Assembly (NCBI GenBank): GCA_963823345.1
Contig: CAWGLE010000004.1
Location: 513,166 to 577,165 of the forward strand
DNA: 64,000 nucleotides
Origin: Candidatus Sulfomarinibacteraceae bacterium
Lineage (GTDB): Bacteria; Acidobacteriota; Thermoanaerobaculia; Thermoanaerobaculales; Sulfomarinibacteraceae
Reading direction: 5' to 3'
Shown one piece after another: positions 1 to 64,000 of this stretch. The notes below the pieces were generated by a model. The model made no database searches. It was not told where the DNA came from and saw only the letters and a program-made list of their open reading frames with translations. How positions within the stretch are numbered: the first letter of the stretch is position 1; each line of letters starts with the position of its first letter. The position numbers and the translations under genes were made by a program.

Positions 1-480
1 ACCTCATCGGCGCGCGGGCAGTTCGCAAGCTCGAGTGAACGCTGGGAGGCCTTCGGTGGGCTGGCGTGGGCAAAGGACCCGTTCACCGGGTACGACTCGC
101 AGACCGTAGCCTCGATCGGCGCGACCTACCTCGCCATTGAGAAGGAACGGACCAAGTTGGCGTTTGATGGCGGTCTCGCCTACACCTGGGAAGACCAGGT
201 TTCGCCCGACGCACAGGTCGACTACCTGGGCGGGCTCTTCGGTCTCACGTTCGAGTGGAAGCTGGGTGAAAAATCGAAGCTCGTCGAACGTCTGGTGTTT
301 CTGCCGAACTTCGACAACTCCACCGACTGGCGACTGACGTCGTTCACTGCCATCGAGGCGGACGTCAACTCGTGGATGGCTCTTCGTTTCGGGTATGACA
401 TCCGCCACCGCAATCAGCCGATCGGCGACGCCGACAAGACCGACACCACGTCCACGGCCTCCGTCGTGTTCAAGTTCTAG
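1..480 (+). CDS. Outer-membrane beta-barrel protein, DUF481/YdiY-like, C-terminal part (5' end outside window)
   Basis: Frame 1 is open from nt 1 to the stop at 478-480. The translation ...FDGGLAYTWEDQVSPDAQVDYLGGLFGLTFEWKL...RFGYDIRHRNQPIGDADKTDTTSTASVVFKF* has an alternating beta-strand pattern and a terminal Phe typical of OM barrels. Family assignment is from memory. Confidence 0.6.
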   Translation, partial: TSSARGQFASSSERWEAFGGLAWAKDPFTGYDSQTVASIGATYLAIEKERTKLAFDGGLAYTWEDQVSPDAQVDYLGGLFGLTFEWKLGEKSKLVERLVFLPNFDNSTDWRLTSFTAIEADVNSWMALRFGYDIRHRNQPIGDADKTDTTSTASVVFKF

Positions 481-499
481 AAGAAACGGGGAGATTTTC

Positions 500-1321
500 G
501 TGGAACAGTCGCAACAGTTACTCGACGCGGCCTGGAACATGGTCGTCAACCACTACCTCGACGTGGTTTCCGCCATCGTCATTTTCGCGGTCGGCCGGGT
601 CTTCGCCGGCTGGGCCCGCAAGCTGACCCGCAGGGCCCTCGAACGCGGCAACGTGGACGCGACCCTGGTGCCGTTTCTGGCCAAGCTCGTCTACTACGCG
701 GTGCTCGCCGTTGTCGTGATCGCCGTCCTCAACCGGATCGGGATTGCGACGACCTCTGTCGTGGCCATCTTCGGTGCCGCCGGTCTCGCCGTCGGTCTCG
801 CGATGCAGAACACGCTCGCCAACTTCGCCTCCGGCGTGATGCTGCTGATTTTCAGACCGTTCAAGCTCGGCGATTTCATCGACGCGGGCGGGACGGCGGG
901 TGTGGTGCAGGAGATCGGTATCTTCAGCACGACTCTGAAGAGCCCCGACAACATCAAGATCACGGTGCCGAACTCGCAGGTCTACGGTTCGACGATTGCG
1001 AACTACAACGGCTACGACACCCGGCGCATCGACATGGTGATGGGGATCTCGTACGACGACGACATCCAGACCGCCATCGACACCATCAGTTCGATCGTGG
1101 CCGCCGACGACCGGGTGCTTTCTGACCCGGAGCCGCAGATTGCGGTGTCGAGCCTCGGCGATTCATCGGTCGATATCGTGGTGCGACCCTGGTGCAATGC
1201 GGCGGACTACTGGGCCGTCCGTTTCGACCTCACGCGCAAGCTCAAAGAGGGTCTCGAAGGCGCCGGCTGCTCGATCCCGTACCCCCAGCGCGACATCCAC
1301 ATGCACCAACCCGCGAACTGA
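500..1321 (+). CDS. MscS-family mechanosensitive ion channel
   Basis: ORF track 395..1321. I prefer GTG 500, which lies 6 nt after GGGGAG (488-493). N-terminal TM helices are followed by ...LANFASGVMLLIFRPFKLGDFIDAGG..GVVQEIGIFSTTL.. (MscS beta-domain signature). Confidence 0.85.
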   Translation: MEQSQQLLDAAWNMVVNHYLDVVSAIVIFAVGRVFAGWARKLTRRALERGNVDATLVPFLAKLVYYAVLAVVVIAVLNRIGIATTSVVAIFGAAGLAVGLAMQNTLANFASGVMLLIFRPFKLGDFIDAGGTAGVVQEIGIFSTTLKSPDNIKITVPNSQVYGSTIANYNGYDTRRIDMVMGISYDDDIQTAIDTISSIVAADDRVLSDPEPQIAVSSLGDSSVDIVVRPWCNAADYWAVRFDLTRKLKEGLEGAGCSIPYPQRDIHMHQPAN

Positions 1322-1341
1322 ACTTATCCCGAACCACCTTC

Positions 1342-1372
1342 AACCGGGGCCGCAAGGCCCCGGTTTTGTTTT
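1342..1372 (+). terminator. Rho-independent terminator after the MscS gene
   Basis: AACCGGGGCC-gcaa-GGCCCCGGTT (10-bp perfect stem) followed by TTGTTTT. Confidence 0.85.
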
Positions 1373-1470
1373 CAGGCAGATCGAGCAGATATCGGGGTAT
1401 ACGCAAAGGCCGTTCACTGGCGACGCGCCAAAGGCGCGTCGGTTTTGCCTTCCGCGAGACAGGATGAACT

Positions 1471-1577
1471 GCATGGAATCGTAGGGTGGGCTTCAGCCCA
1501 CCATCAGAAGAGTGGACGTATGTGATGAACTCGAGGGGCTCGCTGCAGTTCCGAAGGTGGGCCAGGGCCCACCCTAC
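1471..1577. repeat. REPIN type 1, copy 1 (GTAGGGTGGGC..GCCCACC / GGTGGGCC..GGCCCACCCTAC)
   Basis: 107-bp element. It has two inverted GC hairpins with outward GTAG/CTAC heads (1481-1502 and 1556-1577). It is collinear with 10321-10427 (same length, same gcatggaatc leader) and related to 48195-48264. Confidence 0.8.
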
Positions 1578-1693
1578 CCATCGGACCTGGCCGCCCGGCG
1601 GCCAGGTCCTCGCCAGGGTTACGCGTCGGGATGTCGCCTCAGCGTCTTCGCGCCTTTGCGTTGAGATCCGAGATGTCTCCCGCGGTCCTGATG

Positions 1694-2239
1694 CTATTCG
1701 CCGGTCGCGATCAGCGCGCGATAGTCGTTCAACACCTCCGCGGCGTGGGTCTTGGGGTCGACGTCGGGATAGGTGACCAGGACGATGCCGTCGCCGCCGA
1801 CGAGATACGAGACGCGCTTGGCCATCGGGAGGAGGGCGCGAGAGGCGCCGACCCTTTTCGCCAACCCGTGGTCGCTGTCGGAAAGCAGCAGGAAGGGCAG
1901 CCCGTTTTTTTCGGCGAACTTCCGGTTCGCGTCCGGGGAGTCGTACGAAACACCGAAGACCTCGATACCCAGTGCCTGGAGTTCGTCCCAGCTGTCACGC
2001 AGCTGGTTGGCTTCGGTCGTTCAACCGGGGGTATCGGCCTTGGGATAGAAAAACAGCAGGAACGGCCGGCCCGTCAGGTTTTTGCTCGAGACGGTGGAAC
2101 CGTCGTGTGCAGGGAGTTCGAAATCGACGAATACCTCGCCTTCGGCAATCATCTCAGAGTCTCCTTCCGCCGACCCGGCGGGGGCGCCGGCGATCAATGC
2201 GACAGCGATCAGGATCGTGATGCAAGAAAGTGTCTTCAT
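1694..2239 (-). CDS. Secreted Bcp/AhpC-TSA peroxiredoxin with in-frame TGA at the peroxidatic Cys position (probable selenoprotein)
   Basis: The ORF track stops at TGA 2021-2023 after ...FLLFFYPKADTPG. The same frame continues without stops as TTEANQLRDSWDELQALGIEVFGVSYDSPDANRKFAEKNGLPFLLLSDSDHGLAKRVG...VLNDYRALIATGE* to TAG 1694-1696. The TGA therefore replaces Cys in the canonical PGCT motif. Signal peptide MKTLSCITILIAVALIAGAPAGSA starts at ATG 2239 (alternative ATG at 2275). Confidence 0.8.
1988..2006 (-). promoter_or_regulatory. Putative bacterial SECIS hairpin
   Basis: On the mRNA strand, 14 nt after the UGA: CCAGCUG-CGUGA-CAGCUGG (7-bp perfect stem, 5-nt loop containing GU). Confidence 0.55.
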
Positions 2240-2390
2240 GATGGAAAGGATAACAGCAGCGACGGGCCGATCCATTTCATCCTCGATCTTGACCGGCGGC
2301 GACGGGCCGCGCTAGCCTTCCGGTGCCGACTACAGCAACGAGTCCATCAGAAATGCGGGTTCGAGTCGCAGCGCGAGCGGAGGGAGCACC

Positions 2391-2663
2391 ATGGCAGGCA
2401 AGGCAGAAGTCGTGGATCGGGTCGCTGAACTGACGGGATACCCCAAAACCCAGGTGGCGATGACCTACGACCTTCTGTTCGAGCTCATCGGCGAGGGCCT
2501 GGCCGGCGGCGACAAGATCACCGTGCCCAACTTCGGGACCTTCATGATCTCGGAGCGCCCCGCCCGCCTGGGCCGCAATCCGGCGACCGGTGAGAAAATC
2601 GAGATTTCGGCCTCCAAGAGCGTTCGATTCAAGGTCTCGAAAAACCTCAAAGATCTGCTCTGA
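2391..2663 (+). CDS. hup: HU/IHF-family nucleoid DNA-binding protein
   Basis: 90 aa; ...GDKITVPNFGTFMISERPARLGRNPATGEKIEISASKSVRFKVSKNLKD.. is the classic HU arm. Confidence 0.9.
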   Translation: MAGKAEVVDRVAELTGYPKTQVAMTYDLLFELIGEGLAGGDKITVPNFGTFMISERPARLGRNPATGEKIEISASKSVRFKVSKNLKDLL

Positions 2664-2688
2664 AACCACTCCTCTTGCCGGGCCGGCG

Positions 2689-3141
2689 CTACTGCGGCAC
2701 CAGAAGGCGCCCGAGTTCGATCGAGAGCTGTTGTTCGAGCGGCAGGGCTGCCAGGGCTTCCTGGTCGATCCAGGGCCACCTCACCCGAGCCAGATTCTGC
2801 TGCGCTGTGGTCAACCCGGCCTTCATGGTGGTCGCCAGCAACTCCAGCGGCAGCCCGTTCTGAGCCTTCACCATCACTGCCGCCCCGCTGACCCGTTCGC
2901 CGCCGGGCATGGTACCGCGCATGACCCATGCCTGCTGCTGGTTGAAGTGGTACAGAAGCCGGTTCATGGGGTCGTTCCACAGGGCGAGGCGGGCCTCGGT
3001 CTGCGGGTCGCGGGGGAGCGTCATCGGGATCGAGTCGAGGTTGAGGGAGAAGGAGATCTCGCCCGCGCCGGCGGCAGCCGTCATGGCGAGAGTCAGGGTC
3101 AGAATGATGAGAACGCGTCGCACGGATATCTCCAGACCCAC
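2689..3141 (-). CDS. Hypothetical secreted protein
   Basis: 150-aa ORF with an N-terminal signal-like segment (VRRVLIILTLTLAMTAAAGAG). No motif recognised. Confidence 0.5.
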   Translation of the reverse strand: MGLEISVRRVLIILTLTLAMTAAAGAGEISFSLNLDSIPMTLPRDPQTEARLALWNDPMNRLLYHFNQQQAWVMRGTMPGGERVSGAAVMVKAQNGLPLELLATTMKAGLTTAQQNLARVRWPWIDQEALAALPLEQQLSIELGRLLVPQ

Positions 3142-3161
3142 TCTAGAGCCTTCTCACCGGA

Positions 3162-5237
3162 ATGGCCAGCGTCGGGTACACTTCCCCGGTGTTGATACGA
3201 ATACCGCACTTTTCGGGTTGGTGCCTGTCGGTTGGAGCCCTGATTCTCTGTGCGGCGCCGGTGTGGGCCGGCACGGCCGACTACGAGATCGAGGTCGAAC
3301 TGGAGGCCGCGAGCCACCGCCTCCAGGGCCGGGAAAAGGTTCGTTGGACCAACTCGACCGACACGCCCACCGCCGAGGTCTACCTCCACCTCTATCTCAA
3401 CGCGTTTTCGAGCTCGCAGACCACCTTCATGCGCGAGCTCGGGTGGAGGTCGCTGAGAAATCGGGTCGAGCCGACGGACAACTGGGGGTGGACCCGCATC
3501 GATCGCCTGGTCACGACCGAAGGCGACGACCTCCTGCCGGTGATGGAGTTCGTGCGGCCGGATGACGGCAACCCGGACGATTTCACCGTCGTCCGGGTAC
3601 CGCTGCCGCGGGAGGTCCCACCGGGGTCCTCGGTGGAGCTCGAAATTGAGTTCGAGGCCCAGCTGCCGTGGATTATCGCCCGCACCGGGTATGTCGACGA
3701 TTTCCACATGGTGGGGCAGTGGTTCCCGAAGCTCGCCGTTTTCGAGGGCGCCGACGGCTGGAACTGCCACCAGTTTCACGCCTCGTCCGAGTTCTATGCC
3801 GATTTCGGCTCCTACCGTGTGGCGATGACGATCCCCGAGGACTGGGTGCTCGGCGCTACCGGCATCGAGGCCTCGAACACTGCCGTCGACGGCGGCCGGC
3901 GGACCGTGGTTCACCGCGCCGAACGGGTCCACGACTTCGCCTGGTGCGCCGCGCCGCCGGACCTCATGGAGGTGATCGAAGCGGATTTCGAACCCGGCCG
4001 CGACGTCCCCGCGGCCTGGCTGACCAAGGCCCGGTCACGCCTCGGGCTCAGCGCCGCCGAGCTCGAGCTGCCGCCCATGCACATCCGGCTCATGGTGCCG
4101 GTGGTTCAGCGGAGTTTGGTGCCGCGGATGGTTCGTGCCGCGCGTCTGTCGGTCGCCTGGTTCGGACTCCATTACGGCGTCTACCCCTATCCCCAGCTGA
4201 CCGTCGTCTCGCCGCCGCGAGGGGCGGAGGAGGCCGGCGGCATGGAGTACGCCACCCTCATCACAACCGGCGCCGATCGGCTCGACGAGTTTCCCCCCTT
4301 CTCCTGGTCGTCCGACATCGAGGCCGTGACCGTCCACGAGTTCGGCCACCAGTACTTCCAGGGGATGCTGGCCTCGAACGAGTTCGAGGAGGCGTGGCTT
4401 GACGAAGGCATCACCAGCTACGCCGAGATCTCGTGCATGAGCGACATCGTCGAGGATCGGCTGGTGCCGGAGATTCGAGCCTTTCCGCAGTGGGGCGCCG
4501 AGCGTCTGGCGCTGGGGTACAGCTCGTTGCCACTCCAGATCGCGCGCAGGGCCTGGGAATATCGAAACCGCTGGATGTACTTCGTGGCGTCCTACGGCAA
4601 GACCGCTGTGGTGATGCGAAACGCGGAGGGTCTGATCGGGGCGGAAGCCATGGCGCGGGGCCTTCGCGCATATTTTGAGCGGTTCGCGTTTCAACACCCC
4701 ACCGGGGGCGACCTCGTGGCGACGTTGAGCGAGATCGCGGGGTATGACCTGCGGGGCTTTTTCGACCAGGCGATCTACTCCGATGCCACTCCCGACTGGG
4801 GCGTGCTCGAGGTGCGCCACCGGCGGCCGGAAGCGGGCGACGGTTTTGTCTGGGACGGCGGGGCGTGGCGGGAGGGCGAGGGTTCCGAAGAGCCGGACTC
4901 CGACGAGGGTGACGAGGATGACGGCGGACCGTGGCAGATCGAGGTGGATCTGGCGCGCCGCGGCGACTTCATCGGTCCGGTCGAGGTCGAGCTGACCTGG
5001 GACGATGGCTCGATCGAGCGGCGCCGGTGGGACGGCGACGAGCGCTGGGTGCGGTGGCGGTTCGAGGGCGGCCGCCGGCTTGAACAAGTCGTCGTCGACC
5101 CCGACGGGGTATGGGCTCTGGAGACCCTGCGCGCGGACAACTACTGGCGCGACAGACCCGCCCGAACCGAGCCGCCGCTGTGGTGGGTGCGGGAGATCAT
5201 GGGGCTCGTGGGCCAGGTCTTCTTGAGGTTCAGCTGA
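3162..5237 (+). CDS. M1-family zinc metallopeptidase (aminopeptidase N-like)
   Basis: 691 aa; gluzincin motif HEFGHQYFQGMLASNEFEEAWLDEG (HEXXH-X18-E); N-terminal signal-like region. Confidence 0.85.
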   Translation: MASVGYTSPVLIRIPHFSGWCLSVGALILCAAPVWAGTADYEIEVELEAASHRLQGREKVRWTNSTDTPTAEVYLHLYLNAFSSSQTTFMRELGWRSLRNRVEPTDNWGWTRIDRLVTTEGDDLLPVMEFVRPDDGNPDDFTVVRVPLPREVPPGSSVELEIEFEAQLPWIIARTGYVDDFHMVGQWFPKLAVFEGADGWNCHQFHASSEFYADFGSYRVAMTIPEDWVLGATGIEASNTAVDGGRRTVVHRAERVHDFAWCAAPPDLMEVIEADFEPGRDVPAAWLTKARSRLGLSAAELELPPMHIRLMVPVVQRSLVPRMVRAARLSVAWFGLHYGVYPYPQLTVVSPPRGAEEAGGMEYATLITTGADRLDEFPPFSWSSDIEAVTVHEFGHQYFQGMLASNEFEEAWLDEGITSYAEISCMSDIVEDRLVPEIRAFPQWGAERLALGYSSLPLQIARRAWEYRNRWMYFVASYGKTAVVMRNAEGLIGAEAMARGLRAYFERFAFQHPTGGDLVATLSEIAGYDLRGFFDQAIYSDATPDWGVLEVRHRRPEAGDGFVWDGGAWREGEGSEEPDSDEGDEDDGGPWQIEVDLARRGDFIGPVEVELTWDDGSIERRRWDGDERWVRWRFEGGRRLEQVVVDPDGVWALETLRADNYWRDRPARTEPPLWWVREIMGLVGQVFLRFS

Positions 5238-5238
5238 G

Positions 5239-6171
5239 ATGGTGGAACACCCGTCCCCCGTTGCCGGTTTCCGTCTGGCGCTGCGGTTGCACAAACTGGT
5301 GTTGGCCGTGTGGCTGGTGTCCATCGCCGTCTTTCTGCCGGCTCAGCTGATGGTGGATTTCGCCGCCGGGCCGGTTCTCGCCAACCTCCCGGAAAGCGGT
5401 CCTGCGCCGGGTGACAGCGTGTTGATCTTCGTCGAGCTCCTTCGCCCGATCGCGGTCCCGTTGGCCATCGCGCTCATCCTCGGGTGGGTGGCCCTCGCCG
5501 CCTGGTCGATCCTGTGGCACGCGGGGACGGTGCGCTGGTGGTTGGGTGCGGGCGCGGCGCGGGTGCGGCTGTCCGAGATTCTCGGCCACGGCGTCGTCTG
5601 GTGGTGGCGCTATGCCCGTCTCGCGGTTGTCGCGGGCGTGGCCGCGGCCGCCACCCTGGCCGCGGTGTGGTTGCCGGTAACGGACGCCGTGCGCGGCGGG
5701 GAGACTGAGACCACCGCGGGCCGCGCGGGGCTCATGCTGCTGGCCGCGGTCGTGATCTCCGCGTCGGCCCTCGCGATTTTTTGGATTGCGACCCTGCGCG
5801 GCGGATGGTTGCTCGGGGAGTCGGGGCGGCGCTCGGCCCTGGTGGCGTGGCTGAGGGGCCTCGGCGCGACCCTGAGGCGGCCCTTGCGGAGCTTTCTGCC
5901 GTTGCTGGTCTGGGGCGCTCCGGCTCTGCTGTTTCTCGCCGTCCCGCTGTTTGTGAGCGGCGTCATGGCGGTGCCTGCATTGATGGCGGCCTCTCTCGCA
6001 GCCGCCCTGTGCGGGGTGGCCTTCTACCTGTCCTACGCCCCGCGGGAGCCGAACGAGGAGTGGTACCGCAAGATGCAGGCCCGCGCCGCATCCCGCGTGG
6101 CGGCGCCGGCGGAGAAGGCGGACGCCTACCGGACGACGCGGATTCCAACGCAGCCACCGTTGGAACGTTAG
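5239..6171 (+). CDS. Multi-pass membrane protein, unknown function
   Basis: 310 aa; starts 1 nt after the peptidase stop; several long hydrophobic segments. Confidence 0.6.
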   Translation: MVEHPSPVAGFRLALRLHKLVLAVWLVSIAVFLPAQLMVDFAAGPVLANLPESGPAPGDSVLIFVELLRPIAVPLAIALILGWVALAAWSILWHAGTVRWWLGAGAARVRLSEILGHGVVWWWRYARLAVVAGVAAAATLAAVWLPVTDAVRGGETETTAGRAGLMLLAAVVISASALAIFWIATLRGGWLLGESGRRSALVAWLRGLGATLRRPLRSFLPLLVWGAPALLFLAVPLFVSGVMAVPALMAASLAAALCGVAFYLSYAPREPNEEWYRKMQARAASRVAAPAEKADAYRTTRIPTQPPLER

Positions 6172-6203
6172 AACGTTTCAACGTTGAACGTTCAAACGTT
6201 TCG
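6159..6203. repeat. Tandem 8-mer array (GTTNNAAC)n = AACGTT palindromes every 8 nt
   Basis: gttggaac gttagaac gtttcaac gttgaac gttcaaac gtttcgg. It spans the stop codon 6169-6171 of the membrane-protein gene. Same family as 49348-49387. Confidence 0.8.
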
Positions 6204-6277
6204 GGCACCTCCGCCGCACGAGGGCCTTTGTGCGGCCGGGACGGCCGCACCACAATGCTCCCGGATGGCGGTGGCCC

Positions 6278-6308
6278 GATTGTGGGGCAGCCGTCCCGGC
6301 TGCCGGGA
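6278..6308. repeat. REP hairpin family GGCAGCCG-nnn-CGGCTGCC
   Basis: ccgattgtggGGCAGCCGtccCGGCTGCCggg. The reverse complement recurs at 25861-25879, ~36380 (degenerate) and 43881-43899. Confidence 0.75.
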
Positions 6309-6318
6309 GGGTGGGTGG

Positions 6319-6353
6319 GAATTCCTAATTCCGAATTCCTAATTCCGAATTCA
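6319..6353. repeat. Tandem 7-mer array (GAATTCC/TAATTCC)n
   Basis: gaattcc taattcc gaattcc taattcc gaattca. The last unit contains the pckA stop codon (6351-6353, minus strand). Confidence 0.8.
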
Positions 6354-8009
6354 CTTCAGGTCTTTGAGCCTCTTCGGTCCCGCCGCCATGACCTCGGGTG
6401 GGCAGCCGGCTGCAAAGAGCTTGAAGTTCTCGATGTAGCGTGCAGCGAGCGCGTCGTAGCGCTTCCAGTACTCGTCCTTGTTACCCCAGGAGGTGGAGGG
6501 GTCCAGGACGTCCTCGGGGACTTCGGGGCAGGCCAGCGGCACTTCGAATCCGAAGAGCTTGTCCTTGCGGTACTCGACGGAGTCGAGCGCGCCCTCGAGA
6601 GCTGCATTGAGCAGGTTGCGGGTGTGGCGGATCGAGATCCGCTTGCCGACGCCCCAGCCGCCGCCGACCCAACCGGTGTTGACCAGCCAGCAGGTGGCGC
6701 CGTGCTTCTTCATCTTGGCGCGCAGCATGTCGGCGTACTGGAAGGGGTGGTGGACCATGAACGGCGCCCCGAAGCAGGCCGAAAAGGCGATCTCGGGCTC
6801 GATGCCGAGACCGATCTCGGTCCCTGCAATTTTCGAGGTGTAACCCGAGATGAAGTGGTAGACGGCGTGCTCGGGGTCGAGCCGCGCGATCGGCGGCAGC
6901 ACGCCCTGCGCGTCGCAGGTCAGGAGGATGACGTTTTTCGGGTGCGATTGGACCACGCCCTCGGGCACCACGTTGGGGATGAAGGAGAGGGGGTAGGCGG
7001 CGCGGGTGTTCTCGGTGAAGCGGTCGTCGTCGAGGTCGAGCCGCCGCGACGTGCGGTCCTGAACCACGTTTTCGAGGATCGTCCCGAAGCGCCGGGTCGT
7101 GGCGTAGATCTCGGGTTCGTGGTCGGCCGACAGCCGGATCACCTTGGCGTAACACCCGCCTTCGAAGTTGAACACACCGGTGTTCGACCAGCCGTGCTCG
7201 TCGTCGCCGATGAGCCGGCGTTTCGGATCGGCCGACAGGGTCGTCTTGCCGGTGCCCGAGAGACCGAAGAACAGCGCGACGTCGCCGGCATCGCCGACGT
7301 TGGCCGAGCAGTGCATGGACAGGACCTCGCGCAGCGGCAGCAGGAAGTTCATGACCGTGAACATGCTCTTCTTGATCTCGCCGCCGTAGCTCGAGTTGCA
7401 GATCAGGGCGAGACGCTCGGCGAAGTTGAGGATGATGGCGGTCTCCGACCGGGTGCCGTCGATCCGCGGGTCGACCCGGAACGAGGGCGCCGCGATCACG
7501 GTGAACTCGGGGACGTGGTTCTGGTACTCCTCCTGGGTCTTGGGCAGGATGAACATATTGCGCGCGAAGAGCGAGTGCCAGGCGAACTCGGTGATGACCC
7601 GGATCGGCATCCGGTAGTCGGGATCGGCGCCGACGAAGCAGTCCTGAACGAAGAGCTCCTCATCCTGGAGAAAGGCCTGGACGCGGGCCAGCAGCGACGA
7701 GAAGTTTTCGGGCGCGTAGGGACGGTTGTACTCCCCCCACCAGATCTTGTCCTGGGTCGAGCTCTCGCGGACGATGTACTTGTCCTGGGCGGCGCGGGCC
7801 GACCACTTGCCGGTATTGACCACGAACGGACCGCCGTGGGCGATGAATCCCTCCTGGCGGAAGGAGGCCTCTTCATACAGGGCGGGCTCGGGCAGGTTCC
7901 AGTACACGCGGTCGAGATAGACCAGACCGTTGTTCTTGAGCCCGTAGCGGCTCTTGAGGTCCTCGGCCTGGGCGGTCGCGGGGGTTTTGAACTTCAGGTA
8001 CTTGCTCAT
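6351..8009 (-). CDS. pckA: Phosphoenolpyruvate carboxykinase (ATP)
   Basis: 552 aa; kinase-1a loop FFGLSGTGKTTLS and full-length resemblance to ATP-dependent PEPCK. Confidence 0.95.
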   Translation of the reverse strand: MSKYLKFKTPATAQAEDLKSRYGLKNNGLVYLDRVYWNLPEPALYEEASFRQEGFIAHGGPFVVNTGKWSARAAQDKYIVRESSTQDKIWWGEYNRPYAPENFSSLLARVQAFLQDEELFVQDCFVGADPDYRMPIRVITEFAWHSLFARNMFILPKTQEEYQNHVPEFTVIAAPSFRVDPRIDGTRSETAIILNFAERLALICNSSYGGEIKKSMFTVMNFLLPLREVLSMHCSANVGDAGDVALFFGLSGTGKTTLSADPKRRLIGDDEHGWSNTGVFNFEGGCYAKVIRLSADHEPEIYATTRRFGTILENVVQDRTSRRLDLDDDRFTENTRAAYPLSFIPNVVPEGVVQSHPKNVILLTCDAQGVLPPIARLDPEHAVYHFISGYTSKIAGTEIGLGIEPEIAFSACFGAPFMVHHPFQYADMLRAKMKKHGATCWLVNTGWVGGGWGVGKRISIRHTRNLLNAALEGALDSVEYRKDKLFGFEVPLACPEVPEDVLDPSTSWGNKDEYWKRYDALAARYIENFKLFAAGCPPEVMAAGPKRLKDLK

Positions 8010-9223
8010 GACCAGTCCCTCACCAGCTTGCGCTCACCGATGTAGAGCTCGTTGGGGGAGTTGGGGTCGAGCGCCCACTTCATGCGCTCGATCCCCTCGG
8101 TGATCTCCTTGATCGAGCCGCAGTAGCTCAAACGCAGGTGGCCTTCCCTGCCGAACTCCTTGCCGGGAACGGTCACCACCTGCACCTTGTCGAGCAGGAA
8201 ATTCGAGAGCTCGACCGAGCTCTTGTTGTAGTGGCTGAAGTCGGGGAAGGAGTAGAAGGTGCCGCCGGGAACCTCCAACCGTACGCCCTCGAAGGCCCTG
8301 AGCTCCTGGACCAGGACGTTGCGGTTGTTTTCGAGCGTTGTACAGAGACTCGAGACCGACGACTGGATGCCGTTGATGGCGCCCACCGCCGCGTGTTGCA
8401 GGACCGCCGACGGGCCCGAGGTCTCGTGGCCCTGGATGTTGGTCATCACCTCGATGAGGCGGGTGTTGCCGACCGCCCACCCGATGCGGAACCCGGTCAT
8501 GGCGTACTGTTTGGAGACCCCGTTGATGATGATCAGCTTCGAGTTGTCGGAGCGGTCCTTGGCGAACTCGCAGGCGTTGATCGGTCTGCGCCCGTCGAAG
8601 ATCAGGCGGTGGTAGATGTCGTCCATGATCAGCCACAGACCGCGCTTCTCGCACAGCTCCACCACGCCGCGCACGAACTCCGCCGGGTAGACCGCCCCCG
8701 ACGGGTTGTTGGGGCTGTTGAGGATCACCGCCTTGGTGTAGGAGCCGATCACCTGTTCGATCTCCCGGACGCGTGGGACGAACGAGCCGTCCTCGGGGTG
8801 GACCGGCACCGGCACCGCACCGACGAGCTTGACCATCTCCGGATAGGAGACCCAGTAGGGCGCCGGGAAGATGACTTCCTCCTGGGGGTCGAGGATGGCG
8901 TGGAGGGCCGTCATGATGGCCTGTTTGGCGCCGCTGGCCGCCATCACGTTTTCGGGTTGCGGACGCCAGCCGTAGAAGTCCTCGGTATAGCGGATGATGG
9001 CCTGTTTCAGGGCCGGGATGCCGTCGGGCGGTGTGTACCGGACCTCGCCCGAACTCAGGAGCGCGCTCGCGGCGAGGATCGCGTCCATCGGTGGCTTGCC
9101 CTTGGGTTCGCCGCCGCCGAGGTGGATCACGGGGTCGCCCTTGGCGCGCAGGATGGCGGCCACTTCGTTGAGCTTGAGAGTTGCCGATTCGCCAATGGAC
9201 TTGGCGATCAAGGAGAGGCTCAT
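8006..9223 (-). CDS. Class I/II PLP-dependent aminotransferase (aspartate aminotransferase-like)
   Basis: 405 aa; PLP-lysine region NGVSKQYAMTGFRIGW; 4-nt overlap with the pckA start. Confidence 0.85.
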   Translation of the reverse strand: MSLSLIAKSIGESATLKLNEVAAILRAKGDPVIHLGGGEPKGKPPMDAILAASALLSSGEVRYTPPDGIPALKQAIIRYTEDFYGWRPQPENVMAASGAKQAIMTALHAILDPQEEVIFPAPYWVSYPEMVKLVGAVPVPVHPEDGSFVPRVREIEQVIGSYTKAVILNSPNNPSGAVYPAEFVRGVVELCEKRGLWLIMDDIYHRLIFDGRRPINACEFAKDRSDNSKLIIINGVSKQYAMTGFRIGWAVGNTRLIEVMTNIQGHETSGPSAVLQHAAVGAINGIQSSVSSLCTTLENNRNVLVQELRAFEGVRLEVPGGTFYSFPDFSHYNKSSVELSNFLLDKVQVVTVPGKEFGREGHLRLSYCGSIKEITEGIERMKWALDPNSPNELYIGERKLVRDWS

Positions 9224-9310
9224 GGTTGTCCTGTCCCTTCTGTCGACGCTTCACACGTCGGGTTCAGAATTATCGCAAATGATTGTGAAAATATCCACTA
9301 AGGCAATTCG

Positions 9311-10135
9311 TTGGACGAATTGCATCTATCTTCTTTCCCGCCGCCGTGGTTAGATCGCGTGCATGACGACAAACCAGAAATCGAACGTCTCGGGCGACAT
9401 GGCGCGCGGGTGAAGGACCTCCGGCGGCGGGTCAAACACCGCCGCGGCGGCGAGGTGATCGTCGACGGGCGCCGGATCGCCCTGGATCTCGTGCGCTGGG
9501 AGGTGCCCATCCTCGAGCTCTACCTGACGCCGGAAGCTGCAGCCGCACCCGATACCGCGGCGTTGATCGAGGCCGCCGGTGCGGTCTACGAGGTGGAAGA
9601 CTCGGTGCTCGCGGACATCGCCCCGACCCGCTCACCGCAGGGTCTGTTGGCGGTCGCCGGGGAGCCGCGCCCGCACCGCTGGGCCGCCACCGGCGGAGTG
9701 GCCCTGTGGCTCCATCGCGTCCAGGACCCGGGCAACCTCGGGGCCATCGTGCGCTCCGCAGCCGGGCTCGGCGCCGCGGCGGTGCTGCTCTCCCCCGACT
9801 GCACCGACCCCTTCGGACCCGGCGCGGTGCGCGGCTCCTCGGGCGCGGTATTCCGCGTACCCATCGAGCGCGGGGTGCCGGCGATCACGGCCGTCGAGCG
9901 GGTGCGCCCGGTCGGCGGCGAGGTCTGGGCGGCGGGTTCGGACGGCCGGCCGGTGGCCGGTTGGCAGCCCGTCCGGCCCTGCGTCCTGATGCTCGGCGCC
10001 GAGGGCGTCGGTCTCTCCAACGAGGCCCGCGACCTCGCCGACGGCGAGCTCACCATCCCGCTGGCCAACGGGATCGAGTCCCTCAACGTCGCCGTCGCCG
10101 CCGGCATCCTCTTGCAGCATCTGCGGGAGCGCTGA
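9311..10135 (+). CDS. TrmH/SpoU-family RNA 2'-O-methyltransferase
   Basis: 274 aa; ...LHRVQDPGNLGAIVRSAAGLGAAAVLLS... and C-terminal IPLANGIESLNVAVAAGILL (SpoU knot motifs). The start is uncertain (TTG 9311 or GTG 9359). An 8-bp inverted repeat GCAATTCG-ttgga-CGAATTGC sits at 9303-9323. Confidence 0.8.
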   Translation: MDELHLSSFPPPWLDRVHDDKPEIERLGRHGARVKDLRRRVKHRRGGEVIVDGRRIALDLVRWEVPILELYLTPEAAAAPDTAALIEAAGAVYEVEDSVLADIAPTRSPQGLLAVAGEPRPHRWAATGGVALWLHRVQDPGNLGAIVRSAAGLGAAAVLLSPDCTDPFGPGAVRGSSGAVFRVPIERGVPAITAVERVRPVGGEVWAAGSDGRPVAGWQPVRPCVLMLGAEGVGLSNEARDLADGELTIPLANGIESLNVAVAAGILLQHLRER

Positions 10136-10137
10136 AC

Positions 10138-10161
10138 CACAGAGACACAGAGACACAGAGG
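10138..10161. repeat. Tandem 8-mer array (CACAGAGA)3
   Basis: cacagaga cacagaga cacagagg, starting 3 nt after the methyltransferase stop (10133-10135). Confidence 0.75.
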
Positions 10162-10320
10162 TCGTTCACCGGCGCGGCAGAACTGCCGGCGATCAGGGAT
10201 CGCTGCCGGTGAGCCGTCCGTCCGTTCCGGATGCGAGCATCCGTCCCGGCCGGCCGCCCCACCGGCGACGCGCCGACGGCGCGTAGGTCCTGCCTTCCGA
10301 GAAAAGGGACGAGCCAAACC

Positions 10321-10427
10321 GCATGGAATCGTAGGGTGGGCTTCAGCCCACCATCAGAGTCGTTCACATACGAGGCGGACTCGAGGGACCCGAGGCAACT
10401 CTGAAGGTGGGCCGAGGCCCACCCTAC
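10321..10427. repeat. REPIN type 1, copy 2
   Basis: gcatggaatcGTAGGGTGGGCttcagCCCACC...GGTGGGCCgaGGCCCACCCTAC; same 107-bp layout as 1471-1577. Confidence 0.8.
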
Positions 10428-10525
10428 CCATACAAGTAAGTGGGAAATCTGGGTCAATCCGGGTGATCTGTGGACAACCTTTGCGCCTTTGCGTCTCTGC
10501 GTTAAAAACGATGACGCTTCTGCAA

Positions 10526-11827
10526 TCAATCGCGGTTGATGAGACGGACCGAACCCGCGGGCCCGTCCGTGACGCGGCCGACGACGGCGGCGCCGGGGAG
10601 TCGGCGGACGAGGGCCTCGGCGTGCTCGGGCAGGACAGAGGCGAGCAGCCCCCCCGAAGTCTGAGGGTCGAGACAGAGGTCCACCCGGAGGTCGTCAGCG
10701 CCCCCCTCGACTTCGAGCACGGACGCCACGCTCTCCCGGTTCTTGCCCGCCCCCGCCGGCACCAGACCGGTGGCCGCGGCATCGAGCGCCCCCGGCAGCA
10801 ACGGCAGCGCGGAAAGATCGATCTCGACCGCAATCCCCGAGGCCTCGGCCATCTCGGCCGCGTGGCCGGCGAGCCCGAACCCGGTGACGTCGGTGACCGC
10901 GTGCGGCGCGAAATCGTGCAGCGCATCGGCCGCCTCGCGGTTGAGGGTCGCCATCCACCGCAGGGCGGTCGAGAGGTGGGTGGGGTCGACCATCTCGGCC
11001 TTGGCTGCGGTGGTGAGGACCCCGGTGCCGAGTGGTTTGGTGAGCACCAGTGCGTCGCCGGTCAGTGCGCCGGCGTTGCGCCAGATCCGGTCGGGGTGAA
11101 CGGTGCCGGTGACCGCGAGGCCGTACAGCAGCTCCTGTCCCTCCACCGTGTGGCCGCCGGCGAGCACGCCGCCCGCCTCCGCGAGGGCCGAGAGCCCGCC
11201 GCGCAGGATCTCGGTCAAGGCTTCGCGTCCGAGCTTGGCGAGCGGGTAGCTGACCAGATTCATGGCGGCCAGGACCGTGCCGCCCATGGCCCAGACATCG
11301 GACAGGGCGTTGACGGCGGCGATGCGGCCGAAGGTGTAGGGGTCGTCCACCATCGGCGGGAAGAAATCGGTGGTGTGGATGATGGCGATCTCCGGCGATA
11401 CCCGCACGACGCCCGCGTCGTCGGCGTACTCGATGCCGACCAGCAGGTCGTCGGACTCGAGCCGCGGCAGACCGCACAGCACCTTTTCGAGCAGGCCCTT
11501 CGAGAGCTTGGCGCCGCAGCCGCCGTAGGCCGAACCGGCGGTCAGCTTGACCTCACGCTCGGCAGACACCGCATCGAGGGCGCTCGGCACCCAGCCTCCA
11601 GCGCGCCGCCGGAACACAGCTTGCGGTTCGAGGCCGATCGTTCCCAGGATTCCGGCGAGCGCTTCGGCCTCGGCGGCGCGAACCTCGAGCACAACCCCGC
11701 ACTGCGAACTCACCGACCGCGGCGCCGGCACCGTATCCACGTCGAGTCCGGCATCGCGGGCCGCCTTTTCAGCGCGCATCACCCGCTGCACGGTGCCGAA
11801 CACCACGAGGAGATCCCGCGCGCTCAA
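10526..11827 (-). CDS. selD: Selenide,water dikinase (selenophosphate synthetase) with N-terminal DUF3343-like extension
   Basis: 433 aa. TTG start with GGAGGAG SD. Residues ~95-433 align to SelD (..SAYGGCGAKLSKG.., TTDFFPPMVDDPYTFGRIAAVNALSDVWAMGG, DVTGFGLAGH, DPQTSGGLL), Cys form. The first ~90 aa (LLVVFGTVQRVMRAEKAARDAGLDVDTVPAPRSVSSQCGVVLEV) look like the small putative Se/S-carrier DUF3343 fold. Confidence 0.9.
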   Translation of the reverse strand: MSARDLLVVFGTVQRVMRAEKAARDAGLDVDTVPAPRSVSSQCGVVLEVRAAEAEALAGILGTIGLEPQAVFRRRAGGWVPSALDAVSAEREVKLTAGSAYGGCGAKLSKGLLEKVLCGLPRLESDDLLVGIEYADDAGVVRVSPEIAIIHTTDFFPPMVDDPYTFGRIAAVNALSDVWAMGGTVLAAMNLVSYPLAKLGREALTEILRGGLSALAEAGGVLAGGHTVEGQELLYGLAVTGTVHPDRIWRNAGALTGDALVLTKPLGTGVLTTAAKAEMVDPTHLSTALRWMATLNREAADALHDFAPHAVTDVTGFGLAGHAAEMAEASGIAVEIDLSALPLLPGALDAAATGLVPAGAGKNRESVASVLEVEGGADDLRVDLCLDPQTSGGLLASVLPEHAEALVRRLPGAAVVGRVTDGPAGSVRLINRD

Positions 11828-11855
11828 CGCTCTCCTCCGAGATTTCCCGTCGGGC

Positions 11856-11948
11856 GGGCGGGGATAAACCCCGCCCCTACGCTGCTCCGGGACATATACC
11901 GTACCCGAAAGCCGTAGGGGAGGGGTTTATCCCCTCCCTTTCGTTTTC
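11856..11948. repeat. REPIN type 2, intergenic copy (GGGCGGGGATAAACCCCGCCCCTAC ... GTAGGGGAGGGGTTTATCCCCTCCC)
   Basis: Two inverted hairpins with inward CTAC/GTAG heads and a 43-nt spacer. It lies between selD and the desulfurase gene. The same family is embedded in paralogues A, B and D. Confidence 0.8.
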
Positions 11949-12044
11949 GGCAGACCGCGAACCCGCGCACGAACGGCATTCCTTGGCGGCTCAGTCCTTG
12001 CCCAACAGCCCATAGCCCATAGCTCATTGCACAGGGTCCAACAC

Positions 12045-13202
12045 TCACGACGCTGCAGACATTCTGACCGCCTGTACCAGCGCGTCCACATCCGCCTCGG
12101 TGTTGAACGGCCCGACGCCGACCCGGATCGTGCCTTCGGGATAGGTGCCGATCCGCCGGTGAGCGGCGGGCGCGCAGTGGAGACCGGCGCGGACGCAGAT
12201 CCCGTGCTCGCGATCGAGGCGGGCCGCGAGCTCGCCCGAATCGATGCCGTCGACGCGGAACGACAGCACCCCGGTGTGCGGCGCCTCCCCGTTCCACCCG
12301 TACAGCGTCACCCTGCCGGTTTCGGCGAGGCCCGGGGCCAACCGCCCGAGCAGCCGCCGGGCGTGATCCTGAACTGCCTGCACCGAATGCCGCCGCAGCC
12401 ACGAGCAGGCCGCTCCCAGACCGGCGGCGCCGACGCCGTTGGGGGTGCCCGCCTCGAGCCGGTCGGGCAGATGCTCGGGCATCTCCTCGCTCTCCGAGAG
12501 CGAACCCGTGCCGCCCCGCACCAGCGGTTCGACATCGAACCCCGGCGCCAGCAGCAGCACGCCGATCCCGGGCGGTCCCAGCAGCCCTTTGTGGCCGGAG
12601 CACACGAGGGCGGCGGCTCCGAGGGTCGAAAAGTCGATACGCAGACTGCCCGCGGTCTGGGCGGCGTCGACCACCACCGGGACCGGCGCGACCGCGGCGG
12701 CGATCTCGGCCACCGGCAGCACGTTGCCCGTGACGTTCGAGGCGTGATTCAGCACCACCAGGTCGGTGGGGGCCTCGGAGACCCGTGCCGCCACATCGCG
12801 CGCACCGGGCACACCGTGCGGTCCGGGCCCCTCCACCACCACGACCTCGACGTCTCGATCGGCCTCCAGCCACCGCAGCGGCCGCATGACGGCGTTGTGT
12901 TCGAGGGCCGTCACCACGACCCTGCCCCCGCGCCCGAGGCGGGAGCTGAGCACCGTGTTGAGCCAGAAGGTGGCGCCCGATCCGAACAGGGTCCGCTCCG
13001 GGTCCCCGCCGAGCAGGGCAGCGACCTCTTCCCGGGCGCCCTCGATGGCGCGCGACGCCGCCACCGTCAGGCGGTGGCCGCCGCGCCCCGGGTTGCCCGA
13101 CGCCTCGGCCAGAAAGCGCACCATGGCGCCGGCGACGCCGGGCGCCTTGGGGAAGGCGGTGGCGCCGTGGTCGAGGTAGATGGGGGTCCGGGAGTCGCTC
13201 AC
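12045..13202 (-). CDS. Class V aminotransferase: cysteine desulfurase / selenocysteine lyase family
   Basis: GTG 13202 overlaps the yedF stop (GTGA). The translation VSDSRTPIYLDHGATAFP...NHASNVTGNVLP...CSGHKGLLGPPGIGVL...RAGLHCAP... has the PLP Lys and catalytic Cys motifs. The ORF-track 663-aa version is a run-through into yedF in another frame. Confidence 0.85.
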   Translation of the reverse strand: MSDSRTPIYLDHGATAFPKAPGVAGAMVRFLAEASGNPGRGGHRLTVAASRAIEGAREEVAALLGGDPERTLFGSGATFWLNTVLSSRLGRGGRVVVTALEHNAVMRPLRWLEADRDVEVVVVEGPGPHGVPGARDVAARVSEAPTDLVVLNHASNVTGNVLPVAEIAAAVAPVPVVVDAAQTAGSLRIDFSTLGAAALVCSGHKGLLGPPGIGVLLLAPGFDVEPLVRGGTGSLSESEEMPEHLPDRLEAGTPNGVGAAGLGAACSWLRRHSVQAVQDHARRLLGRLAPGLAETGRVTLYGWNGEAPHTGVLSFRVDGIDSGELAARLDREHGICVRAGLHCAPAAHRRIGTYPEGTIRVGVGPFNTEADVDALVQAVRMSAAS

Positions 13203-13819
13203 GGCCGCACGATCGACCCTGCTTCGGCGAGACGGGAGGCGATCTCGAGCATGTCGGTGACACGCCCCACACGCAGCCGGTCGGCGAGCTCGAAGAAGTT
13301 GAGGCAGGTGCCGCAGGCGATGATCTCGACTCCCGCCGCCGCGAGGGCCGCGAGGTCGTCGAGCAGCAGCGAGCCCTCGCAGCACAGCTTGACGCCGTCG
13401 TTGTAGAACAGGATCGCGTCGGGCGTGCGGTCGAGCTGGCTCTGGGTCTTGAGGAACGACCGCATGAGGAGGGCGCCGAGCTCGTCGTTGCCCGTGCCCA
13501 TGGTGGCGGCGGTGATCTGCACCACCCGCGGACCGGAAGAGGAGGGGGTTGCGGGGACCTCGCACGCCAACAGCTCTTCTTCGCCGGGGCGAGCACCGGC
13601 GGCGTCGGCGCCGGCGGTGATCTTCACCACGAAGCTCCCGTCGCCGCCCGGTTCGGTCTGCGTCCCGGCGCCGCGCGAGGTCGCGAACCGGGTCACATTC
13701 GAGCGGCTGAGGTCGTCCGCCACCCGCAGGATGATCTCGCGCTCGCCGGCATCCAGCAGGTCCCGCAGCTTTAAAACCGGACCCGGGCAGGCAAGATCGC
13801 GAACGTCGAGCTCTTTCAT
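13199..13819 (-). CDS. yedF: Selenium metabolism protein YedF-like (TusA/SirA domain + DsrE-like domain)
   Basis: ATG 13819 follows GGGAGG. MKELDVRDLACPGPVLKLRD.. carries the CPxP TusA motif. The C-terminal half ..VVQITAATMGTGNDELGALLMRSFL...GVEIIACGTCLNFF.. is DsrE-like. Confidence 0.8.
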   Translation of the reverse strand: MKELDVRDLACPGPVLKLRDLLDAGEREIILRVADDLSRSNVTRFATSRGAGTQTEPGGDGSFVVKITAGADAAGARPGEEELLACEVPATPSSSGPRVVQITAATMGTGNDELGALLMRSFLKTQSQLDRTPDAILFYNDGVKLCCEGSLLLDDLAALAAAGVEIIACGTCLNFFELADRLRVGRVTDMLEIASRLAEAGSIVRP

Positions 13820-13956
13820 CGAACCTCCCGTCCGGTAAGTGTAAACCCTCGCCGCGTGCTTTTTCTTCTCCCTTTTTCCTGGGTCGCACCGCAAGGCGCG
13901 ACCCAGGAAAAAGGGTGGGGTATGATGAAAGGCAGACCAAACAACTGGAGGTGACC

Positions 13957-15081
13957 ATGCTCGGTCGAGGCGTCCTGAGTCGCTTGCACACTCTGACGCA
14001 GGAGGAGGGTCTGACCCTCACTCTGTATGTGGACATCGATCAGAACAAACAAGCCAACCGGAAACGAGGCTTCGTGGTCCAGGCCGACGCCCTGCTCAAG
14101 AGCCTCAAGGCCGAGCACGGAGCGGACCGCAAGCTCGCCGACTCGGCCCGTCGCGCGCTCGATCTGGTCAAGAAGGCCAAACCGAACGGCCTGTGCGCCC
14201 TCGTGGTGGTTCACCTGCCGTCGCGAACTGCCGAGGTCCACCAGCTCAGGGTGCCGTTGGTGGCCCAGGCCTATTGGCGGAAGGGCGCCTTCCTGCGGCC
14301 GGTCGTCGAGGCGATGGACGAACACGAGCGCTACGGCGTCGTCCTCACCAGCACCCAGCGCGCCCGCCTCTTCACCGTTTCGATGGGCGAGATCGCCGAG
14401 CACGACGACCTCTTCTCCGACACCGGCCCGCGCACCCGGGCCCTCGGTTCGGACCAGTGGCGCTCCCAGAAACGGCACGAACGACGGCACGAGGAGGAGG
14501 TCACACTCCACGCCAAAAAGGTGATCGACGCCCTCCGCGATCTGTCGCTGCGCATCCCCTTCGACCGCCTCATCATCGCCGGCACCGCCAAGGCGACCGC
14601 CCAGCTCGAACGACTGCTGCCTCGCCGCCTCAAGGGCAAGCTGGTCCGCACCATCACGATGCCCATGACCGCGACCCCGAGGGAGGTGCTCGAAGGCATC
14701 CTCAAGGTCCAGGAGCGGATGGAGCGGGACGAGGAGTCCTCGCTGGTCGAGGCGGTGCTGGCCGAGCTCCACGACCGCGGTAAGGCGGTGGCCGGCTTCG
14801 CCGCCGTCCTCGACGCCGTCAACCAGGGCCGGGTCTGGACTCTCGCCTACAACAAGGGCTTCAAGACCACAGCCGGCGAGTGCGGCGACTGCAAGGCCTA
14901 CTCGCCGCACGCCCGCGGGCCCTGCGTCTACTGCGGCGGCGAGGTCAAACCGCTCTCCCAGCCCATCGACCGCCTCGGCCAGTCCGTCCTCGAGATGGGA
15001 GGCCGCGTCGAGGTCGTCGACGGCCCGGCGCGCACCGCGCTGGCCAAGAAAGGCGACATCGCGGCGTTGCTGCGGTACTGA
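13957..15081 (+). CDS. eRF1/Pelota-like (bacterial baeRF1-type) protein with inserted zinc ribbon
   Basis: ATG 13957 follows GGAGG. N-terminus ..LTLTLYVDIDQN..; central loop ..TRALGSDQWRSQKRHERRHEEE..; CGDCKAYSPHARGPCVYCGG (CxxC..CxxC); C-terminal ..GDIAALLRY, which is like eRF1 domain 3. Assignment is from memory of family signatures. Confidence 0.55.
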   Translation: MLGRGVLSRLHTLTQEEGLTLTLYVDIDQNKQANRKRGFVVQADALLKSLKAEHGADRKLADSARRALDLVKKAKPNGLCALVVVHLPSRTAEVHQLRVPLVAQAYWRKGAFLRPVVEAMDEHERYGVVLTSTQRARLFTVSMGEIAEHDDLFSDTGPRTRALGSDQWRSQKRHERRHEEEVTLHAKKVIDALRDLSLRIPFDRLIIAGTAKATAQLERLLPRRLKGKLVRTITMPMTATPREVLEGILKVQERMERDEESSLVEAVLAELHDRGKAVAGFAAVLDAVNQGRVWTLAYNKGFKTTAGECGDCKAYSPHARGPCVYCGGEVKPLSQPIDRLGQSVLEMGGRVEVVDGPARTALAKKGDIAALLRY

Positions 15082-15111
15082 GGCGGATCCCCGAGCATTC
15101 AGGGTTTTCTT

Positions 15112-15140
15112 GAAATTTCTGTAGTCAATGCAGAAATTTC
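15112..15140. promoter_or_regulatory. AT-rich promoter/operator candidate upstream of DUF4143 ATPase
   Basis: Perfect 10-bp inverted repeat GAAATTTCTG-n9-CAGAAATTTC. TAGAAT lies at 15145-15150, just before GTG 15157. Confidence 0.4.
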
Positions 15141-15156
15141 AATGTAGAATACGTTT

Positions 15157-16317
15157 GTGATTCAACGAAACAGAGTTCTCGGCAGGGTTGTGGATCTTCT
15201 CGAGAGATTCCCGGTCGTCGGCATTATCGGCGCGCGCCAGGTCGGAAAAACCACCCTCGCCCGCCAACTGGCGGCCGGCGATTTCGACAAGGTCACGATC
15301 TTCGACCTCGAGGACCCCCGGGACCTCGCCCGTCTGACCGACCCAATGCTCGTGCTCCGGGATCTTCGCGGCCTCGTGGTCATCGACGAGATTCAGAGAA
15401 TGCCGGAGCTGTTTCCGGTGCTCAGAGTCATGGCGGACCGGGCCGGGCGACCGACCAGGTTCTTGATCCTGGGCAGCGCTTCTCCGCACCTTTTGCGTCA
15501 GAGCTCGGAGTCTCTCGCAGGCAGGATTTCGTATCTGGAGCTGAGCGGATTCAGTCCGGAGGAAGTGGGTATCGATCGTCTTCGAGAGCTGTGGATTCGG
15601 GGTGGGTTTCCGAGGGCCCTTCTCGCTCGCTCGGACAGGCACAGCTTCGAGTGGCGTCTCGAGTTCATCCGCACTTTTCTCGAGCGGGACCTGCCGCAGC
15701 TCGGGATCTCGATTCCGGCGGCCACGCTCAGGAGACTGTGGACGATGCTGGCCCATTCCCACGGCCAGATTTTGAATGTCTCCTCCTTCGCGCGCAGCTT
15801 CGGCGTGGCGGACACCACGGTTCGCCGATACATCGATGTCCTCACGTCCACCTTTGTCGTGCGCCAGCTCCAGCCGTGGCACGAAAACCTCCGCAAACGG
15901 CAGGTCAAATCGCCGAAGGTGTACCTCGCCGACACCGGGCTCCTGCACGCGCTCTTGAACCTCCCCGGCCTCGAAGACGTCGAAAGCCACCCGCAATCGG
16001 GTGCGTCGTGGGAGGGTTTCGCAGCTGAAATCATCCGCACGAGGCTTGGCGCCCGCCGCGACGAGTGTTTTTTCTGGGCGACGCATGCAGGGGCCGAGAT
16101 CGACCTGGTCGTGGTTCGAGGAAGGTCCAAGCTGGGCTTCGAGTTCAAGCGGACGGTAGCTCCTACGCTGACGAGATCCATGCACATCGCACTCGAAGAC
16201 CTCGGGCTCGACTCGATCGATGTCATCCATGCTGGAGACGAGACCTTTCCGCTCGCCGACAGGATTCGTGCGGTGCCCCTGTCGAGAGCCCTCGACGACC
16301 TGATCCCCTTGAACTGA
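15157..16317 (+). CDS. AAA-type ATPase with DUF4143-like C-terminal domain
   Basis: 386 aa; Walker A GARQVGKTTLA, ..VVIDEIQRMPELF.. and the C-terminal half typical of the 'ATP-binding protein, DUF4143' family. Confidence 0.75.
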   Translation: MIQRNRVLGRVVDLLERFPVVGIIGARQVGKTTLARQLAAGDFDKVTIFDLEDPRDLARLTDPMLVLRDLRGLVVIDEIQRMPELFPVLRVMADRAGRPTRFLILGSASPHLLRQSSESLAGRISYLELSGFSPEEVGIDRLRELWIRGGFPRALLARSDRHSFEWRLEFIRTFLERDLPQLGISIPAATLRRLWTMLAHSHGQILNVSSFARSFGVADTTVRRYIDVLTSTFVVRQLQPWHENLRKRQVKSPKVYLADTGLLHALLNLPGLEDVESHPQSGASWEGFAAEIIRTRLGARRDECFFWATHAGAEIDLVVVRGRSKLGFEFKRTVAPTLTRSMHIALEDLGLDSIDVIHAGDETFPLADRIRAVPLSRALDDLIPLN

Positions 16318-16462
16318 AGGGGGAATCTCATTGCCGCGATATTGGGGTCCTGGGCGCGAACGCCGGCAGAGTCAGCGAGATGGCATGAGCTCGGAATCGA
16401 CAATTCTCTCGACGCGCGAGGGCGGCGTCGATGCCGCCCCTGCCCGGGTGTTGTCCGGCGGC

Positions 16463-16650
16463 TGTAGGGGCGGACAAATCCTGCCAACGCTACTCAAAGA
16501 CGTGGGCGGGCCCTGAAGGACCCGCCACGCGGACGCCGATTTCAGCCTCCCACGGGCGGGCCGTAAACGACCCGCCTACGCCGTTCAGGGACCTCTCGAC
16601 CGTTTATGAACGACGTAGGCAGGTCCTTCACGTAAACGACCCGCCTACGC
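16463..16650. repeat. Cluster of REP type 3 hairpins (GTAGGCGGGTC..GACCCGCC family)
   Basis: gtaggggcggac.., cgtGGGCGGGCCctgaagGACCCGCCacg, GGGCGGGCCgtaaacGACCCGCCTACg, cGTAGGCaGGTCcttcacgtaaacGACCCGCCTACg. Related to 31586-31686. Confidence 0.7.
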
Positions 16651-16731
16651 CTTTTGGAGAATTCCTCGCCTTCCCCGATTTCAAAATTGCAGGGAGCTCA
16701 GCCCACAGCGCAGCTTGTGTGGCGAGTCAGA

Positions 16732-19722
16732 TCAGAACGACAACCGCACCCCCAGGCGGATGGTCCGCGGGTCCTGCCACGAGCGCGTGGTGTTCCAGGC
16801 CGGATTGAGCGGTGGTCGATCGGGGTCCCCGGGCACGATTGCCGGATTGGGTTCGCCGGTGAACCAGTCGACGGGCTGGTAGTCCTCCCAACCGTTGTAG
16901 ATCCAGTCGTAGCGCAGCCAGCGGGCGGTCTCGCCCTGGCGGTTGAAGACGTTGAAGACGTCGACCAGCAGGTTGAGCTCGAGACCATTGCCCAGCTTGA
17001 CGGGATACCCGAGGTGGATATCCGCTTCCCACTCGTCGTCGGTGCGGCCGAAGGCGCCTCGTTCCGAAAGGTAGTACTCCCAGTTGTTGTACCAGTAGCA
17101 ATAGCCCATGGCGGTGATGGGGGTGCCCGAACGGTAGTAGGTCGAAAGGCCGGTCGTGAGCCCGAAGTCGAAGCGGTAGATCCCGTCGAACTTGAACTGC
17201 CACGGGCGGTCGTTGGACAGGAGGCCGTCGTTGTTGACCGAGAAGTCGGCGTAATCGTAGGCCGAGTTCAAATTGGGGTCGAGCTGACCGGTCGAGGCCT
17301 GGAAGTTGCCGTCGTAGTTGCCCTCGAGGCGCGACCACATGGCCGAGGCGAGGAACTGGAAGTTGTTCGAGAAGCGCTTCTTCAGCGCGAGCTCGACGCC
17401 GGTGAACTGCCGTTCTGGCTTTGGGATTTCCTTGGTGTGGCAGTCGATGCCGCCGCCCGGACATTCGGTGAAGCCGCCGGGATAGGCGTAATAGACGGCC
17501 TGGTCGTAGCTGTGAGTCATCAGCCCCTCGCCCGGGTTGCCGATGTAGTAGGTGTAATCGGTCGTCAGGGCGTCCTCGACGATGCGCTCGAGGTTGCGCC
17601 GGATGAAGGTCAATCCGATCGCGTAGTTCGGCGATACCTCGAACTCGGCGCCGAGCGCCGACTCCGACAGGTACTGACCCCTGGTGTTCGGGTCAACTGG
17701 AGAGTAGTAGCCACCGGGGAAGACGCGGGCGGCTCTGGGTGCTTCGCCCGCGGGCGGCTGCGCGAAATCCCACTGGTCCTCGGAGAAGTTGTACGTCTGG
17801 ACCGACCAGGCGCCCCCTCCGAATGATCGGATCACGATGTCCACCGGGATGGTCTCGTAGAAGTACCCCCAGTGGCCGAAGATCTTGGACCTGCCGTTGC
17901 CGAGGGCGTCCCACACGAAACCGAGCCGCGGCGCCCAGTTGTCGTCGATGTCGAGCTGCACCGTACCGGCGTTGTTGTAGAGCTTTTGCTGCGACCACCG
18001 CACCCCGAGATCGATCGAGAGGTTGCTTGTGACCTGCCACCGGTCCTGGAGGTAGGCGGCGAAATTCTCGGTCGGCATTTCCCGGAAATTCTGCTTCACG
18101 ATGTCGTCAGGAGTCGCCTGTTCGGGTTCGATCGGGCCCGAGGTCCCGTAGGAATGCCGATAGTAGTACTGGTGTTCGTTGTTCTCGCCGCAGTAACGCA
18201 CGTCGGGGTTGCAGATGAACCGTCCGACGTTGGCGCCCACCGGGCCCGATCGCGTGGAGATGTCGATGATTGCCAAATCCTCGTACTCGCCGCCGATCTT
18301 GAGCTCGTGGTTGCCCGCGAGATCGCCCACGAACCACGAGAGATCGGCGTTGTACTGCCGTCGTCCGAAGTCTTCTTCGCTATAGCCTCCCCACCCTGAT
18401 ACCACACCCGCCCATCCGGCCGGAATGGTGCCGTCGCCGAAGGGGTCGGTGTAGTCGAAATAGCCGGTGAGGTCCCTCCCCGGTCCCTGCATCTCCAGCT
18501 TCTGGTTGTGGCTCGCGAGGCGGGCGCTGAGCACGACGTTCTGGCCGAACACGCTGTCGTAGTTGATGGCGAAGTCGGTGCCGCCCTGGAGAAAGGTCTG
18601 GAGATAGGCGGTCGGCTGATCGGAGAGCCAGTAGGGGTTTGCACCCGAGGTCTCGTTCGGGTTGCCGAACACCGAGCCCGTCAGCGACTGGTTGGAGTCT
18701 GGCCGCCATGTCAGCTTGAAGGCGAAGAGGTCCTGCGTGACGTCCCACGGGAACTCTTCGCCGGCCATCGCGGCCCCCGGGTTCACCGCCCCGTAATCCT
18801 CCAGGGCCTCGTTGGTGTCGGAGTTGTCGACCCTGTCGTAGGCGGCGAAGAACCAAAGACGGTCCTTGACAATGTAGCCGCCGAGATCGGCGCCGTAGTC
18901 AGACCGCACCACGCCCACGGTCTTCGAGGTGAAGGTGGCGCTGCCCTGCTCCGCCTCGCCGGTGAGCGGGGCCCTTAGCGCGTCCGAGTCGTAGTAGCCG
19001 AAGACGTCGCCGTGGAACTGGTTGCCGCCCGAGCGTGTGATGACGTTGATCAGCCCGCCGGTCGAGTGGCCATACTCTGCCGAGTAGGCGCCGGACTTGA
19101 CCTGGACCTCGTCGATGAACTCGAAGTTGAGATCCATGCCCTGCTGGCCGCGCTCGATCTCGGTGGTGTTGGCGCCGTCGATGTAGTAGGCGTTCTCCGC
19201 GCCGGTGGAGCCGTAGAATGTCGTTCCGGAGAGATCGTCCTGAGCTCCAGGTGTCACCTTCGCGACTGATGCGTAGTTGCGGTCCGTCGGCAGATCGAGG
19301 AAGAAGTCCATCGACACATCGGTGCCGAGCGTCGTGTCGCTGGTGTTGACCAGCGGCGACTCGGAGGTGACCATGATCTCGCCGGTAAACGCAGCCTCCA
19401 GAGCGACGTCGAGCCGCACCGTGGTGTCGATCCCGACCTTGATGTTGGCCTGTTGCTGCGTCTGGTAGCCCGCCAGGCTCAGAGTCGCTGAGTAGGTCCC
19501 GGGCGGCAGGAGTAGCAGCTTGAAGACGCCGTTGGCGTCCGAAACCGTCGAGTGGTTTCCGGGAAGGGCGGCAGAAGCGAGACTGACCGTCACCCCGGGC
19601 AGGGCAGCACCCGATGCATCCGACACCTTGCCTTGAATATCACCGTGAGTGGTCTGTGCCGCGGCGCCGCCGGCCACCACCACGATCACGGTCGCGAACA
19701 TCACAGCGGCCGCGTGTCTCAT
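16732..19722 (-). CDS. TonB-dependent receptor with N-terminal carboxypeptidase-regulatory-like domain
   Basis: ATG 19722 follows GGGAGGAGGG. Signal peptide MRHAAAVMFATVIVVVAGGAAAQ; ..GDIQGKVSDASGAALPGVTVSL..GTYSATLSLAGYQT..; plug and barrel; C-terminal ..LGVRLSF. Confidence 0.85.
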   Translation of the reverse strand: MRHAAAVMFATVIVVVAGGAAAQTTHGDIQGKVSDASGAALPGVTVSLASAALPGNHSTVSDANGVFKLLLLPPGTYSATLSLAGYQTQQQANIKVGIDTTVRLDVALEAAFTGEIMVTSESPLVNTSDTTLGTDVSMDFFLDLPTDRNYASVAKVTPGAQDDLSGTTFYGSTGAENAYYIDGANTTEIERGQQGMDLNFEFIDEVQVKSGAYSAEYGHSTGGLINVITRSGGNQFHGDVFGYYDSDALRAPLTGEAEQGSATFTSKTVGVVRSDYGADLGGYIVKDRLWFFAAYDRVDNSDTNEALEDYGAVNPGAAMAGEEFPWDVTQDLFAFKLTWRPDSNQSLTGSVFGNPNETSGANPYWLSDQPTAYLQTFLQGGTDFAINYDSVFGQNVVLSARLASHNQKLEMQGPGRDLTGYFDYTDPFGDGTIPAGWAGVVSGWGGYSEEDFGRRQYNADLSWFVGDLAGNHELKIGGEYEDLAIIDISTRSGPVGANVGRFICNPDVRYCGENNEHQYYYRHSYGTSGPIEPEQATPDDIVKQNFREMPTENFAAYLQDRWQVTSNLSIDLGVRWSQQKLYNNAGTVQLDIDDNWAPRLGFVWDALGNGRSKIFGHWGYFYETIPVDIVIRSFGGGAWSVQTYNFSEDQWDFAQPPAGEAPRAARVFPGGYYSPVDPNTRGQYLSESALGAEFEVSPNYAIGLTFIRRNLERIVEDALTTDYTYYIGNPGEGLMTHSYDQAVYYAYPGGFTECPGGGIDCHTKEIPKPERQFTGVELALKKRFSNNFQFLASAMWSRLEGNYDGNFQASTGQLDPNLNSAYDYADFSVNNDGLLSNDRPWQFKFDGIYRFDFGLTTGLSTYYRSGTPITAMGYCYWYNNWEYYLSERGAFGRTDDEWEADIHLGYPVKLGNGLELNLLVDVFNVFNRQGETARWLRYDWIYNGWEDYQPVDWFTGEPNPAIVPGDPDRPPLNPAWNTTRSWQDPRTIRLGVRLSF

Positions 19723-20057
19723 TGCACCCTCCTCCCGAACGGTCCCCGGACGCCCGACCGTTCGGGCGCCCACCACCGACAAGACATGGCCGCGGTGTCC
19801 CGACCGCGGGCCGAATACGCTGTACAAGGAATTCCTTGCCTGCAATATGAGACTTTGGTCACGAATTGGCAACCCGTGCTGAGAACAGGTTTCATCGAAC
19901 TGGTCGGAGAGCAGAATCCCATGCCTCCAACGTCGGCTCCGCTATGCTCGAAGTCCTCAGGATTTGGTTCCATTTCGGTGCGATTGGAGTCCGGCGGCGG
20001 TGGCCAGCCTTGACGATGGTCGGCCAGGGTTGTATTTTTGGAATCGGTAATTCCGAA

Positions 20058-21227
20058 ATGAGCGGCAAAATGGAATTTATACCTCGTTTTTTTCATCCGC
20101 CGGATCAGAGTTTCTTTCTTTTCGGGCCGCGGGGCACGGGCAAGTCGTGCTGGCTCGTGCACACCTATTCCAATGCACTGGTGGTGAATCTCCTCGAGCC
20201 GGATGTCTATCGCGAGATGAGCGCGCGACCCGAACGACTGTCACAACTGGTTCTCGCGGACTCCGATCGAAACCCGGTGGTCATCGACGAGGTCCAGCGG
20301 GTTCCGGAGCTGCTCAACGTGGTTCACGATCTCATCGAACGGCGTCCGGAGATTCATTTCGTCCTGACCGGGTCGAGCGCGCGCAAGCTTCGTCGCGGCG
20401 GCGTGGATCTGTTGGCCGGGCGCGCGCTCCATCGTTCTCTGCACCCGTTCATGGCGGCCGAACTCCCCGATTTCGACCTCCAGGAGGCTCTGGTCCGGGG
20501 ATTGCTGCCCATCGTTGTCGCGGCGCCGCAACCTACCGACGTCTTGAAGGCGTACGCCACCCTGTACTTGGAGGAGGAAGTCCGACTCGAGGGATGGGCC
20601 CGCAACGTCGGTGACTTCGCCCGCTTCCTCGAGGCAGTGAGTTTTTCCCACGCCTCGGTTCTCAATGTCAGCAATGTCGCTCGCGAGTGCCAGGTCGAAC
20701 GCAAGACGGTCGCGGGTTATCTGGAGGTTCTCGAAGACCTCCTTTTGTCGTTCAGGGTTCCCGTGTTTTCACGACGGGCTCGCCGGAAGACAGCAGCCCA
20801 CCCGAAGTTCTATTTTTTCGACGCCGGCGTCTACCGTTCGCTGCGTCCCCGGGGCCCACTCGATCGCCCCGAGGAGATCGACGGCTGCGCGTTCGAAGGG
20901 CTTGTGGCCCAACATCTCCGGGCATGGATCGACTATTCGGGCAACGAGTGTGACCTCTTCTACTGGCGGACCCAGGCTGGTGTCGAGGTGGATTTCGTGG
21001 TTTATGGCGAAGGGGGTTTTTGGGCGGTCGAGGTCAAGAACACAGCGACGGTCAGACCACACGACCTTCGGGGCCTCAAGAACTTTCGCGACGATTATCC
21101 CGAATGCGAACTGATCTTCGTTTACCGGGGGGCTCAACGCCTTCTGGTCGATGGCGTTCTCTGCGTGCCGGGTGAAGAGTTTTTGCGGGGTATTCAGCCG
21201 GGCAAAAATATCGAGACACTTGACTGA
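20058..21227 (+). CDS. AAA-type ATPase with DUF4143-like domain (second copy, divergent)
   Basis: ATG 20058 or 20070. ..FFLFGPRGTGKS.. Walker A, ..VVIDEVQRVPELL... Candidate promoter TTGACG(20010)-17 nt-TATTTT(20033). Confidence 0.75.
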   Translation: MSGKMEFIPRFFHPPDQSFFLFGPRGTGKSCWLVHTYSNALVVNLLEPDVYREMSARPERLSQLVLADSDRNPVVIDEVQRVPELLNVVHDLIERRPEIHFVLTGSSARKLRRGGVDLLAGRALHRSLHPFMAAELPDFDLQEALVRGLLPIVVAAPQPTDVLKAYATLYLEEEVRLEGWARNVGDFARFLEAVSFSHASVLNVSNVARECQVERKTVAGYLEVLEDLLLSFRVPVFSRRARRKTAAHPKFYFFDAGVYRSLRPRGPLDRPEEIDGCAFEGLVAQHLRAWIDYSGNECDLFYWRTQAGVEVDFVVYGEGGFWAVEVKNTATVRPHDLRGLKNFRDDYPECELIFVYRGAQRLLVDGVLCVPGEEFLRGIQPGKNIETLD

Positions 21228-23898
21228 AATTCCGGAGTGCCCGCCAAGGCGGCCCGCCGCTCATTCACCACTCCGGCACCTCGGCCCATCCCGGGAACGG
21301 ACCGACCTCGATCTTCCAGCCGGTAGAGGATTCCTCGTCCCGGACGACGCGGAGGTTTGTGAGGGTCTTGAGCTTGGCGATCAGCTCGTCGTGCGGCAGG
21401 GTGTGGAGCGGCGGCTTCGAGAGGTCGGGCATGGGCCAGACTCGAGAGGTATCGTCGATGCCCGACGACGACGAGCCAGGCGTTGTCGGGGGAGACGAAC
21501 TTGTAGCCGATCGCGCCCTCTGGCCGAGGAGGAGGTGAGGTGTTGTCCGTCCGATCCGGCCGACCTGGATCGTGCCGTCCGATTCGACCCGCGACCCAGA
21601 TCGTCGCCGTCGGGGCTGATCGAGGGATTGCCCGAAATAAGAAAATCAAGGTCTCGAGCGCCGTCGGTCCTCACGTCGAAGAGCTTTGTCGGCTCGGCAC
21701 CGGTTCATACCGCGAATCGGTGTCCCAGCAGGAGGGCCCTCGGCGGTCGGCGGTCATCGACATCGACGAGTGCCGCCGCTGGGGACCCGATGACTTCTTC
21801 GTACGTCCCGGCGTCGAGGTCCCATCGCAGCAGGCCGTTCGCACCGCTGTGTAAAGGCTGCTTTCGTCCACAAATGCGAGATGGACCGCCGCGTACCCCT
21901 CGTAGCCCTCCGGGTCCACGGGCTGTTCGAAGACCCGCACCTCGTCCGTGTCGAGGTCCCACACCCGAAGCGTCGCCTGGCCTTCCGATTGGGCGCTCGC
22001 CGCCGCCACCAGCCGCCCGCTCGGCGAGAAGCCGCCGGCGACCAGCGCTCGCTGGCAGGAAAACCGAAGAGATTCCGGGCCTCTCCACGGTCACCGAGAG
22101 CAGGAAGCTGCTGCGGCCGTACTCAGCGCCAGCACGTACCGAACGGTCGGGTCGACGGTCATTCATGTGTCCGACAGCTCCGATTCCGGTGGCAACATCA
22201 GGTCGACGATGTCGTCTGGGTGTTTCCGGGCACCGGCCAGAGCCGCACCCGGGTTGCCGGGTGATTCACCGAACAGTCGATGGCGACAAGGAAACGACCG
22301 TCACCGGTGAAGCCCTGCTCTACCAGCCCTTGATGACGATTGGGAGGGGGTCTCGGAGCGGCCACAACCCGTTCACTTTGTCGACGTCCGTCGCGCAATC
22401 CAGTCTCCGTGGGGTTGAAGCGCATGGCGAAGCTGGTGGTCTGGCGGAGCTGCAACGGTTGGCGTGGCGGATCGCCGCGAGGTCCCACAATGTCACGGGG
22501 TACCCGGATAACGAGTATTACGATGGCCCGACGCCCCGCGGGTCCGGGACGAGGCTATCGCTCGGACGCCCTCCGGCCGCCGCATTCGTTTACGGGGCAA
22601 CCAGGAGCCGACCGTCCAGGGACCACAGGATGATCTCGCCGCTGCTGTCGTCGCGAGAAGAATTCGCTCCGTCGCGCCCCAGATTTCGACGAACAACACC
22701 GTCTGACGAGTGGCGGCCGAGCAGCGTGTCGGACACGTCTTCGATGACCGGCAGAGGGCGGGAATATACGCCGTTCCCCTTGGAGTAGAGCCATGCATTC
22801 CCCCGCGGATCGAAGATGCTCGTGGACTGGTGCCGACGGCGCGAAAGTCGACCGTGCCGAGGTCTTCGGCCTCGCCGTCCGGCAGCTTCCACCGGACGAG
22901 CTTGAGCGGCCACGGCTCGCCGGCTGGGGGTGAGGATCGCGCGCCGACCTCAGCGAGGAGGTGCTGCTCGCCCACCTGCCACCACGCTCGGCCGCCGAGC
23001 TCGATCGTGGCGACGAGATCGCCCCGCGGCATCGACCACACCCGCACGCGGGTCTCGCTGTTGTGGCCGGTGACGAGAAAATCGTCACGGCTCCAACCAC
23101 ATTGGATCGGATTGTTGGCAGAAACCGCATGACCGCCGAGGACGATCGGACGGCCTCCGGCCTTCTCGTGGACCAGCACGTCCTGATTGACGATTCCCCG
23201 TCCCGCGAGCCACTGCCCGTCGGGGCTGAAGCAGGAGCCCGCGATCTGTCCCCGGGTGAAATGGCGCGGGTCGAGCACCCTGACCGGCGGTCCCGCCCAC
23301 AACGCCCGCACCGCAAACAGGCGCGCTTCACGCGAGTCTGCGAGCTCGAGGCTCGAGGTCGCGTAGGCGAGCGCCTCGGTGGGGTCCTTCTCGATCTGCA
23401 CCTGGGCCAGGGCGAGCAGCTTCGAGGCCTCGGCGCGGCGGGTCTCGAGGACGCTGCGGCGCCAGAAGGTGCCGACAAACGGCTGCCGATGACCAGGGCC
23501 AGCGCGATTGCTGCCGCTACCGCGATCCGGCGCCGCCGTCTCCGCCGCGTCGCGAGGGAGGTCATGGCGGCAGCGAAGGCCTCCTCGAGCTCGGTGAGGC
23601 CGCCCGGGTAGCGCTCCCGCCATACGGCAAACTCGCGGTAGGCGGAGCCGGTCCACAGCATGTCGTCGGTGCGGCCGTGCTCGTCCCAGGTCTTGCGCCG
23701 CCTGCCGCAGCTGGTCGCGCAGCTGGGCGGCGTCGGCGTCCTGGGTCTGCCAGCGCACGAGGCGCGGCCAGTTGGCGAGCAGCGACTCGTGGATGATTTC
23801 GACGCGGCGGGTGGGTTCCTGTTCGTCTTCGTGGATCTCGTACGAGGTCAGGAGCCGGGCGTCGATGAGTTCTCGCAGCACTTCTTCTGCGGCAGAGC

Positions 23899-23964
23899 GG
23901 GAGGGGATAAACCCCTCCCCTACGGCTTTCCTTGCGTTCGTAGGGGCGGGGTTTATCCCCGCCC
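23899..23964. repeat. REPIN type 2 embedded in paralogue A coding region
   Basis: GGGAGGGGATAAACCCCTCCCCTAC-ggctttccttgcgttc-GTAGGGGCGGGGTTTATCCCCGCCC. On the minus strand it is translated as ..AGINPAPTNARKAVGEGFIPS... Confidence 0.8.
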
Positions 23965-24993
23965 TGCGATGGTCCCCGTCAAAAATTGATAGCAACTCGT
24001 TCCATTCTCGGACCGCCCGGGTGCCTTCGGCGGTGACGAGGTTGCGGAAGAGCTCGCGGACGATGGGAATTCGTTCGGCACCGATGCGGTCGATGGTGGC
24101 TTCGGCGTGTTGGGCCAGCGCGCCGGCGACGCCGCCGATCTCCTGGTACGCTTCGCGGGTGAGGAGACCGCTCTCCTTGTCGCGCCGCTCCCACAGGCGC
24201 GCAGCCGCAAACGCCAGCAACGGCAGGGCGCCGCGCTCGCCCTCGACCTCGGCCAGCATCTCGTCCACCAACTCGTCGTCCTCGAAGCGGTAGCCGCACT
24301 GCAGCGGCGGGCTGGGACAGGGCGCGTCGGAGAGCGGCGCCGGTCGGTGGGTCGAGCAGCGTGAGGTCGGCGAAGACCGGCGCGAGGGCTTCGTGGTCGC
24401 GACACCGATCAGGAAGTCGTCCCGCATGCGACAGCAGCACGAAGCACGTCGGCCTCGAGCGCGAACGCGGCGAGCAGTGTCCGCGAACCTCTGCTGTATC
24501 GTCGGCGGAGTTCTGAGTGAACAGCTCCTCGAACTGATCGACGATCACCAGAGTGCTCGGTCGTCGCTTGCCGCCACCGCGCGACGACGTCGACCGCCAC
24601 GTCCGGTCGTCGCGGCCGCGAGCACGAGTCCATCGCCTCGGCGTCACCGGCCATCGCGGCGCCAACGCCCGTCCGCAGCGACGCTGACGGGTCGTTGCCG
24701 GGTGTGCAGATCGGACGGTGCCCCAGCCGGGCCGTGCGGTCGCAATCAGGCCTGCACGAAGGAACGAAGTCTTGCCTGCGCCCGGAGGCCCGACCAACCC
24801 GAGCATCCTCGGCGGCCCCTCGAGCTTGCGCCACATCTGCTCGACCTCGGCCTCGCGGCCGAAGAAGTACTCGGCATCAGCTTCGGTGAAGGATGCGAGA
24901 CCGGGGTAGGGGTGGAGGTCGTCGGCGCCCTCGACTCGGAGGGTCACGTCCTCGAGGGCGCGGGTGAGAGTGTGGGCGGAGTTGTATCGGTCT

Positions 24994-25797
24994 TCACGGT
25001 CCTTTCTTGACGGCCTTTTGGATCACCGCTGCCCACGGCGTGTCGGGGACTTTGGCAGGCTCGGATCGCACACCGTCCCACACGCTCTGGCGGGAGTCGA
25101 AGCTCTTGATGCCGTCGGGCTCGACCATCTCGGCGAGCACCACGCCCGCTGCGTAGACGTCGGCCCTGGCATCGAGCGTCTGCCCCGCGGCCTGCTCGGG
25201 CGACATGTAGGCGGGCGTGCCCGCGACCGTGCCACCGCCCTCGGTCTCCTGGCGGGCGAGGCCGAAGTCCATCACCACGACTCGTCCGGCGCGGGTGAGC
25301 ATGATGTTTTCAGGCTTGATGTCGCGGTGGATCAGGCCGGCCTTGTGGATGGCTTCGAGGCCCGCCAGGAACTGCGAGGCGATGTCCTGGGCTTCCTTGA
25401 GCTCGAGGGGGCCGCGCTCCTGCAGCACGCCGAGCAGCGTCGCCCCGTCGACGTACTCCATCGACACCAGCTCGCGGCCCTCGACCTCGATCAGGTCGAA
25501 GATCCGGCAGACGTTGGGCGACACCACCTCGCGCGCGGCACGCACCTCCTGGCGCAACAGCTCGAGGCGCCGCTCGGATTTGAAGAACTCGGGCCGCAGC
25601 GCCTTCAGCGCCACCTCGACCCGCAGCTTGAGGTCGAAGGCGTGCCACACCTCGCCCATCCCGCCGCGGCCCAGCATCTCGAGGATCTGGTAGCGCTCAC
25701 CCAGCACCTGGCCGGGCGCGAAGCCCTTCATCCCCTCCGGCAGGTCGAGGGTCTCGCCCTCGCCCTCGGTGCGGGTGGTGAGGTCGTGGTCAGTCAT
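24994..25797 (-). CDS. Stand-alone Hanks-type Ser/Thr kinase ORF (intact N-terminal remnant of paralogue A)
   Basis: 267 aa with GRGGMGEVW, VALK, HRDIKPEN, DFG and GTPAYMSPE. It terminates at TGA 24994-24996 after an extra base near 25001 relative to paralogue B. Confidence 0.6.
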   Translation of the reverse strand: MTDHDLTTRTEGEGETLDLPEGMKGFAPGQVLGERYQILEMLGRGGMGEVWHAFDLKLRVEVALKALRPEFFKSERRLELLRQEVRAAREVVSPNVCRIFDLIEVEGRELVSMEYVDGATLLGVLQERGPLELKEAQDIASQFLAGLEAIHKAGLIHRDIKPENIMLTRAGRVVVMDFGLARQETEGGGTVAGTPAYMSPEQAAGQTLDARADVYAAGVVLAEMVEPDGIKSFDSRQSVWDGVRSEPAKVPDTPWAAVIQKAVKKGP

Positions 25798-25831
25798 CGT
25801 ATACCCACACTCGCGACATGACTGGATCATG

Positions 25832-25879
25832 TGCAGGCGGGACGCCTGCACCACACACCCGGCAGCCGGGACGGCTGCC
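25832..25879. repeat. Two REP hairpins with 8-bp stem and GGA loop
   Basis: TGCAGGCG-gga-CGCCTGCA (25832-25850; also at 42080-42098) and GGCAGCCG-gga-CGGCTGCC (25861-25879). Confidence 0.75.
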
Positions 25880-25972
25880 CCACAACGGACTATCGGCCGT
25901 CTCGGTCGGGCACGTGCTCCACGGCCCAGGGCGCGGCCGTCGCGACAAAAACTCATCTGAGGTATCCTCGAC

Positions 25973-26412
25973 GTGGAGGCCCCGATCATGAACTCGAACG
26001 TTGGTCCGGCCGAGCGCATCACCGCAGTGCTGTCGGCTCGTCCGGAGATCCTCGAAGCGTACCTCTTCGGGTCCGGGCGCGAGGTGAGGGCCAGGCGCAC
26101 AGCGATATCGACATCGCTGTTTTCATCGATGAAGCGAAGGTCGAACCGGGCCCCTTCGGATACCGAGCAGAGCTGACATCGGCGCTGATGAGCGGCCTCG
26201 GCACCAACGCCGTCGATGTCGTGGTGCTCAACCGCGCGCCGCCGCTTCGTGTACCACCGGGTCCTGCGCGACGGCTGCGTCTGTGTTCACGCGACCTTCG
26301 TGCAACCACGGTTCGCGAGGGCAGGGCCCTCTCACGCCACTGCGATTTCGTGCCGCAGCTGGCGAAGATCGACGCCATACTAGGTGCTCGAGCGCCGTTC
26401 TCGGAGAGGTAG
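25973..26412 (+). pseudogene. mntA: MntA-type minimal nucleotidyltransferase (antitoxin), copy 1, frameshifted
   Basis: ..RITAVLSARPEILEAYLFGS.. (frame 2) then ..GEGQAHSDIDIAVFIDEAKVEPGPFGYRAELTSALMSGLGTNAVDVVVLN.. (frame 1). There is a 1-nt deletion near 26071-26080 relative to copy 2, plus a +1/-1 pair around 26245-26290. Confidence 0.65.
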
Positions 26413-26414
26413 TC

Positions 26415-26845
26415 GTGGGCCCGGGTGAAATCGACGTCCTGATCATACGTCGCCACCTGGCCGCTCTCCGCGAGTCGCTCCAGGTCCTCGCCGCTCGCAA
26501 TGAGGTCTCTCTCGAGGAACTCGACGCCGACACCGAGCTGCTGTGGGTCGTGGAACGCGGTCTCCAGCTCTGCGCACAAAACGCGCTCGACATCGCGACC
26601 CACATCGCGGCAAGCAGGGGCGGGACGTCCCGGACTACGCCAGCGCCATCGACGAGCTCGGGCGCCTCGACGTGCTCGACCATGATTTCGTACGCGAGTT
26701 TCGCAACGTTGCGGGCTTCCGGAACGTGCTGGTGCACGGCTATCTCGATGTGGACCTGGATGTCCTGTACACGCTCCTGCACGACCGTCTCGGAGACTTC
26801 GAGTCCTTTGCGGCCCGAATCGAGACCTACCTCGAAAACCTCTGA
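26415..26845 (+). pseudogene. hepT: HepT-type HEPN (DUF86) toxin, copy 1, frameshifted
   Basis: GTG 26415 lies 2 nt after the mntA stop. The N-terminal half is in frame 0 (..LWVVERGLQLCAQNALDIATHIAA..). The C-terminal half is in frame 2 (..DVPDYASAIDELGRLDVLDHDFVREFRNVAGFRNVLVHGYLDVD..; Rx4H motif). The shift is near 26605-26625. Confidence 0.65.
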
Positions 26846-29432
26846 GGCCCGCCTGTGCCCGCCAGGGTCGCCTGATCTCGGATGAGATCGCCCGAAGAAC
26901 AATCGTCTCCTCACGGCATCACCATGTCGGCACCGTTTCCCACCCGGGAAGGGATCGTGGGTCAGCTTCCATCCGGTGGAGGATTCCTCGTCGCGGACGA
27001 CGCGGAGGTTGGTGAGGGTCTTGAGTTTGGCAATGAGCTCCTCACGCGGCAGGGTGTGGAGCGGGGCCTTCGAGAGGTCGGGCATGGGCCAGAGGCGGAC
27101 TGTTCCATCATTACCCCCGGACGCGATCCATCGACCGAGGGGGTCGATTGCGAATGTCCACACCGTGCTCTCGTGACCGAGCAGAAGATGCGGTTCTTCT
27201 CCGGTCAGGGGACCAACGCGGATCTCGCCATCCCGGTCCCCGGTAACGGCAAGAGTCCCAGCTGGATCGATGCCAACAGCTGATATATTGTTCCCGAATC
27301 GTTCGAGGCTGGTTTTCGTCCCTGAGTCGAGATCGAGAAAGACGGCTTTTCCAGACAGAGGGTCCGACTTTTCATCTTCGATGACGAGCACCCGGCGCCC
27401 ATCGGCGCTCGCAGCAAACAACCCGACGCTCCCTTCGGGCTTATACAAAAGGTCACGTCGCCCACCCCGAATATCCCATTGCCACAGCCCCGACACACTT
27501 GTCGAAAGCAGACGGTCTCCTGTCGTGAATTGAAGGCAATCGGGTCGGGTTGGTTCTCCAACTTCCAGGACGGCCACTTCCTCACCTGACGGAACGTCCC
27601 AAACCCTGATCTTTTGTTCTGCAGGATCGAATCTTCCCCCTGCAGCGGCGGCCAAGCGGCCGTCGGCACTGAAGGCCACCCCCCATGTCTGACCCGTGAA
27701 ACCTTCGAGGTTGATGGAGAACCCGCCATCGGACTGCAGTAGCCGTGTGCCCGCCCCATTGGTGCCGGCCAGGATCTGCTCACCGTCTGGTGATACTGCA
27801 ATACCCGTCGTCCATGTGTTCAGTTCCAACAATATGCGCCCCGGCGGAGGAGGGTCCCCTTCGAGTGGCCACAGCCTGACGGTGCCGTCCATAGAACTCG
27901 AAGCGAGCCAACTGCCGTCGGGTGCGAATGCGAGACCGGGCACTTCTAGATCTTGTTGCCGTATGACGATGGGAGACTGCCTCGACAGCGGCCATATTGC
28001 CAACCCGGCCAGGTCAGCGGTCGCCAACCAGTCGCCTCGGGGGCTGAATGCACACTGTCGAGTTGCATGTTGTCGCCGCGGAGGAGAACCAGCGGTTCGG
28101 CGTCGATCGGCAAATCCGTTGACCACACGCGATACTTCAAATCGGGTCCCCACCGGGCCACCCGTCTGCCGGAGTCGTCCCATCTCCGCCACCCCCAACC
28201 GGTTCCACCAAGATTGAAGCGGCGAAGGAATCGGGGGGAATCTCCTGATACGGCCCAGACCGATGAAACAAAATTGCCGTCTTCTCGAGCAAGCGCTTCG
28301 AGGCGGGACCCGTCAATCGAAAACTCGAGGGAACGAATTCCTAGTGGCCCCTTGAATACAAATGGTGGAAGGACACCGCGTGGATCCCACAGTCGGATCT
28401 CTCCCCTCGACGTCCGCTGTGGCGACAAAACGCCCAAGGGGATCCACGGCAACGCCCACGGCAGTGCGACCGACCCTGCCCAAACGCCGCGCCGGAGAGA
28501 GGGCGTGGTCGCCCACCTCGGCGATGAAAACATCGCCATCAGCAACAACGCCGATCCAGGCCCCATTCTGAGGGTCGAGATCGAAGTGAGTCAGCCATTT
28601 CCCGTCTTGATCCCGTTTGACCACGAACTCCAGCGTGCCGAGGCGCTCAACTGAACCGTCGTGACCCAGGGTATCGACAACGCCGAGGTTGTTTTCCTCG
28701 ACCAGTAGAACGTGGCGATCTCTGTTCGTATCCTCCGCGATGCCTCTCGTGTACGCGGGTTCCTTGTAACGGATGTCTGCCAGCCTCGTCTCCTCTATTA
28801 CTGACCATAGGCCGTGCTCCCAGGTCCCGTCGGCACCGGACCCATAGGTTACGAAGTGCCCGGTGTTGCTGATACGCGATACGGCTCCGGCCGACGCGGA
28901 AGCCTCTGATTCAAGGTATCTGCTGGACCCGTCGGCAGAAATGACGCTCAATCGGGGACTCCCTTCGGGGACACCTCTCCTTTGTTGAACCAGCCACCTG
29001 CCGTCGGGGCTGAATGGGCAGGCCCAGACCTGGTCATCGGAGGCAACAAGCGCTGTAGGTCCTTTCCACAGCGCTTCGAGGGCAAGCAGGCGCGCACTTG
29101 GACCGTCGGCAAGTTCCAGGCTTGCGATCGCGTGGGCGACCGCTGCTGACGGGTACGACTCCAGTTCCAGCTGTCCCAGCGACACGAGGTTTGCCGCTTC
29201 GGCGCGGCGCTCCTGGAGAGCGCTCCGTTGCCACAAGATAGTCGTTGCCGCAGTTACCACTGCGGCGATCACCAGGGCCGCCGCCACTGCGGCGCGGCGT
29301 CTACTTCGTCGGCGGCCTGAAAGGGCGACCATGGCACCGGCGAACGCTTCCTCGAGTTCGGTCAATCCTCCCGGATATCGATCCCGCCACACGGCGAACT
29401 CTCGGTACGCCGAACCGGTCCAAAGCAGATCG

Positions 29433-31559
29433 TCAGACCGATCGTGCTCGTTCCACGTCTTTGCAGCCTGCCGGAGCTGATCGCGGAGCTGGGCCGCGTC
29501 GGCGTCCTGGGTCTGCCAGCGTACGAGGCGCGGCCAGTTGGCGAGCAGCGATTCGTGGATGATTTCGACCTGGCGCACCGGCTCGTGCTCGTCCTCGTGG
29601 ATTTCGTAGGAGGTCAGGAGCCGCGCATCGATCAATTCCGCGCAAGACCTCTTCGGCAGCGCTGCGGGAGGGGATTAACCCCTCCCCTACGGCTTTCCTT
29701 GCGTTCGTAGGGGCGGGGTTTATCCCCGCCCTGCGATGGTCCCCATCGAAGATCGACAGGATCTCGTCCCATTCGCGGACGGCTCGGGTGCCTTCTGTGG
29801 TGACGAGGTTTCGGAAGAGTTCTCTTACAACGGGAATGCGTTCGACGCCGATGCGGGCAATCGTCGCCTCTGCGTGCTGGGCAAGCGCTCCGCCGACCCC
29901 GCCGATGTCCTGGTAAGCCTGGCGGGTGAGGAGTCCGGTTTCGCGATTTCGCATCTCCCAGAGCCGCGCCGCAGCGAAGGCCAGCAACGGGAGTGCTCCT
30001 CGTTCACCTTCCACCTCGACGAGCATCTCGTCCACCAGATCGTCGTCCTCAAAGCGGTAGCCGCACTGGAGGGCGGGTTGTGTCAGGGCGCGCCGGAGGT
30101 TGGCACCGGTCGGCGGATTGAGCATCGTCAGCTCGTTGAAGACCGGTTGAAACTGCTCGTGCGAGCTGCACGATGCGGCGAAATCATCCCTCATGGACAG
30201 CAGCACGTGGGTGTCGGCTTCGAGGGGGAGTCGGGCGAGCAGGGTCGCAAAGTGCTTTTGGCGATCGCCGGAATGGAGGGTGAATAACTCCTCGAATTGG
30301 TCGAGGATTAGAAGGGTCGCGCGATGATTTCCTCGTGCGTTCGCCATCGTCTCGATGATGACGTCCGGGTTTTCGGGATCCGTCAGAAGACGCTCGAGGT
30401 TGTCGTGCTCGTGAGAAAGCACGGAAGTCAGCGCGCCGCGCAGCGAGGCAACAGCTGCGTTTCCGGGAGTGCATCGCAGAATTATCCAGCCGGTTGGAGC
30501 ATGCGCCATCAACCCCGCTCTGATGAACGAGGTTTTTCCTGCGCCAGATGGCCCCATGATTGCGATCATCCGCGCCGGTCCCTCGAGCTTGCGCCACATC
30601 TGCTCGACCTCGGCCTCGCGGCCGAAGAAGTACTCGGCGTCTGATTCGGTGAAGGAGGCGAGACCGGGGTAGGGGTGGAGGTCGTCGGCGCCTTCGACGC
30701 GGAGGGTCACGTCTTCGAGAGCGCGCGTCAGCGTGTGGGCGGAGTTGTAGCGGCCTTCGCGGTCTTTTTTTACGGCCTTCTGGATTACCTGAGCCCACGG
30801 CGTCTCGGGGACCTTTGCGGGTTCGGAGCGCACGCCTTCCCACACGCTCTGGCGGGAGTCGAAGCTCTTGATGCCCTCGGGGCTCACCATCTCGGCCAGC
30901 ACCACGCCTGCCGCGTAGACGTCGGCCCGTGCGTCGAGCGTCTGGCCTGCCGCCTGCTCGGGCGACATGTAGGCCGGGGTGCCGGCGACCGTGCCGCCGC
31001 CCTCGGTCTCCTGCCGGGCGAGGCCGAAGTCCATCACGACCACCCGCCCGGCCCGGGTCAGCATGATGTTCTCGGGTTTGATGTCGCGGTGGATCAGCCC
31101 GGCCTTGTGGATCGCCTCCAGTCCGGCGAGAAACTGCGAGGCGATGTCCTGGGCTTCCTTGAGCTCGAGCGGTCCACGCTCTTGAAGAACGCCGAGAAGG
31201 GTCGCCCCGTCGACGTACTCCATGGACACCAACTCGCGGCCCTCGACCTCGATCAGATCGAAAATGCGGCAGACGTTGGGCGACACCACCTCGCGGGCCG
31301 CTCGCACTTCCTGGCGCAGCAGTTCGAGTCGCCGCTCGGATTTGAAGAACTCCGGTCGCAGCGCCTTCAGCGCCACCTCGACCCGGAGCTTGAGATCGAA
31401 GGCGTGCCACACCTCACCCATCCCACCGCGCCCGAGCATCTCGAGAATCTGGTACCGCTCACCCAGCACCTGGCCGGAGGTGAACCCCTGCATCCCCTCC
31501 GGCATGTCGAGGGTCTCGCCCTCACCCTCGGTGCGGGTGGGGAGGTTTGGGTCAGTCAT
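29433..31559 (-). CDS. Kinase + STAND NTPase ORF of paralogue B (708 aa, intact up to just after the REPIN insert)
   Basis: Full kinase motifs, then ..LHPYPGLASFTESDAEYFFGREAEVEQMWRKLEGPARMIAIMGPSGAGKTSFIRAGL.., ..LLILDQFEELF.. (Walker B-like). Confidence 0.65.
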   Translation of the reverse strand: MTDPNLPTRTEGEGETLDMPEGMQGFTSGQVLGERYQILEMLGRGGMGEVWHAFDLKLRVEVALKALRPEFFKSERRLELLRQEVRAAREVVSPNVCRIFDLIEVEGRELVSMEYVDGATLLGVLQERGPLELKEAQDIASQFLAGLEAIHKAGLIHRDIKPENIMLTRAGRVVVMDFGLARQETEGGGTVAGTPAYMSPEQAAGQTLDARADVYAAGVVLAEMVSPEGIKSFDSRQSVWEGVRSEPAKVPETPWAQVIQKAVKKDREGRYNSAHTLTRALEDVTLRVEGADDLHPYPGLASFTESDAEYFFGREAEVEQMWRKLEGPARMIAIMGPSGAGKTSFIRAGLMAHAPTGWIILRCTPGNAAVASLRGALTSVLSHEHDNLERLLTDPENPDVIIETMANARGNHRATLLILDQFEELFTLHSGDRQKHFATLLARLPLEADTHVLLSMRDDFAASCSSHEQFQPVFNELTMLNPPTGANLRRALTQPALQCGYRFEDDDLVDEMLVEVEGERGALPLLAFAAARLWEMRNRETGLLTRQAYQDIGGVGGALAQHAEATIARIGVERIPVVRELFRNLVTTEGTRAVREWDEILSIFDGDHRRAGINPAPTNARKAVGEGLIPSRSAAEEVLRGIDRCAAPDLLRNPRGRARAGAPGRNHPRIAARQLAAPRTLADPGRRRGPAPRSAPAGCKDVERARSV
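29666..29731. repeat. REPIN type 2 embedded in paralogue B coding region
   Basis: GGGAGGGGATTAACCCCTCCCCTAC-ggctttccttgcgttc-GTAGGGGCGGGGTTTATCCCCGCCC. Confidence 0.8.
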
Positions 31560-31585
31560 GGATGACTCGAGAGTCGATTCCCAGT

Positions 31586-31686
31586 GTAGGCGGGTCCTTC
31601 AGGGCCCGCCACCACCGGCGTCGAGTCATTTCTACCGCATTTGACTCCGGGTGGATCCGTGGGCGCGCCCTGAAGGACGCGCCTAC
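31586..31686. repeat. REPIN type 3 between paralogues B and C
   Basis: GTAGGCGGGTCCttcagGGCCCGCC ... GGGCGCGCCctgaagGACGCGCCTAC (outward GTAG/CTAC heads). Confidence 0.7.
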
Positions 31687-31722
31687 ATTTCGTTGAGTCG
31701 CCTCGGGCGTTCGGGCGGAAAC

Positions 31723-31750
31723 TCCGAAATCCGAAATCCGAAATCCGAAA
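31723..31750. repeat. Tandem 7-mer array (TCCGAAA)4
   Basis: Four perfect units, 7 nt from the stop codon of paralogue C (31758-31760, minus strand). Confidence 0.8.
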
Positions 31751-31757
31751 TCGCGAC

Positions 31758-34700
31758 TCACCATGTCGGCACCGTTTCCCAACCGGGGAAGGGATCGTGG
31801 GTGAGCTTCCAGCCGGTGGAGGATTCCTCGTCGCGGACGACACGGAGGTTGGTGAGGGTTTTGAGCTTGGCGATGAGATCCTCACGCGGCAGGGTGTGGA
31901 GCGGCGGTTTCGAGAGATCGGGCATGGGCCAGAGACGGATCGTCTTGTCCTTGCCTCCTGATGCGACCCACCGGCCAAGAGGATCGAAGGCGAGGGCGGT
32001 CACGCCGTTTTCGTGGCCAAGAAGAAGGTGGGGCTCTTCGCCGGTGATCGGCCCCACTCGAACCACACCGTCCGTGTCACCCGTCGCCACAATCTTGTTT
32101 TTTTGGTCGAGGGCGACGGCATAGACCCTGGTCCCATGGGTCTCGAGAGTCCTCGTCTCGCCAGTTTCAAAGTCCAAGAAAACAGCACGCTTTGGCGCGC
32201 TTGCTTCGAGCACATAGCCCTCAATGACGATCGCTTGTTTCCCGTCCGAGCTGGCATCAAAGAGAAAAATATTTCCCTCGTAGAGCAGTTCGCTTTCACC
32301 GGTCACGAGATCCCATTTCCGCAGCCCGAACTCGCTCGAGGAAAGGAGGTGACCGTCATTCGTGAATTGAAGACAGAACACTCGACGGCCCTCGGGATAC
32401 AGCACCGCCACTTCTTCCCCTGAAGTGCGGTCCCAAACGAGGATTCGGATCTCAGGGGTCTTTACATCCAACACGCCGGCGCAGAGCCGGCCGTCGGGAC
32501 TGATCGACGCGCCCCAAAAACTCACCGGCCCGATGTCCGGTACGGTCTGGAACTCCTCGCCCGAAAGAGAGAACAACCGAGCGCCCGACCACGCGGTACC
32601 AGCGAGGAGCTGCTCCCCGTCGGGCGTCCTTGCAAGGTCGTACATCTGTTTGCCCGGGTCCTTCAAAAGGATGCGGCCTGGAGGGAGGACATCACCCTCC
32701 AACGGCCAAAACCTCACTGTGTCATCCATCGAGGACGAAACCAGCCAGCGACCCTCCGGACCGAACAGAAGGTCCATGACCTCCTTTTCATGACGCCGGA
32801 TCACCGCCGGGTACGGCCGAGCCAGCGGCCACAGCGCGGCGCCGGCCTTGTCGGCACTCGCCAGCCAGTTTCCGTTCGGGTGGAAAGACAGGCCCCACAA
32901 GACGTCAACGTCGCCGCGGAGCAGGAACACCGGCTCGGCATCGGCAGGCGCAGCCATCGGCCAGAGCCGAATTTTGAGGTCGGAACCACTCCTGGCTATT
33001 TGCCAGCCTACACGGTTGAGGCCCCACCATCCGATACCGTCGTCACCGACTGGGAATGGGCGGAGAAATCGTGGCGGATTGGTATCAAGCAACCAGATCC
33101 ACGATGTGACCTCTCCTTCCTCAAACACCGAGGCTTCCAGTAGTGATCCATCGGCGGTGATGTCGAGAATCGCTCCCGGAGGGGCACTGAGAAGGATCGG
33201 CGGCGAATCTCCCGCGTTGTCCCAGAGGCGAATTCGTCCATCCTCGGCTATGGTGGCGAAAAAACGCCCCAACGGATCGAAGAGAACTTTCCTGACGGGC
33301 TCCACGTGGCGGCCCAGCCGGCGTGGTTCGGAGAGGCTGTGTTCGCCGATATCGATGACCAGCACGTCTTCATCCACCACCGCGCCAAGCCAGCGGCCGG
33401 TTCGGCGCTCGAGATCGGTACGGCGGATCCAATCCCTGGAGGTTTTAAAACCGAGGTCCGGGGTGCCGAGACGTTTGCGAGCGCCGCCAAAGCCGAGGAT
33501 ATCGATGCTTCCTATTTTGCCTTCGAGTACCAGGTACACCATTCGCTGCTGGGTGGCGTTGACGGCCTGTCCCAATAGGCGGGCTGGGCCGTCATAACTG
33601 GCCTCACTGAGCATTCGTCCGTCTGCAACAGACCAGAGTGCGAGGAGTGGGAGCACGGATTTGTCAAAGAACCCGAATGAACTGAAGACACCGGTCTCCA
33701 GCCCCACTCGAATATTGATCCGCCTTGACTCATGCTGGTGCTGGAGCAACTCACTGGTTCCGTCAGCCTTGATTAACCGCAGGTTGCCGGTCCCGTCTCC
33801 TGACTGCACCAGGGCGCGCCCGTCGGGGGTGAACTCGGCTTGCCAAGAACTCTCGTCATTGATGACCAGTGCGGTCGGCCCCCCCCACAACGCCGCCTGG
33901 GCCAAATAGCGGGCGCTCGGACTGTCGGCGAGTTCGAGGCTGGTGATGGCGTATGCGACGGCGGCGGACGGATAGGAATCGAGTTCCTGTTGCCCGAGGG
34001 CAAGGAGTTCATTCGCTTCAGCACGGCGGGTCTCTCTTTCGCTCTTCGCCCACATCCCGCCGAGAATCGAGGCAACTCCGGCGAGCACAACCAACGCAGC
34101 TGCCATGACGAGCCGCCGCCGCCGTTTTCGACGGGTGGCAAAGGAGGTCATTGCCGTGGCGTAGGCCTCCTCGGTCGACGTGAGACCACCCGGGTATCGT
34201 TCCCTCCACAGTTCGAACTCGCGGTAAGCAGTTCCGGTCCAGAGTCGATCATCGTGCCGGCCGTGCTCGTCCCAGGAGCGAGCTGCCTGCCGAAGCTCGT
34301 CGCGGAGCTGGGCTCCTTCCTGGTCCTGCGTTTGCCAGCGCACGAGGCGCGGCCAGTTGGCGAGGAGGGACTCGTGGATGATCTCCACGCGGCGGGTGGG
34401 TTCGTGCTCGTCTTCGTGGATTTCATAGGAGGTCAGCAGGCGGGCGTCGATGAGTTCGCGAAGGACCTCTTCGGGCGATTTGCTGTGGGAATCGCTGAAT
34501 ATTGAAAGAAGCTCACCCCATTCGCGCACCGCGCGCGTGCCCTCTGCGGTCACCAGGTTCCGGAACAGTTCGCGGACGATCGGAATGCGCTCCGAACCGA
34601 TGTGGTCGATAGTTGCTTCGGCGTGCTGGGCGAGCGCGCCGCCGACGCCGCCGATCTCCTGGTACGCTTGACGGGTGAGCAGCCCAGTCTCGCGGTCGCG

Positions 34701-34919
34701 CTTCTCCCACAGACGTGCGGCAGCGAACGCCAGTAGCGGCAACGCGCCGCGTTCGCCTTCGACCTCGGCCAGCATCTCCTCGATCAGCTCATCGTCTTCG
34801 AAGCGGTATCCGCACTTTGTCGCGGGTTGCACGCTGCGCGGCGCAGATCGCCCCCGGTCGGCGGGTCGAGCACCGTGAGTTCTGGAAGATCGGATCGCAG
34901 CGAATCGTGGGCATTGCAT
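31758..34919 (-). CDS. Intact 1053-aa ORF of paralogue C: distal NTPase/helical region - TM - WD40 - conserved tail
   Basis: Homology begins at ..KCGYRFEDDELIEEMLAEVEGERGALPLLAFAAARLWEKRD.. and runs uninterrupted to ..THDPFPGWETVPTW*. The first ~35 codons are out-of-frame junk, so the true start and expression are unclear. Confidence 0.45.
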   Translation of the reverse strand: MQCPRFAAIRSSRTHGARPADRGRSAPRSVQPATKCGYRFEDDELIEEMLAEVEGERGALPLLAFAAARLWEKRDRETGLLTRQAYQEIGGVGGALAQHAEATIDHIGSERIPIVRELFRNLVTAEGTRAVREWGELLSIFSDSHSKSPEEVLRELIDARLLTSYEIHEDEHEPTRRVEIIHESLLANWPRLVRWQTQDQEGAQLRDELRQAARSWDEHGRHDDRLWTGTAYREFELWRERYPGGLTSTEEAYATAMTSFATRRKRRRRLVMAAALVVLAGVASILGGMWAKSERETRRAEANELLALGQQELDSYPSAAVAYAITSLELADSPSARYLAQAALWGGPTALVINDESSWQAEFTPDGRALVQSGDGTGNLRLIKADGTSELLQHQHESRRINIRVGLETGVFSSFGFFDKSVLPLLALWSVADGRMLSEASYDGPARLLGQAVNATQQRMVYLVLEGKIGSIDILGFGGARKRLGTPDLGFKTSRDWIRRTDLERRTGRWLGAVVDEDVLVIDIGEHSLSEPRRLGRHVEPVRKVLFDPLGRFFATIAEDGRIRLWDNAGDSPPILLSAPPGAILDITADGSLLEASVFEEGEVTSWIWLLDTNPPRFLRPFPVGDDGIGWWGLNRVGWQIARSGSDLKIRLWPMAAPADAEPVFLLRGDVDVLWGLSFHPNGNWLASADKAGAALWPLARPYPAVIRRHEKEVMDLLFGPEGRWLVSSSMDDTVRFWPLEGDVLPPGRILLKDPGKQMYDLARTPDGEQLLAGTAWSGARLFSLSGEEFQTVPDIGPVSFWGASISPDGRLCAGVLDVKTPEIRILVWDRTSGEEVAVLYPEGRRVFCLQFTNDGHLLSSSEFGLRKWDLVTGESELLYEGNIFLFDASSDGKQAIVIEGYVLEASAPKRAVFLDFETGETRTLETHGTRVYAVALDQKNKIVATGDTDGVVRVGPITGEEPHLLLGHENGVTALAFDPLGRWVASGGKDKTIRLWPMPDLSKPPLHTLPREDLIAKLKTLTNLRVVRDEESSTGWKLTHDPFPGWETVPTW

Positions 34920-36304
34920 GCGGCTACGAAGTCATCGCGCATTGAAAGCAGCACGTGGATGTCGCTCTCGAGAACGGATCGCCGCAGCAGTTCTGCGAAC
35001 CTCCGCTGTTCTTCGATACCGTTCTGAGTGAACAGCTCTTCGAACTGATCGACGACTACGAGAGCATGTGTGTCCGTTCGCGCCCAGCTGGCCGAGTACC
35101 TGAACGGCGACGTCGGCATCGCCGAAACGAGGAAGCAGCTCGACCGCGTCCGGATCTCCAGCCGTTTCGCCGGCCACCACCCCGGCGAGCGAGGAGGTGG
35201 CTGCGTTTCCGGGAGTCGATCGGATGATCCCCCAGTCCGGCGGAGCGTGGGCCACGCAGCCCGGCCGCGAGAAACGAGGATTTTCCTGCCCCCGAGGGCC
35301 CGATAATTGCGAGCATTCGCGGCGGCCCCTCGAGCTTGCGCCACATCTGCTCGACCTCGGCCTCGCGGCCGAAGAAGTACTCGGCGTCTGCCTCCGTGAA
35401 TGATGCGAGCCCGGGATAAGGGTGGAGGTCGTCGGCGCCTTCGACGCGGAGGGTCACGTCTTCGAGGGCGCGCGTCGAGGGTGTGGGCGGAGTTGAAGCG
35501 ACCCTCGCGGTCTTCCTGACGGCCTGTTGGATGACCTGCGCCCACGGGGTGTCCGGGATCTTTGCGGCTCGGAGCGCACGCCTTCCCAGACGCTCTGCCG
35601 GGAGTCGAAGCTCTTGATTCCGTCGGGGCTCACCATCTTCGGCCAGCACCACGCCGCTGCGTAGACGTCTGCCCGCGCGTCGAGCGTCTGTCCCGCCCCT
35701 GTTCGGCGACATGTAGGCCGGAGTGCCGGACACCGGCCTCCGCCCTCGGTTTCCTGACGGGCGAGGCCGAAGTCGATCACGACGACCCGACCGGCCCGGG
35801 TGAGCATGATGTTTTCCGGCTTGATGTCGCGGTGGATCAGGCCGGCCTTGTGGATGGCTTCGAGCCCGGCGAGGAACTGCGAAGCGATGTCCTGGGCTTC
35901 TTTGAGTTCGAGCGGCGCGCGCTCCTGGAGCACTCAAGCAACGTCGCGCCGTCGACATACTCCATCGACACCAGCTCACGGCCTTCGACCTCGATCAGAT
36001 CGAAGATGCCGGCAGACGTTGGGAGAGACCACCTCACGAGCGGCGCGGACTTCCTGCCGCAACAGTTCCAGCCGCCTCTCGGACTTGAAGAACTCGGGCC
36101 GCAATGCCTTCAGCGCCACCTCGACCCGCAGCTTCAGGTCGAAGGCGTGCCACACCTCGCCCATCCCGCCACGTCCGAGCATCTCGAGGATCTGATAGCG
36201 GTCACCCAGCACCTGTCCGCGGTGCGAAGCCCTTCATCCCCTCCGGCATGTCGAGGGTCTCGCCCTCACGCTCGGTGCGGGTGGTGGAGATCGTGGTCAG
36301 TCAT
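31758..36304 (-). pseudogene. Paralogue C of kinase - STAND NTPase - TM - WD40 protein (N-terminal kinase/NTPase part decayed)
   Basis: ATG 36304 (MTDHDL..). An extra C gives a stop after 12 codons. Kinase and NTPase pieces lie in ORFs 35976-36212, 35454-35933, 35056-35979 and 34784-35545, with several shifts and a few replacements (E->D, G->A, M->I). It lacks the REPIN insert (..LLSIFSDSHSKSPEEVL..). Confidence 0.65.
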
Positions 36305-36482
36305 TGGTTATCCGAGTCGGAAGTGACCGGTTTGGTGGACGGGTCACTCCGAGGCCCGCCACCGCCCACCCGGCGGGCCGGGACGGCTGCCCCACAACGG
36401 ACACATTGGCCACTTTGTCGGGCACGCGCTCCGCGGCCCCGGCGCTGTCGTCGCGACAGGAACTATCTGAGGTATCCTCGAC

Positions 36483-36923
36483 ATGGAGGCCCCGTTCATG
36501 GATCCGAAAGATCTGCTGGCTGGACGCATCACCGCGGTGCTGTCGGCTCGTCCGGAGATTCTCGAGGCGTATCTCTTCGGATCCCACGCTCGGGGTGAGG
36601 GCCAGGCGCACAGCGATATCGACATCGCTGTGTTCATCGATGAAGCACGAGGTCGGACCGGGCCCCTTCGGATACCGAGCGGAACTGACCTCCGCGCTGA
36701 TGAGCGGTCTCGGCACCAACGCCGTCGATGTCGTGGTGCTCAATACCGCGCCGCCTCTCCTGTACCACCGGGTTCTGCGCGACGGCTCCCGTCTGTACTC
36801 TCGCGACCTTCGCGCGACGACGGTTCGCGAGGGCCGGGCCCTCTCGCGCCACTGCGATTCGTGCCGCAGCTCGCGAAGATCGACGCCATACTAGGTGCTC
36901 GAGCGCCGTTCTCGGAGAGGTAG
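36483..36923 (+). pseudogene. mntA: MntA-type nucleotidyltransferase, copy 2, middle third out of frame
   Basis: ..YLFGSHARGEGQAHSDIDIAVFIDEA (frame 0), then a +1 shift near 36645-36655. ..PGPFGYRAELTSALMSGLGTNAVDVVVLNTAPPLLYHRVLRDGSRLYSRDL..ALSRHCD is in frame 1, then a -1 shift near 36858 returns to ..FVPQLAKIDAILGARAPFSER*. Confidence 0.65.
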
Positions 36924-36925
36924 CC

Positions 36926-37357
36926 GTGGGCCCGGGTGAGATCGACGCCCTGATCATTCGGCGGCACCTGGCCGCTCTCCGCGAGTCGCTCCAGGTACTC
37001 GCCGCTCGCAGCGACGTCTCTCTCGAGGAACTCAACGCCGACACCGAACTGCTGTGGGTTGTTGAGCGCGGTCTCCAACTCTGCGCACAAAACGCGCTCG
37101 ACATCGCGACGCACATTGCAGCCGGCCGGGGGCGCGATGTCCGGACTACGCCAGCGCCATCGACGAGCTCGGACGCCTCGGCGTGCTCGACCGATGAGTT
37201 CGTACACGAGTTTCGCAACGTCGCCGGTTTCCGGAACGTGCTGGTGCACGGCTATCTCGATGTGGACCTGGATGTCCTGTACACGCTCCTGCACGACCGT
37301 CTCGGAGACTTCGAGTCCTTTGCGGCCCGAATCGAGACCCACCTCGAAAACCTCTGA
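36926..37357 (+). CDS. hepT: HepT-type HEPN (DUF86) toxin, copy 2; open frame but with a 19-codon recoded patch
   Basis: GTG 36926. ..EFRNVAGFRNVLVHGYLDVDLDVLYTLL.. (Rx4H). Between ~37140 and ~37197 a -1/+1 pair turns the ancestral VPDYASAIDELGRLGVLD into VRTTPAPSTSSDASACSTD. Confidence 0.6.
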   Translation: MGPGEIDALIIRRHLAALRESLQVLAARSDVSLEELNADTELLWVVERGLQLCAQNALDIATHIAAGRGRDVRTTPAPSTSSDASACSTDEFVHEFRNVAGFRNVLVHGYLDVDLDVLYTLLHDRLGDFESFAARIETHLENL

Positions 37358-37430
37358 GCCTCGGTTGTGCCCGCCAGGGTCGCCTGATCTCGGATGAGAT
37401 CGCCCGAAGCGTAAGCGTCTCCTCATGACA

Positions 37431-40400
37431 TCACCACGTCGGCACCGTTTCCCACCCCGGGAAGGGATCATGGGTGAGCTTCCACCCAGTGGTGGACTCT
37501 TCGTCGCGGACGACGCGGAGGTTGGTGAGGGTTTTGAGCTTGGCGATGAGATCCTCACGCGGCAGGGTGTGGAGCGGCGGCTTCGAGAGGTCGGGCATAG
37601 GCCAGAGGCGGATCTCGGTTCCCGACGACGAGGCGATCCAACGATCCAGAGGGTCGACAGATACGGCGTAGATCTCGTCCGGATTTCCAAGCAGAAGATG
37701 AGGTTCCTCGCCAGTTATGGGTCCGACGCGGATCACGCCGTTCGAGTCACCCGTTACAGCGACCGTGCCCGATGGATCTATCGCGACCGCTGTCACGCGG
37801 TCCCCATGGGACTTGAGCGTATTTGTCAATCCGGTCTCGAGGTCGAGCGACACGGCTTTACCTAAAAGGGCCAAGGACGCCCTCTCGTTCCCAACTTCGG
37901 ACAGAAGCGCGTGGGTACTGTCCACGCCAACCGCAAACTTCTCCACAGGTTTTTCGAACAGGGCTTCCGTGACACCGGTTTCAAAATCCCAGCCGAACAA
38001 ACCCGATGAGTGCGAATACAGAACGAGCCCCCCCTCCGTGAATTGGAGGAAAGGAGTGGCATTGGTTTTGGCCAATTCGAGCGCTGCTATCTCTTCGGAC
38101 GAGGAAAGGTCCCACACTCGTACAACGGTTTCCTCATAATTCCCTTTCAAACCGGTGGCTGCAGCGAATCGGCCGTCGGGGCTGAACGCCGCTCCCCATA
38201 CAATTTTGGCGACGCCTGGAAGATCAACAGGTTTCTCATTGCTGAGTGAGAGCAGTTTTGTGCCGGTGGCGTGGGTCCCGAGAAGGAGGTGTTCCCCGTC
38301 AGGGGAAGCAGCGAGACCGTACGGATAAGCCCCCGCCTCGAACACAGTCCGGGCCGCCGGCACGTTATCGCCCTCCAAATCCCACACGCGAACGGCGCCG
38401 GTTGAGTCGACACCGCTCGTCGCGAGCCACCTGCCCTCGGGTCCGAATACCAAATTCATGGCTCGCTCCTCGTACCGATTGATCACCGCTGGGTAGGGTC
38501 AGGTCACTGGCCAGAGAGTCAGGCCGTTTGTAAACGAGGTGGCCAACCACCCGCCATTCGGGTGAACTCTCACGCGTCTCGGGGTGCTGGCGTCACCTCG
38601 TTGCAAGATTGTGGGTTCGGCGTCAGCCGGCGCCCGCAACCACCACAGCCGGGTTTTCGGGTCTGGATTGAGGATGCTGACGATCTGACCTTCAACTGGA
38701 TTGAGCGTCCAGCCCGCGGTTCCGCTGCTCTTCCCAAGATCGATGTGGCGAAGCAAGGTCGGTTCGCGGTCCCGAAGAGACCAGATCCACGATTCGACCA
38801 TGTCGTTTTTCCGTGTGATAACCTCGAACAACGATCCGTCGCCACTGATACTGAGTCGAATGTCGCCGCGTGGCCCCCCTTTGATCTCCCGTGGCGGCGA
38901 CTCCCCATCCAGGTCTCGCAGACGAATCCGCCCGTCTTCGGAGAGTGAAACGACGAATCGACCCTGGGGGTCGCATTGGAGGCGCACGACTGGAGTATCG
39001 AGAAAATCGAGATGTCGCGGCTCTGAGAGTTCGTGGTCTCCGACCTCGATCACGTAGACATTTTGACCGGACCCAACGGCAAACCATTTTCCTTTCGGGG
39101 CGCTTTGGCAAAGAACTGTCGAACGCGAGTCAAATGGGAGAGCGCCGAGGCGTTCGGAGCTGCCGTCGAATCCTAAGGCATCGATGAAGAAACGGTCGTC
39201 CTCTATCGACATCAGCAATACGCGGGCTCGCCCCAGGTCGAAATAGATTCTCCGAGTATTTTCTGGAATCCCGGATCGGCCGGTGGAAAGCAGTTTTTTT
39301 TCAGGAGCCGACCAGAGCGCCCATAGTTCGGCGTTGCCCCAGGGACTTGTCGCGAAAACTCCTGATTCCGTATCCATCGTCAGACCAACCCAGTCATCGT
39401 GCACGTCCTCTAACAGTTCATCGGTTCCTTCAGCACCGATAACATGCAGTTGGTAAGGGGCCGCATCCGTTGCCTGCACGAGCCACTGACCGTCAGGGGT
39501 GAACTCGATTTCCCACGACGGAATTTCGTTGACAACAAACGCTGTCGGGCCTTTCCAGAGCGCCTTGAGTGCGAGGAGCCGAGCCTCTGAACTGTCCGCC
39601 AGTTCGAGACTGGCCGTCGCGTATGCCACTGCGGCTGACGGATACGACTCGAGTTCTACCTGCGCCTGGGAAAGAAGGGTGGCGGCCTCGGCGCGGAGAG
39701 TTTCGCGGACGCTTCGCTGCCAGAATGTGCCGACGACCGCGAGGCCGGCGAGGAGGACAGCGAACCCTGCGCTCACCGCTATTCGACGCCTGCGCCGACG
39801 TCGCCCGGCGAGGGAGGTCATGGCGTTCCCGAAATCTCTTTCGATCTCGGTCAGGCCACCGGGATAGCTTTCGCGCCACACGGCGAACTCTCGGTAAGCC
39901 GAACCGGTCCAAAGCAGATCGTCAGATCGGTCGTGCTCGCTCCACGTCTTCGCTGCCTGCCGGAGTTGATCGCGGAGCTGGGCCGCATCGGCGTCCTGGG
40001 TCTGCCAGCGCACCAGCCGCGGCCAGTTGGCGAGCAGAGATTCGTGGATGATTTCTACTCTACGGGTTGGTTCGTGTTCGTCTTCGTGGATTTCGTATGA
40101 GGTCAGGAGTCGGGCGTCGATGAGTTCGCGAAGGACCTCTTCTGCGGCAGTGCGGGAGGGGATGAACCCCTCCCCTGCGGCTTTCCCTGTCTTCGTAGGG
40201 GCGGGGTTTATCCCCGCCCTGGGGTAGCTCCCACCGAAAATCGAAAGGAGTTCATTCCATTCACGGACGGCGCGGGTGCCTTCGGCGGTGATGAGGTTTC
40301 GGAAGAGTTCTCTGACGATGGGGATCCTCTCGACACCGGTGCGATCGATTGTTGCCTCGGCGTGCTGCGCCAATGCCCCGCCGACGCCGCCGATGTCGTG

Positions 40401-42045
40401 GTACGCCTTTCGGGTGAGAAGCCCGTTCTCCTTGTCGCGTCGTTCCCAAAGCCTCGCCGCCGCAAAGGCAAGCAGCGGGAGTGCTCCGCGTTCGCCTTCG
40501 ACCTCGGCGAGCATCTCGTCGACCAGATCGTCGTCCTCGAAGCGGTAACCGCACTGCAGAGCAGGTTGGGTCAGGGCGCGCCGAAGCGGTGCACCCTCCG
40601 GTGGGCCGAGCATCGTCATGTCGGCGAGCGCCGGACGCAGTGGCTTGTTCTGGTGGCAGCGGAAGAGATAGTCATCGCGCATGCTCAGCAGCACGACGAT
40701 GTCGGCCTCGAGAACGAGCGCGTTCAAGAGTTCTGCGATCGTGCTCTGGATCTCTGGCGGGTTGAGGGTGAACAGCTCCTCGAACTGATCGATGATCAAT
40801 AGTGCGTGGTCATGCTTGCGACGCCAACGAGCGACAAGGTCCACCGCGACGTCCAGCTCGTGAAAGCGTAGCAAGAGTTTTACGCCATCAGAATCTCCCG
40901 CCGTCTCGGTTGCGAAGGCTCCGGCAAGGGCGTTGACGGGTGCGTTGCCGGGGGTGCATCGAACAATTCCCCAGCCTGGCGGAGCGTGCGGCGCCAGCCC
41001 CGCCCCCAAGAAGGACGTTTTTCCGGCTCCCGAAGGGCCCGCGATTGCGAGCATTCGCGGCGGCCCTTCGAGCTTGCGCCACATCTGCTCGACCTCGGCC
41101 TCGCGGCCGAAGAAGTACTCGGCGTCTGATTCGGTGAAGGAGGCGAGGCCGGGGTAGGGGTGGAGGTCGTCGGCGCCTTCGACTCTGAGGGTGACGTCTT
41201 CGAGCGCTCTGGTCAGGGTGTGGGCGGAGTTGTAGCGGCCCTCGCGGTCTCTTTTTACCGCCTGTTTAATGACTGGCGCCCATGGCGTGTCGGGGACCTT
41301 TGCGGGCTCCGAGCGCACGCCTTCCCAGACGCTCTGCCGGGAGTCAAAACTCTTGATGCCTTCGGGACTCACCATCTCGGCCAACACCACGCCCGCTGCG
41401 TAAACGTCGGCCCGCGCATCGAGGGTCTGGCCTGCAGCCTGCTCCGGCGACATGTAGGCGGGTGTGCCGGCGACAGTCCCGCCGCCCTCGGTCTCCTGGC
41501 GGGCGAGGCCGAAGTCCATCACCACCACCCGCCCGGCACGGGTGAGCATGATGTTTTCGGGTTTGATGTCGCGGTGGATGAGGCCAGCCTTGTGGATCGC
41601 TTCGAGGCCGGCGAGGAACTGCGAGGCGATGTCCTGCGCTTCCTTGAGCTCGAGCGGACCGCGCTCCTGGAGCACGCCGAGAAGCGTCGCGCCGTCGACG
41701 TACTCCATCGACACCAGCTCGCGGCCCTCGACTTCGATCAGATCGAAGATCCGGCAGACGTTGGGCGAGACCACCTCACGAGCGGCGCGGACTTCCTGCC
41801 GCAACAGTTCCAACCGCCTCTCGGACTTGAAGAACTCGGGCCGCAATGCCTTCAGCGCCACCTCGACCCGCAGCTTCGAGGTCGAAGGCGTGCCACACCT
41901 CGCCCATCCCGCCGCGGCCGAGCATCTCCAGCACCTGATAGCGCTCACCGAGCACCTGACCGGGGGCGAAGCCCTTCATCCCCTCCGGCATGTCGAGGGT
42001 TTTGCCCTCGTCCTCGGTGCCTGTGGGGAGGTCGCGGTCAGTCAT
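37431..42045 (-). pseudogene. Paralogue D of kinase - STAND NTPase - TM - WD40 protein (least damaged: one +1 frameshift, one in-frame TGA)
   Basis: ATG 42045 (MTDRDLPTGTEDEGKTLDMPEG..). An extra C at 41877 splits the kinase between the Gly loop and VALK. A 1149-aa ORF (38499-41948) follows, then TGA 38499-38501 where B and C have Arg. The same frame continues for 356 codons to ..GWETVPTW* (37431). Confidence 0.6.
40154..40219. repeat. REPIN type 2 embedded in paralogue D coding region
   Basis: GGGAGGGGATGAACCCCTCCCCTGC-ggctttccctgtcttc-GTAGGGGCGGGGTTTATCCCCGCCC, translated ..AGINPAPTKTGKAAGEGFIPS.. within the intact 1149-aa ORF. Confidence 0.8.
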
Positions 42046-42079
42046 CGCGTGCCCTCAGATCCTGACGTATCAGTACGTG

Positions 42080-42098
42080 TGCAGGCGGGACGCCTGCA
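42080..42098. repeat. REP hairpin TGCAGGCG-gga-CGCCTGCA
   Basis: Identical to 25832-25850. It lies between the FHA regulator gene and the start of paralogue D. Confidence 0.7.
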
Positions 42099-42196
42099 CC
42101 ACAAGCGGGCCTCCGTTCTTGTGGTACGCGCGTCTGGTGGGTCGGGGAGGAGTGTCGGCGACGAGGTGTCGCTCGGTGGGGCCCGGTCCCCGCTGT

Positions 42197-42928
42197 TCAT
42201 GAGACCGTGTGCTCGGTCTGGGTGGGTTCGCCGTCGATGAGGTAGCGGAAACGAGCGACGCTGCGGCCGATCCAGATCTCGTCGCCGTCGGTCAGCACAG
42301 CTGGTTGGTGGAGGCGTTGCCCGTTGAGGAAGGTGCCGTTCTTGCTTCCCAGGTCTTCGACGGTCGCGGTGGTGCCGTTGACAAAGACTCTGGCGTGGCA
42401 GCGGGAGACCTCGGTGCGGTCGATGCACACGGTGGCGTCAGAGGTGCGCCCGATGACGTTGGAGCCCTGGGAGAGGGGATACTCGGTTCCGTTCCCCTGG
42501 AGCCGGAGCGGGAGGGTGACTTCGCGGACCGGACGGATCGCAGCCTCCACCGGCGTCACTGCGGCCACCAGCCGGTAGCCCTTGCGCGGGATGTTCTCGA
42601 TGTAGAGGGGGTTTCGGGCATCGTCGCCGAGGGCGGCGCGGATCTCGGCGATGACCTGGGTGAGGGCGTGGTCGGACACGAACTCGGTGCGCCACACGGC
42701 GTCGATGAGGTGGCGCTTGGCGGCCAGCTTGCCGGCCTCCATCGCGAGACATACCAGCACGTCCATCGCCCGCGGGCGGAGCTGGAGGACAGTGCCGTCG
42801 CGCGAGATCCGGTCGAGCGTCGGCTCCACCAACCAGTCGCCGAGATGGAACGACCGTCTGGGGGCGCCCGCCATGTCTCCTGTCGGTTGCATTTTGAGAG
42901 AAGTATAGGGCTTAAGGAGTGAGACCAC
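42197..42928 (-). CDS. Transcriptional regulator: CadC/OmpR-type winged helix + C-terminal FHA domain
   Basis: ..FHLGDWLVEPTLDRISRDGTVLQLRPRAMDVLVCL..IENIPRKGYRLVA (Trans_reg_C-like). Then ..NVIGRTSDATVCIDRTEVSRCHARVFVNGTTATVEDLGSKNGTFLNGQRL..GDEIWIGRSVARF (FHA). Start at GTG 42928 or ATG 42892. Confidence 0.8.
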   Translation of the reverse strand: MVSLLKPYTSLKMQPTGDMAGAPRRSFHLGDWLVEPTLDRISRDGTVLQLRPRAMDVLVCLAMEAGKLAAKRHLIDAVWRTEFVSDHALTQVIAEIRAALGDDARNPLYIENIPRKGYRLVAAVTPVEAAIRPVREVTLPLRLQGNGTEYPLSQGSNVIGRTSDATVCIDRTEVSRCHARVFVNGTTATVEDLGSKNGTFLNGQRLHQPAVLTDGDEIWIGRSVARFRYLIDGEPTQTEHTVS

Positions 42929-43149
42929 AACTCATTCAATGGTTTGGACGGTGTGAGATTCGGTAGTGTGAGTGAGTCCACGAATTGAATCTGGGGTACT
43001 TGTTCTGGAAAACCCTCAGGATTCTGTACGGGACCGGTGCCGAGTCGATCCGGAGTGATCATTGGAACGAACGTGAAACTCGAAGAACCGACTGGCTGCG
43101 CCGTATTTTGAGGCCTCCTTCACCTTCCTCTTGGATGACCTGACGAGGG

Positions 43150-43196
43150 TTGACGAGAGCGTGAATAGAATTTAGACTAGTTTAAGACCAGTCTAA
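43150..43196 (+). promoter_or_regulatory. Candidate promoter/operator of the phd-vapC pair
   Basis: TTGACG(43150)-17 nt-TAGACT(43173). Inverted repeat TTAGAC(43172)..GTCTAA(43191). GGAGG at 43199, ATG at 43208. Confidence 0.45.
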
Positions 43197-43207
43197 TTGG
43201 AGGCGAT

Positions 43208-43447
43208 ATGGGACGCGTCGGAGCTTATGAGGCAAAGACCCATCTCTCCCGGCTCTTGGAGAGAGTCGCAAAGGGCGAGTGGATCACGATCACCAAGCAC
43301 GGACAACCCGTGGCGATTCTGAAGCCGGTAGAGGATCGGGGAAAGCGGGCCATCGCTGACGTTGTCGCCGACATGCGCAGGTTTCGCAGCGGCCGCGACC
43401 TCGAGGGCGATTCCATTCGAGAACTGATCGAGGACGGCAGGCGATGA
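43208..43447 (+). CDS. Phd/YefM-family type II antitoxin
   Basis: 79 aa; MGRVGAYEAKTHLSRLLERVAKGEWITITKHGQPVAILKPV.. is the typical Phd/YefM N-terminus. There is a 4-nt ATGA overlap with the next gene. Confidence 0.8.
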   Translation: MGRVGAYEAKTHLSRLLERVAKGEWITITKHGQPVAILKPVEDRGKRAIADVVADMRRFRSGRDLEGDSIRELIEDGRR

Positions 43448-43863
43448 CGCCGCTGGTGCTCGACTGCTCGGTGACGATGGCATGGTGTTTCGAGAACGAG
43501 GGTGGCGAGTTTGCCGACAGGGTGCTCGACAACCTCGCTGACTCCGAAGCGTGGGTGCCGTCGCTGTGGACGTTCGAGGTCGCAAATGTACTTCTAGTTG
43601 CCGAACGCCGGGGACGAATCACGCCAGCGGATTCGATGCGTTTCGTGACTCTGCTCGGCGATCTGCCGATTCAGATCGATGACGGCTCGCACCAACGCGC
43701 CTTCGGTTCGATTGTGTCGATCGGGCGGGATCATGGGCTTTCAGCCTACGACGCGACGTATCTCGATCTGGCCATGCGCCTCGGCGGCGTAATGGCGACC
43801 GGAGACGAGAAACTGCGCGAGGCTTGTAGGGAAAGCGGTATTCCCATCTTCGAGGGCGGCTGA
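43444..43863 (+). CDS. vapC: PIN-domain toxin (VapC-like)
   Basis: 139 aa; N-terminal ..LVLDCSV.. Asp, ..AYDATYLDLA.. and ..ATGDEKL.. acidic PIN residues. Confidence 0.8.
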   Translation: MTPLVLDCSVTMAWCFENEGGEFADRVLDNLADSEAWVPSLWTFEVANVLLVAERRGRITPADSMRFVTLLGDLPIQIDDGSHQRAFGSIVSIGRDHGLSAYDATYLDLAMRLGGVMATGDEKLREACRESGIPIFEGG

Positions 43864-43880
43864 TCACCAACCCGCCGCCC

Positions 43881-43899
43881 GGCAGCCGGGACGGCTGCC
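43881..43899. repeat. REP hairpin GGCAGCCG-gga-CGGCTGCC
   Basis: Same hairpin as 25861-25879 and the reverse complement of 6286-6304; 18 nt after the vapC stop. Confidence 0.7.
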
Positions 43900-43956
43900 C
43901 CCCACAAGCACCAACAAGTTCCACTGGGAGCGCAGCCTCACGTGGCGAGCAGACTC

Positions 43957-43995
43957 TTGAAATTGTTCATTTTACTCCTTACCATGAAGTAAGGA
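43957..43995 (+). promoter_or_regulatory. Candidate promoter/operator of the second vapBC pair
   Basis: TTGAAA(43957)-17 nt-TACCAT(43980). A 7-bp inverted repeat TCCTTAC(43976)..GTAAGGA(43989) overlaps the -10. Confidence 0.4.
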
Positions 43996-44014
43996 ATATT
44001 AGTTGAAGTAATTC

Positions 44015-44254
44015 ATGCCGAGTTCGACGCTCACATCCAAGGGTCAGGTCACGATCCCGAAGACTGTCAGGGATGAACTCGGATTGCGGGAAGGGGACCG
44101 GGTGGCGTTTCGGGTCCTCGACGACGGGACCGTTGTCGTCGAGCCCGAGACCGTGGACCTTCTCGATCTTGCCGGCACCCTCGAGCCGAGGCGCAAGGGC
44201 GTGACCCTGGCCGACATGGACGAGGCGATCCGTGCCGAGGCCGGCACGCGATGA
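44015..44254 (+). CDS. vapB: AbrB/MazE/SpoVT-fold antitoxin (VapB-like)
   Basis: 79 aa; ..LTSKGQVTIPKTVRDELGLREGDRVAFRVLDDGTVVVEP.. swapped-hairpin motif. Confidence 0.8.
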   Translation: MPSSTLTSKGQVTIPKTVRDELGLREGDRVAFRVLDDGTVVVEPETVDLLDLAGTLEPRRKGVTLADMDEAIRAEAGTR

Positions 44255-44646
44255 TCGGCCTCGACACCAATGTTCTGGTGCGGTTTCTGGTCAGGGATGA
44301 CGAGAAGCAGTCGAGGCAAGCGAAAAAGCTCATCAAAGGTGCGGTGGAGCGAGGTGAACAACTCTTTGTCAGCGACATCGTGATGTGCGAGACCGTGCGG
44401 GTCCTGTCGTCGGCCTACGGCTTCACGCGCCCCGAGATCGTCGTTGCGTTGGCCGGGTTGGTGCGGGCGAGGAATCTGGTCTTTTCGTCCACGGATCGGC
44501 TTGCGCGAGCCCTCGACGCCTACCGCTACGGGAAGGGTGATTTCGCCGACTACCTCATCCGCGAACTCGCTCGAGCGGCCGGAGCCGACACCGTCGCGAC
44601 CTTCGACCGCGCCCTGCTGAAGGACGAGGGTTTCATAAGCCCCTAA
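44251..44646 (+). CDS. vapC: PIN-domain toxin (VapC-like), second copy
   Basis: 131 aa; MIGLDTNVLVRFLVRDD..; 4-nt overlap with vapB. Confidence 0.8.
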   Translation: MIGLDTNVLVRFLVRDDEKQSRQAKKLIKGAVERGEQLFVSDIVMCETVRVLSSAYGFTRPEIVVALAGLVRARNLVFSSTDRLARALDAYRYGKGDFADYLIRELARAAGADTVATFDRALLKDEGFISP

Positions 44647-44675
44647 CCCGATGCACTTCTCACGCGCCTATCCTC

Positions 44676-44710
44676 AATTCAAAATTGAGAATTCAAAATT
44701 CAAAATTAGA
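44676..44710. repeat. Tandem 7-mer array (AATTCAA-like)5
   Basis: aattcaa aattgag aattcaa aattcaa aattaga. It contains the stop codon (44706-44708, minus strand) of the hydrolase gene. Confidence 0.75.
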
Positions 44711-45260
44711 CGGGTATCCGTTTGACGAGCTTCGCCACCATCTTGAAGTCGGCGGTGTCGCAGCGCTCGACGAGCTCGAAGAGGGCGCTTTCGGTGGAGG
44801 TGACGACGGCGCCGGCGCGGGCCATGCGCCGGAGGGCCCAGATCTTGTCGGCCGATCGGCGGGAGTTGACGGCGTCCTGGGGAACGTGGACCTGGAAGCC
44901 GGCGGCCAGCAGGTCGAGGACGGTCTGGGCGACGCAGACGTGGGTCTCGATGCCGGTGACCAGGATCTGCGGTCTCTGGGTGGATTCGATCTCCACTCGG
45001 AGGTTCTTGTCGCGGAAGCAGGAGAAGGTGAGCTTGGCGGCGGGCGTGCCGCCGAGGGCGGCGGCGAGCGAGGGCACGGTGGGGCCGAGCCCCTGCGGGT
45101 ACTGCTCGCTGCCGACGACCGGCACCCCGAGGTTTCTGCAGGCCTCGACCAGCACTTCGATCCGCGGCAGGTGGCCCTGGTCGGCCATGACGGCGTTGAT
45201 CCGGTCCTGGACGTCGATCACCAGCAGGGCGGCCTGATCGCGGGCGAGCAGTCGGTTCAT
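44706..45260 (-). CDS. Isochorismatase-family cysteine hydrolase
   Basis: 184 aa; ..ALLVIDVQDRI.., ..ILVTGIETHVCVAQTVLDL.. (catalytic Cys). Confidence 0.8.
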   Translation of the reverse strand: MNRLLARDQAALLVIDVQDRINAVMADQGHLPRIEVLVEACRNLGVPVVGSEQYPQGLGPTVPSLAAALGGTPAAKLTFSCFRDKNLRVEIESTQRPQILVTGIETHVCVAQTVLDLLAAGFQVHVPQDAVNSRRSADKIWALRRMARAGAVVTSTESALFELVERCDTADFKMVAKLVKRIPV

Positions 45261-45329
45261 GACGTGCCTCCGTGGGCGGGCATTCTACTTCCGAAATCGA
45301 AACGATGATGAGATGGTTACAATACTCCG

Positions 45330-46012
45330 ATGGACGAGCACCGTAACGACGACGAGGTTGAGCGAGAGCCAGAAGCCCCGGCCGCGGAGAAGCCCGCACC
45401 GCAGAAACCGGTGGCGGCCGATGTCTTTGCGGTCCCGCCTGCGACCGGCAAGGAGGCGTGGCGCGGCGGGTCGGGTTGCGGGCCCCGGGCCAAGATCTAC
45501 GTCATGATCGTCGGGGTGGCGGGTCTGGTCGCGATCCTTCTCGTCGGTCTGTCGGTCCTGCGCCGCGGGGTGTGGGTGACGATGGACCAGGGCCGCCAGG
45601 CGGTGGTGCAGAACCTGCCGTTCGACCTCCCGCCGGCCGAGCGCCAGCGCATCATCAAGAACCTCGATCGGTTCCGGGCCCTCCTCGAAGCCTCCGACGA
45701 TCCCTACCCGGTCATGGGTGAGTTCATGACGCGGGTGCGGGCGGTCCTGAGAGACGGCCGCCTCACGGTCGACGAGGTCAGCGGGCTCAGCGTCTATATC
45801 GAGAGGGTGATCGAGGAGTCGGGGATACCACCGCTGCAGCTCGGATTTCGGATTTCGGATTTCGGATTTCGGATTGCCACCCTGCCACCCCCTTCCATGC
45901 AGCTGCTCGAGGATGACTGTGCAGCCGATTTCCTCCACCACCAGCGGAGCCTTCTGAGCCGGGGGAGGGTGGACGGGAAATCCGAAATCCGAAATCCGAA
46001 ATCCGAAATTTC

Positions 46013-46016
<4 letters not shown>
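45330..46016 (+). CDS. Hypothetical single-pass membrane protein; C-terminus read from a heptamer-repeat element
   Basis: 228-aa ORF with [24 protein letters not shown]. From ~45836 the frame runs through (GGATTTC)n and (GAAATCC)n (..[13 protein letters not shown]...[12 protein letters not shown]). The stop overlaps the uvrB ATG. Confidence 0.5.
45843..46011. repeat. Inverted pair of 7-mer arrays (GGATTTC)5 ... (GAAATCC)5 enclosing ~100 bp
   Basis: 45843-45877 and 45977-46011 are reverse complements of each other. The second ends 1 nt before the uvrB ATG. Confidence 0.8.
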
Positions 46017-48023
<2,007 letters not shown>

Positions 48024-48025
<2 letters not shown>

Positions 48026-48358
48026 ATTTCGGATTTCGGATTTCGGATTTCGGATTTTCCACCCATCCACCCCACACGTGTCCTCCCGTGCTATCCAGAG
48101 CCCCAATGGGGCAGGGTCAGCGTTCGATGACGACGCGGATTCCTGCAGTGCGCAGCGATGCGATTGCGGTCCACTCGCCAGCAGCGATACTGAAGGTGGG
48201 CCAAGGCCCACCCTACTTCGGACCAACAGATTGAGCGGACTGGTAGGGTGGGCTTCAGCCCACCTTCAGAGTCTCCTCGGGCCGGGTTTGGATGACATTC
48301 AGCTGGAGGAGGGCGGCAGGGTTTCCGAAATCCGAAATTCGAAATCCGAAATTCGAAA
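48024..48358. repeat. Second inverted pair of 7-mer arrays enclosing ~265 bp that contains a REPIN
   Basis: (GGATTTC)5 at 48024-48058 overlaps the uvrB stop. (TCCGAAA/TTCGAAA)5 at 48324-48358 ends 8 nt from the antiporter stop. Confidence 0.8.
48195..48264. repeat. REPIN type 1, copy 3 (heads inward)
   Basis: GGTGGGCCaaGGCCCACCCTAC -26 nt- GTAGGGTGGGCttcagCCCACC. Confidence 0.75.
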
Positions 48359-48366
48359 TTTCCCGC

Positions 48367-49353
48367 TCAGCTGCCTCTCACTCCAATGAAGATCAGGTAG
48401 GCGGTGAAGATGCTGAGCATCAGCGCGCCTTCCCAGCGGTTGATGCGGCCGTCGCGCAAAACGATGAGACCGACGACCAGAGTCGAGGCGATGAGGATCG
48501 GGATGTCCTGGAAGATGACAAAGGTCGAGACCGTACCGGGGCGGATCAAAAAGGCCGTGCCCACCACCATGCCGAGGTTGAAGACGTTGGAGCCGAGCAC
48601 GTTGCCGACGCCGATCTCGGACTCGCCCTTGAGGACCGCCGTCACCGATGTGGCGAGCTCCGGCAGCGACGTGCCGAAGGCCACCAGGGTGAGGCCGATG
48701 ACCGCCTCCGAAACGCTGAAGCGGCGGGCGAGCTCGACCCCACCCCTCACCAGCATCTCCGAACCGCCGACCAGGACCGCGATGCCGACGATGGTGATTG
48801 CGAGGTGACGAAGCGGCGACCCGGTCACCACCAGATCGGTGGCGTCCGCCTTCCGCGTCTGGGTCAGCGCCATCCAGAGGAAGGCCGCGAAAACCACCAG
48901 CAACAGCCCGGCGGTCGCGCGTGAGATGTTCCCGTTCCTCGCCATGATCAGCAGGATGGCGGCGGGAACGAGACCGAAGACGAGGTCGCGCACCAGCACC
49001 TTGCGGGCGCCGATGACGTGGATCGGGACCACCACCGCCGCCACGCCGAGCACCAGCAGCAGGTTCATGATGTTGGAGCCGACCGCGTTGCCGAGGCTGA
49101 GGTCGGAGCTGCCGCGGGCGGCGGCCAGCACCGACACTGAGAACTCAGGCATCGACGTGCCGAAACCCACCACGGTCAGTCCCACCACCATCGGCGAGAT
49201 GCCGAACCGCAGGGCGAGCCGCGAGGCGCCGTCCACCAGCCAATTCGCGCCGACCGCGAGACCGACGATCCCGCCGGCCAACAGAAGCCAAGGAACGAAT
49301 GAGTGAGTCATAACCGGCCGATATCCTACCATCGTCGCCGTGGAGGGGTTCAA
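48367..49353 (-). CDS. CaCA-family calcium/sodium antiporter (YrbG-like)
   Basis: 328 aa; two alpha-repeat regions (..GTSMPEFSVS.. and ..GTSLPELATS..). The TTG start at 49353 lies inside the 8-mer array, so ATG 49332 or 49311 are alternatives. Confidence 0.85.
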   Translation of the reverse strand: MNPSTATMVGYRPVMTHSFVPWLLLAGGIVGLAVGANWLVDGASRLALRFGISPMVVGLTVVGFGTSMPEFSVSVLAAARGSSDLSLGNAVGSNIMNLLLVLGVAAVVVPIHVIGARKVLVRDLVFGLVPAAILLIMARNGNISRATAGLLLVVFAAFLWMALTQTRKADATDLVVTGSPLRHLAITIVGIAVLVGGSEMLVRGGVELARRFSVSEAVIGLTLVAFGTSLPELATSVTAVLKGESEIGVGNVLGSNVFNLGMVVGTAFLIRPGTVSTFVIFQDIPILIASTLVVGLIVLRDGRINRWEGALMLSIFTAYLIFIGVRGS

Positions 49354-49387
49354 ACGTTTGAACGTTCAAACGTTACAACGTTCAAAC
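49348..49387. repeat. Tandem 8-mer array (GTTNNAAC)5
   Basis: gttcaaac gtttgaac gttcaaac gttacaac gttcaaac. Adjacent units are mutual reverse complements (16-bp perfect palindromes). The array ends 2 nt from the omp85 stop (49390-49392, minus strand). Confidence 0.8.
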
Positions 49388-49389
49388 GC

Positions 49390-52174
49390 CTAGAACGGTA
49401 CGCCGAAGCTGACGAAGAACTGGCCCCCCGACTCACCGGGTCGGGGATCGATCTTCCAGGCGTACTCGGCGCGCAGCGGACCGGCGGGTGTCCGGTATTG
49501 GATGCCGAGACCGGGACCCCACCGGATGTCGCCGAAGTCGATCTGTGACGGAGAGCCCCAGACGTTGCCGGCGTCGACGAAGGCCTCGGCGAAAAACTCA
49601 CCCACGATACGACGGCGGTACTGGAGGTTCAGCAGGATCAGCGCGTTGCCGCCCAGGGGGTTGCCGTCGACGATGGTCTGTCCGGGGATGCCGAGGTCGT
49701 CGGTGTCGAAGGCCCGGTGAGTCGTCCGGCCGCCGGCGAAAAAGCGGTAGGCGAAAGGGATCTGGAGGTTTTCCGGGATGTCGGGCAGCTTGTCGAAGGG
49801 CTCGATCACACCGAGACGCAGACCGGCTGCGGCAAATCCCCTCCAGATGGGTTTGTAGACGGTGCCCCCGAGCTGGACCTTGAGGAAGTGCTCGTCGGCG
49901 AGAAATGCGGGAAAGGCGTACTGCGCCGACGCGGAGGCGAAGACCCCCTTCTCCGGCGCCAACGGGTTGTCCCGCGTGTCCCACTCGAGGCTCGGCGTGA
50001 TCGACGCGACCTTCGATTCCTGCAACTCGGCGGGGAGCGTGGGCAACGGGACATCGGGCAGGTTCTGCGGCTGGATGATCTCGTACTCGTACCGGAACCA
50101 CGGTCGCAGCGGTCGTTTGAGGCGGTCGCCGAAATCGATCCACAGACCGCGCCGCAGGAGATCGCGGTCGGCAAGGGTCTCATCCGTGCGGTAGACGGCG
50201 AGGTAGCCCGGCACCGGCAGCCCGAAAATGCGCCGTTTGCGCAGCGACAACGAGTACTGCTGCTGGGTTTGCGACAGTGAGACCTCCGCCGAAAAGGCGT
50301 AGGCGCGGCCGAGCAGGTTGAGGTGCGACCACCCGAGGATCAACCGCGCCGCGTCCACGTTCGAGTAGCCGATGCCGAAGAGGTAGGACTTCTGCTCGCC
50401 TTCCTCGCACCGGATGACGATGTTCCGTTCGGCCCGGTGCTCGTGGCCGGGCATGGGAACCACCTCGACCCTCCGGAACAGGCCGAGCTCGTACAGGCCC
50501 CGCTGGGCGGCGAGCAGCCGGCCGCGCGACAGCGGCTCCCCGGTCACGACCCCGGCCCGCTCCACGACGGTCGCCACCAGCTGCTCGCGGGTGTGAAGCA
50601 GACCGGCGATGATGACGTCGCCGACCCGTACGAAGGCGCCGGGGTCGACCTGGTAGACGACCCGGGCCTTGCCGGGTTGCGAGGTATCGACCTCCACCCT
50701 CACCCGCCCCTCGGGGTAGCCGGTGTCGGCGAGCGCCTCCTGGAGACGGTGCTGGGCTCTGTCGACGGCGCCTGGACTCCACGACGAACCGTCGGCGAGT
50801 CCGAGCGGCCGGAATTCGAGGTCGGCAGCCGTCTCGACCGGCAGTCCTTCGACCCGGACCTCGTCGACGATCCACCGCTCGCCCTCGGTGATCGGGAACT
50901 CGACCGAGACCGCTTTCCCGCCCTCCGTGGGCACCCACCGCGGCGCGCCGATTTCGACGTACGGAAATCCCTCGAGGTGGTAGTGCTCCACGAGAGCGGT
51001 CCGGTCGGCCGCGAGCGTCGCGTCGCTGATGCGCTGGCCAAAGCGTCCCCCGGTCTTTCCTTTGCGGACCGTGACCACGTTCGCGAGCGCGCCGGCGACC
51101 AGGCGGTCCGCCCCCGGAAACTCCACCGCCTCGACTCCCAGCTTGTTGCCGGGGTGGACCTCGAGCCGGAGGACCATTTCGCCGCTCTCTTCGAGGAGAT
51201 CTGCCCGAACTTCGGCGAGCAGGTATCCGGCCTCCTGGAGCTGCTCGCGGACCTGATCAGCGAGAGCGTCCGTCTGGGCGGGGTGGACATCGCCGTCGGC
51301 CGGATCGGGGAAAGCGCCGGCGGCGACCTTCTCGCTCTCCGGCGGGGTTTCCAGCTCGAGCCGGTACATCGGCCCCGGGTCGACCCGGAGCACGAGTTCG
51401 ACCGCGGGGCCGTCCGCCAGCCGGGTGGCGTCGAGGACCTCGGCTTCCCAGAAACCCATGCTGCGGAGGTTGGCTTCGGTGCGGGTCCGCACCCGCTCTT
51501 CGAACCGCGAGGTGAGGCGCGCCCCGTTCTTGGCATTCGGCTGAGCGGCGGCAGCCCGCTCCTCGGTGTCCAGACCCTCGAGGGTCACCTTCTCCAGGAC
51601 CTGTCGGGCGCCCTGGGCGACCTCGAACTCGATCGCCACCGTGTTCGACGTGCGGTCGTAATCGAGGTAGGCCTCGACGGTGGCGTCGGCATAACCCCGC
51701 TCGAACAACCGACGCTCGACCCGGCGCCGGCTGACCTCGATGCCGGCGGCGGTCACCGGGTCGCCGGGCTCGAGCTGCAGCCAGCGATGGATCCAGACCC
51801 GGAGGATCGGCTTGTTGACGCGGACTTGCACCTTCGAGAGCGTCGATCGGTAGCTCAGCCGCACCAGGATCTCGACGCCGCCGGCAGTTTCGGTGCTCTC
51901 CACGCGCAGGCTTTCCACCTCGCCGCCGGCATAGAGGGTGGTGATGACTTCGCGCAGCCGCTGGCGGTTGAGGGGCGCACCCACCCTCGAGCTCGAGAAC
52001 CTCGGCCACGGCCGCTTTGTCGACCGGGCCGGTGGCCTCGACGCGAACGCTGGTGACCATCGGCGGTCCCTCGGCGGCTGCCGGCGCTACCGCGGCCAGC
52101 GGCAACAGCCCCGCCGCCAACAGCGCTGCCCGGAGGGGCCTGAACGGTGGTCGGAAGGAGACGATCGATTTCAT
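49390..52174 (-). CDS. Omp85-family outer membrane protein assembly factor (BamA/TamA-like, POTRA repeats + barrel), with one apparent frameshift near the N-terminus
   Basis: The 864-aa ORF (49390-51984) holds POTRA repeats and the barrel, ending ..GGQFFVSFGVPF*. The signal peptide and first POTRA strand (MKSIVSFRPPFRPLRAALLAAGLLPLAAVAPAAAEGPPMVTSVRVEATGPVDKAAVAEVLELEGG) are in another frame from ATG 52174. The join is at GAGGGTGGGTGCGCC (~51978-51988). Confidence 0.75.
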
Positions 52175-52178
52175 GGCG

Positions 52179-55100
52179 TCAGTAGGGCCGCCGGAGCTTG
52201 AGGTCGAGCGAATAGGAGCCGTCCTCGTGCTGGCCGGCTTCGAGGAACAAGCCCGGCGCGAGGTACCAGCGGCTGACCACGATCTGCTCCCGCTCGCCGG
52301 AAAGGGTGGTCTGCAAGATCACCGTCCACGAGGGTGTCAGCTGTTTGATGACCGACAGCCGGGCGGTGGGGTTGCCAGTGGAATTGGCCGAAAACGGGTC
52401 CACCCGCACCTGGTCGATGGGCAGCACGAGCTGGGCCCTCTCGCTGAGGACCGACGTCAGCTCGCTCGACAGGATGGAAGACGCCAGACCGAGCCCCATG
52501 GCGCCGGCGCCGAGAGCCTCGCTGCGGTACCCGACTCCGAGCAGGGAGTAGATCTCCGGCGCGCTGAGCGGCGGCGTCGACACCGCGGTCGAGACGAAGT
52601 GGTCGAAGGTTCCCGACAGGTTGACGGTGATCTGGTACTCCTGCGCCCAGGTGGAGGCCTGCAGATCGAGAAAGGGGTCGATCCCCTGGGGGTTGGAGAA
52701 GGTGAGGCTGCCGCGTTCGACCTCGTAGCGGTTGCCGAGCAGCGTCACGTCGCCGCCCTCGAGCACCTCGACCTGGCCGATGAGCCCCGGCTGGTTGGAG
52801 GTGCCGGTGATGTCGAGGCTGGCCGATCCGGTCAGGCGAACGAACGGGTTGTGGAGATTGATGGTCTCGTCGGACTCGACGTGGAGGTTGAGGTTGAGCC
52901 CGCCCTCGGCGGGCGATCTGCCGGTGCTGCCGAGCCATTTGATCAGCAACGCCGCCGGGTCGTCCTTGGTTGTGAGGCTCAGACGATCCATGTCGAGGTC
53001 GCCGGCAAGATTGAGCCCGGTCACCGGTCCGCTGAGACGCCAGGTCCCCGAGAGCCGGGCTTCGAGGTTGGGGAGCACTTCGTAACGGACTCCCTCCGCG
53101 GTGCCGTCGAGGGTCAGAAACAGAGAGTCCTCGCGTTGGCGGATGCGGCCGCCGCAGCTGCCGCGCCCACCCATGATGCGGAAGGTCATGCCCTCGAGCA
53201 GCACCTCGCCCGACGACAGGAGGACCACGCCTTCGACCTGCGAGAGAATGGTGCGGGTCCCGGGCAGCCGGAACGACCCCTTGTGGATCTCGGCGATGCC
53301 CTCGAAGAGCGGCGCGTCGACGGTTCCCAGGACCTCGACGATGCCGGTCGCCCGACCCGCCGGCTCCCAGTCCGGAAGCAGGTACCGCAACAGCAGGGTG
53401 TCCATGGTTCCCGAGACGTTGCCGGCGAGTCGGCCGTCGCCGCCAATCGTCCAGCGAACGAAAAACTCGTCTTCGAGGGCGCGCGCCCGCAGACCCGGGA
53501 CGGTGAACCCGTCCGCCGACAACGAGAAGTCCGCGGGCTCGATCAGCTCGACAGATCGATCGGCCAGGCCGAGGTCGAGCGCCTGGATGGTACCGTTCAC
53601 CCGCGGCCAGGCTTCGTCGCCCCAATCGACATCAAAGTCGGCACGGCCGGTGCCGGTGAGCGGCACCCCGACGTCGGGACCCAGGAGCGCGAGGAGCTCC
53701 TTGGCCGACGACATGACAAACTCACCCCTGCCATGGAGCCCGCCATCGGCGGTGCGGCGAAGGTTCGTGCGGACATTCGCCGCCCCTTCGATGTCCGCCG
53801 TGACCTCGACGGTTTCGGGGCCCTGAACCACCTCGAGGCGTCCGCGCTCGGAGGTTGCCACCAGCTCGGCCGCCATCTCACCGCCGATCGGCAGGTCGAA
53901 GTCGAGCGTGACATCCGCGGTGTCGCCGGCGAGGTGGGCGACCGCTTCTCCCAGTCCGCCGAGCGGCATGTCCGGCCACCGCAGGTTTCCGGTGATGTGC
54001 GCGGCGGCCACATCCCACCAGATCTTCGCGGCGAGGCCCCGGTCGCAGCGCAGATCGCGGCAAAAAAATCGGGCGTCGGCCAGCTCGATACCGGTTGACG
54101 CCGTTCCGAGCTGCAACCCGCCGAGCGCAAGATCTTCGATCTCCGCGATCCACGACCCGCGCGGCAAGGCGATGGGTCCGCCAAGCTCGCCGTCGAACGA
54201 CAGCAGCCCGCTGTCGACCCATGGCTGGAGATCGATCCACGACGCCACGGCGGCGAGGGGGATTTTGTGTCCGCGGATGTCGAGATTCAGCTGCTCGTCG
54301 CCGACCGCCGGGTCCCAGGTGAGCCCGCCTTCGATCTCGCCGAGTCCGTCGGCGATCTGGAACCGGGCGGAGCCGATCCGCAGCAGTGAGTGCGCGATGG
54401 TGACGTCGGCGACCAGCCGGTCGAAGGTGACCGGCGGCAGCCGCAGCGGCCGGGCGTCGACCCGGGCCAGCACCGTGAGATCGCGAAACGGGCCGCTCAG
54501 GTTGACCTCGAGATCTCCGGTGCCTTCGAGCTCGGGCGGCAGGGCGGTCGAGCCGACCCAGGCGTTGACCATGGGGACGATCTTCGCGAACTCGGCCCCG
54601 TCCGCGGTGATCGACCAGGCGGGTTCCCAGGTGCCGATCGTGAGGGCCCCCTGCCAGCGGGTGGCGGCGCCGCCGAGGGACAGTTCCGAAGAATCGAACC
54701 GGAAGAAGCCCTCACCGGTCAGGTCAACGGCCAGCGGCCCTTCGACCTCGATGCCGGGAGACGCCGCGTGAAACTGCAGCGCCGCATGACCGAGCCCGGA
54801 AGGGAAGGCTCGGCCGTTCCATCTTCCGTTTGCGGAGATGTCGAGCGTCGCCGCGAGCCCGGCCGGCTCGACCCGTAGATCGCCGAGGAATCCCCGGAGC
54901 GAAATCCCCGAGCCCTCGAGCTCCACAGCGTGCGGGTAGTCTCCGCCGAGCTCGGCGAGATGATAGGTCCCGCGCAGCGTTCCACGGTGAAATCGTGCAC
55001 GGTCGAGAGTTCCGTGGAGGCTCTTCCCGACCAGCGAGATGCTGCCTTGAAGATCGTCGAGCGGGAAACTCCCGACCCCGATGTGGGGCGCCACAATCGC

Positions 55101-55919
55101 CGCCCGCAGCAACTCGGACGATGCGGTGTCGAGGGCGAGCTCGACGACGGCGCTGCCGCTGAGCAGGCCGTGGGTCTTGATGAAACCGTCCAGCCACCCG
55201 ATGTCGAGCGGTCCGGACGCGTCGAACTTCGCCCCGGCGGCGGTGACCCGGCCGTGTCCGTGGAGGGTGAACCCGACCCCCGTGAGATGAAAGGTGGGAA
55301 GCGCCAACCCCTCGTCGGAGAGGGTGAAGCGGGCGTTGACGGCCGTCTGGAGGGGCTCCATCTTGCCGATGCGGACGATGGCCTTGGCGATCTCGGCGTA
55401 ACCGCCCGCGGCGTCGCCTTCGCCCGTCCAGCCGCCGCGAACCCCGTCGAGGTCGAGCGACAGACCGCCCGGCAGGTCGACTCCCTCAAACTGCACGTCG
55501 GCGAGCTCGAGGTGCTGGATGCGGAACTTGATGGGCCGATCACCGGAGCCGGAGGACTTCGGCAGACCCTCGAGCGACAATCGGACCCCGCGGGCGGCCA
55601 CGGTTCCGAGCACGATCGTGCGGCGGGTGAGCCACAGGCGCGAGAGGTCCGCATGGAGAGCCTCGACGTCGGCGGCGATGCCCGGGGCCCGGAGGTGAAC
55701 GTCGTCGAGATCCACACCGGGTGGCACCACGCTCCAGTGGAAATCGCCGACCTCGACCTCGGCGCCGAAGCCGGCGGCCCGCCGCTCGATCCAGCGGATC
55801 GCCGCACGACGGGTCGGTCCGGCCTCGAGGACCGCACGGATCAGAAGCCCGGAAACCAGGACGAAGGCAACGGTCGCCAGCACGGCGATGACCGTGCGTC
55901 TGAGGTGGCGGTATCTCAC
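52179..55919 (-). CDS. tamB: Translocation and assembly module protein TamB (AsmA-like, DUF490 C-terminus)
   Basis: GTG 55919 overlaps the nadK stop (GTGA). N-terminal TM IAVLATVAFVLVSGLLI, a long beta-rich body, and C-terminal ..RLSVIKQLTPSWTVILQTTLSGEREQIVVSRWYLAPGLFLEAG... Confidence 0.85.
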   Translation of the reverse strand: MRYRHLRRTVIAVLATVAFVLVSGLLIRAVLEAGPTRRAAIRWIERRAAGFGAEVEVGDFHWSVVPPGVDLDDVHLRAPGIAADVEALHADLSRLWLTRRTIVLGTVAARGVRLSLEGLPKSSGSGDRPIKFRIQHLELADVQFEGVDLPGGLSLDLDGVRGGWTGEGDAAGGYAEIAKAIVRIGKMEPLQTAVNARFTLSDEGLALPTFHLTGVGFTLHGHGRVTAAGAKFDASGPLDIGWLDGFIKTHGLLSGSAVVELALDTASSELLRAAIVAPHIGVGSFPLDDLQGSISLVGKSLHGTLDRARFHRGTLRGTYHLAELGGDYPHAVELEGSGISLRGFLGDLRVEPAGLAATLDISANGRWNGRAFPSGLGHAALQFHAASPGIEVEGPLAVDLTGEGFFRFDSSELSLGGAATRWQGALTIGTWEPAWSITADGAEFAKIVPMVNAWVGSTALPPELEGTGDLEVNLSGPFRDLTVLARVDARPLRLPPVTFDRLVADVTIAHSLLRIGSARFQIADGLGEIEGGLTWDPAVGDEQLNLDIRGHKIPLAAVASWIDLQPWVDSGLLSFDGELGGPIALPRGSWIAEIEDLALGGLQLGTASTGIELADARFFCRDLRCDRGLAAKIWWDVAAAHITGNLRWPDMPLGGLGEAVAHLAGDTADVTLDFDLPIGGEMAAELVATSERGRLEVVQGPETVEVTADIEGAANVRTNLRRTADGGLHGRGEFVMSSAKELLALLGPDVGVPLTGTGRADFDVDWGDEAWPRVNGTIQALDLGLADRSVELIEPADFSLSADGFTVPGLRARALEDEFFVRWTIGGDGRLAGNVSGTMDTLLLRYLLPDWEPAGRATGIVEVLGTVDAPLFEGIAEIHKGSFRLPGTRTILSQVEGVVLLSSGEVLLEGMTFRIMGGRGSCGGRIRQREDSLFLTLDGTAEGVRYEVLPNLEARLSGTWRLSGPVTGLNLAGDLDMDRLSLTTKDDPAALLIKWLGSTGRSPAEGGLNLNLHVESDETINLHNPFVRLTGSASLDITGTSNQPGLIGQVEVLEGGDVTLLGNRYEVERGSLTFSNPQGIDPFLDLQASTWAQEYQITVNLSGTFDHFVSTAVSTPPLSAPEIYSLLGVGYRSEALGAGAMGLGLASSILSSELTSVLSERAQLVLPIDQVRVDPFSANSTGNPTARLSVIKQLTPSWTVILQTTLSGEREQIVVSRWYLAPGLFLEAGQHEDGSYSLDLKLRRPY

Positions 55920-56788
55920 CCGCCCCGCTCTCCCCACTTCAGCTTCCGATTCAGGACCTGAAAGTAGGACCGGCTCGGGTCGGCGATCAACATCACCGGA
56001 TCCGGGCAGGCCCGGATGGTCACCAGGTCCTCGGCCCCGATCGGGAAACCCTGTTGCCCGTCGAGGGTCAACCACACCTCCTCCGTGTGACTCTCGAGCC
56101 GGATCTCGATCGTCGAGTCCAGCGACAGCACGATGGGGCGGTTGGTCAGGGCGTGGGGACAGATCGGCGTGACGACGAGGATCTCGAGGTTGGGGTACAG
56201 GATCGGCCCGCCGGCCGACAGGTTGTAGGCGGTCGAACCGGTCGGGGTGGCGACGATCAGTCCGTCGGCCTTGAACCGGCTGACGAAGGCGCCGTTGACG
56301 TGGACCCCCAACACGAGCATGCGGGCCAGGGCCGACTTGTTGATCACCGCATCGTTGAGGACGCAGCGTGTGATCTGTTCCCTGTTCGGGTTCTCCACCG
56401 TCACCGTGAGGCGTTCCCGGCGCACCACGTCGACCCGGCCCTCGAGAGTCGCGTGGAGGACCTTCATCAAGTGGTCGGCGGGGTGTTCGGTCAAAAATCC
56501 CAGCGTGCCCATGTTGACACCCAGAATCGGCGTCCCTCCGAGGGCGCCGCGGGTCACCGAAAGCAGCGTGCCGTCACCGCCGATCACGACGATGAGATCG
56601 ACCAGGCTCGCGAGGTGCTCACGGTCGATACCGTCGTCGTTGCCGAGAACCTCGGCCGATTCGCTGTCGACCGCCGCCTCGAGACCGAGACGGTCGAGCT
56701 CGGCAAGCAGCTGTCGACCGAGCTCCGCGGCCCCGGAGCTGGAGGTCTTGAGAACAACGCCCACGCGGCGGATTGCCGGGTCAGTCAT
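55916..56788 (-). CDS. nadK: NAD kinase
   Basis: ATG 56788; ..VVIGGDGTLL.., ..GVNMGTLGFLTE.., ..ADGLIVATPTGSTAYNLSAGGPI... Confidence 0.9.
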   Translation of the reverse strand: MTDPAIRRVGVVLKTSSSGAAELGRQLLAELDRLGLEAAVDSESAEVLGNDDGIDREHLASLVDLIVVIGGDGTLLSVTRGALGGTPILGVNMGTLGFLTEHPADHLMKVLHATLEGRVDVVRRERLTVTVENPNREQITRCVLNDAVINKSALARMLVLGVHVNGAFVSRFKADGLIVATPTGSTAYNLSAGGPILYPNLEILVVTPICPHALTNRPIVLSLDSTIEIRLESHTEEVWLTLDGQQGFPIGAEDLVTIRACPDPVMLIADPSRSYFQVLNRKLKWGERGG

Positions 56789-56968
56789 CGCCGCCCATTC
56801 TACGGCAAATCTTTTCAGGTCCCTTCGCGGGAATCCGGGACCCGTCGTCCTACTACATGTTGGGGTGATACCAAATCTCACCCCCACATGTTGTGGTGGA
56901 TCGGGAAAACGGCTGAAAACGTGCGAGAAGAGATCTCAAGAGTGCGTATCTCGTTGGAGCCCAAACCC

Positions 56969-57036
56969 TTGACATGCTGTCCGCGGCAGATCATGATGGG
57001 GTGGTCAGAAGTGGTCGAATTCGGTCCGGAGTGGTC
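56969..57036 (+). promoter_or_regulatory. Candidate dcw (Pmra) promoter with three GTGGTC direct repeats (MraZ-box-like)
   Basis: TTGACA(56969)-17 nt-CATGAT(56992). GTGGTC sits at 57001, 57011 and 57031 (10- and 20-bp phasing), upstream of mraZ GTG 57080. Confidence 0.5.
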
Positions 57037-57079
57037 ATCAGAGCGGTCAGGAAGCCCACTTCAAGGTCAAGGGGGCAGC

Positions 57080-57523
57080 GTGGAGCGTTTCCGAGGAGGG
57101 TTCCCGGCAACCATCGACGCCAAGGGTCGCGTCAAGCTGCCGGCACGTCTTCGCGAGCAGCTCGAAGCCGGCTTCGGGCGCGAGGTCTACGTGTGTTCCT
57201 TCTTCCCCCACGAGCTCCGAGTCTATCCGCTGGCCGTGTGGCAGGCGGTGGAGGAACAACTCCTCAAGAAGCCGGCGATGAAACCTGCGGTGCTCAAGCT
57301 GGTCGAGCGGGTCAACTACGGCCAGCTTCTGGACGTCGACGACCACGGGCGGATCCTGGTGCCGGCGCTGCTGCGGGAGATGGTCAACGTCGAGGGTGAG
57401 GTCGTGATCTCGGGTCGCATCAACCACCTCGCCGTCACCAACCGCTCGCGCGCAGCCACCTTCCTCGAAGAGGCTTCGCTGAGTGATGAGGAGTTGGAAG
57501 AACTCGCGCAGCTGGAGCTGTGA
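57080..57523 (+). CDS. mraZ: Transcriptional regulator MraZ
   Basis: GTG 57080 follows AAGGGGG. Two SpoVT/AbrB-like halves (..ATIDAKGRVKLPARLRE.. and ..DVDDHGRILVPALLRE..). Confidence 0.9.
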   Translation: MERFRGGFPATIDAKGRVKLPARLREQLEAGFGREVYVCSFFPHELRVYPLAVWQAVEEQLLKKPAMKPAVLKLVERVNYGQLLDVDDHGRILVPALLREMVNVEGEVVISGRINHLAVTNRSRAATFLEEASLSDEELEELAQLEL

Positions 57524-57535
57524 TGGAGGAGGGCA

Positions 57536-58474
57536 GTGGCCTCCGAACACCTCCCTGTGCTCACCGGCCCGGTGGTGGAGCTGCTGGCCCCCGCTGCGCC
57601 GGGCCTTGTCATCGACGCGACGGTCGGTCTCGGAGGGCACGCCGAAGCCCTGCTTCGGGCGGAGCCGGGATTTCGGCTGGTCGGGCTGGATCGTGACCCG
57701 GTCGCGCTGGCCCGCGCCGGGGAACGGCTGCGGGAATTCTCGGACCGTGTGCGGCTCGTGGAAAGCGCCTTCGACCAGCTCCCCGCGATCCTCGACCGGC
57801 TGCAGCTGGAGCCCCCGTCGGCGATCCTCGCCGATCTCGGGTGTTCGTCCCTGCAGCTCGACACTCCGGAGCGGGGCTTTTCATTCCAGAGCGACGGACC
57901 GCTCGACATGCGGATGGGCGCCGCGGGCCCGACGGCCGCGGACCTCCTGGAGACGGCCGATTGGGAGGAGCTGGTGAGGATCCTCCGCGACTACGGCGAG
58001 GAGAGGCACGCACGCGCGATCAGCCGCGCGATCGTCGCGCGGCGCGGCGACGCCCCGCTGCGCACCACCGGCGAGCTGAGCGGTCTGGTGCGCTCGGTGG
58101 TCCGCGGCGGCGAGCACCGGATCCATCCGGCGACGCGGACATTCCAGGCGCTGCGGATCGCGGTCAACGACGAACTCGGCCAGCTCGAGAGGTTTCTCGA
58201 ACCGGCGGCCCGCGCGTTGCGGCCGGGCGGACGGATCGCGGTGATCGCATTCCACTCGCTCGAGGACCGGATCGTCAAACACACGATGCGGCGGCTCGAA
58301 GGCCGTTGCACCTGCCCTCCGGGTCTTCCGGTGTGCCGATGCGAACGCGAGGAGGTCCTGCGAGTGGTGACCGGCGCTCCCGTCCGGCCGGACGACGACG
58401 AGGTCGAACGCAACCCGAGGGCGCGTTCGGCCCGGCTGCGGGCGGCCGAACGCCGGGGGAGGGGTTCGGCATGA
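57536..58474 (+). CDS. rsmH: 16S rRNA (cytosine1402-N4)-methyltransferase
   Basis: 312 aa; ..HLPVL.., ..IDATVGLGGHAEALL.., ..ILADLGCSSLQLD... Confidence 0.9.
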   Translation: MASEHLPVLTGPVVELLAPAAPGLVIDATVGLGGHAEALLRAEPGFRLVGLDRDPVALARAGERLREFSDRVRLVESAFDQLPAILDRLQLEPPSAILADLGCSSLQLDTPERGFSFQSDGPLDMRMGAAGPTAADLLETADWEELVRILRDYGEERHARAISRAIVARRGDAPLRTTGELSGLVRSVVRGGEHRIHPATRTFQALRIAVNDELGQLERFLEPAARALRPGGRIAVIAFHSLEDRIVKHTMRRLEGRCTCPPGLPVCRCEREEVLRVVTGAPVRPDDDEVERNPRARSARLRAAERRGRGSA

Positions 58475-58812
58475 ACCTCCCCGGCCTGAGCTCGAGCAAC
58501 CGCTTCTTCATCCCGCAGCGGGACCATCGCTGGCCGCACGTCCTGACCGCGCTGCTCGCGGTGTCGGCGCTGGTCGTGGTGGCCCTCGGGCTGGTGGGGT
58601 GGCCGCGGCTCAAGAGCACCTCCATCCACTACGAGCTGATCCGGCTGCGGGCCCAGGTGCGCGAGCTCGAGCAACGCGAGCGCGATCTCATGCTCGAGCT
58701 GGAGAGCGAACGCAGCCCGCAGCGTCTGGCGGAACGCGCCGGCAGGCTCGGGCTGGTGCCGTCGGCGCCGGCCGGGCTGATCGCGGCCGCGGTGCCCGAG
58801 GTGGTGGAGTGA
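58471..58812 (+). CDS. ftsL: Cell division protein FtsL-like
   Basis: ATGA overlap with rsmH. 113 aa, with one TM (VLTALLAVSALVVVALGLVGW) followed by a coiled coil (..LRAQVRELEQRERDLMLELE..). The call rests on position in the dcw cluster. Confidence 0.7.
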   Translation: MNLPGLSSSNRFFIPQRDHRWPHVLTALLAVSALVVVALGLVGWPRLKSTSIHYELIRLRAQVRELEQRERDLMLELESERSPQRLAERAGRLGLVPSAPAGLIAAAVPEVVE

Positions 58813-60533
58813 ACCGCCGCCGCTTTCTCGCGGTTGCGGCGGTGCTCGCGCTCGGGGCCACTCTGGTCTTCGGACGCAGCGTTCAGGTCGGTGTTCTCGA
58901 GCACGCCGAATGGAGAGAGCTCGCCCTCCGCCAGCAGCGTCAGGTGATCACGGTTCCCGGGCCACGCGGGACGATCCGGACCGCCGACGGCTACATTCTC
59001 GCGACCTCGGTGGAACGGGTGGCGATCCAGGTGGACACCCGGATTCTGGAGTACCCGGAGCTGTTTGCCCGCGCCGCGGCGGCCCTGCTCGACACCCCCA
59101 GGGGTGAGCTGGCGCGCCGCCTCCGCCAGGGCCCGCGATCGGTGTGGCTGGCGCAGCGGGTGCCGCGCGACATTGCCGAAGAGGTCCGCCAGCTGGCCGT
59201 CCGGGCGGTGGTGCTGGTGCCGGACTTCGCGCGCATCTACCCGCAGCAGCGCCTCGCCGCTCCGGTGGTGGGGTTCGTCGGCCGCGAGGAGCTCAACACG
59301 GTCGGACGCTCGGGGTTCGAGCACCAGTACGACGCCTACCTCAGCGGTGAGCCCGAACAGTACCTGGCGGTCAACGACGCCATCCGCCGCAAGGTCCGGC
59401 TGGAACGGCTGCAGAGCGGTCGCGCCGGATACGATCTCGAGCTGACGCTCAACGCCCGGCTCCAGGCGCGGTGCGAGGCGGCGCTCGAAAACGCCGTGGC
59501 GACTCATGGGGCGAAGGCGGCGTCGGCGGTGGTCGTCGACCCGTGGACGGGTCGGATTCTGGCCCTCGCGTCACTGCCCTCGTTCGATCCCGCGAACCCC
59601 GGCGCGGCGCCGGCGGAGAACTGGCGGCTGCGTCCGGTGCAGGACGCCCTCGAACCGGGATCGACCGTCAAGCCCGTGGTTGCCGCTGCCGCCCTGGCCG
59701 CCGGCGTGGTTCGCGACGGGGAGCGCTTCGACTGCACGAAGCGCGGCACCCAGGTGGCGGGACACTGGGTCCGCGACCACGCCGAACCGGGGAGGTACAC
59801 CCTCGACGAGGTCGTCGTGTATTCGGCGAACGTCGGCATCATCCTGGCTGCGGAACGAGTGCCCGACCGGCTGCTCTGGGGCTCGTTCTCGGCCCTGGGT
59901 TTCGGGCGGCGGTCGGGCATCGACTTTCCGGCCGAGGCGCGGGGCCTGATGCCGGAGACCCGGTCCTGGTCCAAGATGAGCTCCGCGGGGTTCGCGCTCG
60001 GCCAGGAAATCACGGTCAGCCCGCTGCAGATGGCGCTGGCCTACGCAGCCATCGCCAACGGCGGTGTCTTGCCGAAGCCGGTCCTGGTCCAGTCGGACAC
60101 CGGCGGCCACGCCGCCGGGAGCGAGGGCGTGGCGACCAGAGTTCTTGACGAGAGATTGGCCCGCCGTCTGAGCGCGATGCTCGAAGGGGTCGTGAACTCC
60201 GGGACGGGCACGCTCGCGGCGGTTCCCGGCTACCGCGTCGCGGGCAAGACCGGGACCGCACAGCGCGCCGTCAACGGGACCTACGACGACGGCCATCACA
60301 CGTCCTGGTTTGCCGGGTTTCTGCCGATGCCCGATCCCAGGCTGGTGATCGTGGTGGTGGTTGAGGACCCCGCGGAGCTGGATTTCTGGGCCTCCACCGT
60401 GGCGGCGCCGGTGTTTTCCGAGATCGCGAACGCGGCGGTGACGATTCTCGATATTCCGCCGTCCGTCGCCGTCGAGGACACCGATCCCCGCCTGGCGCAG
60501 AACCAGGTCGCGGTTGCGGGAGGCGACGCATGA
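58809..60533 (+). CDS. ftsI: Peptidoglycan D,D-transpeptidase FtsI (class B PBP)
   Basis: GTGA overlap with ftsL. TM, then ..EPGSTVKP.. (SxxK), ..YSANVG.. (SxN), ..AGKTGTA.. (KTG). Confidence 0.9.
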   Translation: MNRRRFLAVAAVLALGATLVFGRSVQVGVLEHAEWRELALRQQRQVITVPGPRGTIRTADGYILATSVERVAIQVDTRILEYPELFARAAAALLDTPRGELARRLRQGPRSVWLAQRVPRDIAEEVRQLAVRAVVLVPDFARIYPQQRLAAPVVGFVGREELNTVGRSGFEHQYDAYLSGEPEQYLAVNDAIRRKVRLERLQSGRAGYDLELTLNARLQARCEAALENAVATHGAKAASAVVVDPWTGRILALASLPSFDPANPGAAPAENWRLRPVQDALEPGSTVKPVVAAAALAAGVVRDGERFDCTKRGTQVAGHWVRDHAEPGRYTLDEVVVYSANVGIILAAERVPDRLLWGSFSALGFGRRSGIDFPAEARGLMPETRSWSKMSSAGFALGQEITVSPLQMALAYAAIANGGVLPKPVLVQSDTGGHAAGSEGVATRVLDERLARRLSAMLEGVVNSGTGTLAAVPGYRVAGKTGTAQRAVNGTYDDGHHTSWFAGFLPMPDPRLVIVVVVEDPAELDFWASTVAAPVFSEIANAAVTILDIPPSVAVEDTDPRLAQNQVAVAGGDA

Positions 60534-61990
60534 AGGTGAGCACCCTCTGCAAGCGCCTCCGCGAGGGCAAGATGGTCGGCGACGGCGCGGTCGACGTCCG
60601 GGGCATCACCCACGACTCGCGGTCGGTACGGCCGGGGTCGATGTTTGCCGCGATTCCAGGTGAGCGCGCTCACGGTGTGACGTTTGTCGACCAGGCGGTC
60701 GCCGCCGGGGCGGCGGCGGTTCTCAGCGACCGCCGGCGGCCGGAGCGGATCAGTATTCCGTGGATCAAGGTCAAGCAGGTGCGGCCGGCGATGGCGCGCG
60801 CCGCCTGGATCCTCGCCGGCAATCCGCAACACAAGATGAGGATGATCGGAGTCACCGGGACCAACGGCAAGAGCACGACGGCCCACCTCATCAGCACGAT
60901 CCTCAACGCCGCCGGCCACCCGACCGTCTTCGTTGGGACGCTCGGCGTGATGCTTCCGGACGGCACCGAAATCGCGAGCGAACGCACCACGCCCGAGGCC
61001 ACCGACCTCGCACCGGTCCTCGCGCGGGCGCTCAAGGCCGGCGCGAAGAACGTGGCCATGGAGGTCTCCTCGCACGCCCTGTGCCAGGACCGGGTCGCCG
61101 GGCTGGAGTTCGACGTCGCGGTGTGGACCAACCTCACCCGTGACCACCTCGACTACCACGGCGACATGGAATCCTACTTCGATGCCAAACGGCACCTCTT
61201 TACCGAGCACCTCGCGCCCGGCGGCCGTCGGGTCCTGCCGGTCGACGACCCGTGGGGAGCCCGTCTCCTGGACGATCAACGCGAGGGCGACATCTCGTGG
61301 GGCCTCGACCGCGGAGCGGTGTGCGCCCGGATGGTGATGAGCGACCTCGATGGCAGCCGTTTCGACCTTCGGCTGCCGGAGACCGAGCTCGCCGTCCGGC
61401 TGCCTCTGGTGGGCGTCCACAACCTGCGCAACGGGCTGGCCGCGGCGGCGGCGGCCAGCGCGGCCGGTCTCGGCCCCAAGGCGATCCGCCGCGGTCTCAA
61501 ACGCGCCCGGCCGCTCAGTGGCCGTCTCGAGAGGATCACCACCAAGCTGCCGTTCCCGGTATTCGTCGACTTCGCCCACACGCCGGAAGGTCTGCGATCG
61601 GTTCTCCAGGCGCTGGACCGGATCACCGACCGCCGGTTGATCGTCGTCTTCGGCGCCGGCGGAGATCGTGATCGCGGCAAGCGGGGACCCATGGGTTACG
61701 CGGTCGGCGAGCTCGCGGACGTGCAGATCGTCACCTCCGACAACCCGCGTTCGGAGGACCCGTCCGTTATCGCCGAAACCGTGGCCGACGGCGTTCGCGC
61801 CGCCGGCGCCGAGCCGCTGGTGGTGCTCGATCGACGAGAGGCGATCAGGACCGCCCTCGAGATGGCCGACGAGCGATCGCTGGTCCTGGTGGCGGGCAAG
61901 GGGCACGAGGCCTTCCAGGCCATCGGCGACGAAAAGACGCCGTTTTCGGATCAGGACGTGGTGCGGACGCTCGCGCGGAGGCTCCGGTGA
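60530..61990 (+). CDS. murE: UDP-N-acetylmuramoyl-L-alanyl-D-glutamate--2,6-diaminopimelate ligase
   Basis: 486 aa; ..GVTGTNGKSTT.., ..DNPRSEDP.. (DAP-type DNPR motif). Confidence 0.9.
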   Translation: MKVSTLCKRLREGKMVGDGAVDVRGITHDSRSVRPGSMFAAIPGERAHGVTFVDQAVAAGAAAVLSDRRRPERISIPWIKVKQVRPAMARAAWILAGNPQHKMRMIGVTGTNGKSTTAHLISTILNAAGHPTVFVGTLGVMLPDGTEIASERTTPEATDLAPVLARALKAGAKNVAMEVSSHALCQDRVAGLEFDVAVWTNLTRDHLDYHGDMESYFDAKRHLFTEHLAPGGRRVLPVDDPWGARLLDDQREGDISWGLDRGAVCARMVMSDLDGSRFDLRLPETELAVRLPLVGVHNLRNGLAAAAAASAAGLGPKAIRRGLKRARPLSGRLERITTKLPFPVFVDFAHTPEGLRSVLQALDRITDRRLIVVFGAGGDRDRGKRGPMGYAVGELADVQIVTSDNPRSEDPSVIAETVADGVRAAGAEPLVVLDRREAIRTALEMADERSLVLVAGKGHEAFQAIGDEKTPFSDQDVVRTLARRLR

Positions 61991-63366
61991 GGATGACGGC
62001 CGCCGAGCTCGCCCGCATCGTCGACGGGACCCTCGAGGGGGACGCCGATGTGATCGTCCTCGGAGCCGAGGTGGACTCGCGGCGGATCGGGCCCGGCGAC
62101 ATCTATGTCGCCCTGCCGGGAGAGCGTCGCGACGGCCACGAATTCGTGCCGGCGGCGTTGGCCGCCGGAACGGCGGCGCTCGTGAGGAAGGACGTGGAAC
62201 TGGCGCCGCCGCCGGCCGGCAAGGCCCTGGTCAGGGTCGGCGACCCGCTGGTCGCGCACCACGTGCTCGCCGCCCGCGAGCGCCGCGAGCGTGGGTGGCG
62301 GGTGGCGGCGGTGACGGGTTCGGTGGGCAAGACCACCACCAAAGATTTCCTCGCCGCGTTGGTCGGCCGCCATCGCCCCACCGGTTCGTCGTCGGGCAAC
62401 CGCAACAACACTCTCGGCCTGCCGTCGGAGATATTGTCCCAGCCGGATGGCATCGAGAACTTCGTCGCCGAGGCCGGGATGAACAGCCCGGGCGAGCTCA
62501 CGGTGCTCGGGCAGATTCTCCGCCCCCAGGTCCTGCTCTACACCAGGATCGCCCCCGTCCACACCGAATTCTTTCCGGACCTCGAGGGCATCGCCCGCGC
62601 CAAGGCCGAGCTGCTGCCGTGGCTCGACCCGGACGGCGCGCTGGTCATCAACGCCGACGACCCCTGGCAGAAGGACTTTCCGGATCAGACCCGGGCGCGG
62701 GTCGTGCGATATGGCGGCGCGGGGGCCGATGCGAAGATCGAGGCCATCGACGACCGCGGTCTCCTCGGCAGCAGTTTTCACCTCGTTCTGCCGGGCTCCG
62801 AGGCCGTGGTGGAGCTCGCCCTGCCCGGTCTCCACCAGGCGGAGAACCTGCTCGCGGCAGCGGCCGCGGCAACGGCCTTCGGGGTGACGGCCGAGGATGT
62901 CGCGGCGACCGCCCGCGAGCTGCGCGCCCCCACCCACCGCGGCCGGATCCTGCACACGAGGGGCGGCGTTTCGGTGGTCGACGACAGCTACAACGCATCG
63001 CCGCTGGCGATGCGGCGCCTGCTCGAGCTGCTCGCGCGCGCCCCTGGGCGGAGGGTCGCGGTTCTCGGTGAAATGTACGAGCTCGGTGCGTTGTCAGCCG
63101 AAGCGCACGCCCGGGTCGGCCGCGAGGCAGCGGCCGCTTGCGATCTGCTGATCGCGGTCGGCGGCGCCGATGCCTCGCGGCTGATTGCGGCGGCCGGGGA
63201 AGCAGGTCTCGCCGCCGAAGCCGTCCACCAGGCCGCGGACGCAGCCGCGGCCACCGCCCTCCTGCAAGATCTCCTGCGCTCGGGCGACGTGGTGCTGGTC
63301 AAGGGCTCACGCGGGGTCGGTCTCGACCGCACGGTGGCGGCCCTGGCGGGGGAGGAGGCGGCCTGA
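61987..63366 (+). CDS. murF: UDP-N-acetylmuramoyl-tripeptide--D-alanyl-D-alanine ligase
   Basis: 459 aa; ..VTGSVGKTTTKD..; Mur ligase layout; GTGA overlap with murE. Confidence 0.9.
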   Translation: MRMTAAELARIVDGTLEGDADVIVLGAEVDSRRIGPGDIYVALPGERRDGHEFVPAALAAGTAALVRKDVELAPPPAGKALVRVGDPLVAHHVLAARERRERGWRVAAVTGSVGKTTTKDFLAALVGRHRPTGSSSGNRNNTLGLPSEILSQPDGIENFVAEAGMNSPGELTVLGQILRPQVLLYTRIAPVHTEFFPDLEGIARAKAELLPWLDPDGALVINADDPWQKDFPDQTRARVVRYGGAGADAKIEAIDDRGLLGSSFHLVLPGSEAVVELALPGLHQAENLLAAAAAATAFGVTAEDVAATARELRAPTHRGRILHTRGGVSVVDDSYNASPLAMRRLLELLARAPGRRVAVLGEMYELGALSAEAHARVGREAAAACDLLIAVGGADASRLIAAAGEAGLAAEAVHQAADAAAATALLQDLLRSGDVVLVKGSRGVGLDRTVAALAGEEAA

Positions 63367-64000
63367 TGTTGTACTGGCTGATCCAACCCCTGAGCCACAC
63401 CTTCATCGGATTCAACGTCTTCCGCTACCTGACCTTCAGAACCGGTCTCGCCATCGCCACCGCGTTCTTCATCAGCCTGGTGGCCGGTCCGTGGCTGATC
63501 GCCCGGCTGCGTGCGCTGCAGGTGCGCCAGGCGATCCGCGAGGAAGGGCCGCAGCACCACCAGGTCAAGGCCGGGACGCCGACCATGGGCGGGCTCCTGA
63601 TCGTGGGCAGCTTCACGATCTCGACCCTGTTGTGGGCGGATCTCGAAAATCCCTACATCTGGACCGTGCTTTTGGTCACCCTCGGCTACGGCGGCATCGG
63701 GCTCGCCGACGACTGGCTCAAGGTCCGGCGCCGCCACAACACCGGTCTCACCACCCGTCAGAAGTTCCTGCTCTTGACGCTGGTCGGGATGGCGGCGGGC
63801 TTGATGGCGCGCGCAGCGGCCCTGCCCGCGCCCCACGCCGGCGCGCTCGCCGTACCGTTTCTCAAAGATGTGCTGCTGCCGCTGGGCATCTTCTACGTGC
63901 CGTTCGTGGCCTTCGTTCTGCTGGGCTCTTCGAACGCCGTCAACCTGACCGACGGTCTCGACGGTCTCGCGGTCGGAGCGGTGGCGGTGGCGGCCGCGAC
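63366..64000 (+). CDS. mraY: Phospho-N-acetylmuramoyl-pentapeptide transferase (3' end outside window)
   Basis: Not in the ORF track because there is no stop in the window. ATG 63366 overlaps the murF stop. MLYWLIQPLSHTFIGFNVFRYLTFRTGLAIATAFFISLVAGPWLIARLRALQVRQAIREEGPQHHQVKAGTPTMGGLLI.. is a textbook MraY N-terminus. Confidence 0.9.
   Translation, partial: MLYWLIQPLSHTFIGFNVFRYLTFRTGLAIATAFFISLVAGPWLIARLRALQVRQAIREEGPQHHQVKAGTPTMGGLLIVGSFTISTLLWADLENPYIWTVLLVTLGYGGIGLADDWLKVRRRHNTGLTTRQKFLLLTLVGMAAGLMARAAALPAPHAGALAVPFLKDVLLPLGIFYVPFVAFVLLGSSNAVNLTDGLDGLAVGAVAVAAA

Follow-up and report, generated by a model that had tools for sequence, protein, structure and literature searches.

Frame breaks in a tandem array of kinase-nSTAND1-WD40 genes of a Sulfomarinibacteraceae bacterium are probably consensus errors and not gene decay

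A tandem array of four kinase-nSTAND1-WD40 paralogues

We analyzed a window of 64,000 nucleotides from a Candidatus Sulfomarinibacteraceae bacterium, in which self-BLASTN and Pfam searches revealed four tandem minus-strand paralogues, A to D, between positions 21265 and 42045, all with the domain order Ser/Thr kinase, nSTAND1 NTPase, transmembrane (TM) helix and WD40 (Pfam: Pkinase, nSTAND1 and WD40) over ~1500 amino acids. Copies A (21268..25797), B (26922..31559) and C (31761..36304) have corrected readings of ~1507, ~1546 and ~1508 aa, respectively, and copy D (37434..42045) has a conceptual product of 1537 aa, obtained by removing one base and reading through a TGA. The corrected translations run to full length, with HRDIKPEN, DFG, Walker A and B, the TM helix and a conserved C-terminus, all kinase and Walker motifs being present in A as well. 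Pkinase (PF00069) matched at E = 1e-37 to 1.7e-43, and the motifs GRGGMGEV, VALK, HRDIKPEN and DFG, found in every copy, identify the kinases as Hanks-type Ser/Thr kinases. The nSTAND1 profile (PF20703) matched copy D at E = 1.1e-91 over positions 1-378 of 379 (308.8 bits versus a cut-off of 27.1) and copy B with 252 bits; in the corrected copies, Walker A reads GPSGAGKT (D, B and C) or GPPGAGKT (A), and Walker B (hhhhDQFEELF) was found in all four.

The family is very large: 5945 homologues pass a cut-off of E ≤ 1e-20, and among the best 120 of them the majority are 1440-1600 aa long. Over its full length, the copy D protein shares 70% identity with two intact homologues (P0002 and P0003), the 708-aa ORF of B clusters at ≥90% identity with an intact 1489-aa protein (P0123), and an intact 1528-aa paralogue is present in a sister assembly, L001. 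The array shares with bacterial STAND/NLR-like NTPases (cf. Avs) the layout of an N-terminal Ser/Thr kinase effector, a P-loop STAND NTPase and a C-terminal WD40 sensor, as well as the tandem paralogy, an effector kinase that is conserved between paralogues (93-98% aa identity) versus a diversified sensor (37-48%), and a neighborhood rich in TA and defense-type genes. It differs from Avs in the TM helix between the NTPase and the WD40 part and in its PADLOC matches, as neither the D ORF nor the distal ORF of C matched an Avs model: the matches of D, to the PD-T4-6, mad6, MkoA and PglW models, are confined to its kinase domain (residues ~25-257), and the C distal ORF gave one weak repeat match. 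A defense role for the A-D proteins may be proposed by analogy.

Two putative MntA/HepT modules (type VII toxin-antitoxin, TA) sit between the array copies, both on the plus strand. The HepT of TA1 (36305..37430) matched positions 3-120 of the 120 of its Pfam model (E = 1.7e-17) and that of TA2 (25798..26921) positions 7-57, while the MntA part gave only a weak Polbeta match (E = 8e-4). A REPIN-type hairpin lies in D at 40154..40219, as part of an in-frame insertion of 69 nt that separates the NTPase from the next domain; the same insert is found in B (29666-29731) and A (23899-23964), and an intergenic copy lies at 11856-11938. The eight REP matches of the window form four REP doublets, where shuffles gave none, and the hairpins (-22 to -33 kcal/mol, z = -4.0 to -6.5) mark these elements as REPINs, in which two inverted ~25-nt REP units and a short spacer form a strong hairpin. 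They differ from known REPINs in that three of the four sit within genes, each in the in-frame 69-nt insert at one shared position of A, B and D, and in that this insert is conserved in a second species. Directly upstream of D is a minus-strand gene for an FHA and winged-helix (Trans_reg_C) regulator (42197..42928), which also adjoins a related array in the sister assembly L083.

Distribution of the frame breaks

Lesions were called by frameshift-aware protein-to-DNA alignment against intact ~1500-aa homologues, a procedure that returned 0-4 false, paired calls on intact genes. In the whole array, about fifty single-base frame breaks were found over the four copies, almost all of them ±1-2 nt, with gene lengths kept. 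Every copy is broken, each in a different place, as a sequence-only reading of this DNA had reported with coordinates right to within ~15 nt, though A and C turned out to carry far more lesions than it listed. The complementarity between copies that it described appears, on informal judgement, not to exceed what scattered positions give.

Copy D carries one shift, a +1 at 41877 (an extra C on the plus strand, turning the coding CTC-AAG into CTCGAAG), and one in-frame TGA at 38499-38501, a single C-to-T change. A selenocysteine reading of this TGA, prompted by selD in the flank, was ruled out, as the orthologue of the sister assembly L002 has CGA (Arg) as this codon and, of 59 homologue segments aligned there, 36 have R. 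Copy B carries four shifts, +1 at ~29640 and ~28406 and -1 at ~28051 and ~26943-26949. The 11-13 shifts of copy C fall in a block at 34833..36287, in which 11 shifts of ±1/2 nt were called (the first at 36287/36222), at least one further compensated pair was absorbed by the aligner, and no in-frame stop was found. Its distal 1053-aa ORF (31758..34919) showed zero shifts in the same alignment; the first 1.47 kb of the gene holds 11 shifts versus none in the next 3.07 kb (clustering P = 4e-6). Copy A is the most heavily affected, with about 30 shifts of ±1/2 nt and 1-3 stops at 21472..25008; its kinase part (25797..25009) is clean up to the first shift at ~25005-25008, and its private indels are of 1-2 nt, save two 3-nt deletions and one 6-nt insertion. 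The ORFs that stay open in the array cover the kinase in A, the kinase-NTPase part in B and the sensor in C.

When TA1, TA2 and the L002 module were aligned as DNA, about six private 1-nt indels were identified in TA1 and about five in TA2, in which HepT is broken. Both modules had been described as shifted, and each does carry several 1-nt indels, but the HepT ORF of TA1 is open over the whole Pfam model. The MntA/HepT of L001 were discarded as references because, at 35-45% identity, they had diverged too far and produced spurious shifts.

Pfam coverage is full-length for about 26 ORFs of the flanks, and the only frame break found in 43 kb is a single +1 at ~51980, in a short G run of the minus-strand bamA (omp85) gene (49390..52174), which bears out the earlier observation that flanking ORFs are intact apart from the omp85 shift. 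With at least 47 lesions in the 20.8-kb array versus one in 43.2 kb of flanks (Poisson P ~1e-75), the array is 100-fold enriched, and even the six lesions of B and D alone exceed the flank rate (P = 1e-7). A GC3 frame plot, which detects frameshifts without a reference, was too noisy to use owing to the weak third-position GC signal of the array genes.

Signatures of the lesions and comparison with sister assemblies

Several observations bear on whether the broken genes have decayed. Measured against their L002 orthologues, the C-terminal parts of A (20 shifts) and C (0 shifts) have dN/dS values of 0.386 and 0.385, and the kinases of C (8 shifts) and A (1 shift) values of 0.075 and 0.073; dN/dS is low alike in riddled and intact segments, and the relaxed constraint that marks pseudogenes is not seen. 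Nor does copy A exceed its L002 orthologue in private substitutions or amino acid changes: a relative-rate test gave 37 private amino acid changes in the window versus 52 in L002, and private substitutions at conserved sites were symmetric between the two (14/13, 21/24, 17/16 and 34/31). In-frame stops number 1-3 in A and 0 in C, and larger deletions are absent. Bacterial mutation-accumulation work gives an indel-to-substitution ratio of about 1:10, so that about a dozen stops and roughly 300 substitutions would be expected alongside 30 real indels. Lesions that end inside genes likewise argue against decay, since decay should run evenly along a dead gene. For the array copies, then, the substitution excess, stops, gene-wide spread and larger deletions of neutral decay were not found as a pattern. 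The kinase conservation had been called perfect and held to argue against old decay; identity falls short of that, but the argument is sound, as the paralogous kinases combine a dS of 0.4-0.7 with an omega of 0.02-0.09. The same values rule out gene conversion as the source of the conservation and indicate purifying selection, not homogenization.

The indels have a signature of their own. Private 1-nt insertions are allele doublets, in which the inserted base equals the alternative allele of the adjacent variable column, mostly at a third codon position. In the window, 9 of 10 private insertions are such doublets against a simulated null of 0.35 (P = 4.8e-4), as are 18 of 20 over three assemblies (null 0.35, P = 5.3e-7); for copy A with two comparators only, the count is 5 of 12 against 0.154 (P = 0.026). 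The G inserted in D at 41877 is the alternative Leu allele (CTG) found in copy C, a CTC/CTG doublet, and the B insertion at 29640 is a CGC/CGG doublet. Private 1-nt deletions showed no link to variable or third-codon sites (11/17 versus 0.51). Many lesions lie outside G/C runs, and doublets of two alleles at variable sites point to mixed pile-ups and not to homopolymer miscalls.

Three sister assemblies with Flye-style contig names (L002, L083 and L001) have the same family broken at other positions. In L002 the shifts per copy number 46 (D), 15 (C), 13 (A) and 10 (B), in L083 all three copies have theirs only in the 5' ~1.4-2.1 kb, and L001 has a broken D-like copy; L002 and L083 derive from a single sample and are not fully independent of each other. 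Other genes are split in these assemblies as well: the essential topA in L001 and, in L083, an outer-membrane gene of the TonB type. None of the lesions of B or D is present in the L002 orthologues. A 1-nt indel at 36220 is common to C of the window and C of L002, another at 24429 to A of the window and A of L002, and A of the window shares two 1-nt indels with copy 2 of L083; such shared indels could be real or systematic. The kinase of a short-read (Illumina) contig (L007) aligns with 0 gaps to B, 1 to D, 3 to A and 11 to C. The protein database holds no near-identical intact A-type sensor, the best matches being 57-59% identical, and hence offers no same-species control. Majority-rule repair of A from three orthologues did not restore a single ORF, because two of the comparators are themselves noisy and share some of the indels. 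The closest GTDB relatives are MFD MAGs, and the closest genome records belong to a Nanopore-only project polished once with Medaka.

Origin and meaning of the frame breaks

Taken together, these data make it highly probable that the frame breaks of the array are consensus errors from mixed read pile-ups, not gene decay. Assembly or polishing error had been among three explanations offered by the sequence-only reading, and it gains support from the low dN/dS, the blocks, the doublets and the breaks at other positions in sister assemblies; the mechanism appears to differ from the one proposed at the time, miscalls in G/C runs, as many lesions lie outside such runs and the insertions are doublets. 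The organism most likely carries four intact tandem genes for ~1500-aa kinase-nSTAND1-TM-WD40 proteins, and the window is very probably from a long-read, Nanopore-only metagenome-assembled genome (MAG) of an Acidobacteriota lineage, built with Flye and one round of Medaka, as the sister contigs and the error pattern suggest. Reads of related sequences, from co-occurring strains or species or from paralogous copies, may have piled onto one draft, or else parts of the draft may have been left poorly polished. The consensus would then have retained the two alleles of a variable site next to each other, giving a 1-nt insertion, or dropped bases, giving a 1-nt deletion; the failing step of the pipeline is one that we only infer. 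Residual indel errors of Nanopore-only (Flye and Medaka) MAGs, which strain heterogeneity makes worse, are known to take this form, with single-base indels that split ORFs amid normal flanks and protein similarity, essential genes hit at times and positions that vary by assembly. The present lesions differ from the usual ones in being extremely local, at about one indel per 120 nt in the blocks versus one per 43 kb outside, and from the classic homopolymer miscall in their two-allele doublets. Several observations run against consensus error: the lesions are concentrated in the array while the flanks are nearly clean, which calls for a local cause that we can only propose; the blocks do not simply track the parts most similar between copies, the kinase regions of B and D being clean, and the noisiest segment, the C-terminal part of A, being one to which the rest of the array region offers no long match at the DNA level; the private deletions lack the link to variable sites; and a few 1-nt indels recur in another assembly. 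A minority of the lesions may be real, namely the D TGA, the isolated B shifts and the two indels, at 36220 and 24429, that are also found in L002.

Real, recent pseudogenization, in which true mutations inactivated all four copies and both TA modules, would account for the enrichment over the flanks, for the plain CGA-to-TGA transition in D, for the broken copies in related genomes and for the two to four indels common to assemblies, and redundant, conflict-type gene families do turn over fast. As in pseudogene decay, multiple frame breaks fall in paralogous, probably dispensable genes. We nevertheless regard it as unlikely, and for the bulk of the lesions it is contradicted: the substitution load, stops, larger deletions and relaxed dN/dS of decaying genes are lacking (dN/dS being very low in the C kinase despite its 8 shifts), private changes are symmetric, the lesions end abruptly inside C, the insertion doublets have no mutational rationale, essential genes are hit by the same kind of lesion (bamA here, topA in L001), and the same genes would need independent, indel-only inactivation in three lineages. 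Quite unlikely is a mixture in which most lesions are artefacts but true mutations account for the isolated B and D lesions and for the +1 that C shares near its start, leaving one or two copies inactivated or N-terminally shortened. The excess of B and D lesions over the flank rate speaks for it, as does the +1 at 36220 in both assemblies, which would cost only ~35 N-terminal residues if translation started at the following GTG, and a nonsense substitution is less typical of long-read consensus error than an indel. But the B and D lesions are absent from the L002 orthologues, the insertions in D and at 29640 in B are doublets, and generally lowered consensus quality across the locus explains these lesions equally well. 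A functional split, in which kinase-only, kinase-NTPase and sensor-only products co-exist and cooperate, is extremely unlikely, although the open ORFs of A, B and C would fit it and WD40-only proteins of 740-810 aa occur on large contigs in the database. The one such protein examined (P0125, from L083) is the tail of a copy with 14 shifts, the breaks fall off domain borders (the C ORF begins mid-nSTAND1, at position 197 of the 379 in the profile, and lacks the P-loop), the stretches between the ORFs are well-conserved coding sequence with a scrambled frame, orthologues break elsewhere, and an intact single ORF is the rule, thousands of homologues being single ORFs of ~1500 aa.

Were the lesions real, an array of NLR-like kinase-STAND-WD40 sensors and two TA modules would have been silenced very recently by almost pure single-base indels, which we hold to be very unlikely; the process would have acted in blocks, sparing neighbors, independently in three related Acidobacteriota lineages, and immune-type genes would then have a mechanism of frameshift mutagenesis or switching that targets their locus. 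If they are instead consensus errors, as we favor, the locus taken at face value would be annotated as a pseudogene graveyard or a novel 'split' signaling system, both wrongly. The case is cautionary, in that multi-copy, strain-variable loci such as STAND/NLR-like arrays can reach 100-fold the contig indel background in Nanopore-only MAGs, and such errors inflate pseudogene counts and fragment immunity and signaling gene families. Even where reads are lacking, artefacts of this kind can be flagged by testing insertions for allele doublets and by comparing the dN/dS of riddled segments with that of intact ones. Judging from the corrected sequence, the underlying biology is most likely that of an ordinary member of a very large family, with four intact paralogues that combine a conserved kinase with a diversified WD40 sensor and have an FHA-wHTH regulator next to them.

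Layout of the array and census of its lesions

Self-BLASTN placed four tandem paralogues on the minus strand of window positions 21265-42045 (A, 25797..21268; B, 31559..26922; C, 36304..31761; D, 42045..37434), with 69-87% DNA identity among copies across the 5' ~2.5 kb and the 3' ends. One putative plus-strand MntA/HepT module lies between D and C and another between B and A. In Pfam searches the array proteins matched Pkinase, WD40 propellers and nSTAND1, the last with up to 308.8 bits over profile positions 1-378 of 379. Removal of one base from D and read-through of its TGA gave a 1537-aa protein that combines a kinase and a P-loop NTPase with WD40 repeats; a TM helix, preceded by an Arg-rich stretch, separates the NTPase from the repeats.

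Frameshifts and in-frame stops were called against intact homologues using a purpose-written frameshift-aware protein-to-DNA aligner. In intact control genes the aligner made no shift calls when the reference shared the gene's sensor subtype; references of other subtypes led to 0-4 false calls, which came in pairs. D carries one +1 at 41877 and one in-frame TGA at 38499-38501, and B four shifts (~29640, ~28406, ~28051 and ~26943-26949). C carries 11 called shifts and at least one compensated pair between 36287/36222 and 34833, its distal 1053-aa ORF being free of lesions, and A carries ~30 shifts and 1-3 stops between 25008 and 21472. An earlier, sequence-only reading had listed lesions in all four copies; its coordinates were all correct upon alignment, but its list was incomplete, the load of A and C being far higher. 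Its further claim that both MntA/HepT modules are damaged was borne out, as each contains ~5-6 private 1-nt indels.

That reading had described the flanking genes as intact apart from one omp85 shift. About 26 flanking ORFs cover their Pfam models end to end (among them PEPCK, an aminotransferase, SelD, UvrB, MraW, PBP, MurE, MurF, TamB and NAD kinase), and a +1 near 51980 in bamA (omp85; 49390-52174, minus strand) was the sole frame break found outside the array. This +1 falls in a short run of G where the first POTRA domain begins, just past the signal peptide; as the gene is essential, a background error in the contig's consensus is the best reading. The rate in the flanks predicts 0.48 lesions for the array, against at least 47 seen (P ~1e-75).

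Allele doublets and sister assemblies

We examined the private 1-nt insertions in a 13-sequence alignment, with a null obtained by simulation, and found that they represent the alternative allele of the adjacent variable site, which is usually at a third codon position: at 41877 in D, CTC/CTG becomes CTCG, and the same form is seen in CGG/CGC to CGGC, CTG/CTC to CTCG, GCC/GCG to GCCG and GTG/GTC to GTGC. Such doublets account for 9/10 window insertions (P = 4.8e-4) and 18/20 insertions overall (P = 5.3e-7), the null being 0.35; deletions showed no doublet-type pattern in the same test. Doublets are the expected output of a consensus in which two related sequences are mixed, and we know of no mutational process that predicts them.

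Intact close relatives exist: a database homologue (P0123) that falls in a ≥90% identity cluster with the 708-aa ORF of B is a complete protein of 1489 aa, and its gene adjoins an intact 1528-aa paralogue. An Illumina contig, aligned with the kinases, gave gap counts of 0 (B), 1 (D), 3 (A) and 11 (C). Damage of this type, at different positions, was seen in three sister assemblies whose contigs are named in Flye style. L002 has its highest load in D (46 shifts), all three copies on the 1.14-Mb contig L083 are shifted in their 5' ~1.4-2.1 kb only, and L001 contains a shifted D-like copy. Genes of other kinds are also broken, namely a TonB-type outer-membrane gene of L083 (314 + 663 aa, 13790-16718) and the essential topA of L001 (291 + 595 aa, 19417-22076), whose frame changes inside the conserved TSTLQQEA region. 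These two splits are independent evidence of indel errors in the sister assemblies.

Decay, split products or consensus error

The sequence-only reading had offered three explanations: real and recent pseudogenisation, assembly or polishing error, and a split or modular state. Pseudogenisation fails on dN/dS, substitutions, stops and evenness. The lesions are ±1-2 nt in size, gene lengths are kept, and frame-corrected translations give complete proteins with every catalytic motif present. Compared with the orthologous syntenic locus of L002 (ERZ25039600 contig_45849; DNA ~85% identical to the window), dN/dS was low and independent of lesion load, being 0.386 for the C-terminal part of A (20 window shifts) and 0.385 for that of C (0 shifts), and 0.075 for the kinase of C (8 shifts) and 0.073 for that of A (1 shift). 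Relative rates with an outgroup revealed no acceleration of A (37 private amino-acid changes in the window, 52 in L002), and at conserved sites private substitutions were symmetric. In bacterial mutation-accumulation work the indel-to-substitution ratio is roughly 1:10; on this basis 30 real indels should be accompanied by ~300 substitutions, together with roughly twelve stops. Lesion blocks also stop within genes: the first 1.47 kb of C hold 11 and the following 3.07 kb none (P = 4e-6), and the initial 790 nt of A are without lesions. Several independent lines argue that the bulk of the lesions are not real mutations. A split state, in which partial products function as modules, fares no better, as the distal ORF of C starts at nSTAND1 profile position 197 and thus lacks the P-loop, the breaks fall off domain borders, orthologues are broken at other places, and the 'WD40-only' database protein that we inspected is the tail of a shifted copy.

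The doublets, the blocks, the low dN/dS and the differing breaks of the sister assemblies all favour the remaining explanation, and we consider it probable that most lesions are consensus errors, the earlier observation having been a correct one of an artefact. The closest genome records are 'MFD....bin' Acidobacteriota MAGs (Holophagae, Thermoanaerobaculia, 'Sulfomarinibacteraceae') with contig_N names, and we infer that the window comes from the MFD or a similar data set. The MFD MAGs are Nanopore-only, assembled with Flye and polished by one round of Medaka (PMC12313526). At a multi-copy locus that varies between co-occurring strains or species, consensus pile-ups would mix reads of different sequences, and related organisms do co-occur, as shown by L002 and L083 deriving from a single sample. 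Alternatively, draft stretches with too few confidently mapped reads may have kept an error rate close to that of raw reads, for which the density within the blocks, about 1 indel per 120 nt, is of the right order. Mixed pile-ups or an under-polished draft could each apply, block by block. The main weakness of attributing the lesions to consensus error is that the blocks do not simply follow paralogue similarity: the kinase regions of B and D are clean, and the noisiest stretch, the C-terminal part of A, has by self-BLASTN no long DNA match to the rest of the array region.

A few lesions may be real. The TGA of D is a single CGA-to-TGA change at a codon that the orthologue keeps as CGA and that encodes Arg in 36/59 aligned homologue segments. 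The +1 at 36220 (CC-CGG to CCGCGG), common to C and its L002 orthologue (~5099), may also be real and would shorten the N-terminus by only ~35 residues if the next GTG is the start; it is either an ancestral change that moved the start of C to this downstream GTG or a systematic error at the palindromic CCGCGG. A +1 at 24429 is common to A and its L002 orthologue, and two more indels are common to A and copy c2 of L083; compensated changes of ancestral origin, ambiguous alignment of a divergent stretch and systematic error are the candidate explanations for these shared indels.

Surroundings of the array and the gene family

Selenocysteine at the TGA of D was rejected, as homologues have Arg. 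Elsewhere in the window a SelD (10526-11827, minus strand; AIRS domains and an N-terminal Se/S-carrier domain) adjoins a class-V aminotransferase of the cysteine desulfurase/selenocysteine lyase type (12045-~13180, minus strand), and the organism probably uses selenium.

REPIN-type hairpins, each formed by a pair of inverted 25-nt REP units (z = -4 to -6.5), occur at 23899-23964 (A), 29666-29731 (B) and 40154-40219 (D), with an intergenic copy at 11856-11938. The coding copies sit in a 69-nt insertion that keeps the reading frame, always occupies one site, between the NTPase and the following domain, and encodes ...RAGINPAPT..GEGFIPSR...; it is present in A, B, D and the L002 orthologues of A and B, and absent from C, its L002 orthologue and both L001 copies. 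Its appearance is that of an old REP insertion, tolerated or domesticated inside coding sequence.

Besides the two MntA/HepT modules, the neighbours include a baeRF family-10 protein, two AAA_14/DUF4143 ATPases (one matching PADLOC candidate PDC-S01 at 5e-90) and two PIN modules, one paired with a MazE-type antitoxin; defence- or TA-type genes lie at 13915-15081, 15157-16317, 19866-21227 and 43444-44646, all on the plus strand. Overall the neighbourhood resembles a defence or TA island.

The family is very large, with 5945 homologue matches (E <= 1e-20), most of the best 120 being 1440-1600 aa long. Between paralogues the kinase is 93-98% identical, and its omega of 0.02-0.09 at a dS of 0.4-0.7 indicates that selection, not conversion, lies behind this conservation; the sensor has diversified to 37-48% identity. 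The layout resembles that of NLR/Avs-type tripartite sensors; PADLOC matched the array proteins via the kinase domain only, with no match to Avs models. The array genes are ordinary nSTAND1 kinase-WD40 family members with a conserved effector. Directly upstream of D lies an FHA + Trans_reg_C (winged-helix) regulator (42197-42928, minus strand), which also adjoins the kinase-STAND array of L083 (975-1670). The placement of this phospho-threonine reader beside the four Ser/Thr kinases points to a role as their downstream target.

Follow-up and report, generated by a model that had tools for sequence, protein, structure and literature searches.

Birth-and-death evolution under strong purifying selection was reportedly described by Nei and co-workers for the polyubiquitin and histone H3/H4 families. 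In the NLR gene clusters of fungi and plants, of which Podospora NWD/HET-E is an example, a conserved N-terminal effector is joined to hypervariable repeats. The birth-and-death concept is in use in PMC2253510, and the diversification of fungal NLRs is the subject of PMC13449251. In bacteria, proteins that combine an S/T kinase, an nSTAND1 domain and repeats occur in counter-invader “conflict systems” (Kaur, Iyer, Burroughs, Aravind, eLife 2021, PMC8195603; conflict systems are also treated by Dore et al., bioRxiv 10.1101/2023.09.22.558884), and a further point of comparison is the PknH-EmbR pair of Mycobacterium tuberculosis (PMC9239209, PMC8636726).

The acidobacterial locus studied here shares features with each of these. 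The window (the whole stretch of DNA analysed, 64,000 nucleotides) holds four tandem genes on the minus strand, A (25797-21265), B (31559-26919), C (36304-31758) and D (42045-37431), all 3' of a single wHTH-FHA gene and with a spacing of 4.6-5.8 kb between tandem copies. From N to C terminus, the products consist of a Hanks-type Ser/Thr kinase, an nSTAND1 NTPase, one predicted TM helix and WD40 propellers, and a Pfam profile search of the locus returned Pkinase, nSTAND1, WD40, Trans_reg_C and FHA. The Pkinase match (PF00069) reached 149 bits, and the nSTAND1 matches (PF20703; cut-off 27.1) reached 252 bits in B and 309 bits in D, the latter spanning profile positions 1-378 of 379. The Walker A P-loop is intact throughout (GPSGAGKT/S in B, C and D; GPPGAGKT in A), and the predicted TM helix, IAVSAGFAVLLAGLAVVGTFW, has RRRRRRR directly on its N-terminal side. 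Effector, NTPase and repeat sensor (Pkinase, nSTAND1 and WD40) occur together in D and C, as well as in intact relatives 1489-1528 aa long; the four genes are NLR-like receptors in a tandem array. Catalytic motifs of the kinase can be read in translation (GRGGMG or GRGGMGEV, VALK, HRDIKPEN, DFG within MDFG, and SPE) and, taken with an omega near 0, they make the kinase look catalytically active.

Copy A opens with a kinase ORF (24994-25797, minus strand) of 267 aa, whose ATG at 25797 aligns with that of B at 31559 and whose product is identical to protein P0023. This ORF contains the kinase core (GQVLG to VVLAEMV, 25123-25713) and is closed by a +1 insertion at ~25005, in the linker; in the remainder of the copy (21265-24947, minus strand, comprising the nSTAND1 lead-in at 24762-24944, the NTPase and the WD40 tail) homology is spread over three frames, which implies several frame breaks. 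Copy B has an intact ORF of 708 aa (29433-31559) for kinase and nSTAND1, which corresponds to protein P0134, with its core at 30885-31475 and its lead-in at 30525-30707; past a +1 insertion near 29640 it continues at 28313-29635 and then as a WD40 tail down to ~26919. Copy C carries about 12 one- or two-base indels within its first 1.1 kb, the kinase and lead-in part (35205-36304), at 36285, 36220, 36008, 35933, 35735, 35696, 35655, 35639, 35567, 35514, 35477 and 35256, and its ORF at 31758-34919 is intact, encoding 1053 aa with the C-terminal half of the NTPase, the TM helix and WD40. Copy D has its core at 41370-41961, a +1 insertion at ~41877 (CT[C][G]AAG), an ORF of 1149 aa (38499-41948) that is stopped by an in-frame TGA at 38499-38501 (CGA in the orthologue of L164), and a WD40 tail at 37431-38486. 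Two plus-strand toxin-antitoxin pairs of an MNT-like nucleotidyltransferase and HepT, one between A and B (25950-26885) and one between C and D (36483-37357), are likewise broken by frameshifts; the first falls inside a duplicated unit (23982-27282, matching 34498-37792) and has unbroken counterparts in the related contigs L163 and L081. Over each kinase there are long antisense ORFs, at 24964-25821, 30675-31565 and 41160-42065.

A first-pass annotation of the sequence had claimed that the kinases are identical in amino acids and divergent in nucleotides, and a codon-aware dN/dS comparison bears this out. Over the 197 codons from GQVLGERYQ to VVLAEMV, A and B have no amino-acid difference and 62 differing codons, all synonymous (NG86: sd 62 over 151 sites, nd 0 over 440 sites, dS 0.59, dN 0), so that replacements are not comparable to silent changes; with changes falling at random over sites, the chance of 62 silent changes and no other is (151/591)^62, or ~1e-37. 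The single I>V that had been read in D is found at core codon 10 (ATC/ATT>GTG) once the +1 insertion at ~41877 is removed, and it is the one replacement that separates D from A and from B. For pairs among A, B and D, NG86/JC distances, which are crude at a GC3 of ~0.87, give dS 0.49-0.64 and dN 0-0.008, with a p4 (divergence at fourfold-degenerate, silent sites) of 0.36-0.42. The 60-nt example first used to illustrate the pattern does contain eight differences when 25141-25200 is set against 30903-30962; the interval originally quoted, 30901-30960, is off register and gives 44. Parsimony on the three copies yields 97 silent steps against one amino-acid step, an omega of ~0.0035 (~0.004) from step counts that assume a single tree, an assumption violated by recombination. 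Near-absolute purifying selection on the kinase, as proposed in the annotation, is upheld by this value against 0.066 for UvrB, and an omega near 0 in the kinases of A, B and D does conflict, as had been argued, with long-dead pseudogenes. Two other causes were considered and set aside. Saturation, a trivial one, does not account for the silent changes: p4 lies at 0.29-0.45, with saturation at 0.63, and 62 codons differ where independent encodings would give 94; silent drift has covered roughly two thirds of the distance to saturation. That an overlapping antisense gene or an RNA structure is the constraint was rejected by reasoning, because either would restrict the silent sites of the kinase, which vary freely. 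The data support very strong purifying selection on the kinase protein, rather than recent copying, as what keeps the window copies alike.

The same constraint extends to related species. Among nine conserved kinase copies on five contigs of such species there are 295 silent against 16 amino-acid steps (omega ~0.019). Baseline values between the window and the L164 genome are 0.066 for UvrB, 0.066 for the wHTH-FHA gene and 0.10-0.15 for other genes, and three genes compared with L163 give 0.15-0.18; the kinase module is thus 3-20 times tighter than UvrB (omega ~0.004 in the window and ~0.02 in the clade). In four other contigs, which represent different species since their flanks are only 82-89% identical in nucleotides, the kinase protein is 97-100% identical and silent divergence stands at the same level, and near-identical protein with 16-41% of codons silently different is seen in 16 copies on eight contigs from independent assemblies. 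Best among the matches in a scan of genome contigs was a Thermoanaerobaculia MAG (90% aa), and a metagenome scan returned two close relatives only. A first homologue list had suggested that all relatives are truncated, a reading we rejected because the list was biased to short products and members of 708 and 1489 aa exist. Silent distances are star-like: the nearest kinase to A is L162_2 and no window paralogue, the nearest silent-site neighbours of A and B are copies in L162 and L163, and C-D is the only pair that falls inside the window. Purifying selection therefore stands as claimed, but as a property of the clade and not as something special to the paralogues of this genome, which are no closer to one another than to foreign copies. 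High silent divergence under the same protein, with paralogues that do not cluster by genome, is the signature of birth-and-death evolution, and we consider it probable that the family evolves by birth and death with segmental recombination, its N-terminal output module held near-invariant by purifying selection. Less constrained kinases occur in related arrays (32 differences in L081_1 and 14 in L163_1), so an invariant output is not the rule for all copies.

Identity runs on past the kinase core, with an omega of 0.06-0.12 in the linker and of 0-0.09 in the nSTAND1 lead-in TLRVEGADDLHPYPGLASFTE.DAEYFFGREAEVEQMWRKLEGP, and breaks down around Walker A and beyond it (48-66% identity in nucleotides, dN 0.34-0.44, dS 1.1-1.3); both the extension and the collapse had been described correctly. 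Kinase dS (0.4-0.76) is about half that of the P-loop segment. Exact nucleotide runs reach 59-80 nt in the lead-in, and in the kinase core the longest measure only 23-71 nt. The patchy history suspected for C and D is real as well: they share an exact 42-mer (36029-36070 and 41771-41812) embedded in exact runs that measure 46 and 64 nt, the tract 36025-36135/41767-41877 is significant in a Sawyer-type test (P=0.013, uncorrected for six pairs), and ten consecutive sites split AB from CD. Could recent gene conversion, that is, classical concerted evolution, keep the kinase modules identical? The C-D tract, the lead-in runs of up to 80 nt and the lower dS of the kinase relative to the P-loop are what it would leave behind, but 27-33% of codons for the same amino acid differ among A, B and D (22-37% in pairs with C), and the window paralogues are no closer to one another than to the copies of other species, which reduces its probability almost to nothing. 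The statement that gene conversion cannot explain the pattern thus holds in part: recent conversion is excluded as the main cause, since it would equalise silent sites too (p4 is 0.29-0.45 under the same protein), but recombination of an older or patchy kind has left its mark on the module.

Recombination reaches across species. A B-type P-loop cassette (30020-30641, minus strand) is 96.6% identical in nucleotides, over 622 bp without a gap, to L081 10913-11534, from another species, with flanks that are merely 65-88% identical; between B and L081_2, p4 is 0.03-0.08 in codons 351-500 and 0.41-0.52 in the kinase, where the amino acids are identical. The cassette begins no more than ~60 bp away from the lead-in's exact runs of 59-80 nt. 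The array genes are recombination mosaics, with old sensor and P-loop parts that diverge strongly and can be exchanged, and a near-invariant part comprising the kinase core, the linker and the first ~45 nSTAND1 residues up to Walker A.

Given such tracts, short selected conversion events might spread accepted replacements among the copies of one genome, homogenising proteins that have to fit a common partner or assemble with each other, which is the annotation's idea taken to its strong form. A, B and D show one amino-acid step where the clade rate predicts ~5.3 (97 x 16/295; Poisson P ~0.03), foreign copies of similar p4 differ by 2-14 residues, and patchy tracts are present in C-D. Yet the excess identity is marginal, and a single converted patch of L081_2 accounts for seven of the 16 clade steps. 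Between the tandem partners of other arrays there are 29 (L081), 11 (L082), 14 (L163) or 2-3 (L162 and L164) differing residues, and several foreign copies are only two residues from A and B. No fixed window-specific replacement is common to all four copies, so there is no sweep mark, and we regard within-genome homogenisation as unlikely. Silent divergence might, further, be selected against RecA-mediated deletion or conversion between tandem repeats, for which the spacing of the copies and the short exact runs of the core could be cited. In a permutation over synonymous-capable sites, however, spacing is not over-dispersed in the nine pairs (the longest identical run is 38 against 38.7 at random for A-B and 71 against 41.8 for A-D), with only the B-D run shorter than random, at P=0.03 in one of nine tests; the same divergence is seen between genomes, where such selection cannot act, and this explanation is highly improbable.

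Purifying selection on intact proteins has to be reconciled with the broken frames, for 13 of the 16 copies in the window, L081 and L162-L164 are called in pieces or truncated, with intact flanking genes. The copies might be real, recently inactivated pseudogenes of a fast-turnover, immune-like family. Fragmented copies occur in several assemblies, and the MNT/HepT genes between the copies are also broken; D has a clean nonsense substitution (its TGA is a plain C>T change), and C has five replacements found in no other copy, with 7 silent and 5 replacement steps on its terminal branch. Two JGI products, P0121 and P0127, also end in out-of-frame tails, so some breaks may be real, or those contigs may be long-read too. 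The character of the indels points the other way. In the kinase module of the long contigs, which are probably long-read assemblies, 11 of 13 +1 insertions keep both alleles of an adjacent silent polymorphic site (random expectation 0.33; binomial P=2e-4); by eye, 4-5 of the ~8 insertions assessed in the C-terminal half of the NTPase clearly fit this pattern, the others being ambiguous, and the insertion GA[C][G]GGC is common to two different assemblies. Natural gene decay in bacteria is deletion-biased, with indels fewer than substitutions, whereas here every indel measures 1-2 nt, and C has insertions and deletions in about equal number and an indel:substitution ratio of ~1:1. Breaks in orthologues of other assemblies lie at different places, L082 and L083 (~90% aa in the kinase and probably short-read contigs) contain three full-length or uninterrupted copies, and an omega near 0 leaves hardly any time for neutral decay. 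Real inactivation of the copies is, on this evidence, quite improbable.

Random sequencing error does not fit either. Nine of ten flanking unique ORFs scanned match a Pfam family without a break, end to end in the aminotransferase (1-371/371) and MraW (2-308/309), the tenth being an ORF that overlaps the MraW gene and matches nothing, and a frame plot has no unexplained frame switches outside 21-42 kb; the errors are thus specific to this region. The frameshifts probably arose as consensus artefacts, in which reads of two haplotypes or paralogues were merged at silent polymorphic sites, and we infer that the four genes are intact in the cell, perhaps excepting the TGA of D and copy C. These two may be real dead states, and the terminal branch of C could reflect a real relaxation of constraint. 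With frameshifts that look like consensus artefacts, the apparent pseudogene problem largely dissolves. The silent differences themselves could, by extension, be a product of assembly, with repeats collapsed or strains mixed into a chimeric consensus: the both-allele insertions imply that two or more haplotypes contributed merged reads to the region, so different strains may have supplied single alleles of the consensus. Against this, the pattern recurs in the 16 copies on eight contigs from independent assemblies, including gap-free and probably short-read ones; merged paralogue reads would lower and not create differences between copies, and consensus errors would not spare replacement sites. 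We therefore give an assembly origin of the silent differences very little weight.

At the head of the array lies the wHTH-FHA gene (42197-42928, minus strand; 243 aa), whose product matches Trans_reg_C (53.7 bits) and FHA (70.6 bits). It combines an OmpR/CadC-type winged helix with an FHA domain in which the canonical residues GR, SxxH and NG are all present; NCBIfam matches to CadC and FhaB were both sub-threshold. The gene holds the same head-of-array position in L162, L163 and L164. Its product is a candidate phosphothreonine-dependent output regulator, and conserved synteny in L162-L164 makes the shared FHA partner suggested in the annotation a plausible reason for the constraint on the kinase. 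In the mechanism that we propose, variable propellers would see a ligand and cause NTP-dependent oligomerisation, by analogy with STAND proteins; the kinase would then be switched on by proximity autophosphorylation of activation-loop threonines (TEGGGTVAGTPAYMSPE), and the FHA domain of the adjoining wHTH regulator would read the phospho-kinase or its substrate, by analogy with PknH-EmbR. Many different sensors would thereby feed one invariant output, and the output module would for that reason be unable to change. Cassette swaps would be anchored in the nucleotide-conserved nSTAND1 lead-in, as suggested by the start of the cross-species cassette near the long exact runs. Only tentatively, then, do we read the array as a receptor bank of many sensors and one output, with sensor and P-loop cassettes swapped between paralogues and species and the kinase frozen by co-assembly or by a single wHTH-FHA factor. 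If this were true, the locus would encode a bacterial NLR-like system that is coupled to transcription and exchanges cassettes, and not a cell-suicide effector.

As a case of protein identity kept by selection among paralogues, the array is clean but ordinary; it offers a bacterial instance of a classical pattern, restricted to one module of an otherwise hypervariable multidomain receptor. Kinase and lead-in are the least changeable part of these little-studied acidobacterial NLR-like proteins and, having the least freedom to change, the best experimental handle on substrate, FHA partner and oligomer interface. The near-identical P-loop cassette in another species is a starting point from which the exchange of cassettes in bacterial STAND receptors can be tested. 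The locus is also a warning that metagenome contigs of probable long-read origin can gain both-allele frameshifts in polymorphic multigene loci, which mimic pseudogenes and split gene calls.

How does the array compare with described systems? It shares the STAND logic of sensor, NTPase and effector with Avs and the kinase defence proteins of PADLOC, but the likeness to these families is limited to the kinase domain: homology to PD-T4-6, mad6 (MAD6) and PglW (E 1e-71 to 1e-23) falls, in all 35-36 PADLOC matches, within residues ~14-291, the NTPase and sensor are covered by no PADLOC model, PADLOC gave no Avs match and none for the FHA protein, and no NCBIfam model reached its cut-off for the proteins of the locus. 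Conflict systems resemble the array in architecture. They, too, join nSTAND1 to an N-terminal effector and C-terminal repeat sensors, list S/T/Y kinase and FHA among their effectors, and feature paralogous genes with toxin-antitoxin and AbiEii genes as neighbours. Unlike them, the loci examined have no DGR, lectin or death-like adaptor in their annotations, and here a TM helix lies between NTPase and propellers and FHA is found on a separate wHTH protein. With PknH-EmbR the array shares a gene for a Hanks-type TM Ser/Thr kinase beside one for an OmpR-type wHTH and FHA transcription factor. The FHA domain of EmbR reads PknH phosphothreonines, a reading that is only proposed here; EmbR has a BTAD between wHTH and FHA, for which the 243-aa protein gave no Pfam match at E<=0.001, and PknH is a single gene without STAND NTPase or WD40 propellers, in contrast to an array.

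Fungal and plant NLRs likewise combine effector, STAND NTPase and WD40 in clustered paralogues with fast-diverging, recombining sensors and a conserved N-terminus, but their study has focused on diversifying selection in the repeats, and the proteins described here are bacterial and predicted to be membrane-anchored. To our knowledge, an effector with near-zero omega and deep silent divergence is not a reported feature of those clusters. That feature is instead the one shared with the polyubiquitin and histone families, in which the same or nearly the same protein is encoded with heavily diverged silent sites, copies group across species and broken copies occur. The array departs from them in that it lies in tandem in a bacterium and has clearly undergone segmental recombination, in having “dead” copies that are mostly probable artefacts, and in that one module is frozen while the rest of the gene is among the most variable sequence of the window.

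Four tandem paralogous receptor genes lie within 21.2-42.9 kb of the window, all on the minus strand (copy A, 25797 to 21265; B, 31559 to 26919; C, 36304 to 31758; D, 42045 to 37431), and are preceded by a gene for a protein (wHTH-FHA, 42197-42928) with Trans_reg_C and FHA domains in Pfam and the canonical FHA residues. By Pfam the paralogues combine Pkinase, nSTAND1 (PF20703; 252-309 bits) and WD40 repeats, with a hydrophobic 21-residue stretch, an Arg run just before it, between NTPase and propellers; PADLOC and NCBIfam searches recognised the kinase domain alone. Two plus-strand pairs of MNT-type nucleotidyltransferase and HepT toxin-antitoxin genes lie between array copies (~25950-26885 and ~36483-37357) and are part of the duplicated unit; both are frameshifted, and unbroken counterparts occur on contigs of other assemblies (L163 1264-2123, L081 17732-18377). 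GC3 drops along the array genes (37431-42045, 29433-31559), from 0.87 in the kinase through 0.72 in the NTPase to 0.64-0.70 in the propellers, compared with 0.83-0.92 in the window's core genes and 0.68-0.71 in its accessory genes (PIN, DUF4143). The kinase product of A and the 708-aa product of B are both on record from the same contig, and the closest genome match is a Thermoanaerobaculia MAG (90% aa).

The first-pass annotation held that these kinases are identical in protein and differ only silently in DNA, and a codon-aware alignment set in B's frame confirms this core observation. Over the 197-codon kinase core (GQVLGERYQ to VVLAEMV) A and B encode the same protein, yet 62 codons differ, every change synonymous (dS 0.59, dN 0), and D adds a single replacement, I>V. 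The 60-nt example offered at the time is correct once its register is moved 2 nt, the register as quoted being off, and the 42-mer quoted for C and D matches both copies exactly. Pairs with C have a core omega (dN/dS) of 0.03-0.06; the C branch (7 silent, 5 replacement changes) is slightly relaxed, which may be real. The N-terminal 28 residues are unconstrained (omega 0.4-0.8), the linker has omega 0.06-0.12, and the reported identity through the nSTAND1 lead-in (omega 0-0.09) does collapse past Walker A (dN 0.34-0.44, dS 1.1-1.3). Silent sites are unsaturated: differences at fourfold-degenerate sites (p4) range over 0.29-0.45, below the ceiling of 0.63, and A differs from B at 62 codons, fewer than the ~94 of two independent encodings.

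By parsimony, the core of A, B and D accounts for 97 silent steps and 1 amino-acid step (omega ~0.0035), that of nine conserved copies on five contigs for 295 and 16 (~0.019), and that of all 15 copies for 588 and 94 (~0.055). As a baseline, omega for UvrB is 0.066 in the comparison of window and L164 (p4 0.21), and comparing further flanking genes with their L164 or L163 counterparts puts these at 0.07-0.18; at UvrB's omega, A, B and D together should show ~19 replacements, not the single one observed (P ~1e-7). Purifying selection on the kinase, as originally proposed, is thus supported and now quantified. Recent gene conversion, dismissed from the outset, is ruled out by the silent divergence as such. 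Assembly chimeras, named as a possible source of the silent differences, could not yield a replacement-free pattern that recurs in eight independent contigs. Divergence selected to block recombination was also rejected, the spacing of silent differences showing no over-dispersion. Plus-strand antisense ORFs of 254-301 aa cover every kinase module (24964-25821, 30675-31565, 35562-36326, 41160-42065); these probably arise as a side effect of high GC, since the silent sites left free in the kinase would be replacement sites in the antisense frame.

The constraint is clade-wide. Syntenic loci recovered from other assemblies (L081, L162, L163, L164) share the order isochorismatase, two PIN toxin-antitoxin pairs, wHTH-FHA, then array, and their flanks are 82-89% identical in nucleotides to the window, so they belong to different species. 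The pairs are PIN/PrlF and PIN/PhdYeFM in the window (42197-45284), L162, L163 and L164, and the relatives' arrays are interspersed with TonB-dependent-receptor-like genes (CarboxypepD_reg plus OMP_b-brl_4), AbiEii and a DUF4143 ATPase. Kinases of L162, L163_2, L164 and L081_2 match the window protein at 97-100% identity, and 16-41% of same-amino-acid codons differ. At silent sites copy A is nearest to foreign copies, and C with D is the only within-window pairing. Array partners elsewhere are less alike (29 differences in L081, 11 in L082), and the window exceeds the identity predicted from the clade rate by a marginal amount (1 step vs 5.3 expected, P ~0.03).

The genes are mosaics, and three patterns indicate that modules are exchanged among paralogues and between species. 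In the kinase, dS is roughly half as high as in the neighbouring P-loop segment. Ten consecutive informative sites support AB|CD (nt 113-269) before support becomes mixed, and a C-D tract stands out in a Sawyer-type permutation (P=0.013, uncorrected). Finally, B at 30020-30641 (minus) is 96.6% identical to L081_2 (L081 10913-11534) over 622 gap-free bp (p4 0.03-0.08), with flanks at 65-88%, the downstream part at 65-78% and an upstream amino-acid-identical kinase at p4 0.41-0.52; the sequence suggests a recent between-species exchange of this P-loop cassette, anchored in the conserved lead-in. Because donor kinases all encode the same protein, exchange is invisible in the protein and merely reshuffles silent variants. 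A 69-nt insertion in the NTPase C-half, RAGINPAPTNARKAVGEGFIPSR (~23800-23870, ~29570-29640, ~40060-40130), occurs in A, B, D, L162, L164 and L163_2 and is absent from C, L081, L082, L083 and L163_1.

All four genes have broken frames: A in the linker (25005) and several more times across the NTPase and WD40 part; B near 29640 and at least once further on; C ~12 times within 1.1 kb (12 sites in 35256-36285), followed by a 3.1-kb unbroken ORF; and D once (41877), with a TGA besides. Such breaks also occur in L162, L163_2 and L164_2, orthologues breaking at differing sites. Real pseudogenes would account for this, and two JGI products do carry out-of-frame tails, but we give that reading low weight; most likely the apparent paradox of pseudogenes was created by assembly. 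Every indel is 1-2 nt, and in C insertions are about as common as deletions, with indels and substitutions at ~1:1. In a 16-copy alignment frameshifting indels are confined to long contigs, probably long-read assemblies; three more distant relatives (~90% aa kinase) on short contigs, L001, L082 and L083, probably short-read, have in-frame gaps only, the L082 and L083 genes being uninterrupted. The +1 insertions in the kinase module adjoin silent polymorphic positions and add the alternative allele in 11 of 13 cases (random expectation 0.33, P=2e-4), as in CT[C][G]AAG in D, CG[G][C]ATC in C and AA[A][G] in A; GA[C][G]GGC is common to L162_2 and L163_2, and, judged by eye, several of the clearer ones in the C-half of the NTPase resemble these. 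We infer that reads of two haplotypes or paralogues were merged in the consensus and that most breaks are non-biological. Both-allele +1 insertions look like a recognisable mark left in long-read metagenome assemblies when haplotypes are mixed in the consensus. Unlike them, the in-frame TGA in D's WD40 region (38499-38501) is a plain C>T, CGA (Arg) in the L164 orthologue, and may be a real nonsense mutation. Nine of ten unique flanking ORFs have a Pfam family match and no break; the start of the dcw cell-division cluster (MraW methylase, then FtsI-type PBP; 57536-60533, plus strand), TamB (52179-56075) and NAD kinase (55916-56887) look intact and serve as an internal control of assembly quality. 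Matches listed in a homologue search that used 300 aa as query were at most 521 aa long, although 708-aa and 1489-aa members (95-100% identity) exist; such a list favours truncated gene calls and gives no basis for regarding all relatives as broken.

nSTAND1 is a STAND clade described from bacterial counter-invader systems, whose effectors include S/T/Y kinases and FHA domains (PMC8195603), and EmbR reads phosphothreonines of PknH (PMC9239209). By analogy, the variable propellers might recognise ligand and drive NTP-dependent oligomerisation, activating the kinase by proximity, and the neighbouring wHTH-FHA protein, linked to the kinase solely by synteny, would read its phosphothreonines. Many sensors would then be served by one invariant output, which would explain the frozen module; a shared partner specific to this genome is unproven. 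The frozen kinase module adds a further example of an evolutionary mode that is already known, and does so in an established protein architecture.

Follow-up and report, generated by a model that had tools for sequence, protein, structure and literature searches.

Two HepT/MntA modules in a STAND kinase array of a Candidatus Sulfomarinibacteraceae bacterium: frameshifts that probably stem from assembly error

HepT/MntA is the most abundant predicted family of toxin–antitoxin (TA) systems, and two of its members offer solved structures with which a new pair can be compared. One is the pair of Shewanella oneidensis (SO_3166/SO_3165; PDB 5YEP, 6M6U-W and 7BXO; PMC7641770), an operon of two genes, mntA first and hepT second, which encodes a PF01909-type minimal nucleotidyltransferase (NTase) with a GSX10DXD motif and a PF01934 HEPN protein with an RX4HXY motif. 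These two motifs define the Class-I pairs, and MntA polyadenylylates the tyrosine of HepT (PMC7641770). The other is the HEPN/MNT pair of Aphanizomenon flos-aquae (PDB 7AE2, 7AE6, 7AE8 and 7AE9), the best structural-sequence match to the HepT considered here (E value 3.5e-9, residues 6-140); its MNT is matched at 4.6e-5. Residues R103, H108 and Y110 of the HepT considered here align with the R, H and Y in the ‘RNRLVHEY’ of the A. flos-aquae protein. The depositors of these structures reportedly found an oligoAMPylation mechanism for this pair. Both pairs are distant relatives by sequence and come from phyla other than that of the window; by phmmer, the S. oneidensis HepT and MntA are matched at 8.9e-8 and 2.3e-5.

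The modules studied here lie in a window of 64,000 nucleotides (the whole stretch of DNA that was analysed, with a G+C content of ~64%) from a Candidatus Sulfomarinibacteraceae bacterium (GCA_963823345.1 CAWGLE010000004.1:513166-577165), a metagenome-assembled genome (MAG) of the Thermoanaerobaculia in the Acidobacteriota. They share the two-gene organization and the domain pair of the S. oneidensis operon. Unlike the S. oneidensis and A. flos-aquae pairs, they sit in an array of kinase-STAND genes with their frames broken as assembled, and they are known here from sequence alone. Much closer relatives exist: proteins 96-98.6% identical are already in public databases, and the modules are an ordinary, already known kind of operon of small biological weight. 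It is the lesions that deserve attention. Kilobase-long tracts of ±1 indels in long-read MAGs can mimic arrays of pseudogenes and “compensated frameshifts”; if the lesions were real, they would amount to an unusual parallel, indel-only silencing of defence-like genes. Three checks for such artefacts can be made without reads: the dN/dS of the repaired frames, the presence of a near-identical short-read allele, and the spatial spread of the indels. The features of the modules are as follows.

25988..26412, plus strand: mntA-1, minimal nucleotidyltransferase antitoxin, 141 codons after repair
26415..26845, plus strand: hepT-1, predicted HEPN RNase toxin, 143 codons after repair
36498..36923, plus strand: mntA-2, open as an ORF, with ~69 codons out of frame
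36926..37357, plus strand: hepT-2, open as an ORF, with 18 codons recoded and RX4HXY (R103, H108, Y110) in frame
25955..25970, plus strand: 16-mer ATCTGAGGTATCCTCG upstream of mntA-1, repeated at 36465-36480 upstream of mntA-2
26855..26897: convergent intergenic spacer with the palindrome GATCTC-GGAT-GAGATC, second copy at 37367-37409

A preliminary description of this DNA had assigned both modules to HepT/MntA, and the profile searches bear this out. The repaired MntA (141 aa) covers positions 3-91 of the 93 in PF18765 (5.5e-19) and also matches PF01909 (2.5e-8), while the repaired HepT (143 aa) covers positions 3-120 of the 120 in PF01934 (E 2.9e-24). Among solved structures, the repaired HepT matched 7AE9/7AE8 (3.5e-9) and 5YEP_B, and the repaired MntA matched 5YEP_A and 7AE2_B. 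The motifs that had been named are recognizable as well: GSX10DXD is G28-S29-x10-D40-x-D42 of MntA, and RX4HXY is R103-NVLV-H108-G-Y110 of HepT in both copies. As assembled, the PF18765 match of mntA-2 is restricted to profile positions 3-43, and PF01934 is recovered at 1.7e-17 for hepT-2 and at 1.1e-14 for the C-terminal piece of hepT-1. Since PF01934, RX4HXY, a minimal NTase with GSX10DXD and the gene order were all found, we assign both modules on sequence grounds to the Class-I HepT/MntA (type VII) pairs after frame repair. By analogy with the characterized homologues, an intact HepT would be an RX4H HEPN RNase that cleaves mRNA, and the GSX10DXD centre of MntA would add AMP units to the RX4HXY tyrosine (Y110) and so block the RNase. 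With the repaired HepT as query, more than 2000 homologues were retrieved; every one of the best 120 has a length of 143-145 aa, and among them are named Thermoanaerobaculales entries and identities of up to 96%. In PADLOC, HepT had no match and MntA matched only weakly, to the candidate families PDC-S09 and PDC-M05A.

By pairwise alignment, module 1 (25988-26845) and module 2 (36498-37357) have ~93% column identity, flanks included. Both are present where they had been described, but the mntA starts first proposed, GTG 25973 and ATG 36483, are wrong; alignment to the intact relatives L001, L002 and L071 sets them at ATG 25988 and ATG 36498. In each module, mntA is directly upstream of hepT and co-oriented with it, with a gap of 2 nt from TAG to GTG, and the same order of mntA then hepT is seen in L001, L002 and L071. 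The 16-mer ATCTGAGGTATCCTCG has an inverted repeat (GAGG-TAT-CCTC) inside it, and a GGAGG Shine-Dalgarno sequence comes after it. Although the surrounding intergenic sequence varies, the 16-mer itself does not differ among the two modules, L001, L002 and L071; it is a candidate promoter or operator element. At the other end, the modules are nearly identical over the final ~110 nt of hepT and the spacer that follows, just as had been noted. The spacer is kept only in the closest relatives (L001-L003 and, in part, L006 and L044) and is absent where HepT is ~80% identical. We considered the hepT 3' end with the spacer as a conserved functional element and rejected it, because the conservation ends at the closest relatives; this limit points instead to recent common ancestry or gene conversion. 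Scans with Rfam and for tRNAs gave no matches.

The eight indels listed in the preliminary description all exist in the window. Polarized against the intact outgroups L001, L002 and L071, each is private to one copy and absent from all three. As assembled, neither module has uninterrupted reading frames; each carries four frameshifting indels. In mntA-1, a -1 at 26072/3 (CCC>CC) parts GS from DXD, and a +1 at ~26247-26249 is followed by a -1 at 26276/7; this pair recodes ~9-10 codons rather than the 13 first counted. In hepT-1, a -1 at ~26614-26620 shifts the C-terminal half, including RX4HXY, into another frame. Module 2 carries a +1 at ~36649 and a -1 at 36857/8 (TTT>TT) in mntA-2, with the ~69 out-of-frame codons between them, and a -1 at 37139/40 and a +1 (G) at 37193 in hepT-2, where the 18 recoded codons lie just upstream of RX4H. 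Thus mntA-1 and hepT-1 are not compensated, while mntA-2 and hepT-2 remain open. Short homopolymers, such as the CCC, TTT and GG runs at some of the sites, are found at only about half of the indels, and for this reason a pure homopolymer-error model was rejected. Alignment of either module to any intact allele gives exactly 4 gap openings, whether at 33 or at 122 mismatches, while the intact alleles aligned among themselves show no gaps at up to 14% divergence.

The closest relatives give a good account of what an undamaged module looks like. The DUF86/NTase pairs of Thermoanaerobaculales and ‘Ca. Sulfomarinibacteraceae’ MAGs and metagenome contigs (such as P0001/L001, P0004/L002 and P0005/L071) have HepT proteins 94-98.6% identical to the repaired proteins of the window, with the same lengths of 141 aa and 143 aa, the same upstream 16-mer and the same downstream spacer, and these copies are intact. 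L071, an independent JGI contig, carries the allele lineage of module 1 in an intact state; it differs by 35 mismatches, of which 26 are synonymous and 9 non-synonymous, and has none of the four indels of module 1. Its hepT is identical to hepT-1 over ~400 of 432 nt; the two differ only by the deletion and, within one 30-nt patch, at third positions. In a protein-guided scan of ~43 close-clade loci, the module was intact everywhere except in L102, a short contig. A DNA pattern across both hepT-2 indel sites had 0 matches in metagenome contigs, though L071-like sequence should match it.

The indels are not confined to the modules. Self-comparison of the window reveals four minus-strand paralogues of ~4.6 kb each, all of them Pkinase-nSTAND1-WD40 STAND NTPases; module 1 lies between A and B, and module 2 between C and D. 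Together with two indel-dense tracts, they are listed below.

21265..25797, minus strand: STAND paralogue A (Pkinase-nSTAND1-WD40), divergent from mntA-1
26919..31559, minus strand: STAND paralogue B, convergent with hepT-1, one frameshift (29639) in the first 850 codons
31758..36304, minus strand: STAND paralogue C, divergent from mntA-2
37431..42045, minus strand: STAND paralogue D, convergent with hepT-2, frameshifted once (41877), with TGA in frame at 38499-38501
23483..26620: indel-dense tract 1, ~15 private ±1/±2 indels (paralogue A, nSTAND1 region: 6-11; module 1: 4)
34832..37193: indel-dense tract 2, 18 private indels (paralogue C, N-terminal 1.45 kb: 14; module 2: 4)

The tracts are 2.4-3.1 kb long, hold 5-8 indels per kb, and reach well past the modules into the adjoining genes A and C. 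In tract 1, the 6-11 frameshifts of paralogue A lie between 23483 and 25009, and a clean gap follows from 25010 to 26071. In paralogue C, the 14 frameshifts lie between 34832 and 36287, all in the first 32% of the gene and 10 of them in the kinase domain, while the remaining 3.1 kb (31758-34919) is one unbroken ORF. Of the indels in the array, 31/35 fall inside the A/C duplicated segment (P ~8e-8), which is the longest internal repeat pair. The spectrum comprises 23 insertions and 13 deletions, nearly all of them ±1. Paralogues B and D carry one frameshift each, and the two adjoining VapBC pairs and the long neighbouring genes are clean. Because of noise, lesions could not be counted from GC3 frame plots, which were used only as evidence of long single-frame runs beyond the array. 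The TGA of paralogue D lies between nSTAND1 and WD40, in a linker of low conservation, and the same frame runs 351 codons further; no alignable paralogue sequence was found by which this codon could be polarized.

A decaying pseudogene is expected to show relaxed selection, with dN/dS approaching 1, and this was seen neither in the modules nor in the kinase domains. In the repaired frames, the dN/dS of the modules is 0.13-0.19 for all pairs, and the synonymous-site patterns follow the unshifted frame. Private substitutions fall mostly on third codon positions (by codon position, 6/10/41 for module 1 and 3/2/9 for module 2). The kinase domains of all four paralogues have a dN/dS of 0.03-0.08 at a dS of 0.4-0.65, and that of paralogue C stays at 0.05-0.08 despite its 10 frameshifts; it has 22 private substitutions, 15 of them synonymous, where B and D have 17-19. 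Codons 261-500 of the STAND paralogues evolve much faster, with a dN/dS of 0.25-0.33. No in-frame stop was found in 850 repaired codons of A or C, and the lesions neither spread over the whole of C nor show the longer, deletion-biased indels of pseudogenes. Bacterial pseudogenes are biased toward deletions, including longer ones, and neutral decay brings many substitutions for every indel. By this measure, the two tracts lack most of the substitutions that should accompany their indels.

The preliminary description had left two causes side by side, decay and assembly error. The latter is favoured here, and decay is disfavoured by repaired frames that show no relaxed constraint: we put the probability that the module indels are local consensus errors of a long-read MAG at about three in four. 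The eight indels of the modules belong to two tracts of random ±1 indels that also cover the neighbours A and C. These tracts would most likely reflect a poor consensus in a Nanopore-type long-read metagenome assembly, for example from read support that was locally low or strain-mixed over the longest internal repeat. The four mntA and hepT genes would then probably be intact in the organism itself, and the ‘compensated’ pairs would be coincidences. What marks a consensus error is found in the window: private ±1 indels without accompanying substitutions, and a stray frameshift in a housekeeping gene. The latter is in tamA (Omp85 family, minus strand), where an extra G (GG>GGG) at ~51984, relative to both outgroups, splits the gene after the signal peptide and the first ~63 codons into ORFs at 51257-52174 and 49390-51984. 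The MFD-LR catalogue, the source of the closest relatives, was built from Nanopore reads only, by Flye --meta followed by a single Medaka round; where coverage was lower, residual Nanopore errors were reported for it.

A similar pattern recurs in a relative from a Nanopore MAG. L044 (MFD03804.bin.2.5 contig_58223, 7300-10470) has five private insertions in its module, and the STAND gene adjoining it changes frame ~5 times; L078, the short-read allele nearest to that of L044, is intact at 24 mismatches and a dN/dS of 0.16. The module of L042 (MFD09779.bin.1.340) is multiply frameshifted too. The assembly-error reading has its own difficulties, however. Paralogues B and D are similar in sequence to A and C and, like the VapBC pairs and the long neighbours, are clean, which leaves the concentration in tracts unaccounted for. 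About half of the indels are off homopolymers, several Nanopore MAG relatives (L002, L005, L006, L014 and L070) have clean modules, and two short-read assemblies (L065 and L102) have a frameshifted hepT. A split of broken and intact modules by sequencing technology alone was rejected on account of these intact Nanopore relatives. Cross-mapping between paralogues was likewise rejected as the full cause: the indels are not at the sites where A and C differ, and the kinase domain of A is clean while that of C is not.

The most serious competitor is real but very recent pseudogenization, in which A with module 1 and C with module 2 were inactivated before substitutions could record the relaxed selection. 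The indels are, after all, in the given sequence; TA and defence genes often decay, as the broken hepT of the short-read L065 and L102 illustrates; D has its in-frame TGA; and for the modules by themselves, the 4 indels that accompany 35 substitutions since L071 are no absurd proportion. Once the tracts are considered as a whole, decay becomes costly. It needs 15 and 18 independent indels in the two units with few excess non-synonymous changes and no nonsense codons, and a ±1 spectrum biased toward insertions, the opposite of the deletion bias of pseudogenes. The indels would also have to end abruptly inside C rather than cover the dead gene, and the same pattern would have to arise in the Nanopore MAG L044 while its short-read twin L078 is intact. 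We consider such recent decay unlikely. The low dN/dS, the intact L071 allele, the placement of the tracts, the insertion bias, the tamA frameshift and the recurrence in L044/L078 together make any evolutionary origin of the lesions very unlikely. Gene conversion from an old pseudogene donor was also tried as a source of the lesions and rejected, as no imported substitutions of a neutral pattern were found.

Confinement to the longest internal repeat pair and an indel-only signature without extra substitutions would equally suit a real, localized burst of indel mutagenesis, for example if DNA was copied in an error-prone way while the A/C repeats recombined or while double-strand breaks between them were repaired. 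We know of no bacterial process, however, that produces ~1% ±1 indels over kilobases without substitutions; the indels of each copy are private and differently placed, and a technical cause accounts for these observations too, with tamA and L044 pointing to it independently. This makes a burst highly improbable. Still harder to credit is the suggestion that the shifted frames are functional, either kept open by selection after a first hit, as the preliminary description had proposed, or read by programmed frameshifting. It is true that mntA-2 and hepT-2 are still open ORFs. ‘Compensation’ is expected by chance, because two random ±1 indels restore the frame with a probability of 0.5, and at 64% G+C few stops occur out of frame. 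Moreover, the recoded stretches replace conserved core segments and helices, mntA-1 and hepT-1 are uncompensated, none of ~150 homologous loci shares a shift site, and the synonymous sites track the unshifted frame. Two wider readings strike us as long shots: that the indels are real and a localized, indel-only process at the A/C repeat silenced two STAND+TA units at once in one genome and, separately, that the lineage-specific pairing of HepT/MntA with STAND genes reflects functional coupling and not co-residence in an island.

The modules are, as had been stated, more alike than the kinases, with a module dS of 0.23-0.34 against a kinase dS of 0.40-0.65. It had also been proposed that they travelled with the paralogues by segmental duplication. 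They do lie inside a duplicated unit, and the A-mod1-B(3') and C-mod2-D(3') units align over 3.3 kb. A simple recent duplication is not supported, because each module is closer to an outside allele than to the other module (35 mismatches between module 1 and L071 and 46 between module 2 and L001, compared with ~75 between the two modules) and because the kinase paralogues are old, each of them under strong purifying selection. Module 2 has a dS of only ~0.14 to its counterpart in L001 (9573-10432), and the L002 module is likewise close, while housekeeping genes compared between the genomes of the window and L001 have a dS of 0.35-0.60; this difference suggests cassette exchange or gene conversion among populations.

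The surroundings are shared with the closest relatives. L001 and L002 are Thermoanaerobaculia MAG contigs, L002 being a ‘Ca. Sulfomarinibacteraceae’ MFD MAG, and both have the same neighbourhood as the window: a CarboxypepD_reg outer-membrane protein, STAND, the module, an FHA regulator, isochorismatase, uvrB, a Na/Ca exchanger and tamAB. With four STAND genes and two modules, against a single one of each in L002, the window is an expanded version of the L001/L002 neighbourhood. Throughout the closest clade (HepT at least ~78% identical), HepT/MntA is always flanked by STAND genes, either divergent upstream or convergent downstream, while relatives with a HepT identity of ~75% or below have unrelated contexts and no STAND adjacency. 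As the adjacency is limited to the closest clade, the module acts like a mobile cassette within an island that varies.

The two outgroup contigs have irregularities of their own, probably assembly lesions. In L001 (10506-16374), uvrB is in two pieces (535 + 153 aa), and there is a frameshift in the FHA regulator as well. In L002 (12571-15297), uvrB is called as a 908-aa protein, while the window and L001 have a separate upstream gene of 221-228 aa with a 4-nt overlap with uvrB.

There are several other features of the window that may be of interest. Two intact type II TA pairs of the VapBC type, Phd/YefM + PIN and MazE/AbrB + PIN, lie at 43208-43863 and 44015-44646; both have a 4-nt start/stop overlap, and they occupy a ~1.8-kb stretch that is absent between the FHA regulator and the isochorismatase gene of L002. 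Flanking uvrB are direct and inverted repeats of ~48 nt and ~90% identity (45845-45891, 45962-46010 and 48025-48073), which could be REP- or MITE-like elements. A 172-bp direct repeat with 78% identity is found at 1415-1581 and 10260-10431. Finally, an intact gene for an AAA_14 + DUF4143 ATPase (453 aa) is located at 19866-21227, with the CarboxypepD_reg outer-membrane protein on one side and the 3' end of paralogue A on the other.

Follow-up and report, generated by a model that had tools for sequence, protein, structure and literature searches.

An in-frame REPIN-like doublet in the nSTAND1 linker of paralogous kinase-nSTAND1-WD40 genes

Intragenic dimers of GTAG REP repeats, encoding 20-30 residues, have been documented by Di Nocera, De Gregorio & Rocco (2013, BMC Genomics 14:522; PMC3733652). 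These inserts were proposed to occupy flexible linkers or loops, and the hosts that were emphasised are genes of DNA replication and repair (PMC3733652). An initial reading of the present DNA, made from its letters (the sequence-only reading), had cited the palindromic elements of Rickettsia (RPEs) as precedent. They are a precedent, but not the only one, since in-frame intragenic GTAG REP dimers are also on record (PMC3733652). The intragenic repeats RPE-4 and RPE-6 of R. conorii belong to the CGTC class (PMC3733652). As intragenic GTAG-REP dimers have already been described (PMC3733652), the doublets reported here are a further case of a known kind.

We searched the window (the whole stretch of DNA that was analysed, 64 kb) for the pattern of the 25-nt unit, GTAGGGG[C/A]GGGGTT[T/A/C]ATCCCC[G/T]CCC, and found 8 copies as against 0.00 expected from dinucleotide-preserving shuffles. 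The unit has the anatomy of a GTAG-type REP, a palindrome of 20-40 bp with GTAG (or GYAG) at one end: its GTAG head is joined to a G/C stem of 8 bp with a loop of 5 nt. The 8 units form 4 inverted pairs, and counting in the 64-kb window alone, 3 of these are genic (inside the paralogues A, B and D) and 1 is extragenic:

40154..40219, minus strand: REP doublet of paralogue D, 66 nt (22 codons, AGINPAPTKTGKAAGEGFIPS); in the coding direction, the C:G-stem arm (40219-40195) comes first, then 16 nt of spacer and the A:T-stem arm, whose head is GCAG (40178-40154)
23899..23964, minus strand: REP doublet in paralogue A; 66 nt, in the same frame as in D
29666..29731, minus strand: REP doublet in paralogue B; 66 nt, with a 1-nt frameshift (cgcGgaatt) ~30 nt downstream
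11856..11938, plus strand: intergenic REP doublet with a 33-nt spacer; an aminotransferase-V gene stops at 12045 on one side of it, and a selD-like gene starts at 11827 on the other

The coordinates of the three genic copies (66 nt, or 22 codons, with a 16-nt spacer in A, B and D) agree with those given by the sequence-only reading, as do the loop variants (A/T/G) and the variant head of the paralogue D unit (GCAG, or CTGC on the other strand). The intergenic copy was also present and starts at 11856 as claimed; however, it ends at 11938 and not at 11948, and its spacer is 33 and not 43 nt. With 16 nt in the genic pairs and 33 nt in the intergenic one, the spacing of a REP pair is thus not constant. 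The arms of the intergenic doublet are identical to the genic arms, the C:G / A:T polarity also matches, and a gaaagcc extension preceding the GTAG of the A:T-stem arm is common to both. As in a REPIN, all 4 window pairs are inverted and fold into one long hairpin (MFE -30 to -33 kcal/mol), and the ssDNA folding of the element gave z = -4.8 to -6.9 in comparison to shuffles. With its two REP units set so that their GTAG heads face each other, the element is a REPIN-like doublet; in the nomenclature of Di Nocera et al., it is a 'TT dimer'. Target-site duplications, as in a MITE, were not found at the insert junctions (..CGCA/GGG…CCC/GC..). The whole window gave 0 matches to Rfam at gathering thresholds.

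Beyond the window, the exact 25-mer was found at more than 120 genome loci in many phyla (with related Sulfomarinibacteraceae among these genomes), mostly as inverted pairs with spacers of ~10-60 nt. In Rheinheimera, the identical 25-mer flanks RAYT (Y1-transposase) genes, which sit among REP arrays. The Rheinheimera RAYT matches PF01797 with 30.2 bits, and its relatives are named RayT by the source records. The proposal of a REPIN-like repeat was thereby upheld on head, stem, inverted pairing, intergenic copy and RAYT flanks alike, and by its sequence the element belongs to a widely distributed, RAYT-associated REP family. When a RAYT gene was looked for, as the sequence-only reading had suggested, tblastn with the Rheinheimera RAYT gave matches in Rheinheimera only, and none in the 64-kb window or in the fetched Sulfomarinibacteraceae loci. 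This search covered 64 kb of the source genome, so the gene may lie elsewhere in it, and we infer that the element is mobilised by a RAYT encoded there. This REP was absent within 3 kb of a Zixibacteria RAYT locus (L128). Other in-frame copies of it were seen in a kinase N-lobe (L103) and in an acidic linker of a Planctomycetota protein (L039).

The host genes lie on the minus strand. Translated in their frame, the insert gives ..R-AGINPAPT-[NARK/KTGK]-A[V/A]GEGFIPS-R... The in-frame read-through proposed for the paralogues (..AGINPAPT.. / ..GEGFIPS..) was thus borne out by translation. The genes are as follows:

38499..41948, minus strand: long ORF of paralogue D (Pkinase + nSTAND1 + TM + WD40)
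31758..34919, minus strand: paralogue C (C-terminal half of nSTAND1 + WD40)
28313..31559, minus strand: paralogue B, as two overlapping ORFs (29433-31559 and 28313-29635)
22493..25800, minus strand: paralogue A, with several frameshifts

The ORFs of B and D had been taken as intact, and this did not hold. Paralogue B is frameshifted, at the position about 30 nt from the element (downstream) that had also been pointed out. The true N-terminus of paralogue D is frameshifted upstream (~42060), the lesion affecting the N-lobe of the kinase. At 38499-38501 there is a stop in frame, and the WD40 part goes on in 37431-38486. In paralogue C, it is the kinase and P-loop part upstream (to ~36310) that is frameshifted. 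A frameshift or stop is therefore present in 4/4 window paralogues; these lesions may be real, or may be long-read assembly errors. Since all four are disrupted, tolerance of the insert in a working protein is shown only by intact homologues elsewhere.

Paralogue D matched nSTAND1 (PF20703) with 308.8 bits (gathering cut-off 27.1; E = 1.1e-91) over profile positions 1-378 of 379, and its REP insert falls inside the matched region. In the AF2 model (pLDDT 89 overall), the insert is a coil with a pLDDT of 48-65, lying between helix 135-142 and helix 170-182, with a beta-hairpin next. The surface-loop check by structure prediction thus gave a low-confidence coil between two confident helices. Foldseek against the PDB returned only weak, non-significant matches (E ≥ 0.1), to winged-helix proteins and Orc1/NB-ARC, which are compatible with a winged-helix module. 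As modelled, the insert lies in a disordered loop that connects a pair of helices within a winged-helix-like module of the nSTAND1 NTPase. The idea that it is tolerated as a peptide was supported by this coil. Insert-bearing and empty linkers were alike in frame in 80/80 metagenomic homologues, which speaks for selection on the frame. The peptide itself is presumably neutral.

The remaining paralogue of the window provides the empty site:

34473..34496, minus strand: empty site of paralogue C, the 24-nt linker AGCGATTCCCACAGCAAATCGCCC = SDSHSKSP

As had been noticed from the letters, C has only these 8 residues where the insert-bearing paralogues have a linker of 31 aa, a difference of 23 codons. 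The 8-aa linker is also the majority state among the homologues examined (~83 from databases and 80 metagenomic, ~160 in all). With the short linker in C and in most of the ~160 homologues, the insert is the derived state, and insertion, which the sequence-only reading had favoured (a REPIN colonising the linker), is the better reading over loss from C. Presence and absence at homologous sites, a feature of mobility, is seen here, C and most homologues being without the insert. Across homologues, the same linker site holds singles, direct doublets and inverted doublets. That the segment is instead ancestral and was lost from C, that the intergenic copy is a gene fragment, or that the insert is an assembly artefact has already been contradicted, and we give these next to no credence. 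An ancestral segment is at odds with the short linker as majority state and with the REP DNA signature, which always comes with the segment (no homologue among those examined carries it without this signature). The intergenic copy at 11856-11938 shares only the element with its gaaagcc with the genic copies, and no gene-derived flank was found there. The two tests that the sequence-only reading had set for its own refutation, on the homologues and on the intergenic copy, thus both left it standing. In favour of an artefact, several related contigs are long-read MAG assemblies, which are error-prone at palindromes and homopolymers, and the arms of L123a are damaged; however, inserts are also present in contigs named like short-read assemblies (L122 k141_, L125 and JGI Ga… contigs).

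We consider it highly probable that a RAYT-associated REP doublet was inserted into the nSTAND1 linker, is read as a surface coil, and was spread by inheritance among the paralogues. One copy would have entered a kinase-STAND-WD40 gene, at the part that encodes the helix 2-helix 3 linker of the winged-helix-like module of its nSTAND1 NTPase domain. A small hairpin would already have been present there, and the element would have landed past its loop and ahead of its 3' arm (..CGCA^[66 nt]^GC..). As the element is 66 nt long and two of its three frames are open, its translation would give a coil of 22 residues, rich in Gly and Pro, at the surface of the protein. The insert would then have been passed on by paralogue duplication and gene conversion into A, B, D and the syntenic relatives L123 and L121, with C retaining the ancestral 8-residue linker.

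Copies were also found in related genes (L121, L123, L124, L083, L122 and L125), with a reading frame common to all and junctions common to most, so that by sequence comparison the insert is shared among paralogues and related genomes. The arms are 86-100% identical between most copies (~70-84% in comparison to the variant arms of L122), and the flanking third codon positions of those copies are 35-81% identical. All 8 stem pairs were kept in 14/14 arms tested, and the differences were compensatory. This conservation exceeds what is expected of a neutral peptide-coding insert and counts against the main explanation, as do the damage to all four host genes of the window and the negative RAYT search in the window and the fetched Sulfomarinibacteraceae loci. 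The patchy distribution also counts against it, since the insert-bearing copies were polyphyletic in a neighbour-joining tree made to count insertion events; however, this tree is weak and is not trusted, because the paralogues are mosaics.

Intact stems in 14/14 REP arms, next to flanking synonymous sites near saturation, could also mean that the stem-loop is itself functional in the gene or mRNA (for example by making translation pause at the domain boundary, in the processing of mRNA, or as a place where paralogues recombine), and that palindromes are kept for their structure. The constraint on synonymous sites of the short linker and the unrelated palindromes in the same place (both described below) point the same way, as does the comparison of the orthologues winB and L123a, a single and anecdotal case in which identity falls from ~100% to 82-93% at the element. 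We nevertheless think this selected structure unlikely. Decaying arms are seen in L187, in L083a and in unit 2 of L083b; in many homologues the linker is non-palindromic and its stem reaches only 3-5 bp; and the genic arms equal the family consensus, which recent insertion or conversion explains equally well. A recombination breakpoint at the element was suggested only by winB and L123a; no clear break was seen in other pairs, and it therefore stays anecdotal.

When we examined the loop across the 80 metagenomic homologues, about a third had an insert in it. All of these inserts are in frame; among them are at least 2 REP arrangements, at different positions, and at least 4 unrelated elements of palindromic or repeat type. 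Without an insert, the 24-nt linker is a hairpin in its own right, GCGATTCGC-N3-GCGAATCGC, with a perfect 9-10-bp stem in ~17 loci; the linker of paralogue C is a degenerate form of it (6-bp stem). In the linkers, 64.8% of cells were paired as against 56.6% in shuffles (0/500 reach it), with the structure derived from the same sequences on which it was tested. With the partner slid, pairing was 22-33%. The pair 5-25 is GC in 10 sequences and CG in 8. Identical codons were used in a fraction of 0.80 of same-residue pairs in the linker, in comparison to 0.46-0.49 in the flanks, and the linker Ser codons were invariant (3/3). In L127, the palindrome is retained though the peptide is AIRNRRIA. Perfect hairpins with a stem of at least 8 bp numbered 38 in the linkers and 74 in the other ~196 kb, and no REP was found elsewhere in the homologue genes surveyed for the linker.

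Two other candidates were rejected. The linker AIRNRRIA of P0002 is not an excision footprint, but the short linker palindrome read in another register, and not a REP remnant. Just past the linker there is a conserved GAGGAG, but no start codon is conserved after it, and an internal start site is therefore unsupported.

The loop might be occupied repeatedly because the empty linker, a hairpin-forming palindrome, attracts ssDNA- or hairpin-specific mobile palindromes (REP/RAYT and others), so that targeting, and not tolerance alone, sets the location. The long perfect stems, the excess of pairing and of linker hairpins, the conserved synonymous sites, the palindrome outlasting the peptide in L127, the variety of elements in one loop and the lack of REPs elsewhere in the genes all speak for this. 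However, a subfamily with a 6-aa linker (xDRxAA) is without the hairpin and yet carries REP dimers, and selection alone could suffice if this is the sole insert-tolerant loop in a very large paralogous family. The hairpin was, in addition, tested on the sequences it came from, and to our knowledge there is no target-site rule for RAYT/REPIN insertion. We therefore hold such targeting to be possible but doubtful. Equally tentative is the broader suggestion that the helix 2-helix 3 linker is a nucleotide-level hairpin embedded in coding sequence, which takes up mobile palindromes again and again, or gives way to them, be they REPs of several families, REPIN-like doublets or unrelated palindromic elements.

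The finding in the window adds one host family to the proteins with REP-encoded loops, and shows that inserts of this kind can be carried through a family of paralogues. More useful is the broader pattern, of many palindromic elements in one loop and a synonymously constrained empty hairpin; it could help to show how REPs and REPINs choose targets, and to test selection on hairpins in coding regions. If hairpin linkers do capture palindromes, they would supply a ready-made series of target sites, some empty and some filled, for work on how REPs and REPINs integrate, and the linker could mark a selected structural or recombination point between the conserved kinase-NTPase and the variable WD40 sensor modules. 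For annotation and structure modelling, REP-derived peptides such as ..AGINPAPT.. and ..VGEGFIPSR.. in large proteins are best taken as repeat-encoded loops.

Like the RPEs of Rickettsia (Ogata et al. 2000, as cited in PMC3733652), the window elements are palindromic repeats in frame in ORFs, tolerated as extra peptide; however, RPE-1 is longer, the host clade is different, and there is no sequence relation. REPs are also known as targets of IS elements (Tobes & Pareja 2006, ref. 12 in PMC3733652), where it is likewise a hairpin palindrome that a second mobile element lands in; the supposed loop hotspot, and the nested element in L133, L136 and L153, may be analogous, although the putative target here is coding, and the incomers are REPs or small palindromes and not full IS elements. 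With REPIN/RAYT systems (Bertels & Rainey 2011; Nunvar 2010, PMC2817692; Ton-Hoang/Corneloup, PMC8266576), the window elements share the inverted REP doublet, the possible single long hairpin, the GTAG head, and a unit identical to that flanking Y1 (RAYT) genes in Rheinheimera. They differ in that the spacer varies in length, 16-33 nt in the window and 10-60 nt elsewhere, one compensated stem pair distinguishes the two arms, 3/4 window doublets are genic, and the cognate RAYT was not found in the 64-kb window. The intragenic GTAG REPs (PMC3733652) are similarly GTAG-tagged short palindromes, in heads-inward 'TT' dimers, in frame and coding for 20-30 residues. Here, however, the host family is kinase-nSTAND1-WD40, the REPs may be of another sequence family, one loop is filled across many paralogues and homologues, also by other types of element, and the empty site is a conserved hairpin.

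We observed that a 25-nt unit, GTAGGGG[C/A]GGGGTT[T/A/C]ATCCCC[G/T]CCC, occurs eight times in the window as four inverted pairs (up to three mismatches; 0.00 expected from dinucleotide-preserving shuffles). The genic pairs lie in paralogous minus-strand genes, each encoding a Ser/Thr kinase followed by an nSTAND1 NTPase domain (PF20703, 1.1e-91), a transmembrane stretch and WD40 repeats.

40154-40219, REP doublet in paralogue D (minus-strand gene)
23899-23964, REP doublet in paralogue A (minus-strand gene)
29666-29731, REP doublet in paralogue B (minus-strand gene)
11856-11938, further REP doublet, intergenic between two co-directional genes, spacer 33 nt

The sequence-only reading had placed a 66-bp element at the three genic positions, and the sequence was found at all three; the 43-nt spacer and the end at 11948 that it gave for the intergenic copy are corrected here. 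In every pair one arm carries C:G and the other A:T at the same stem position, so that each small hairpin is perfect (8/8 pairs) and two mismatches fall in the long hairpin. Genic and intergenic copies have this polarity in common. Folded as single-stranded DNA, the elements gave -25 to -33 kcal/mol (z = -4.8 to -6.9).

The insert of 66 nt (22 codons) is indeed read through in frame, as R-AGINPAPT-xxxx-A[V/A]GEGFIPS-R, which is not improbable since two of three frames are open in each arm. Paralogue C has SDSHSKSP in its place, as had been noticed. The ORFs of B and D had been taken as intact, but all four paralogues are disrupted: several frameshifts interrupt A, a single one lies some 30 nt past the insert in B (as had been seen), C has frameshift(s) in the kinase and P-loop part, and D has a kinase N-lobe frameshift and an in-frame stop at a position that is Arg in C. 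Some of these lesions may be assembly errors, since we take the MFD MAG assemblies behind related contigs to be long-read, and the orthologous copy L123a has damaged arms. The linker region is in frame in 80/80 metagenomic homologues, so the family is functional elsewhere. The GC3 of the paralogue block (22400-42100) is 0.68-0.78, below the 0.85-0.92 of neighbouring genes. In L121, L123, L127 and the window (19866-21227, 42197-42928), genes of toxin-antitoxin and defence types (PIN/MazE, AbiEii, HepT/NTase, AAA_14-DUF4143) are scattered among the paralogue clusters, which are adjoined by an FHA + Trans_reg_C regulator; this neighbourhood looks like a defence island.

The linker is mostly 6-9 residues long in the 83 database homologues where it could be resolved, and the closest of these carry SDSxSESP, as C does; the insert is thus derived. 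Readings of it as an ancestral protein segment or an artefact were rejected. A structure model of a 291-residue region (53-sequence alignment; mean pLDDT 89, pTM 0.83) shows the insert (residues 143-169) as coil of pLDDT 48-65 between helix 135-142 (..ELLSIF) and helix 170-182 (EEVLRELIDARLL), followed by a beta-hairpin. In this model, the predicted arrangement is winged-helix-like; Foldseek matches to winged-helix and Orc1/NB-ARC proteins were weak (E at least 0.1).

The same loop carries REP copies in other genomes:

L123, a syntenic relative: two paralogues
L121, Sulfomarinibacteraceae: spacers of 18 nt and 25 nt in its two paralogues
L124: two paralogues
L083: a direct doublet in addition to a single REP
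L122: REP with variant stems
L125, L126: single REP units

These copies share a reading frame, and most have the junctions A followed by GGG (5') and CCC followed by G[CT] (3'), the exceptions being single units in L126 and L125/L083. Arm identity is 86-100% among most copies (~70-84% when the variant L122 arms are compared) but no more than 35-81% at the flanking third codon positions of these copies. All 8/8 stem pairs were kept in 14/14 arms tested, the differences being compensatory; arms are decaying in L187 and L083a.

The window paralogues are mosaics: the kinase parts are mostly 80-97% identical, the P-loop parts 46-81%, and the P-loop and WD40 parts 20-80% (22400-42100). The kinase identity suggests concerted evolution of these modules among all copies. 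A neighbour-joining tree scattered the insert-bearing copies over several clades and, because of the mosaicism, is unusable for counting insertion events. L123 is 89-99% identical to the window and its genes are in another order; in the part fetched, no D copy appears. At the REP doublet, identity between paralogue B and its orthologue L123a falls to 82-93% from ~100%, and L123b joins A-like 5' sequence to a D-like spacer and 3' flank.

We further scored linker length in 80 metagenomic homologues (L129-L208); in most of these loci the linker lies near position 1424:

5-9 aa: 51/80 loci
12 aa: 3/80 loci
20 aa or more: 26/80 loci

The long linkers, all in frame, include heads-inward REP doublets like those of the window (several stem and loop variants), single REP units, and heads-outward doublets of another REP variant (unit GTAGGGGAGGGGCTTGCCCCCTCCC). 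The last occupy a different loop position in the xDRxAA subfamily, so that the independent events number two or more. The loop also holds four or more palindromic or repeat elements that are not REPs (L171/L208, L195, L174/L179/L183, L140/L160/L163, L133/L136/L153):

20-bp-stem palindrome (L171, L208)
14-bp-stem palindrome (L195)
CGGCCGGC..GCCGGCCG (L174, L179, L183)
'LSSRAKRP..ESRDP' repeat, core found elsewhere too (L057, L083)
'SALPSVAS..HSERSERS', apparently nested within a REP doublet

In L133, L136 and L153 a larger element is apparently nested between REP-doublet remnants. No REP was found outside the linker in ~200 kb of these loci, and perfect hairpins (stem at least 8 bp) numbered 38 in linkers versus 74 in the remaining ~196 kb. 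Selection alone may account for the use of this loop, if it is the sole loop tolerating inserts. In L138, L147, L148, L188, L189, L190 and L200 a second in-frame conserved palindrome, GCGCAGCTSCGCGAYSAGCTGCGCC (8-10-bp stem, encoding AQLRDQLRQ), follows the linker at ~+186 nt.

Without an insert, the 24-nt linker (SDSxSESP) is a palindrome in its own right, (A)GCGATTCGC-N3-GCGAATCGC(C), forming a perfect 9-10-bp hairpin (loci: L135, L146, L149, L150, L157, L167, L170, L172, L186, L196, L127 and, degenerate with a 6-bp stem, window 34473-34496). The palindrome is supported by the pair count (64.8% of cells paired versus 56.6% in shuffles, 0/500 reaching 64.8%), by strong conservation at synonymous sites (identical-codon use in same-residue pairs of 0.80 versus 0.46-0.49 in the flanks) and by L127, which retains it with a different peptide (AIRNRRIA). 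With the partner slid, pairing was 22-33%. Stem variants are compensated (GCC..GGC, GGC..GCC, CGC..GCG), pair 5-25 being GC in 10 and CG in 8 sequences; the Ser codons are invariant (3/3), and GAGGAG after the linker nearly so. In this hairpin, the loop lies on one side of the REP doublet and the 3' arm on the other. Targeting directed by the hairpin is a tentative explanation for the use of this loop, and a hairpin selected as nucleic acid is a rather unlikely one.

The exact 25-mer occurs in at least 120 loci of a species-representative genome collection, mostly as inverted pairs with variable spacers. Among the matches listed are Thermoanaerobaculia and Sulfomarinibacteraceae, Desulfobacterota, Rheinheimera and Pasteurellaceae, Planctomycetota, Nitrospirota, Chloroflexota and others; for 25 nt, such sharing across many phyla (L001-L120) exceeds chance by far. 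In Rheinheimera, 164-aa genes amid arrays of the focal REP carry an HUH motif (NHFHAIL), a Tyr motif (YYDHVIR) and a PF01797 match, and their relatives are named 'REP element-mobilizing transposase RayT' by their sources. Rheinheimera sp. YQF-1 (L011 5106-7737) has three near-identical RAYT genes within 8 kb, with REP arrays spaced 81 nt. A RAYT gene was found neither in the window nor in those Sulfomarinibacteraceae loci that were fetched.

Two other GTAG-headed palindromic repeats, all intergenic, are present in the window (1481-1577, 10331-10427, 48194-48265; also 31585-31687), making this a REP-bearing genome with several GTAG-type repeats. The first, GTAGGGTGGGC-N5-GCCCACC, has 6 units in 3 doublets (0.07 expected); the second is a single inverted pair, GTAGGCGGGTCCTTCAGGGCCCGCC with GTAGGCGCGTCCTTCAGGGCGCGCC. 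Heptamer tandem repeats (CCGAAAT/ATTTCGG)n lie at 31722-31752 and 45841-46009, the latter as two inverted arrays separated by ~100 nt (34 nt, 97% complementary). Elsewhere, a focal-REP doublet with heads outward and a 12-nt spacer lies in frame in the kinase N-lobe of a different Ser/Thr kinase (Pkinase + PD40 propeller) of a Sulfomarinibacteraceae MAG (L103 3092-3153; ..LYGLENLEIDEKA[VGEGFIPSRGDERAGINPAPT]TVHMIVMELVEG..). A large Planctomycetota protein has single units read in frame within a low-complexity, acidic linker (L039 2016-2040, 2530-2554; ..EPEPASYSE[VGAGFIPAR]SSEAD..).

Together, these observations make it quite probable that the insert is a genuine REP doublet, which would have entered a surface loop tolerant of insertions, be translated as a neutral coil, and have spread among the paralogues by duplication and gene conversion. 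Intragenic GTAG REPs that encode 20-30 residues have been reported, over half of them in dimers or groups, with flexible linkers or loops proposed as their location (Di Nocera et al. 2013, PMC3733652); the finding in the window thus belongs to a known kind.
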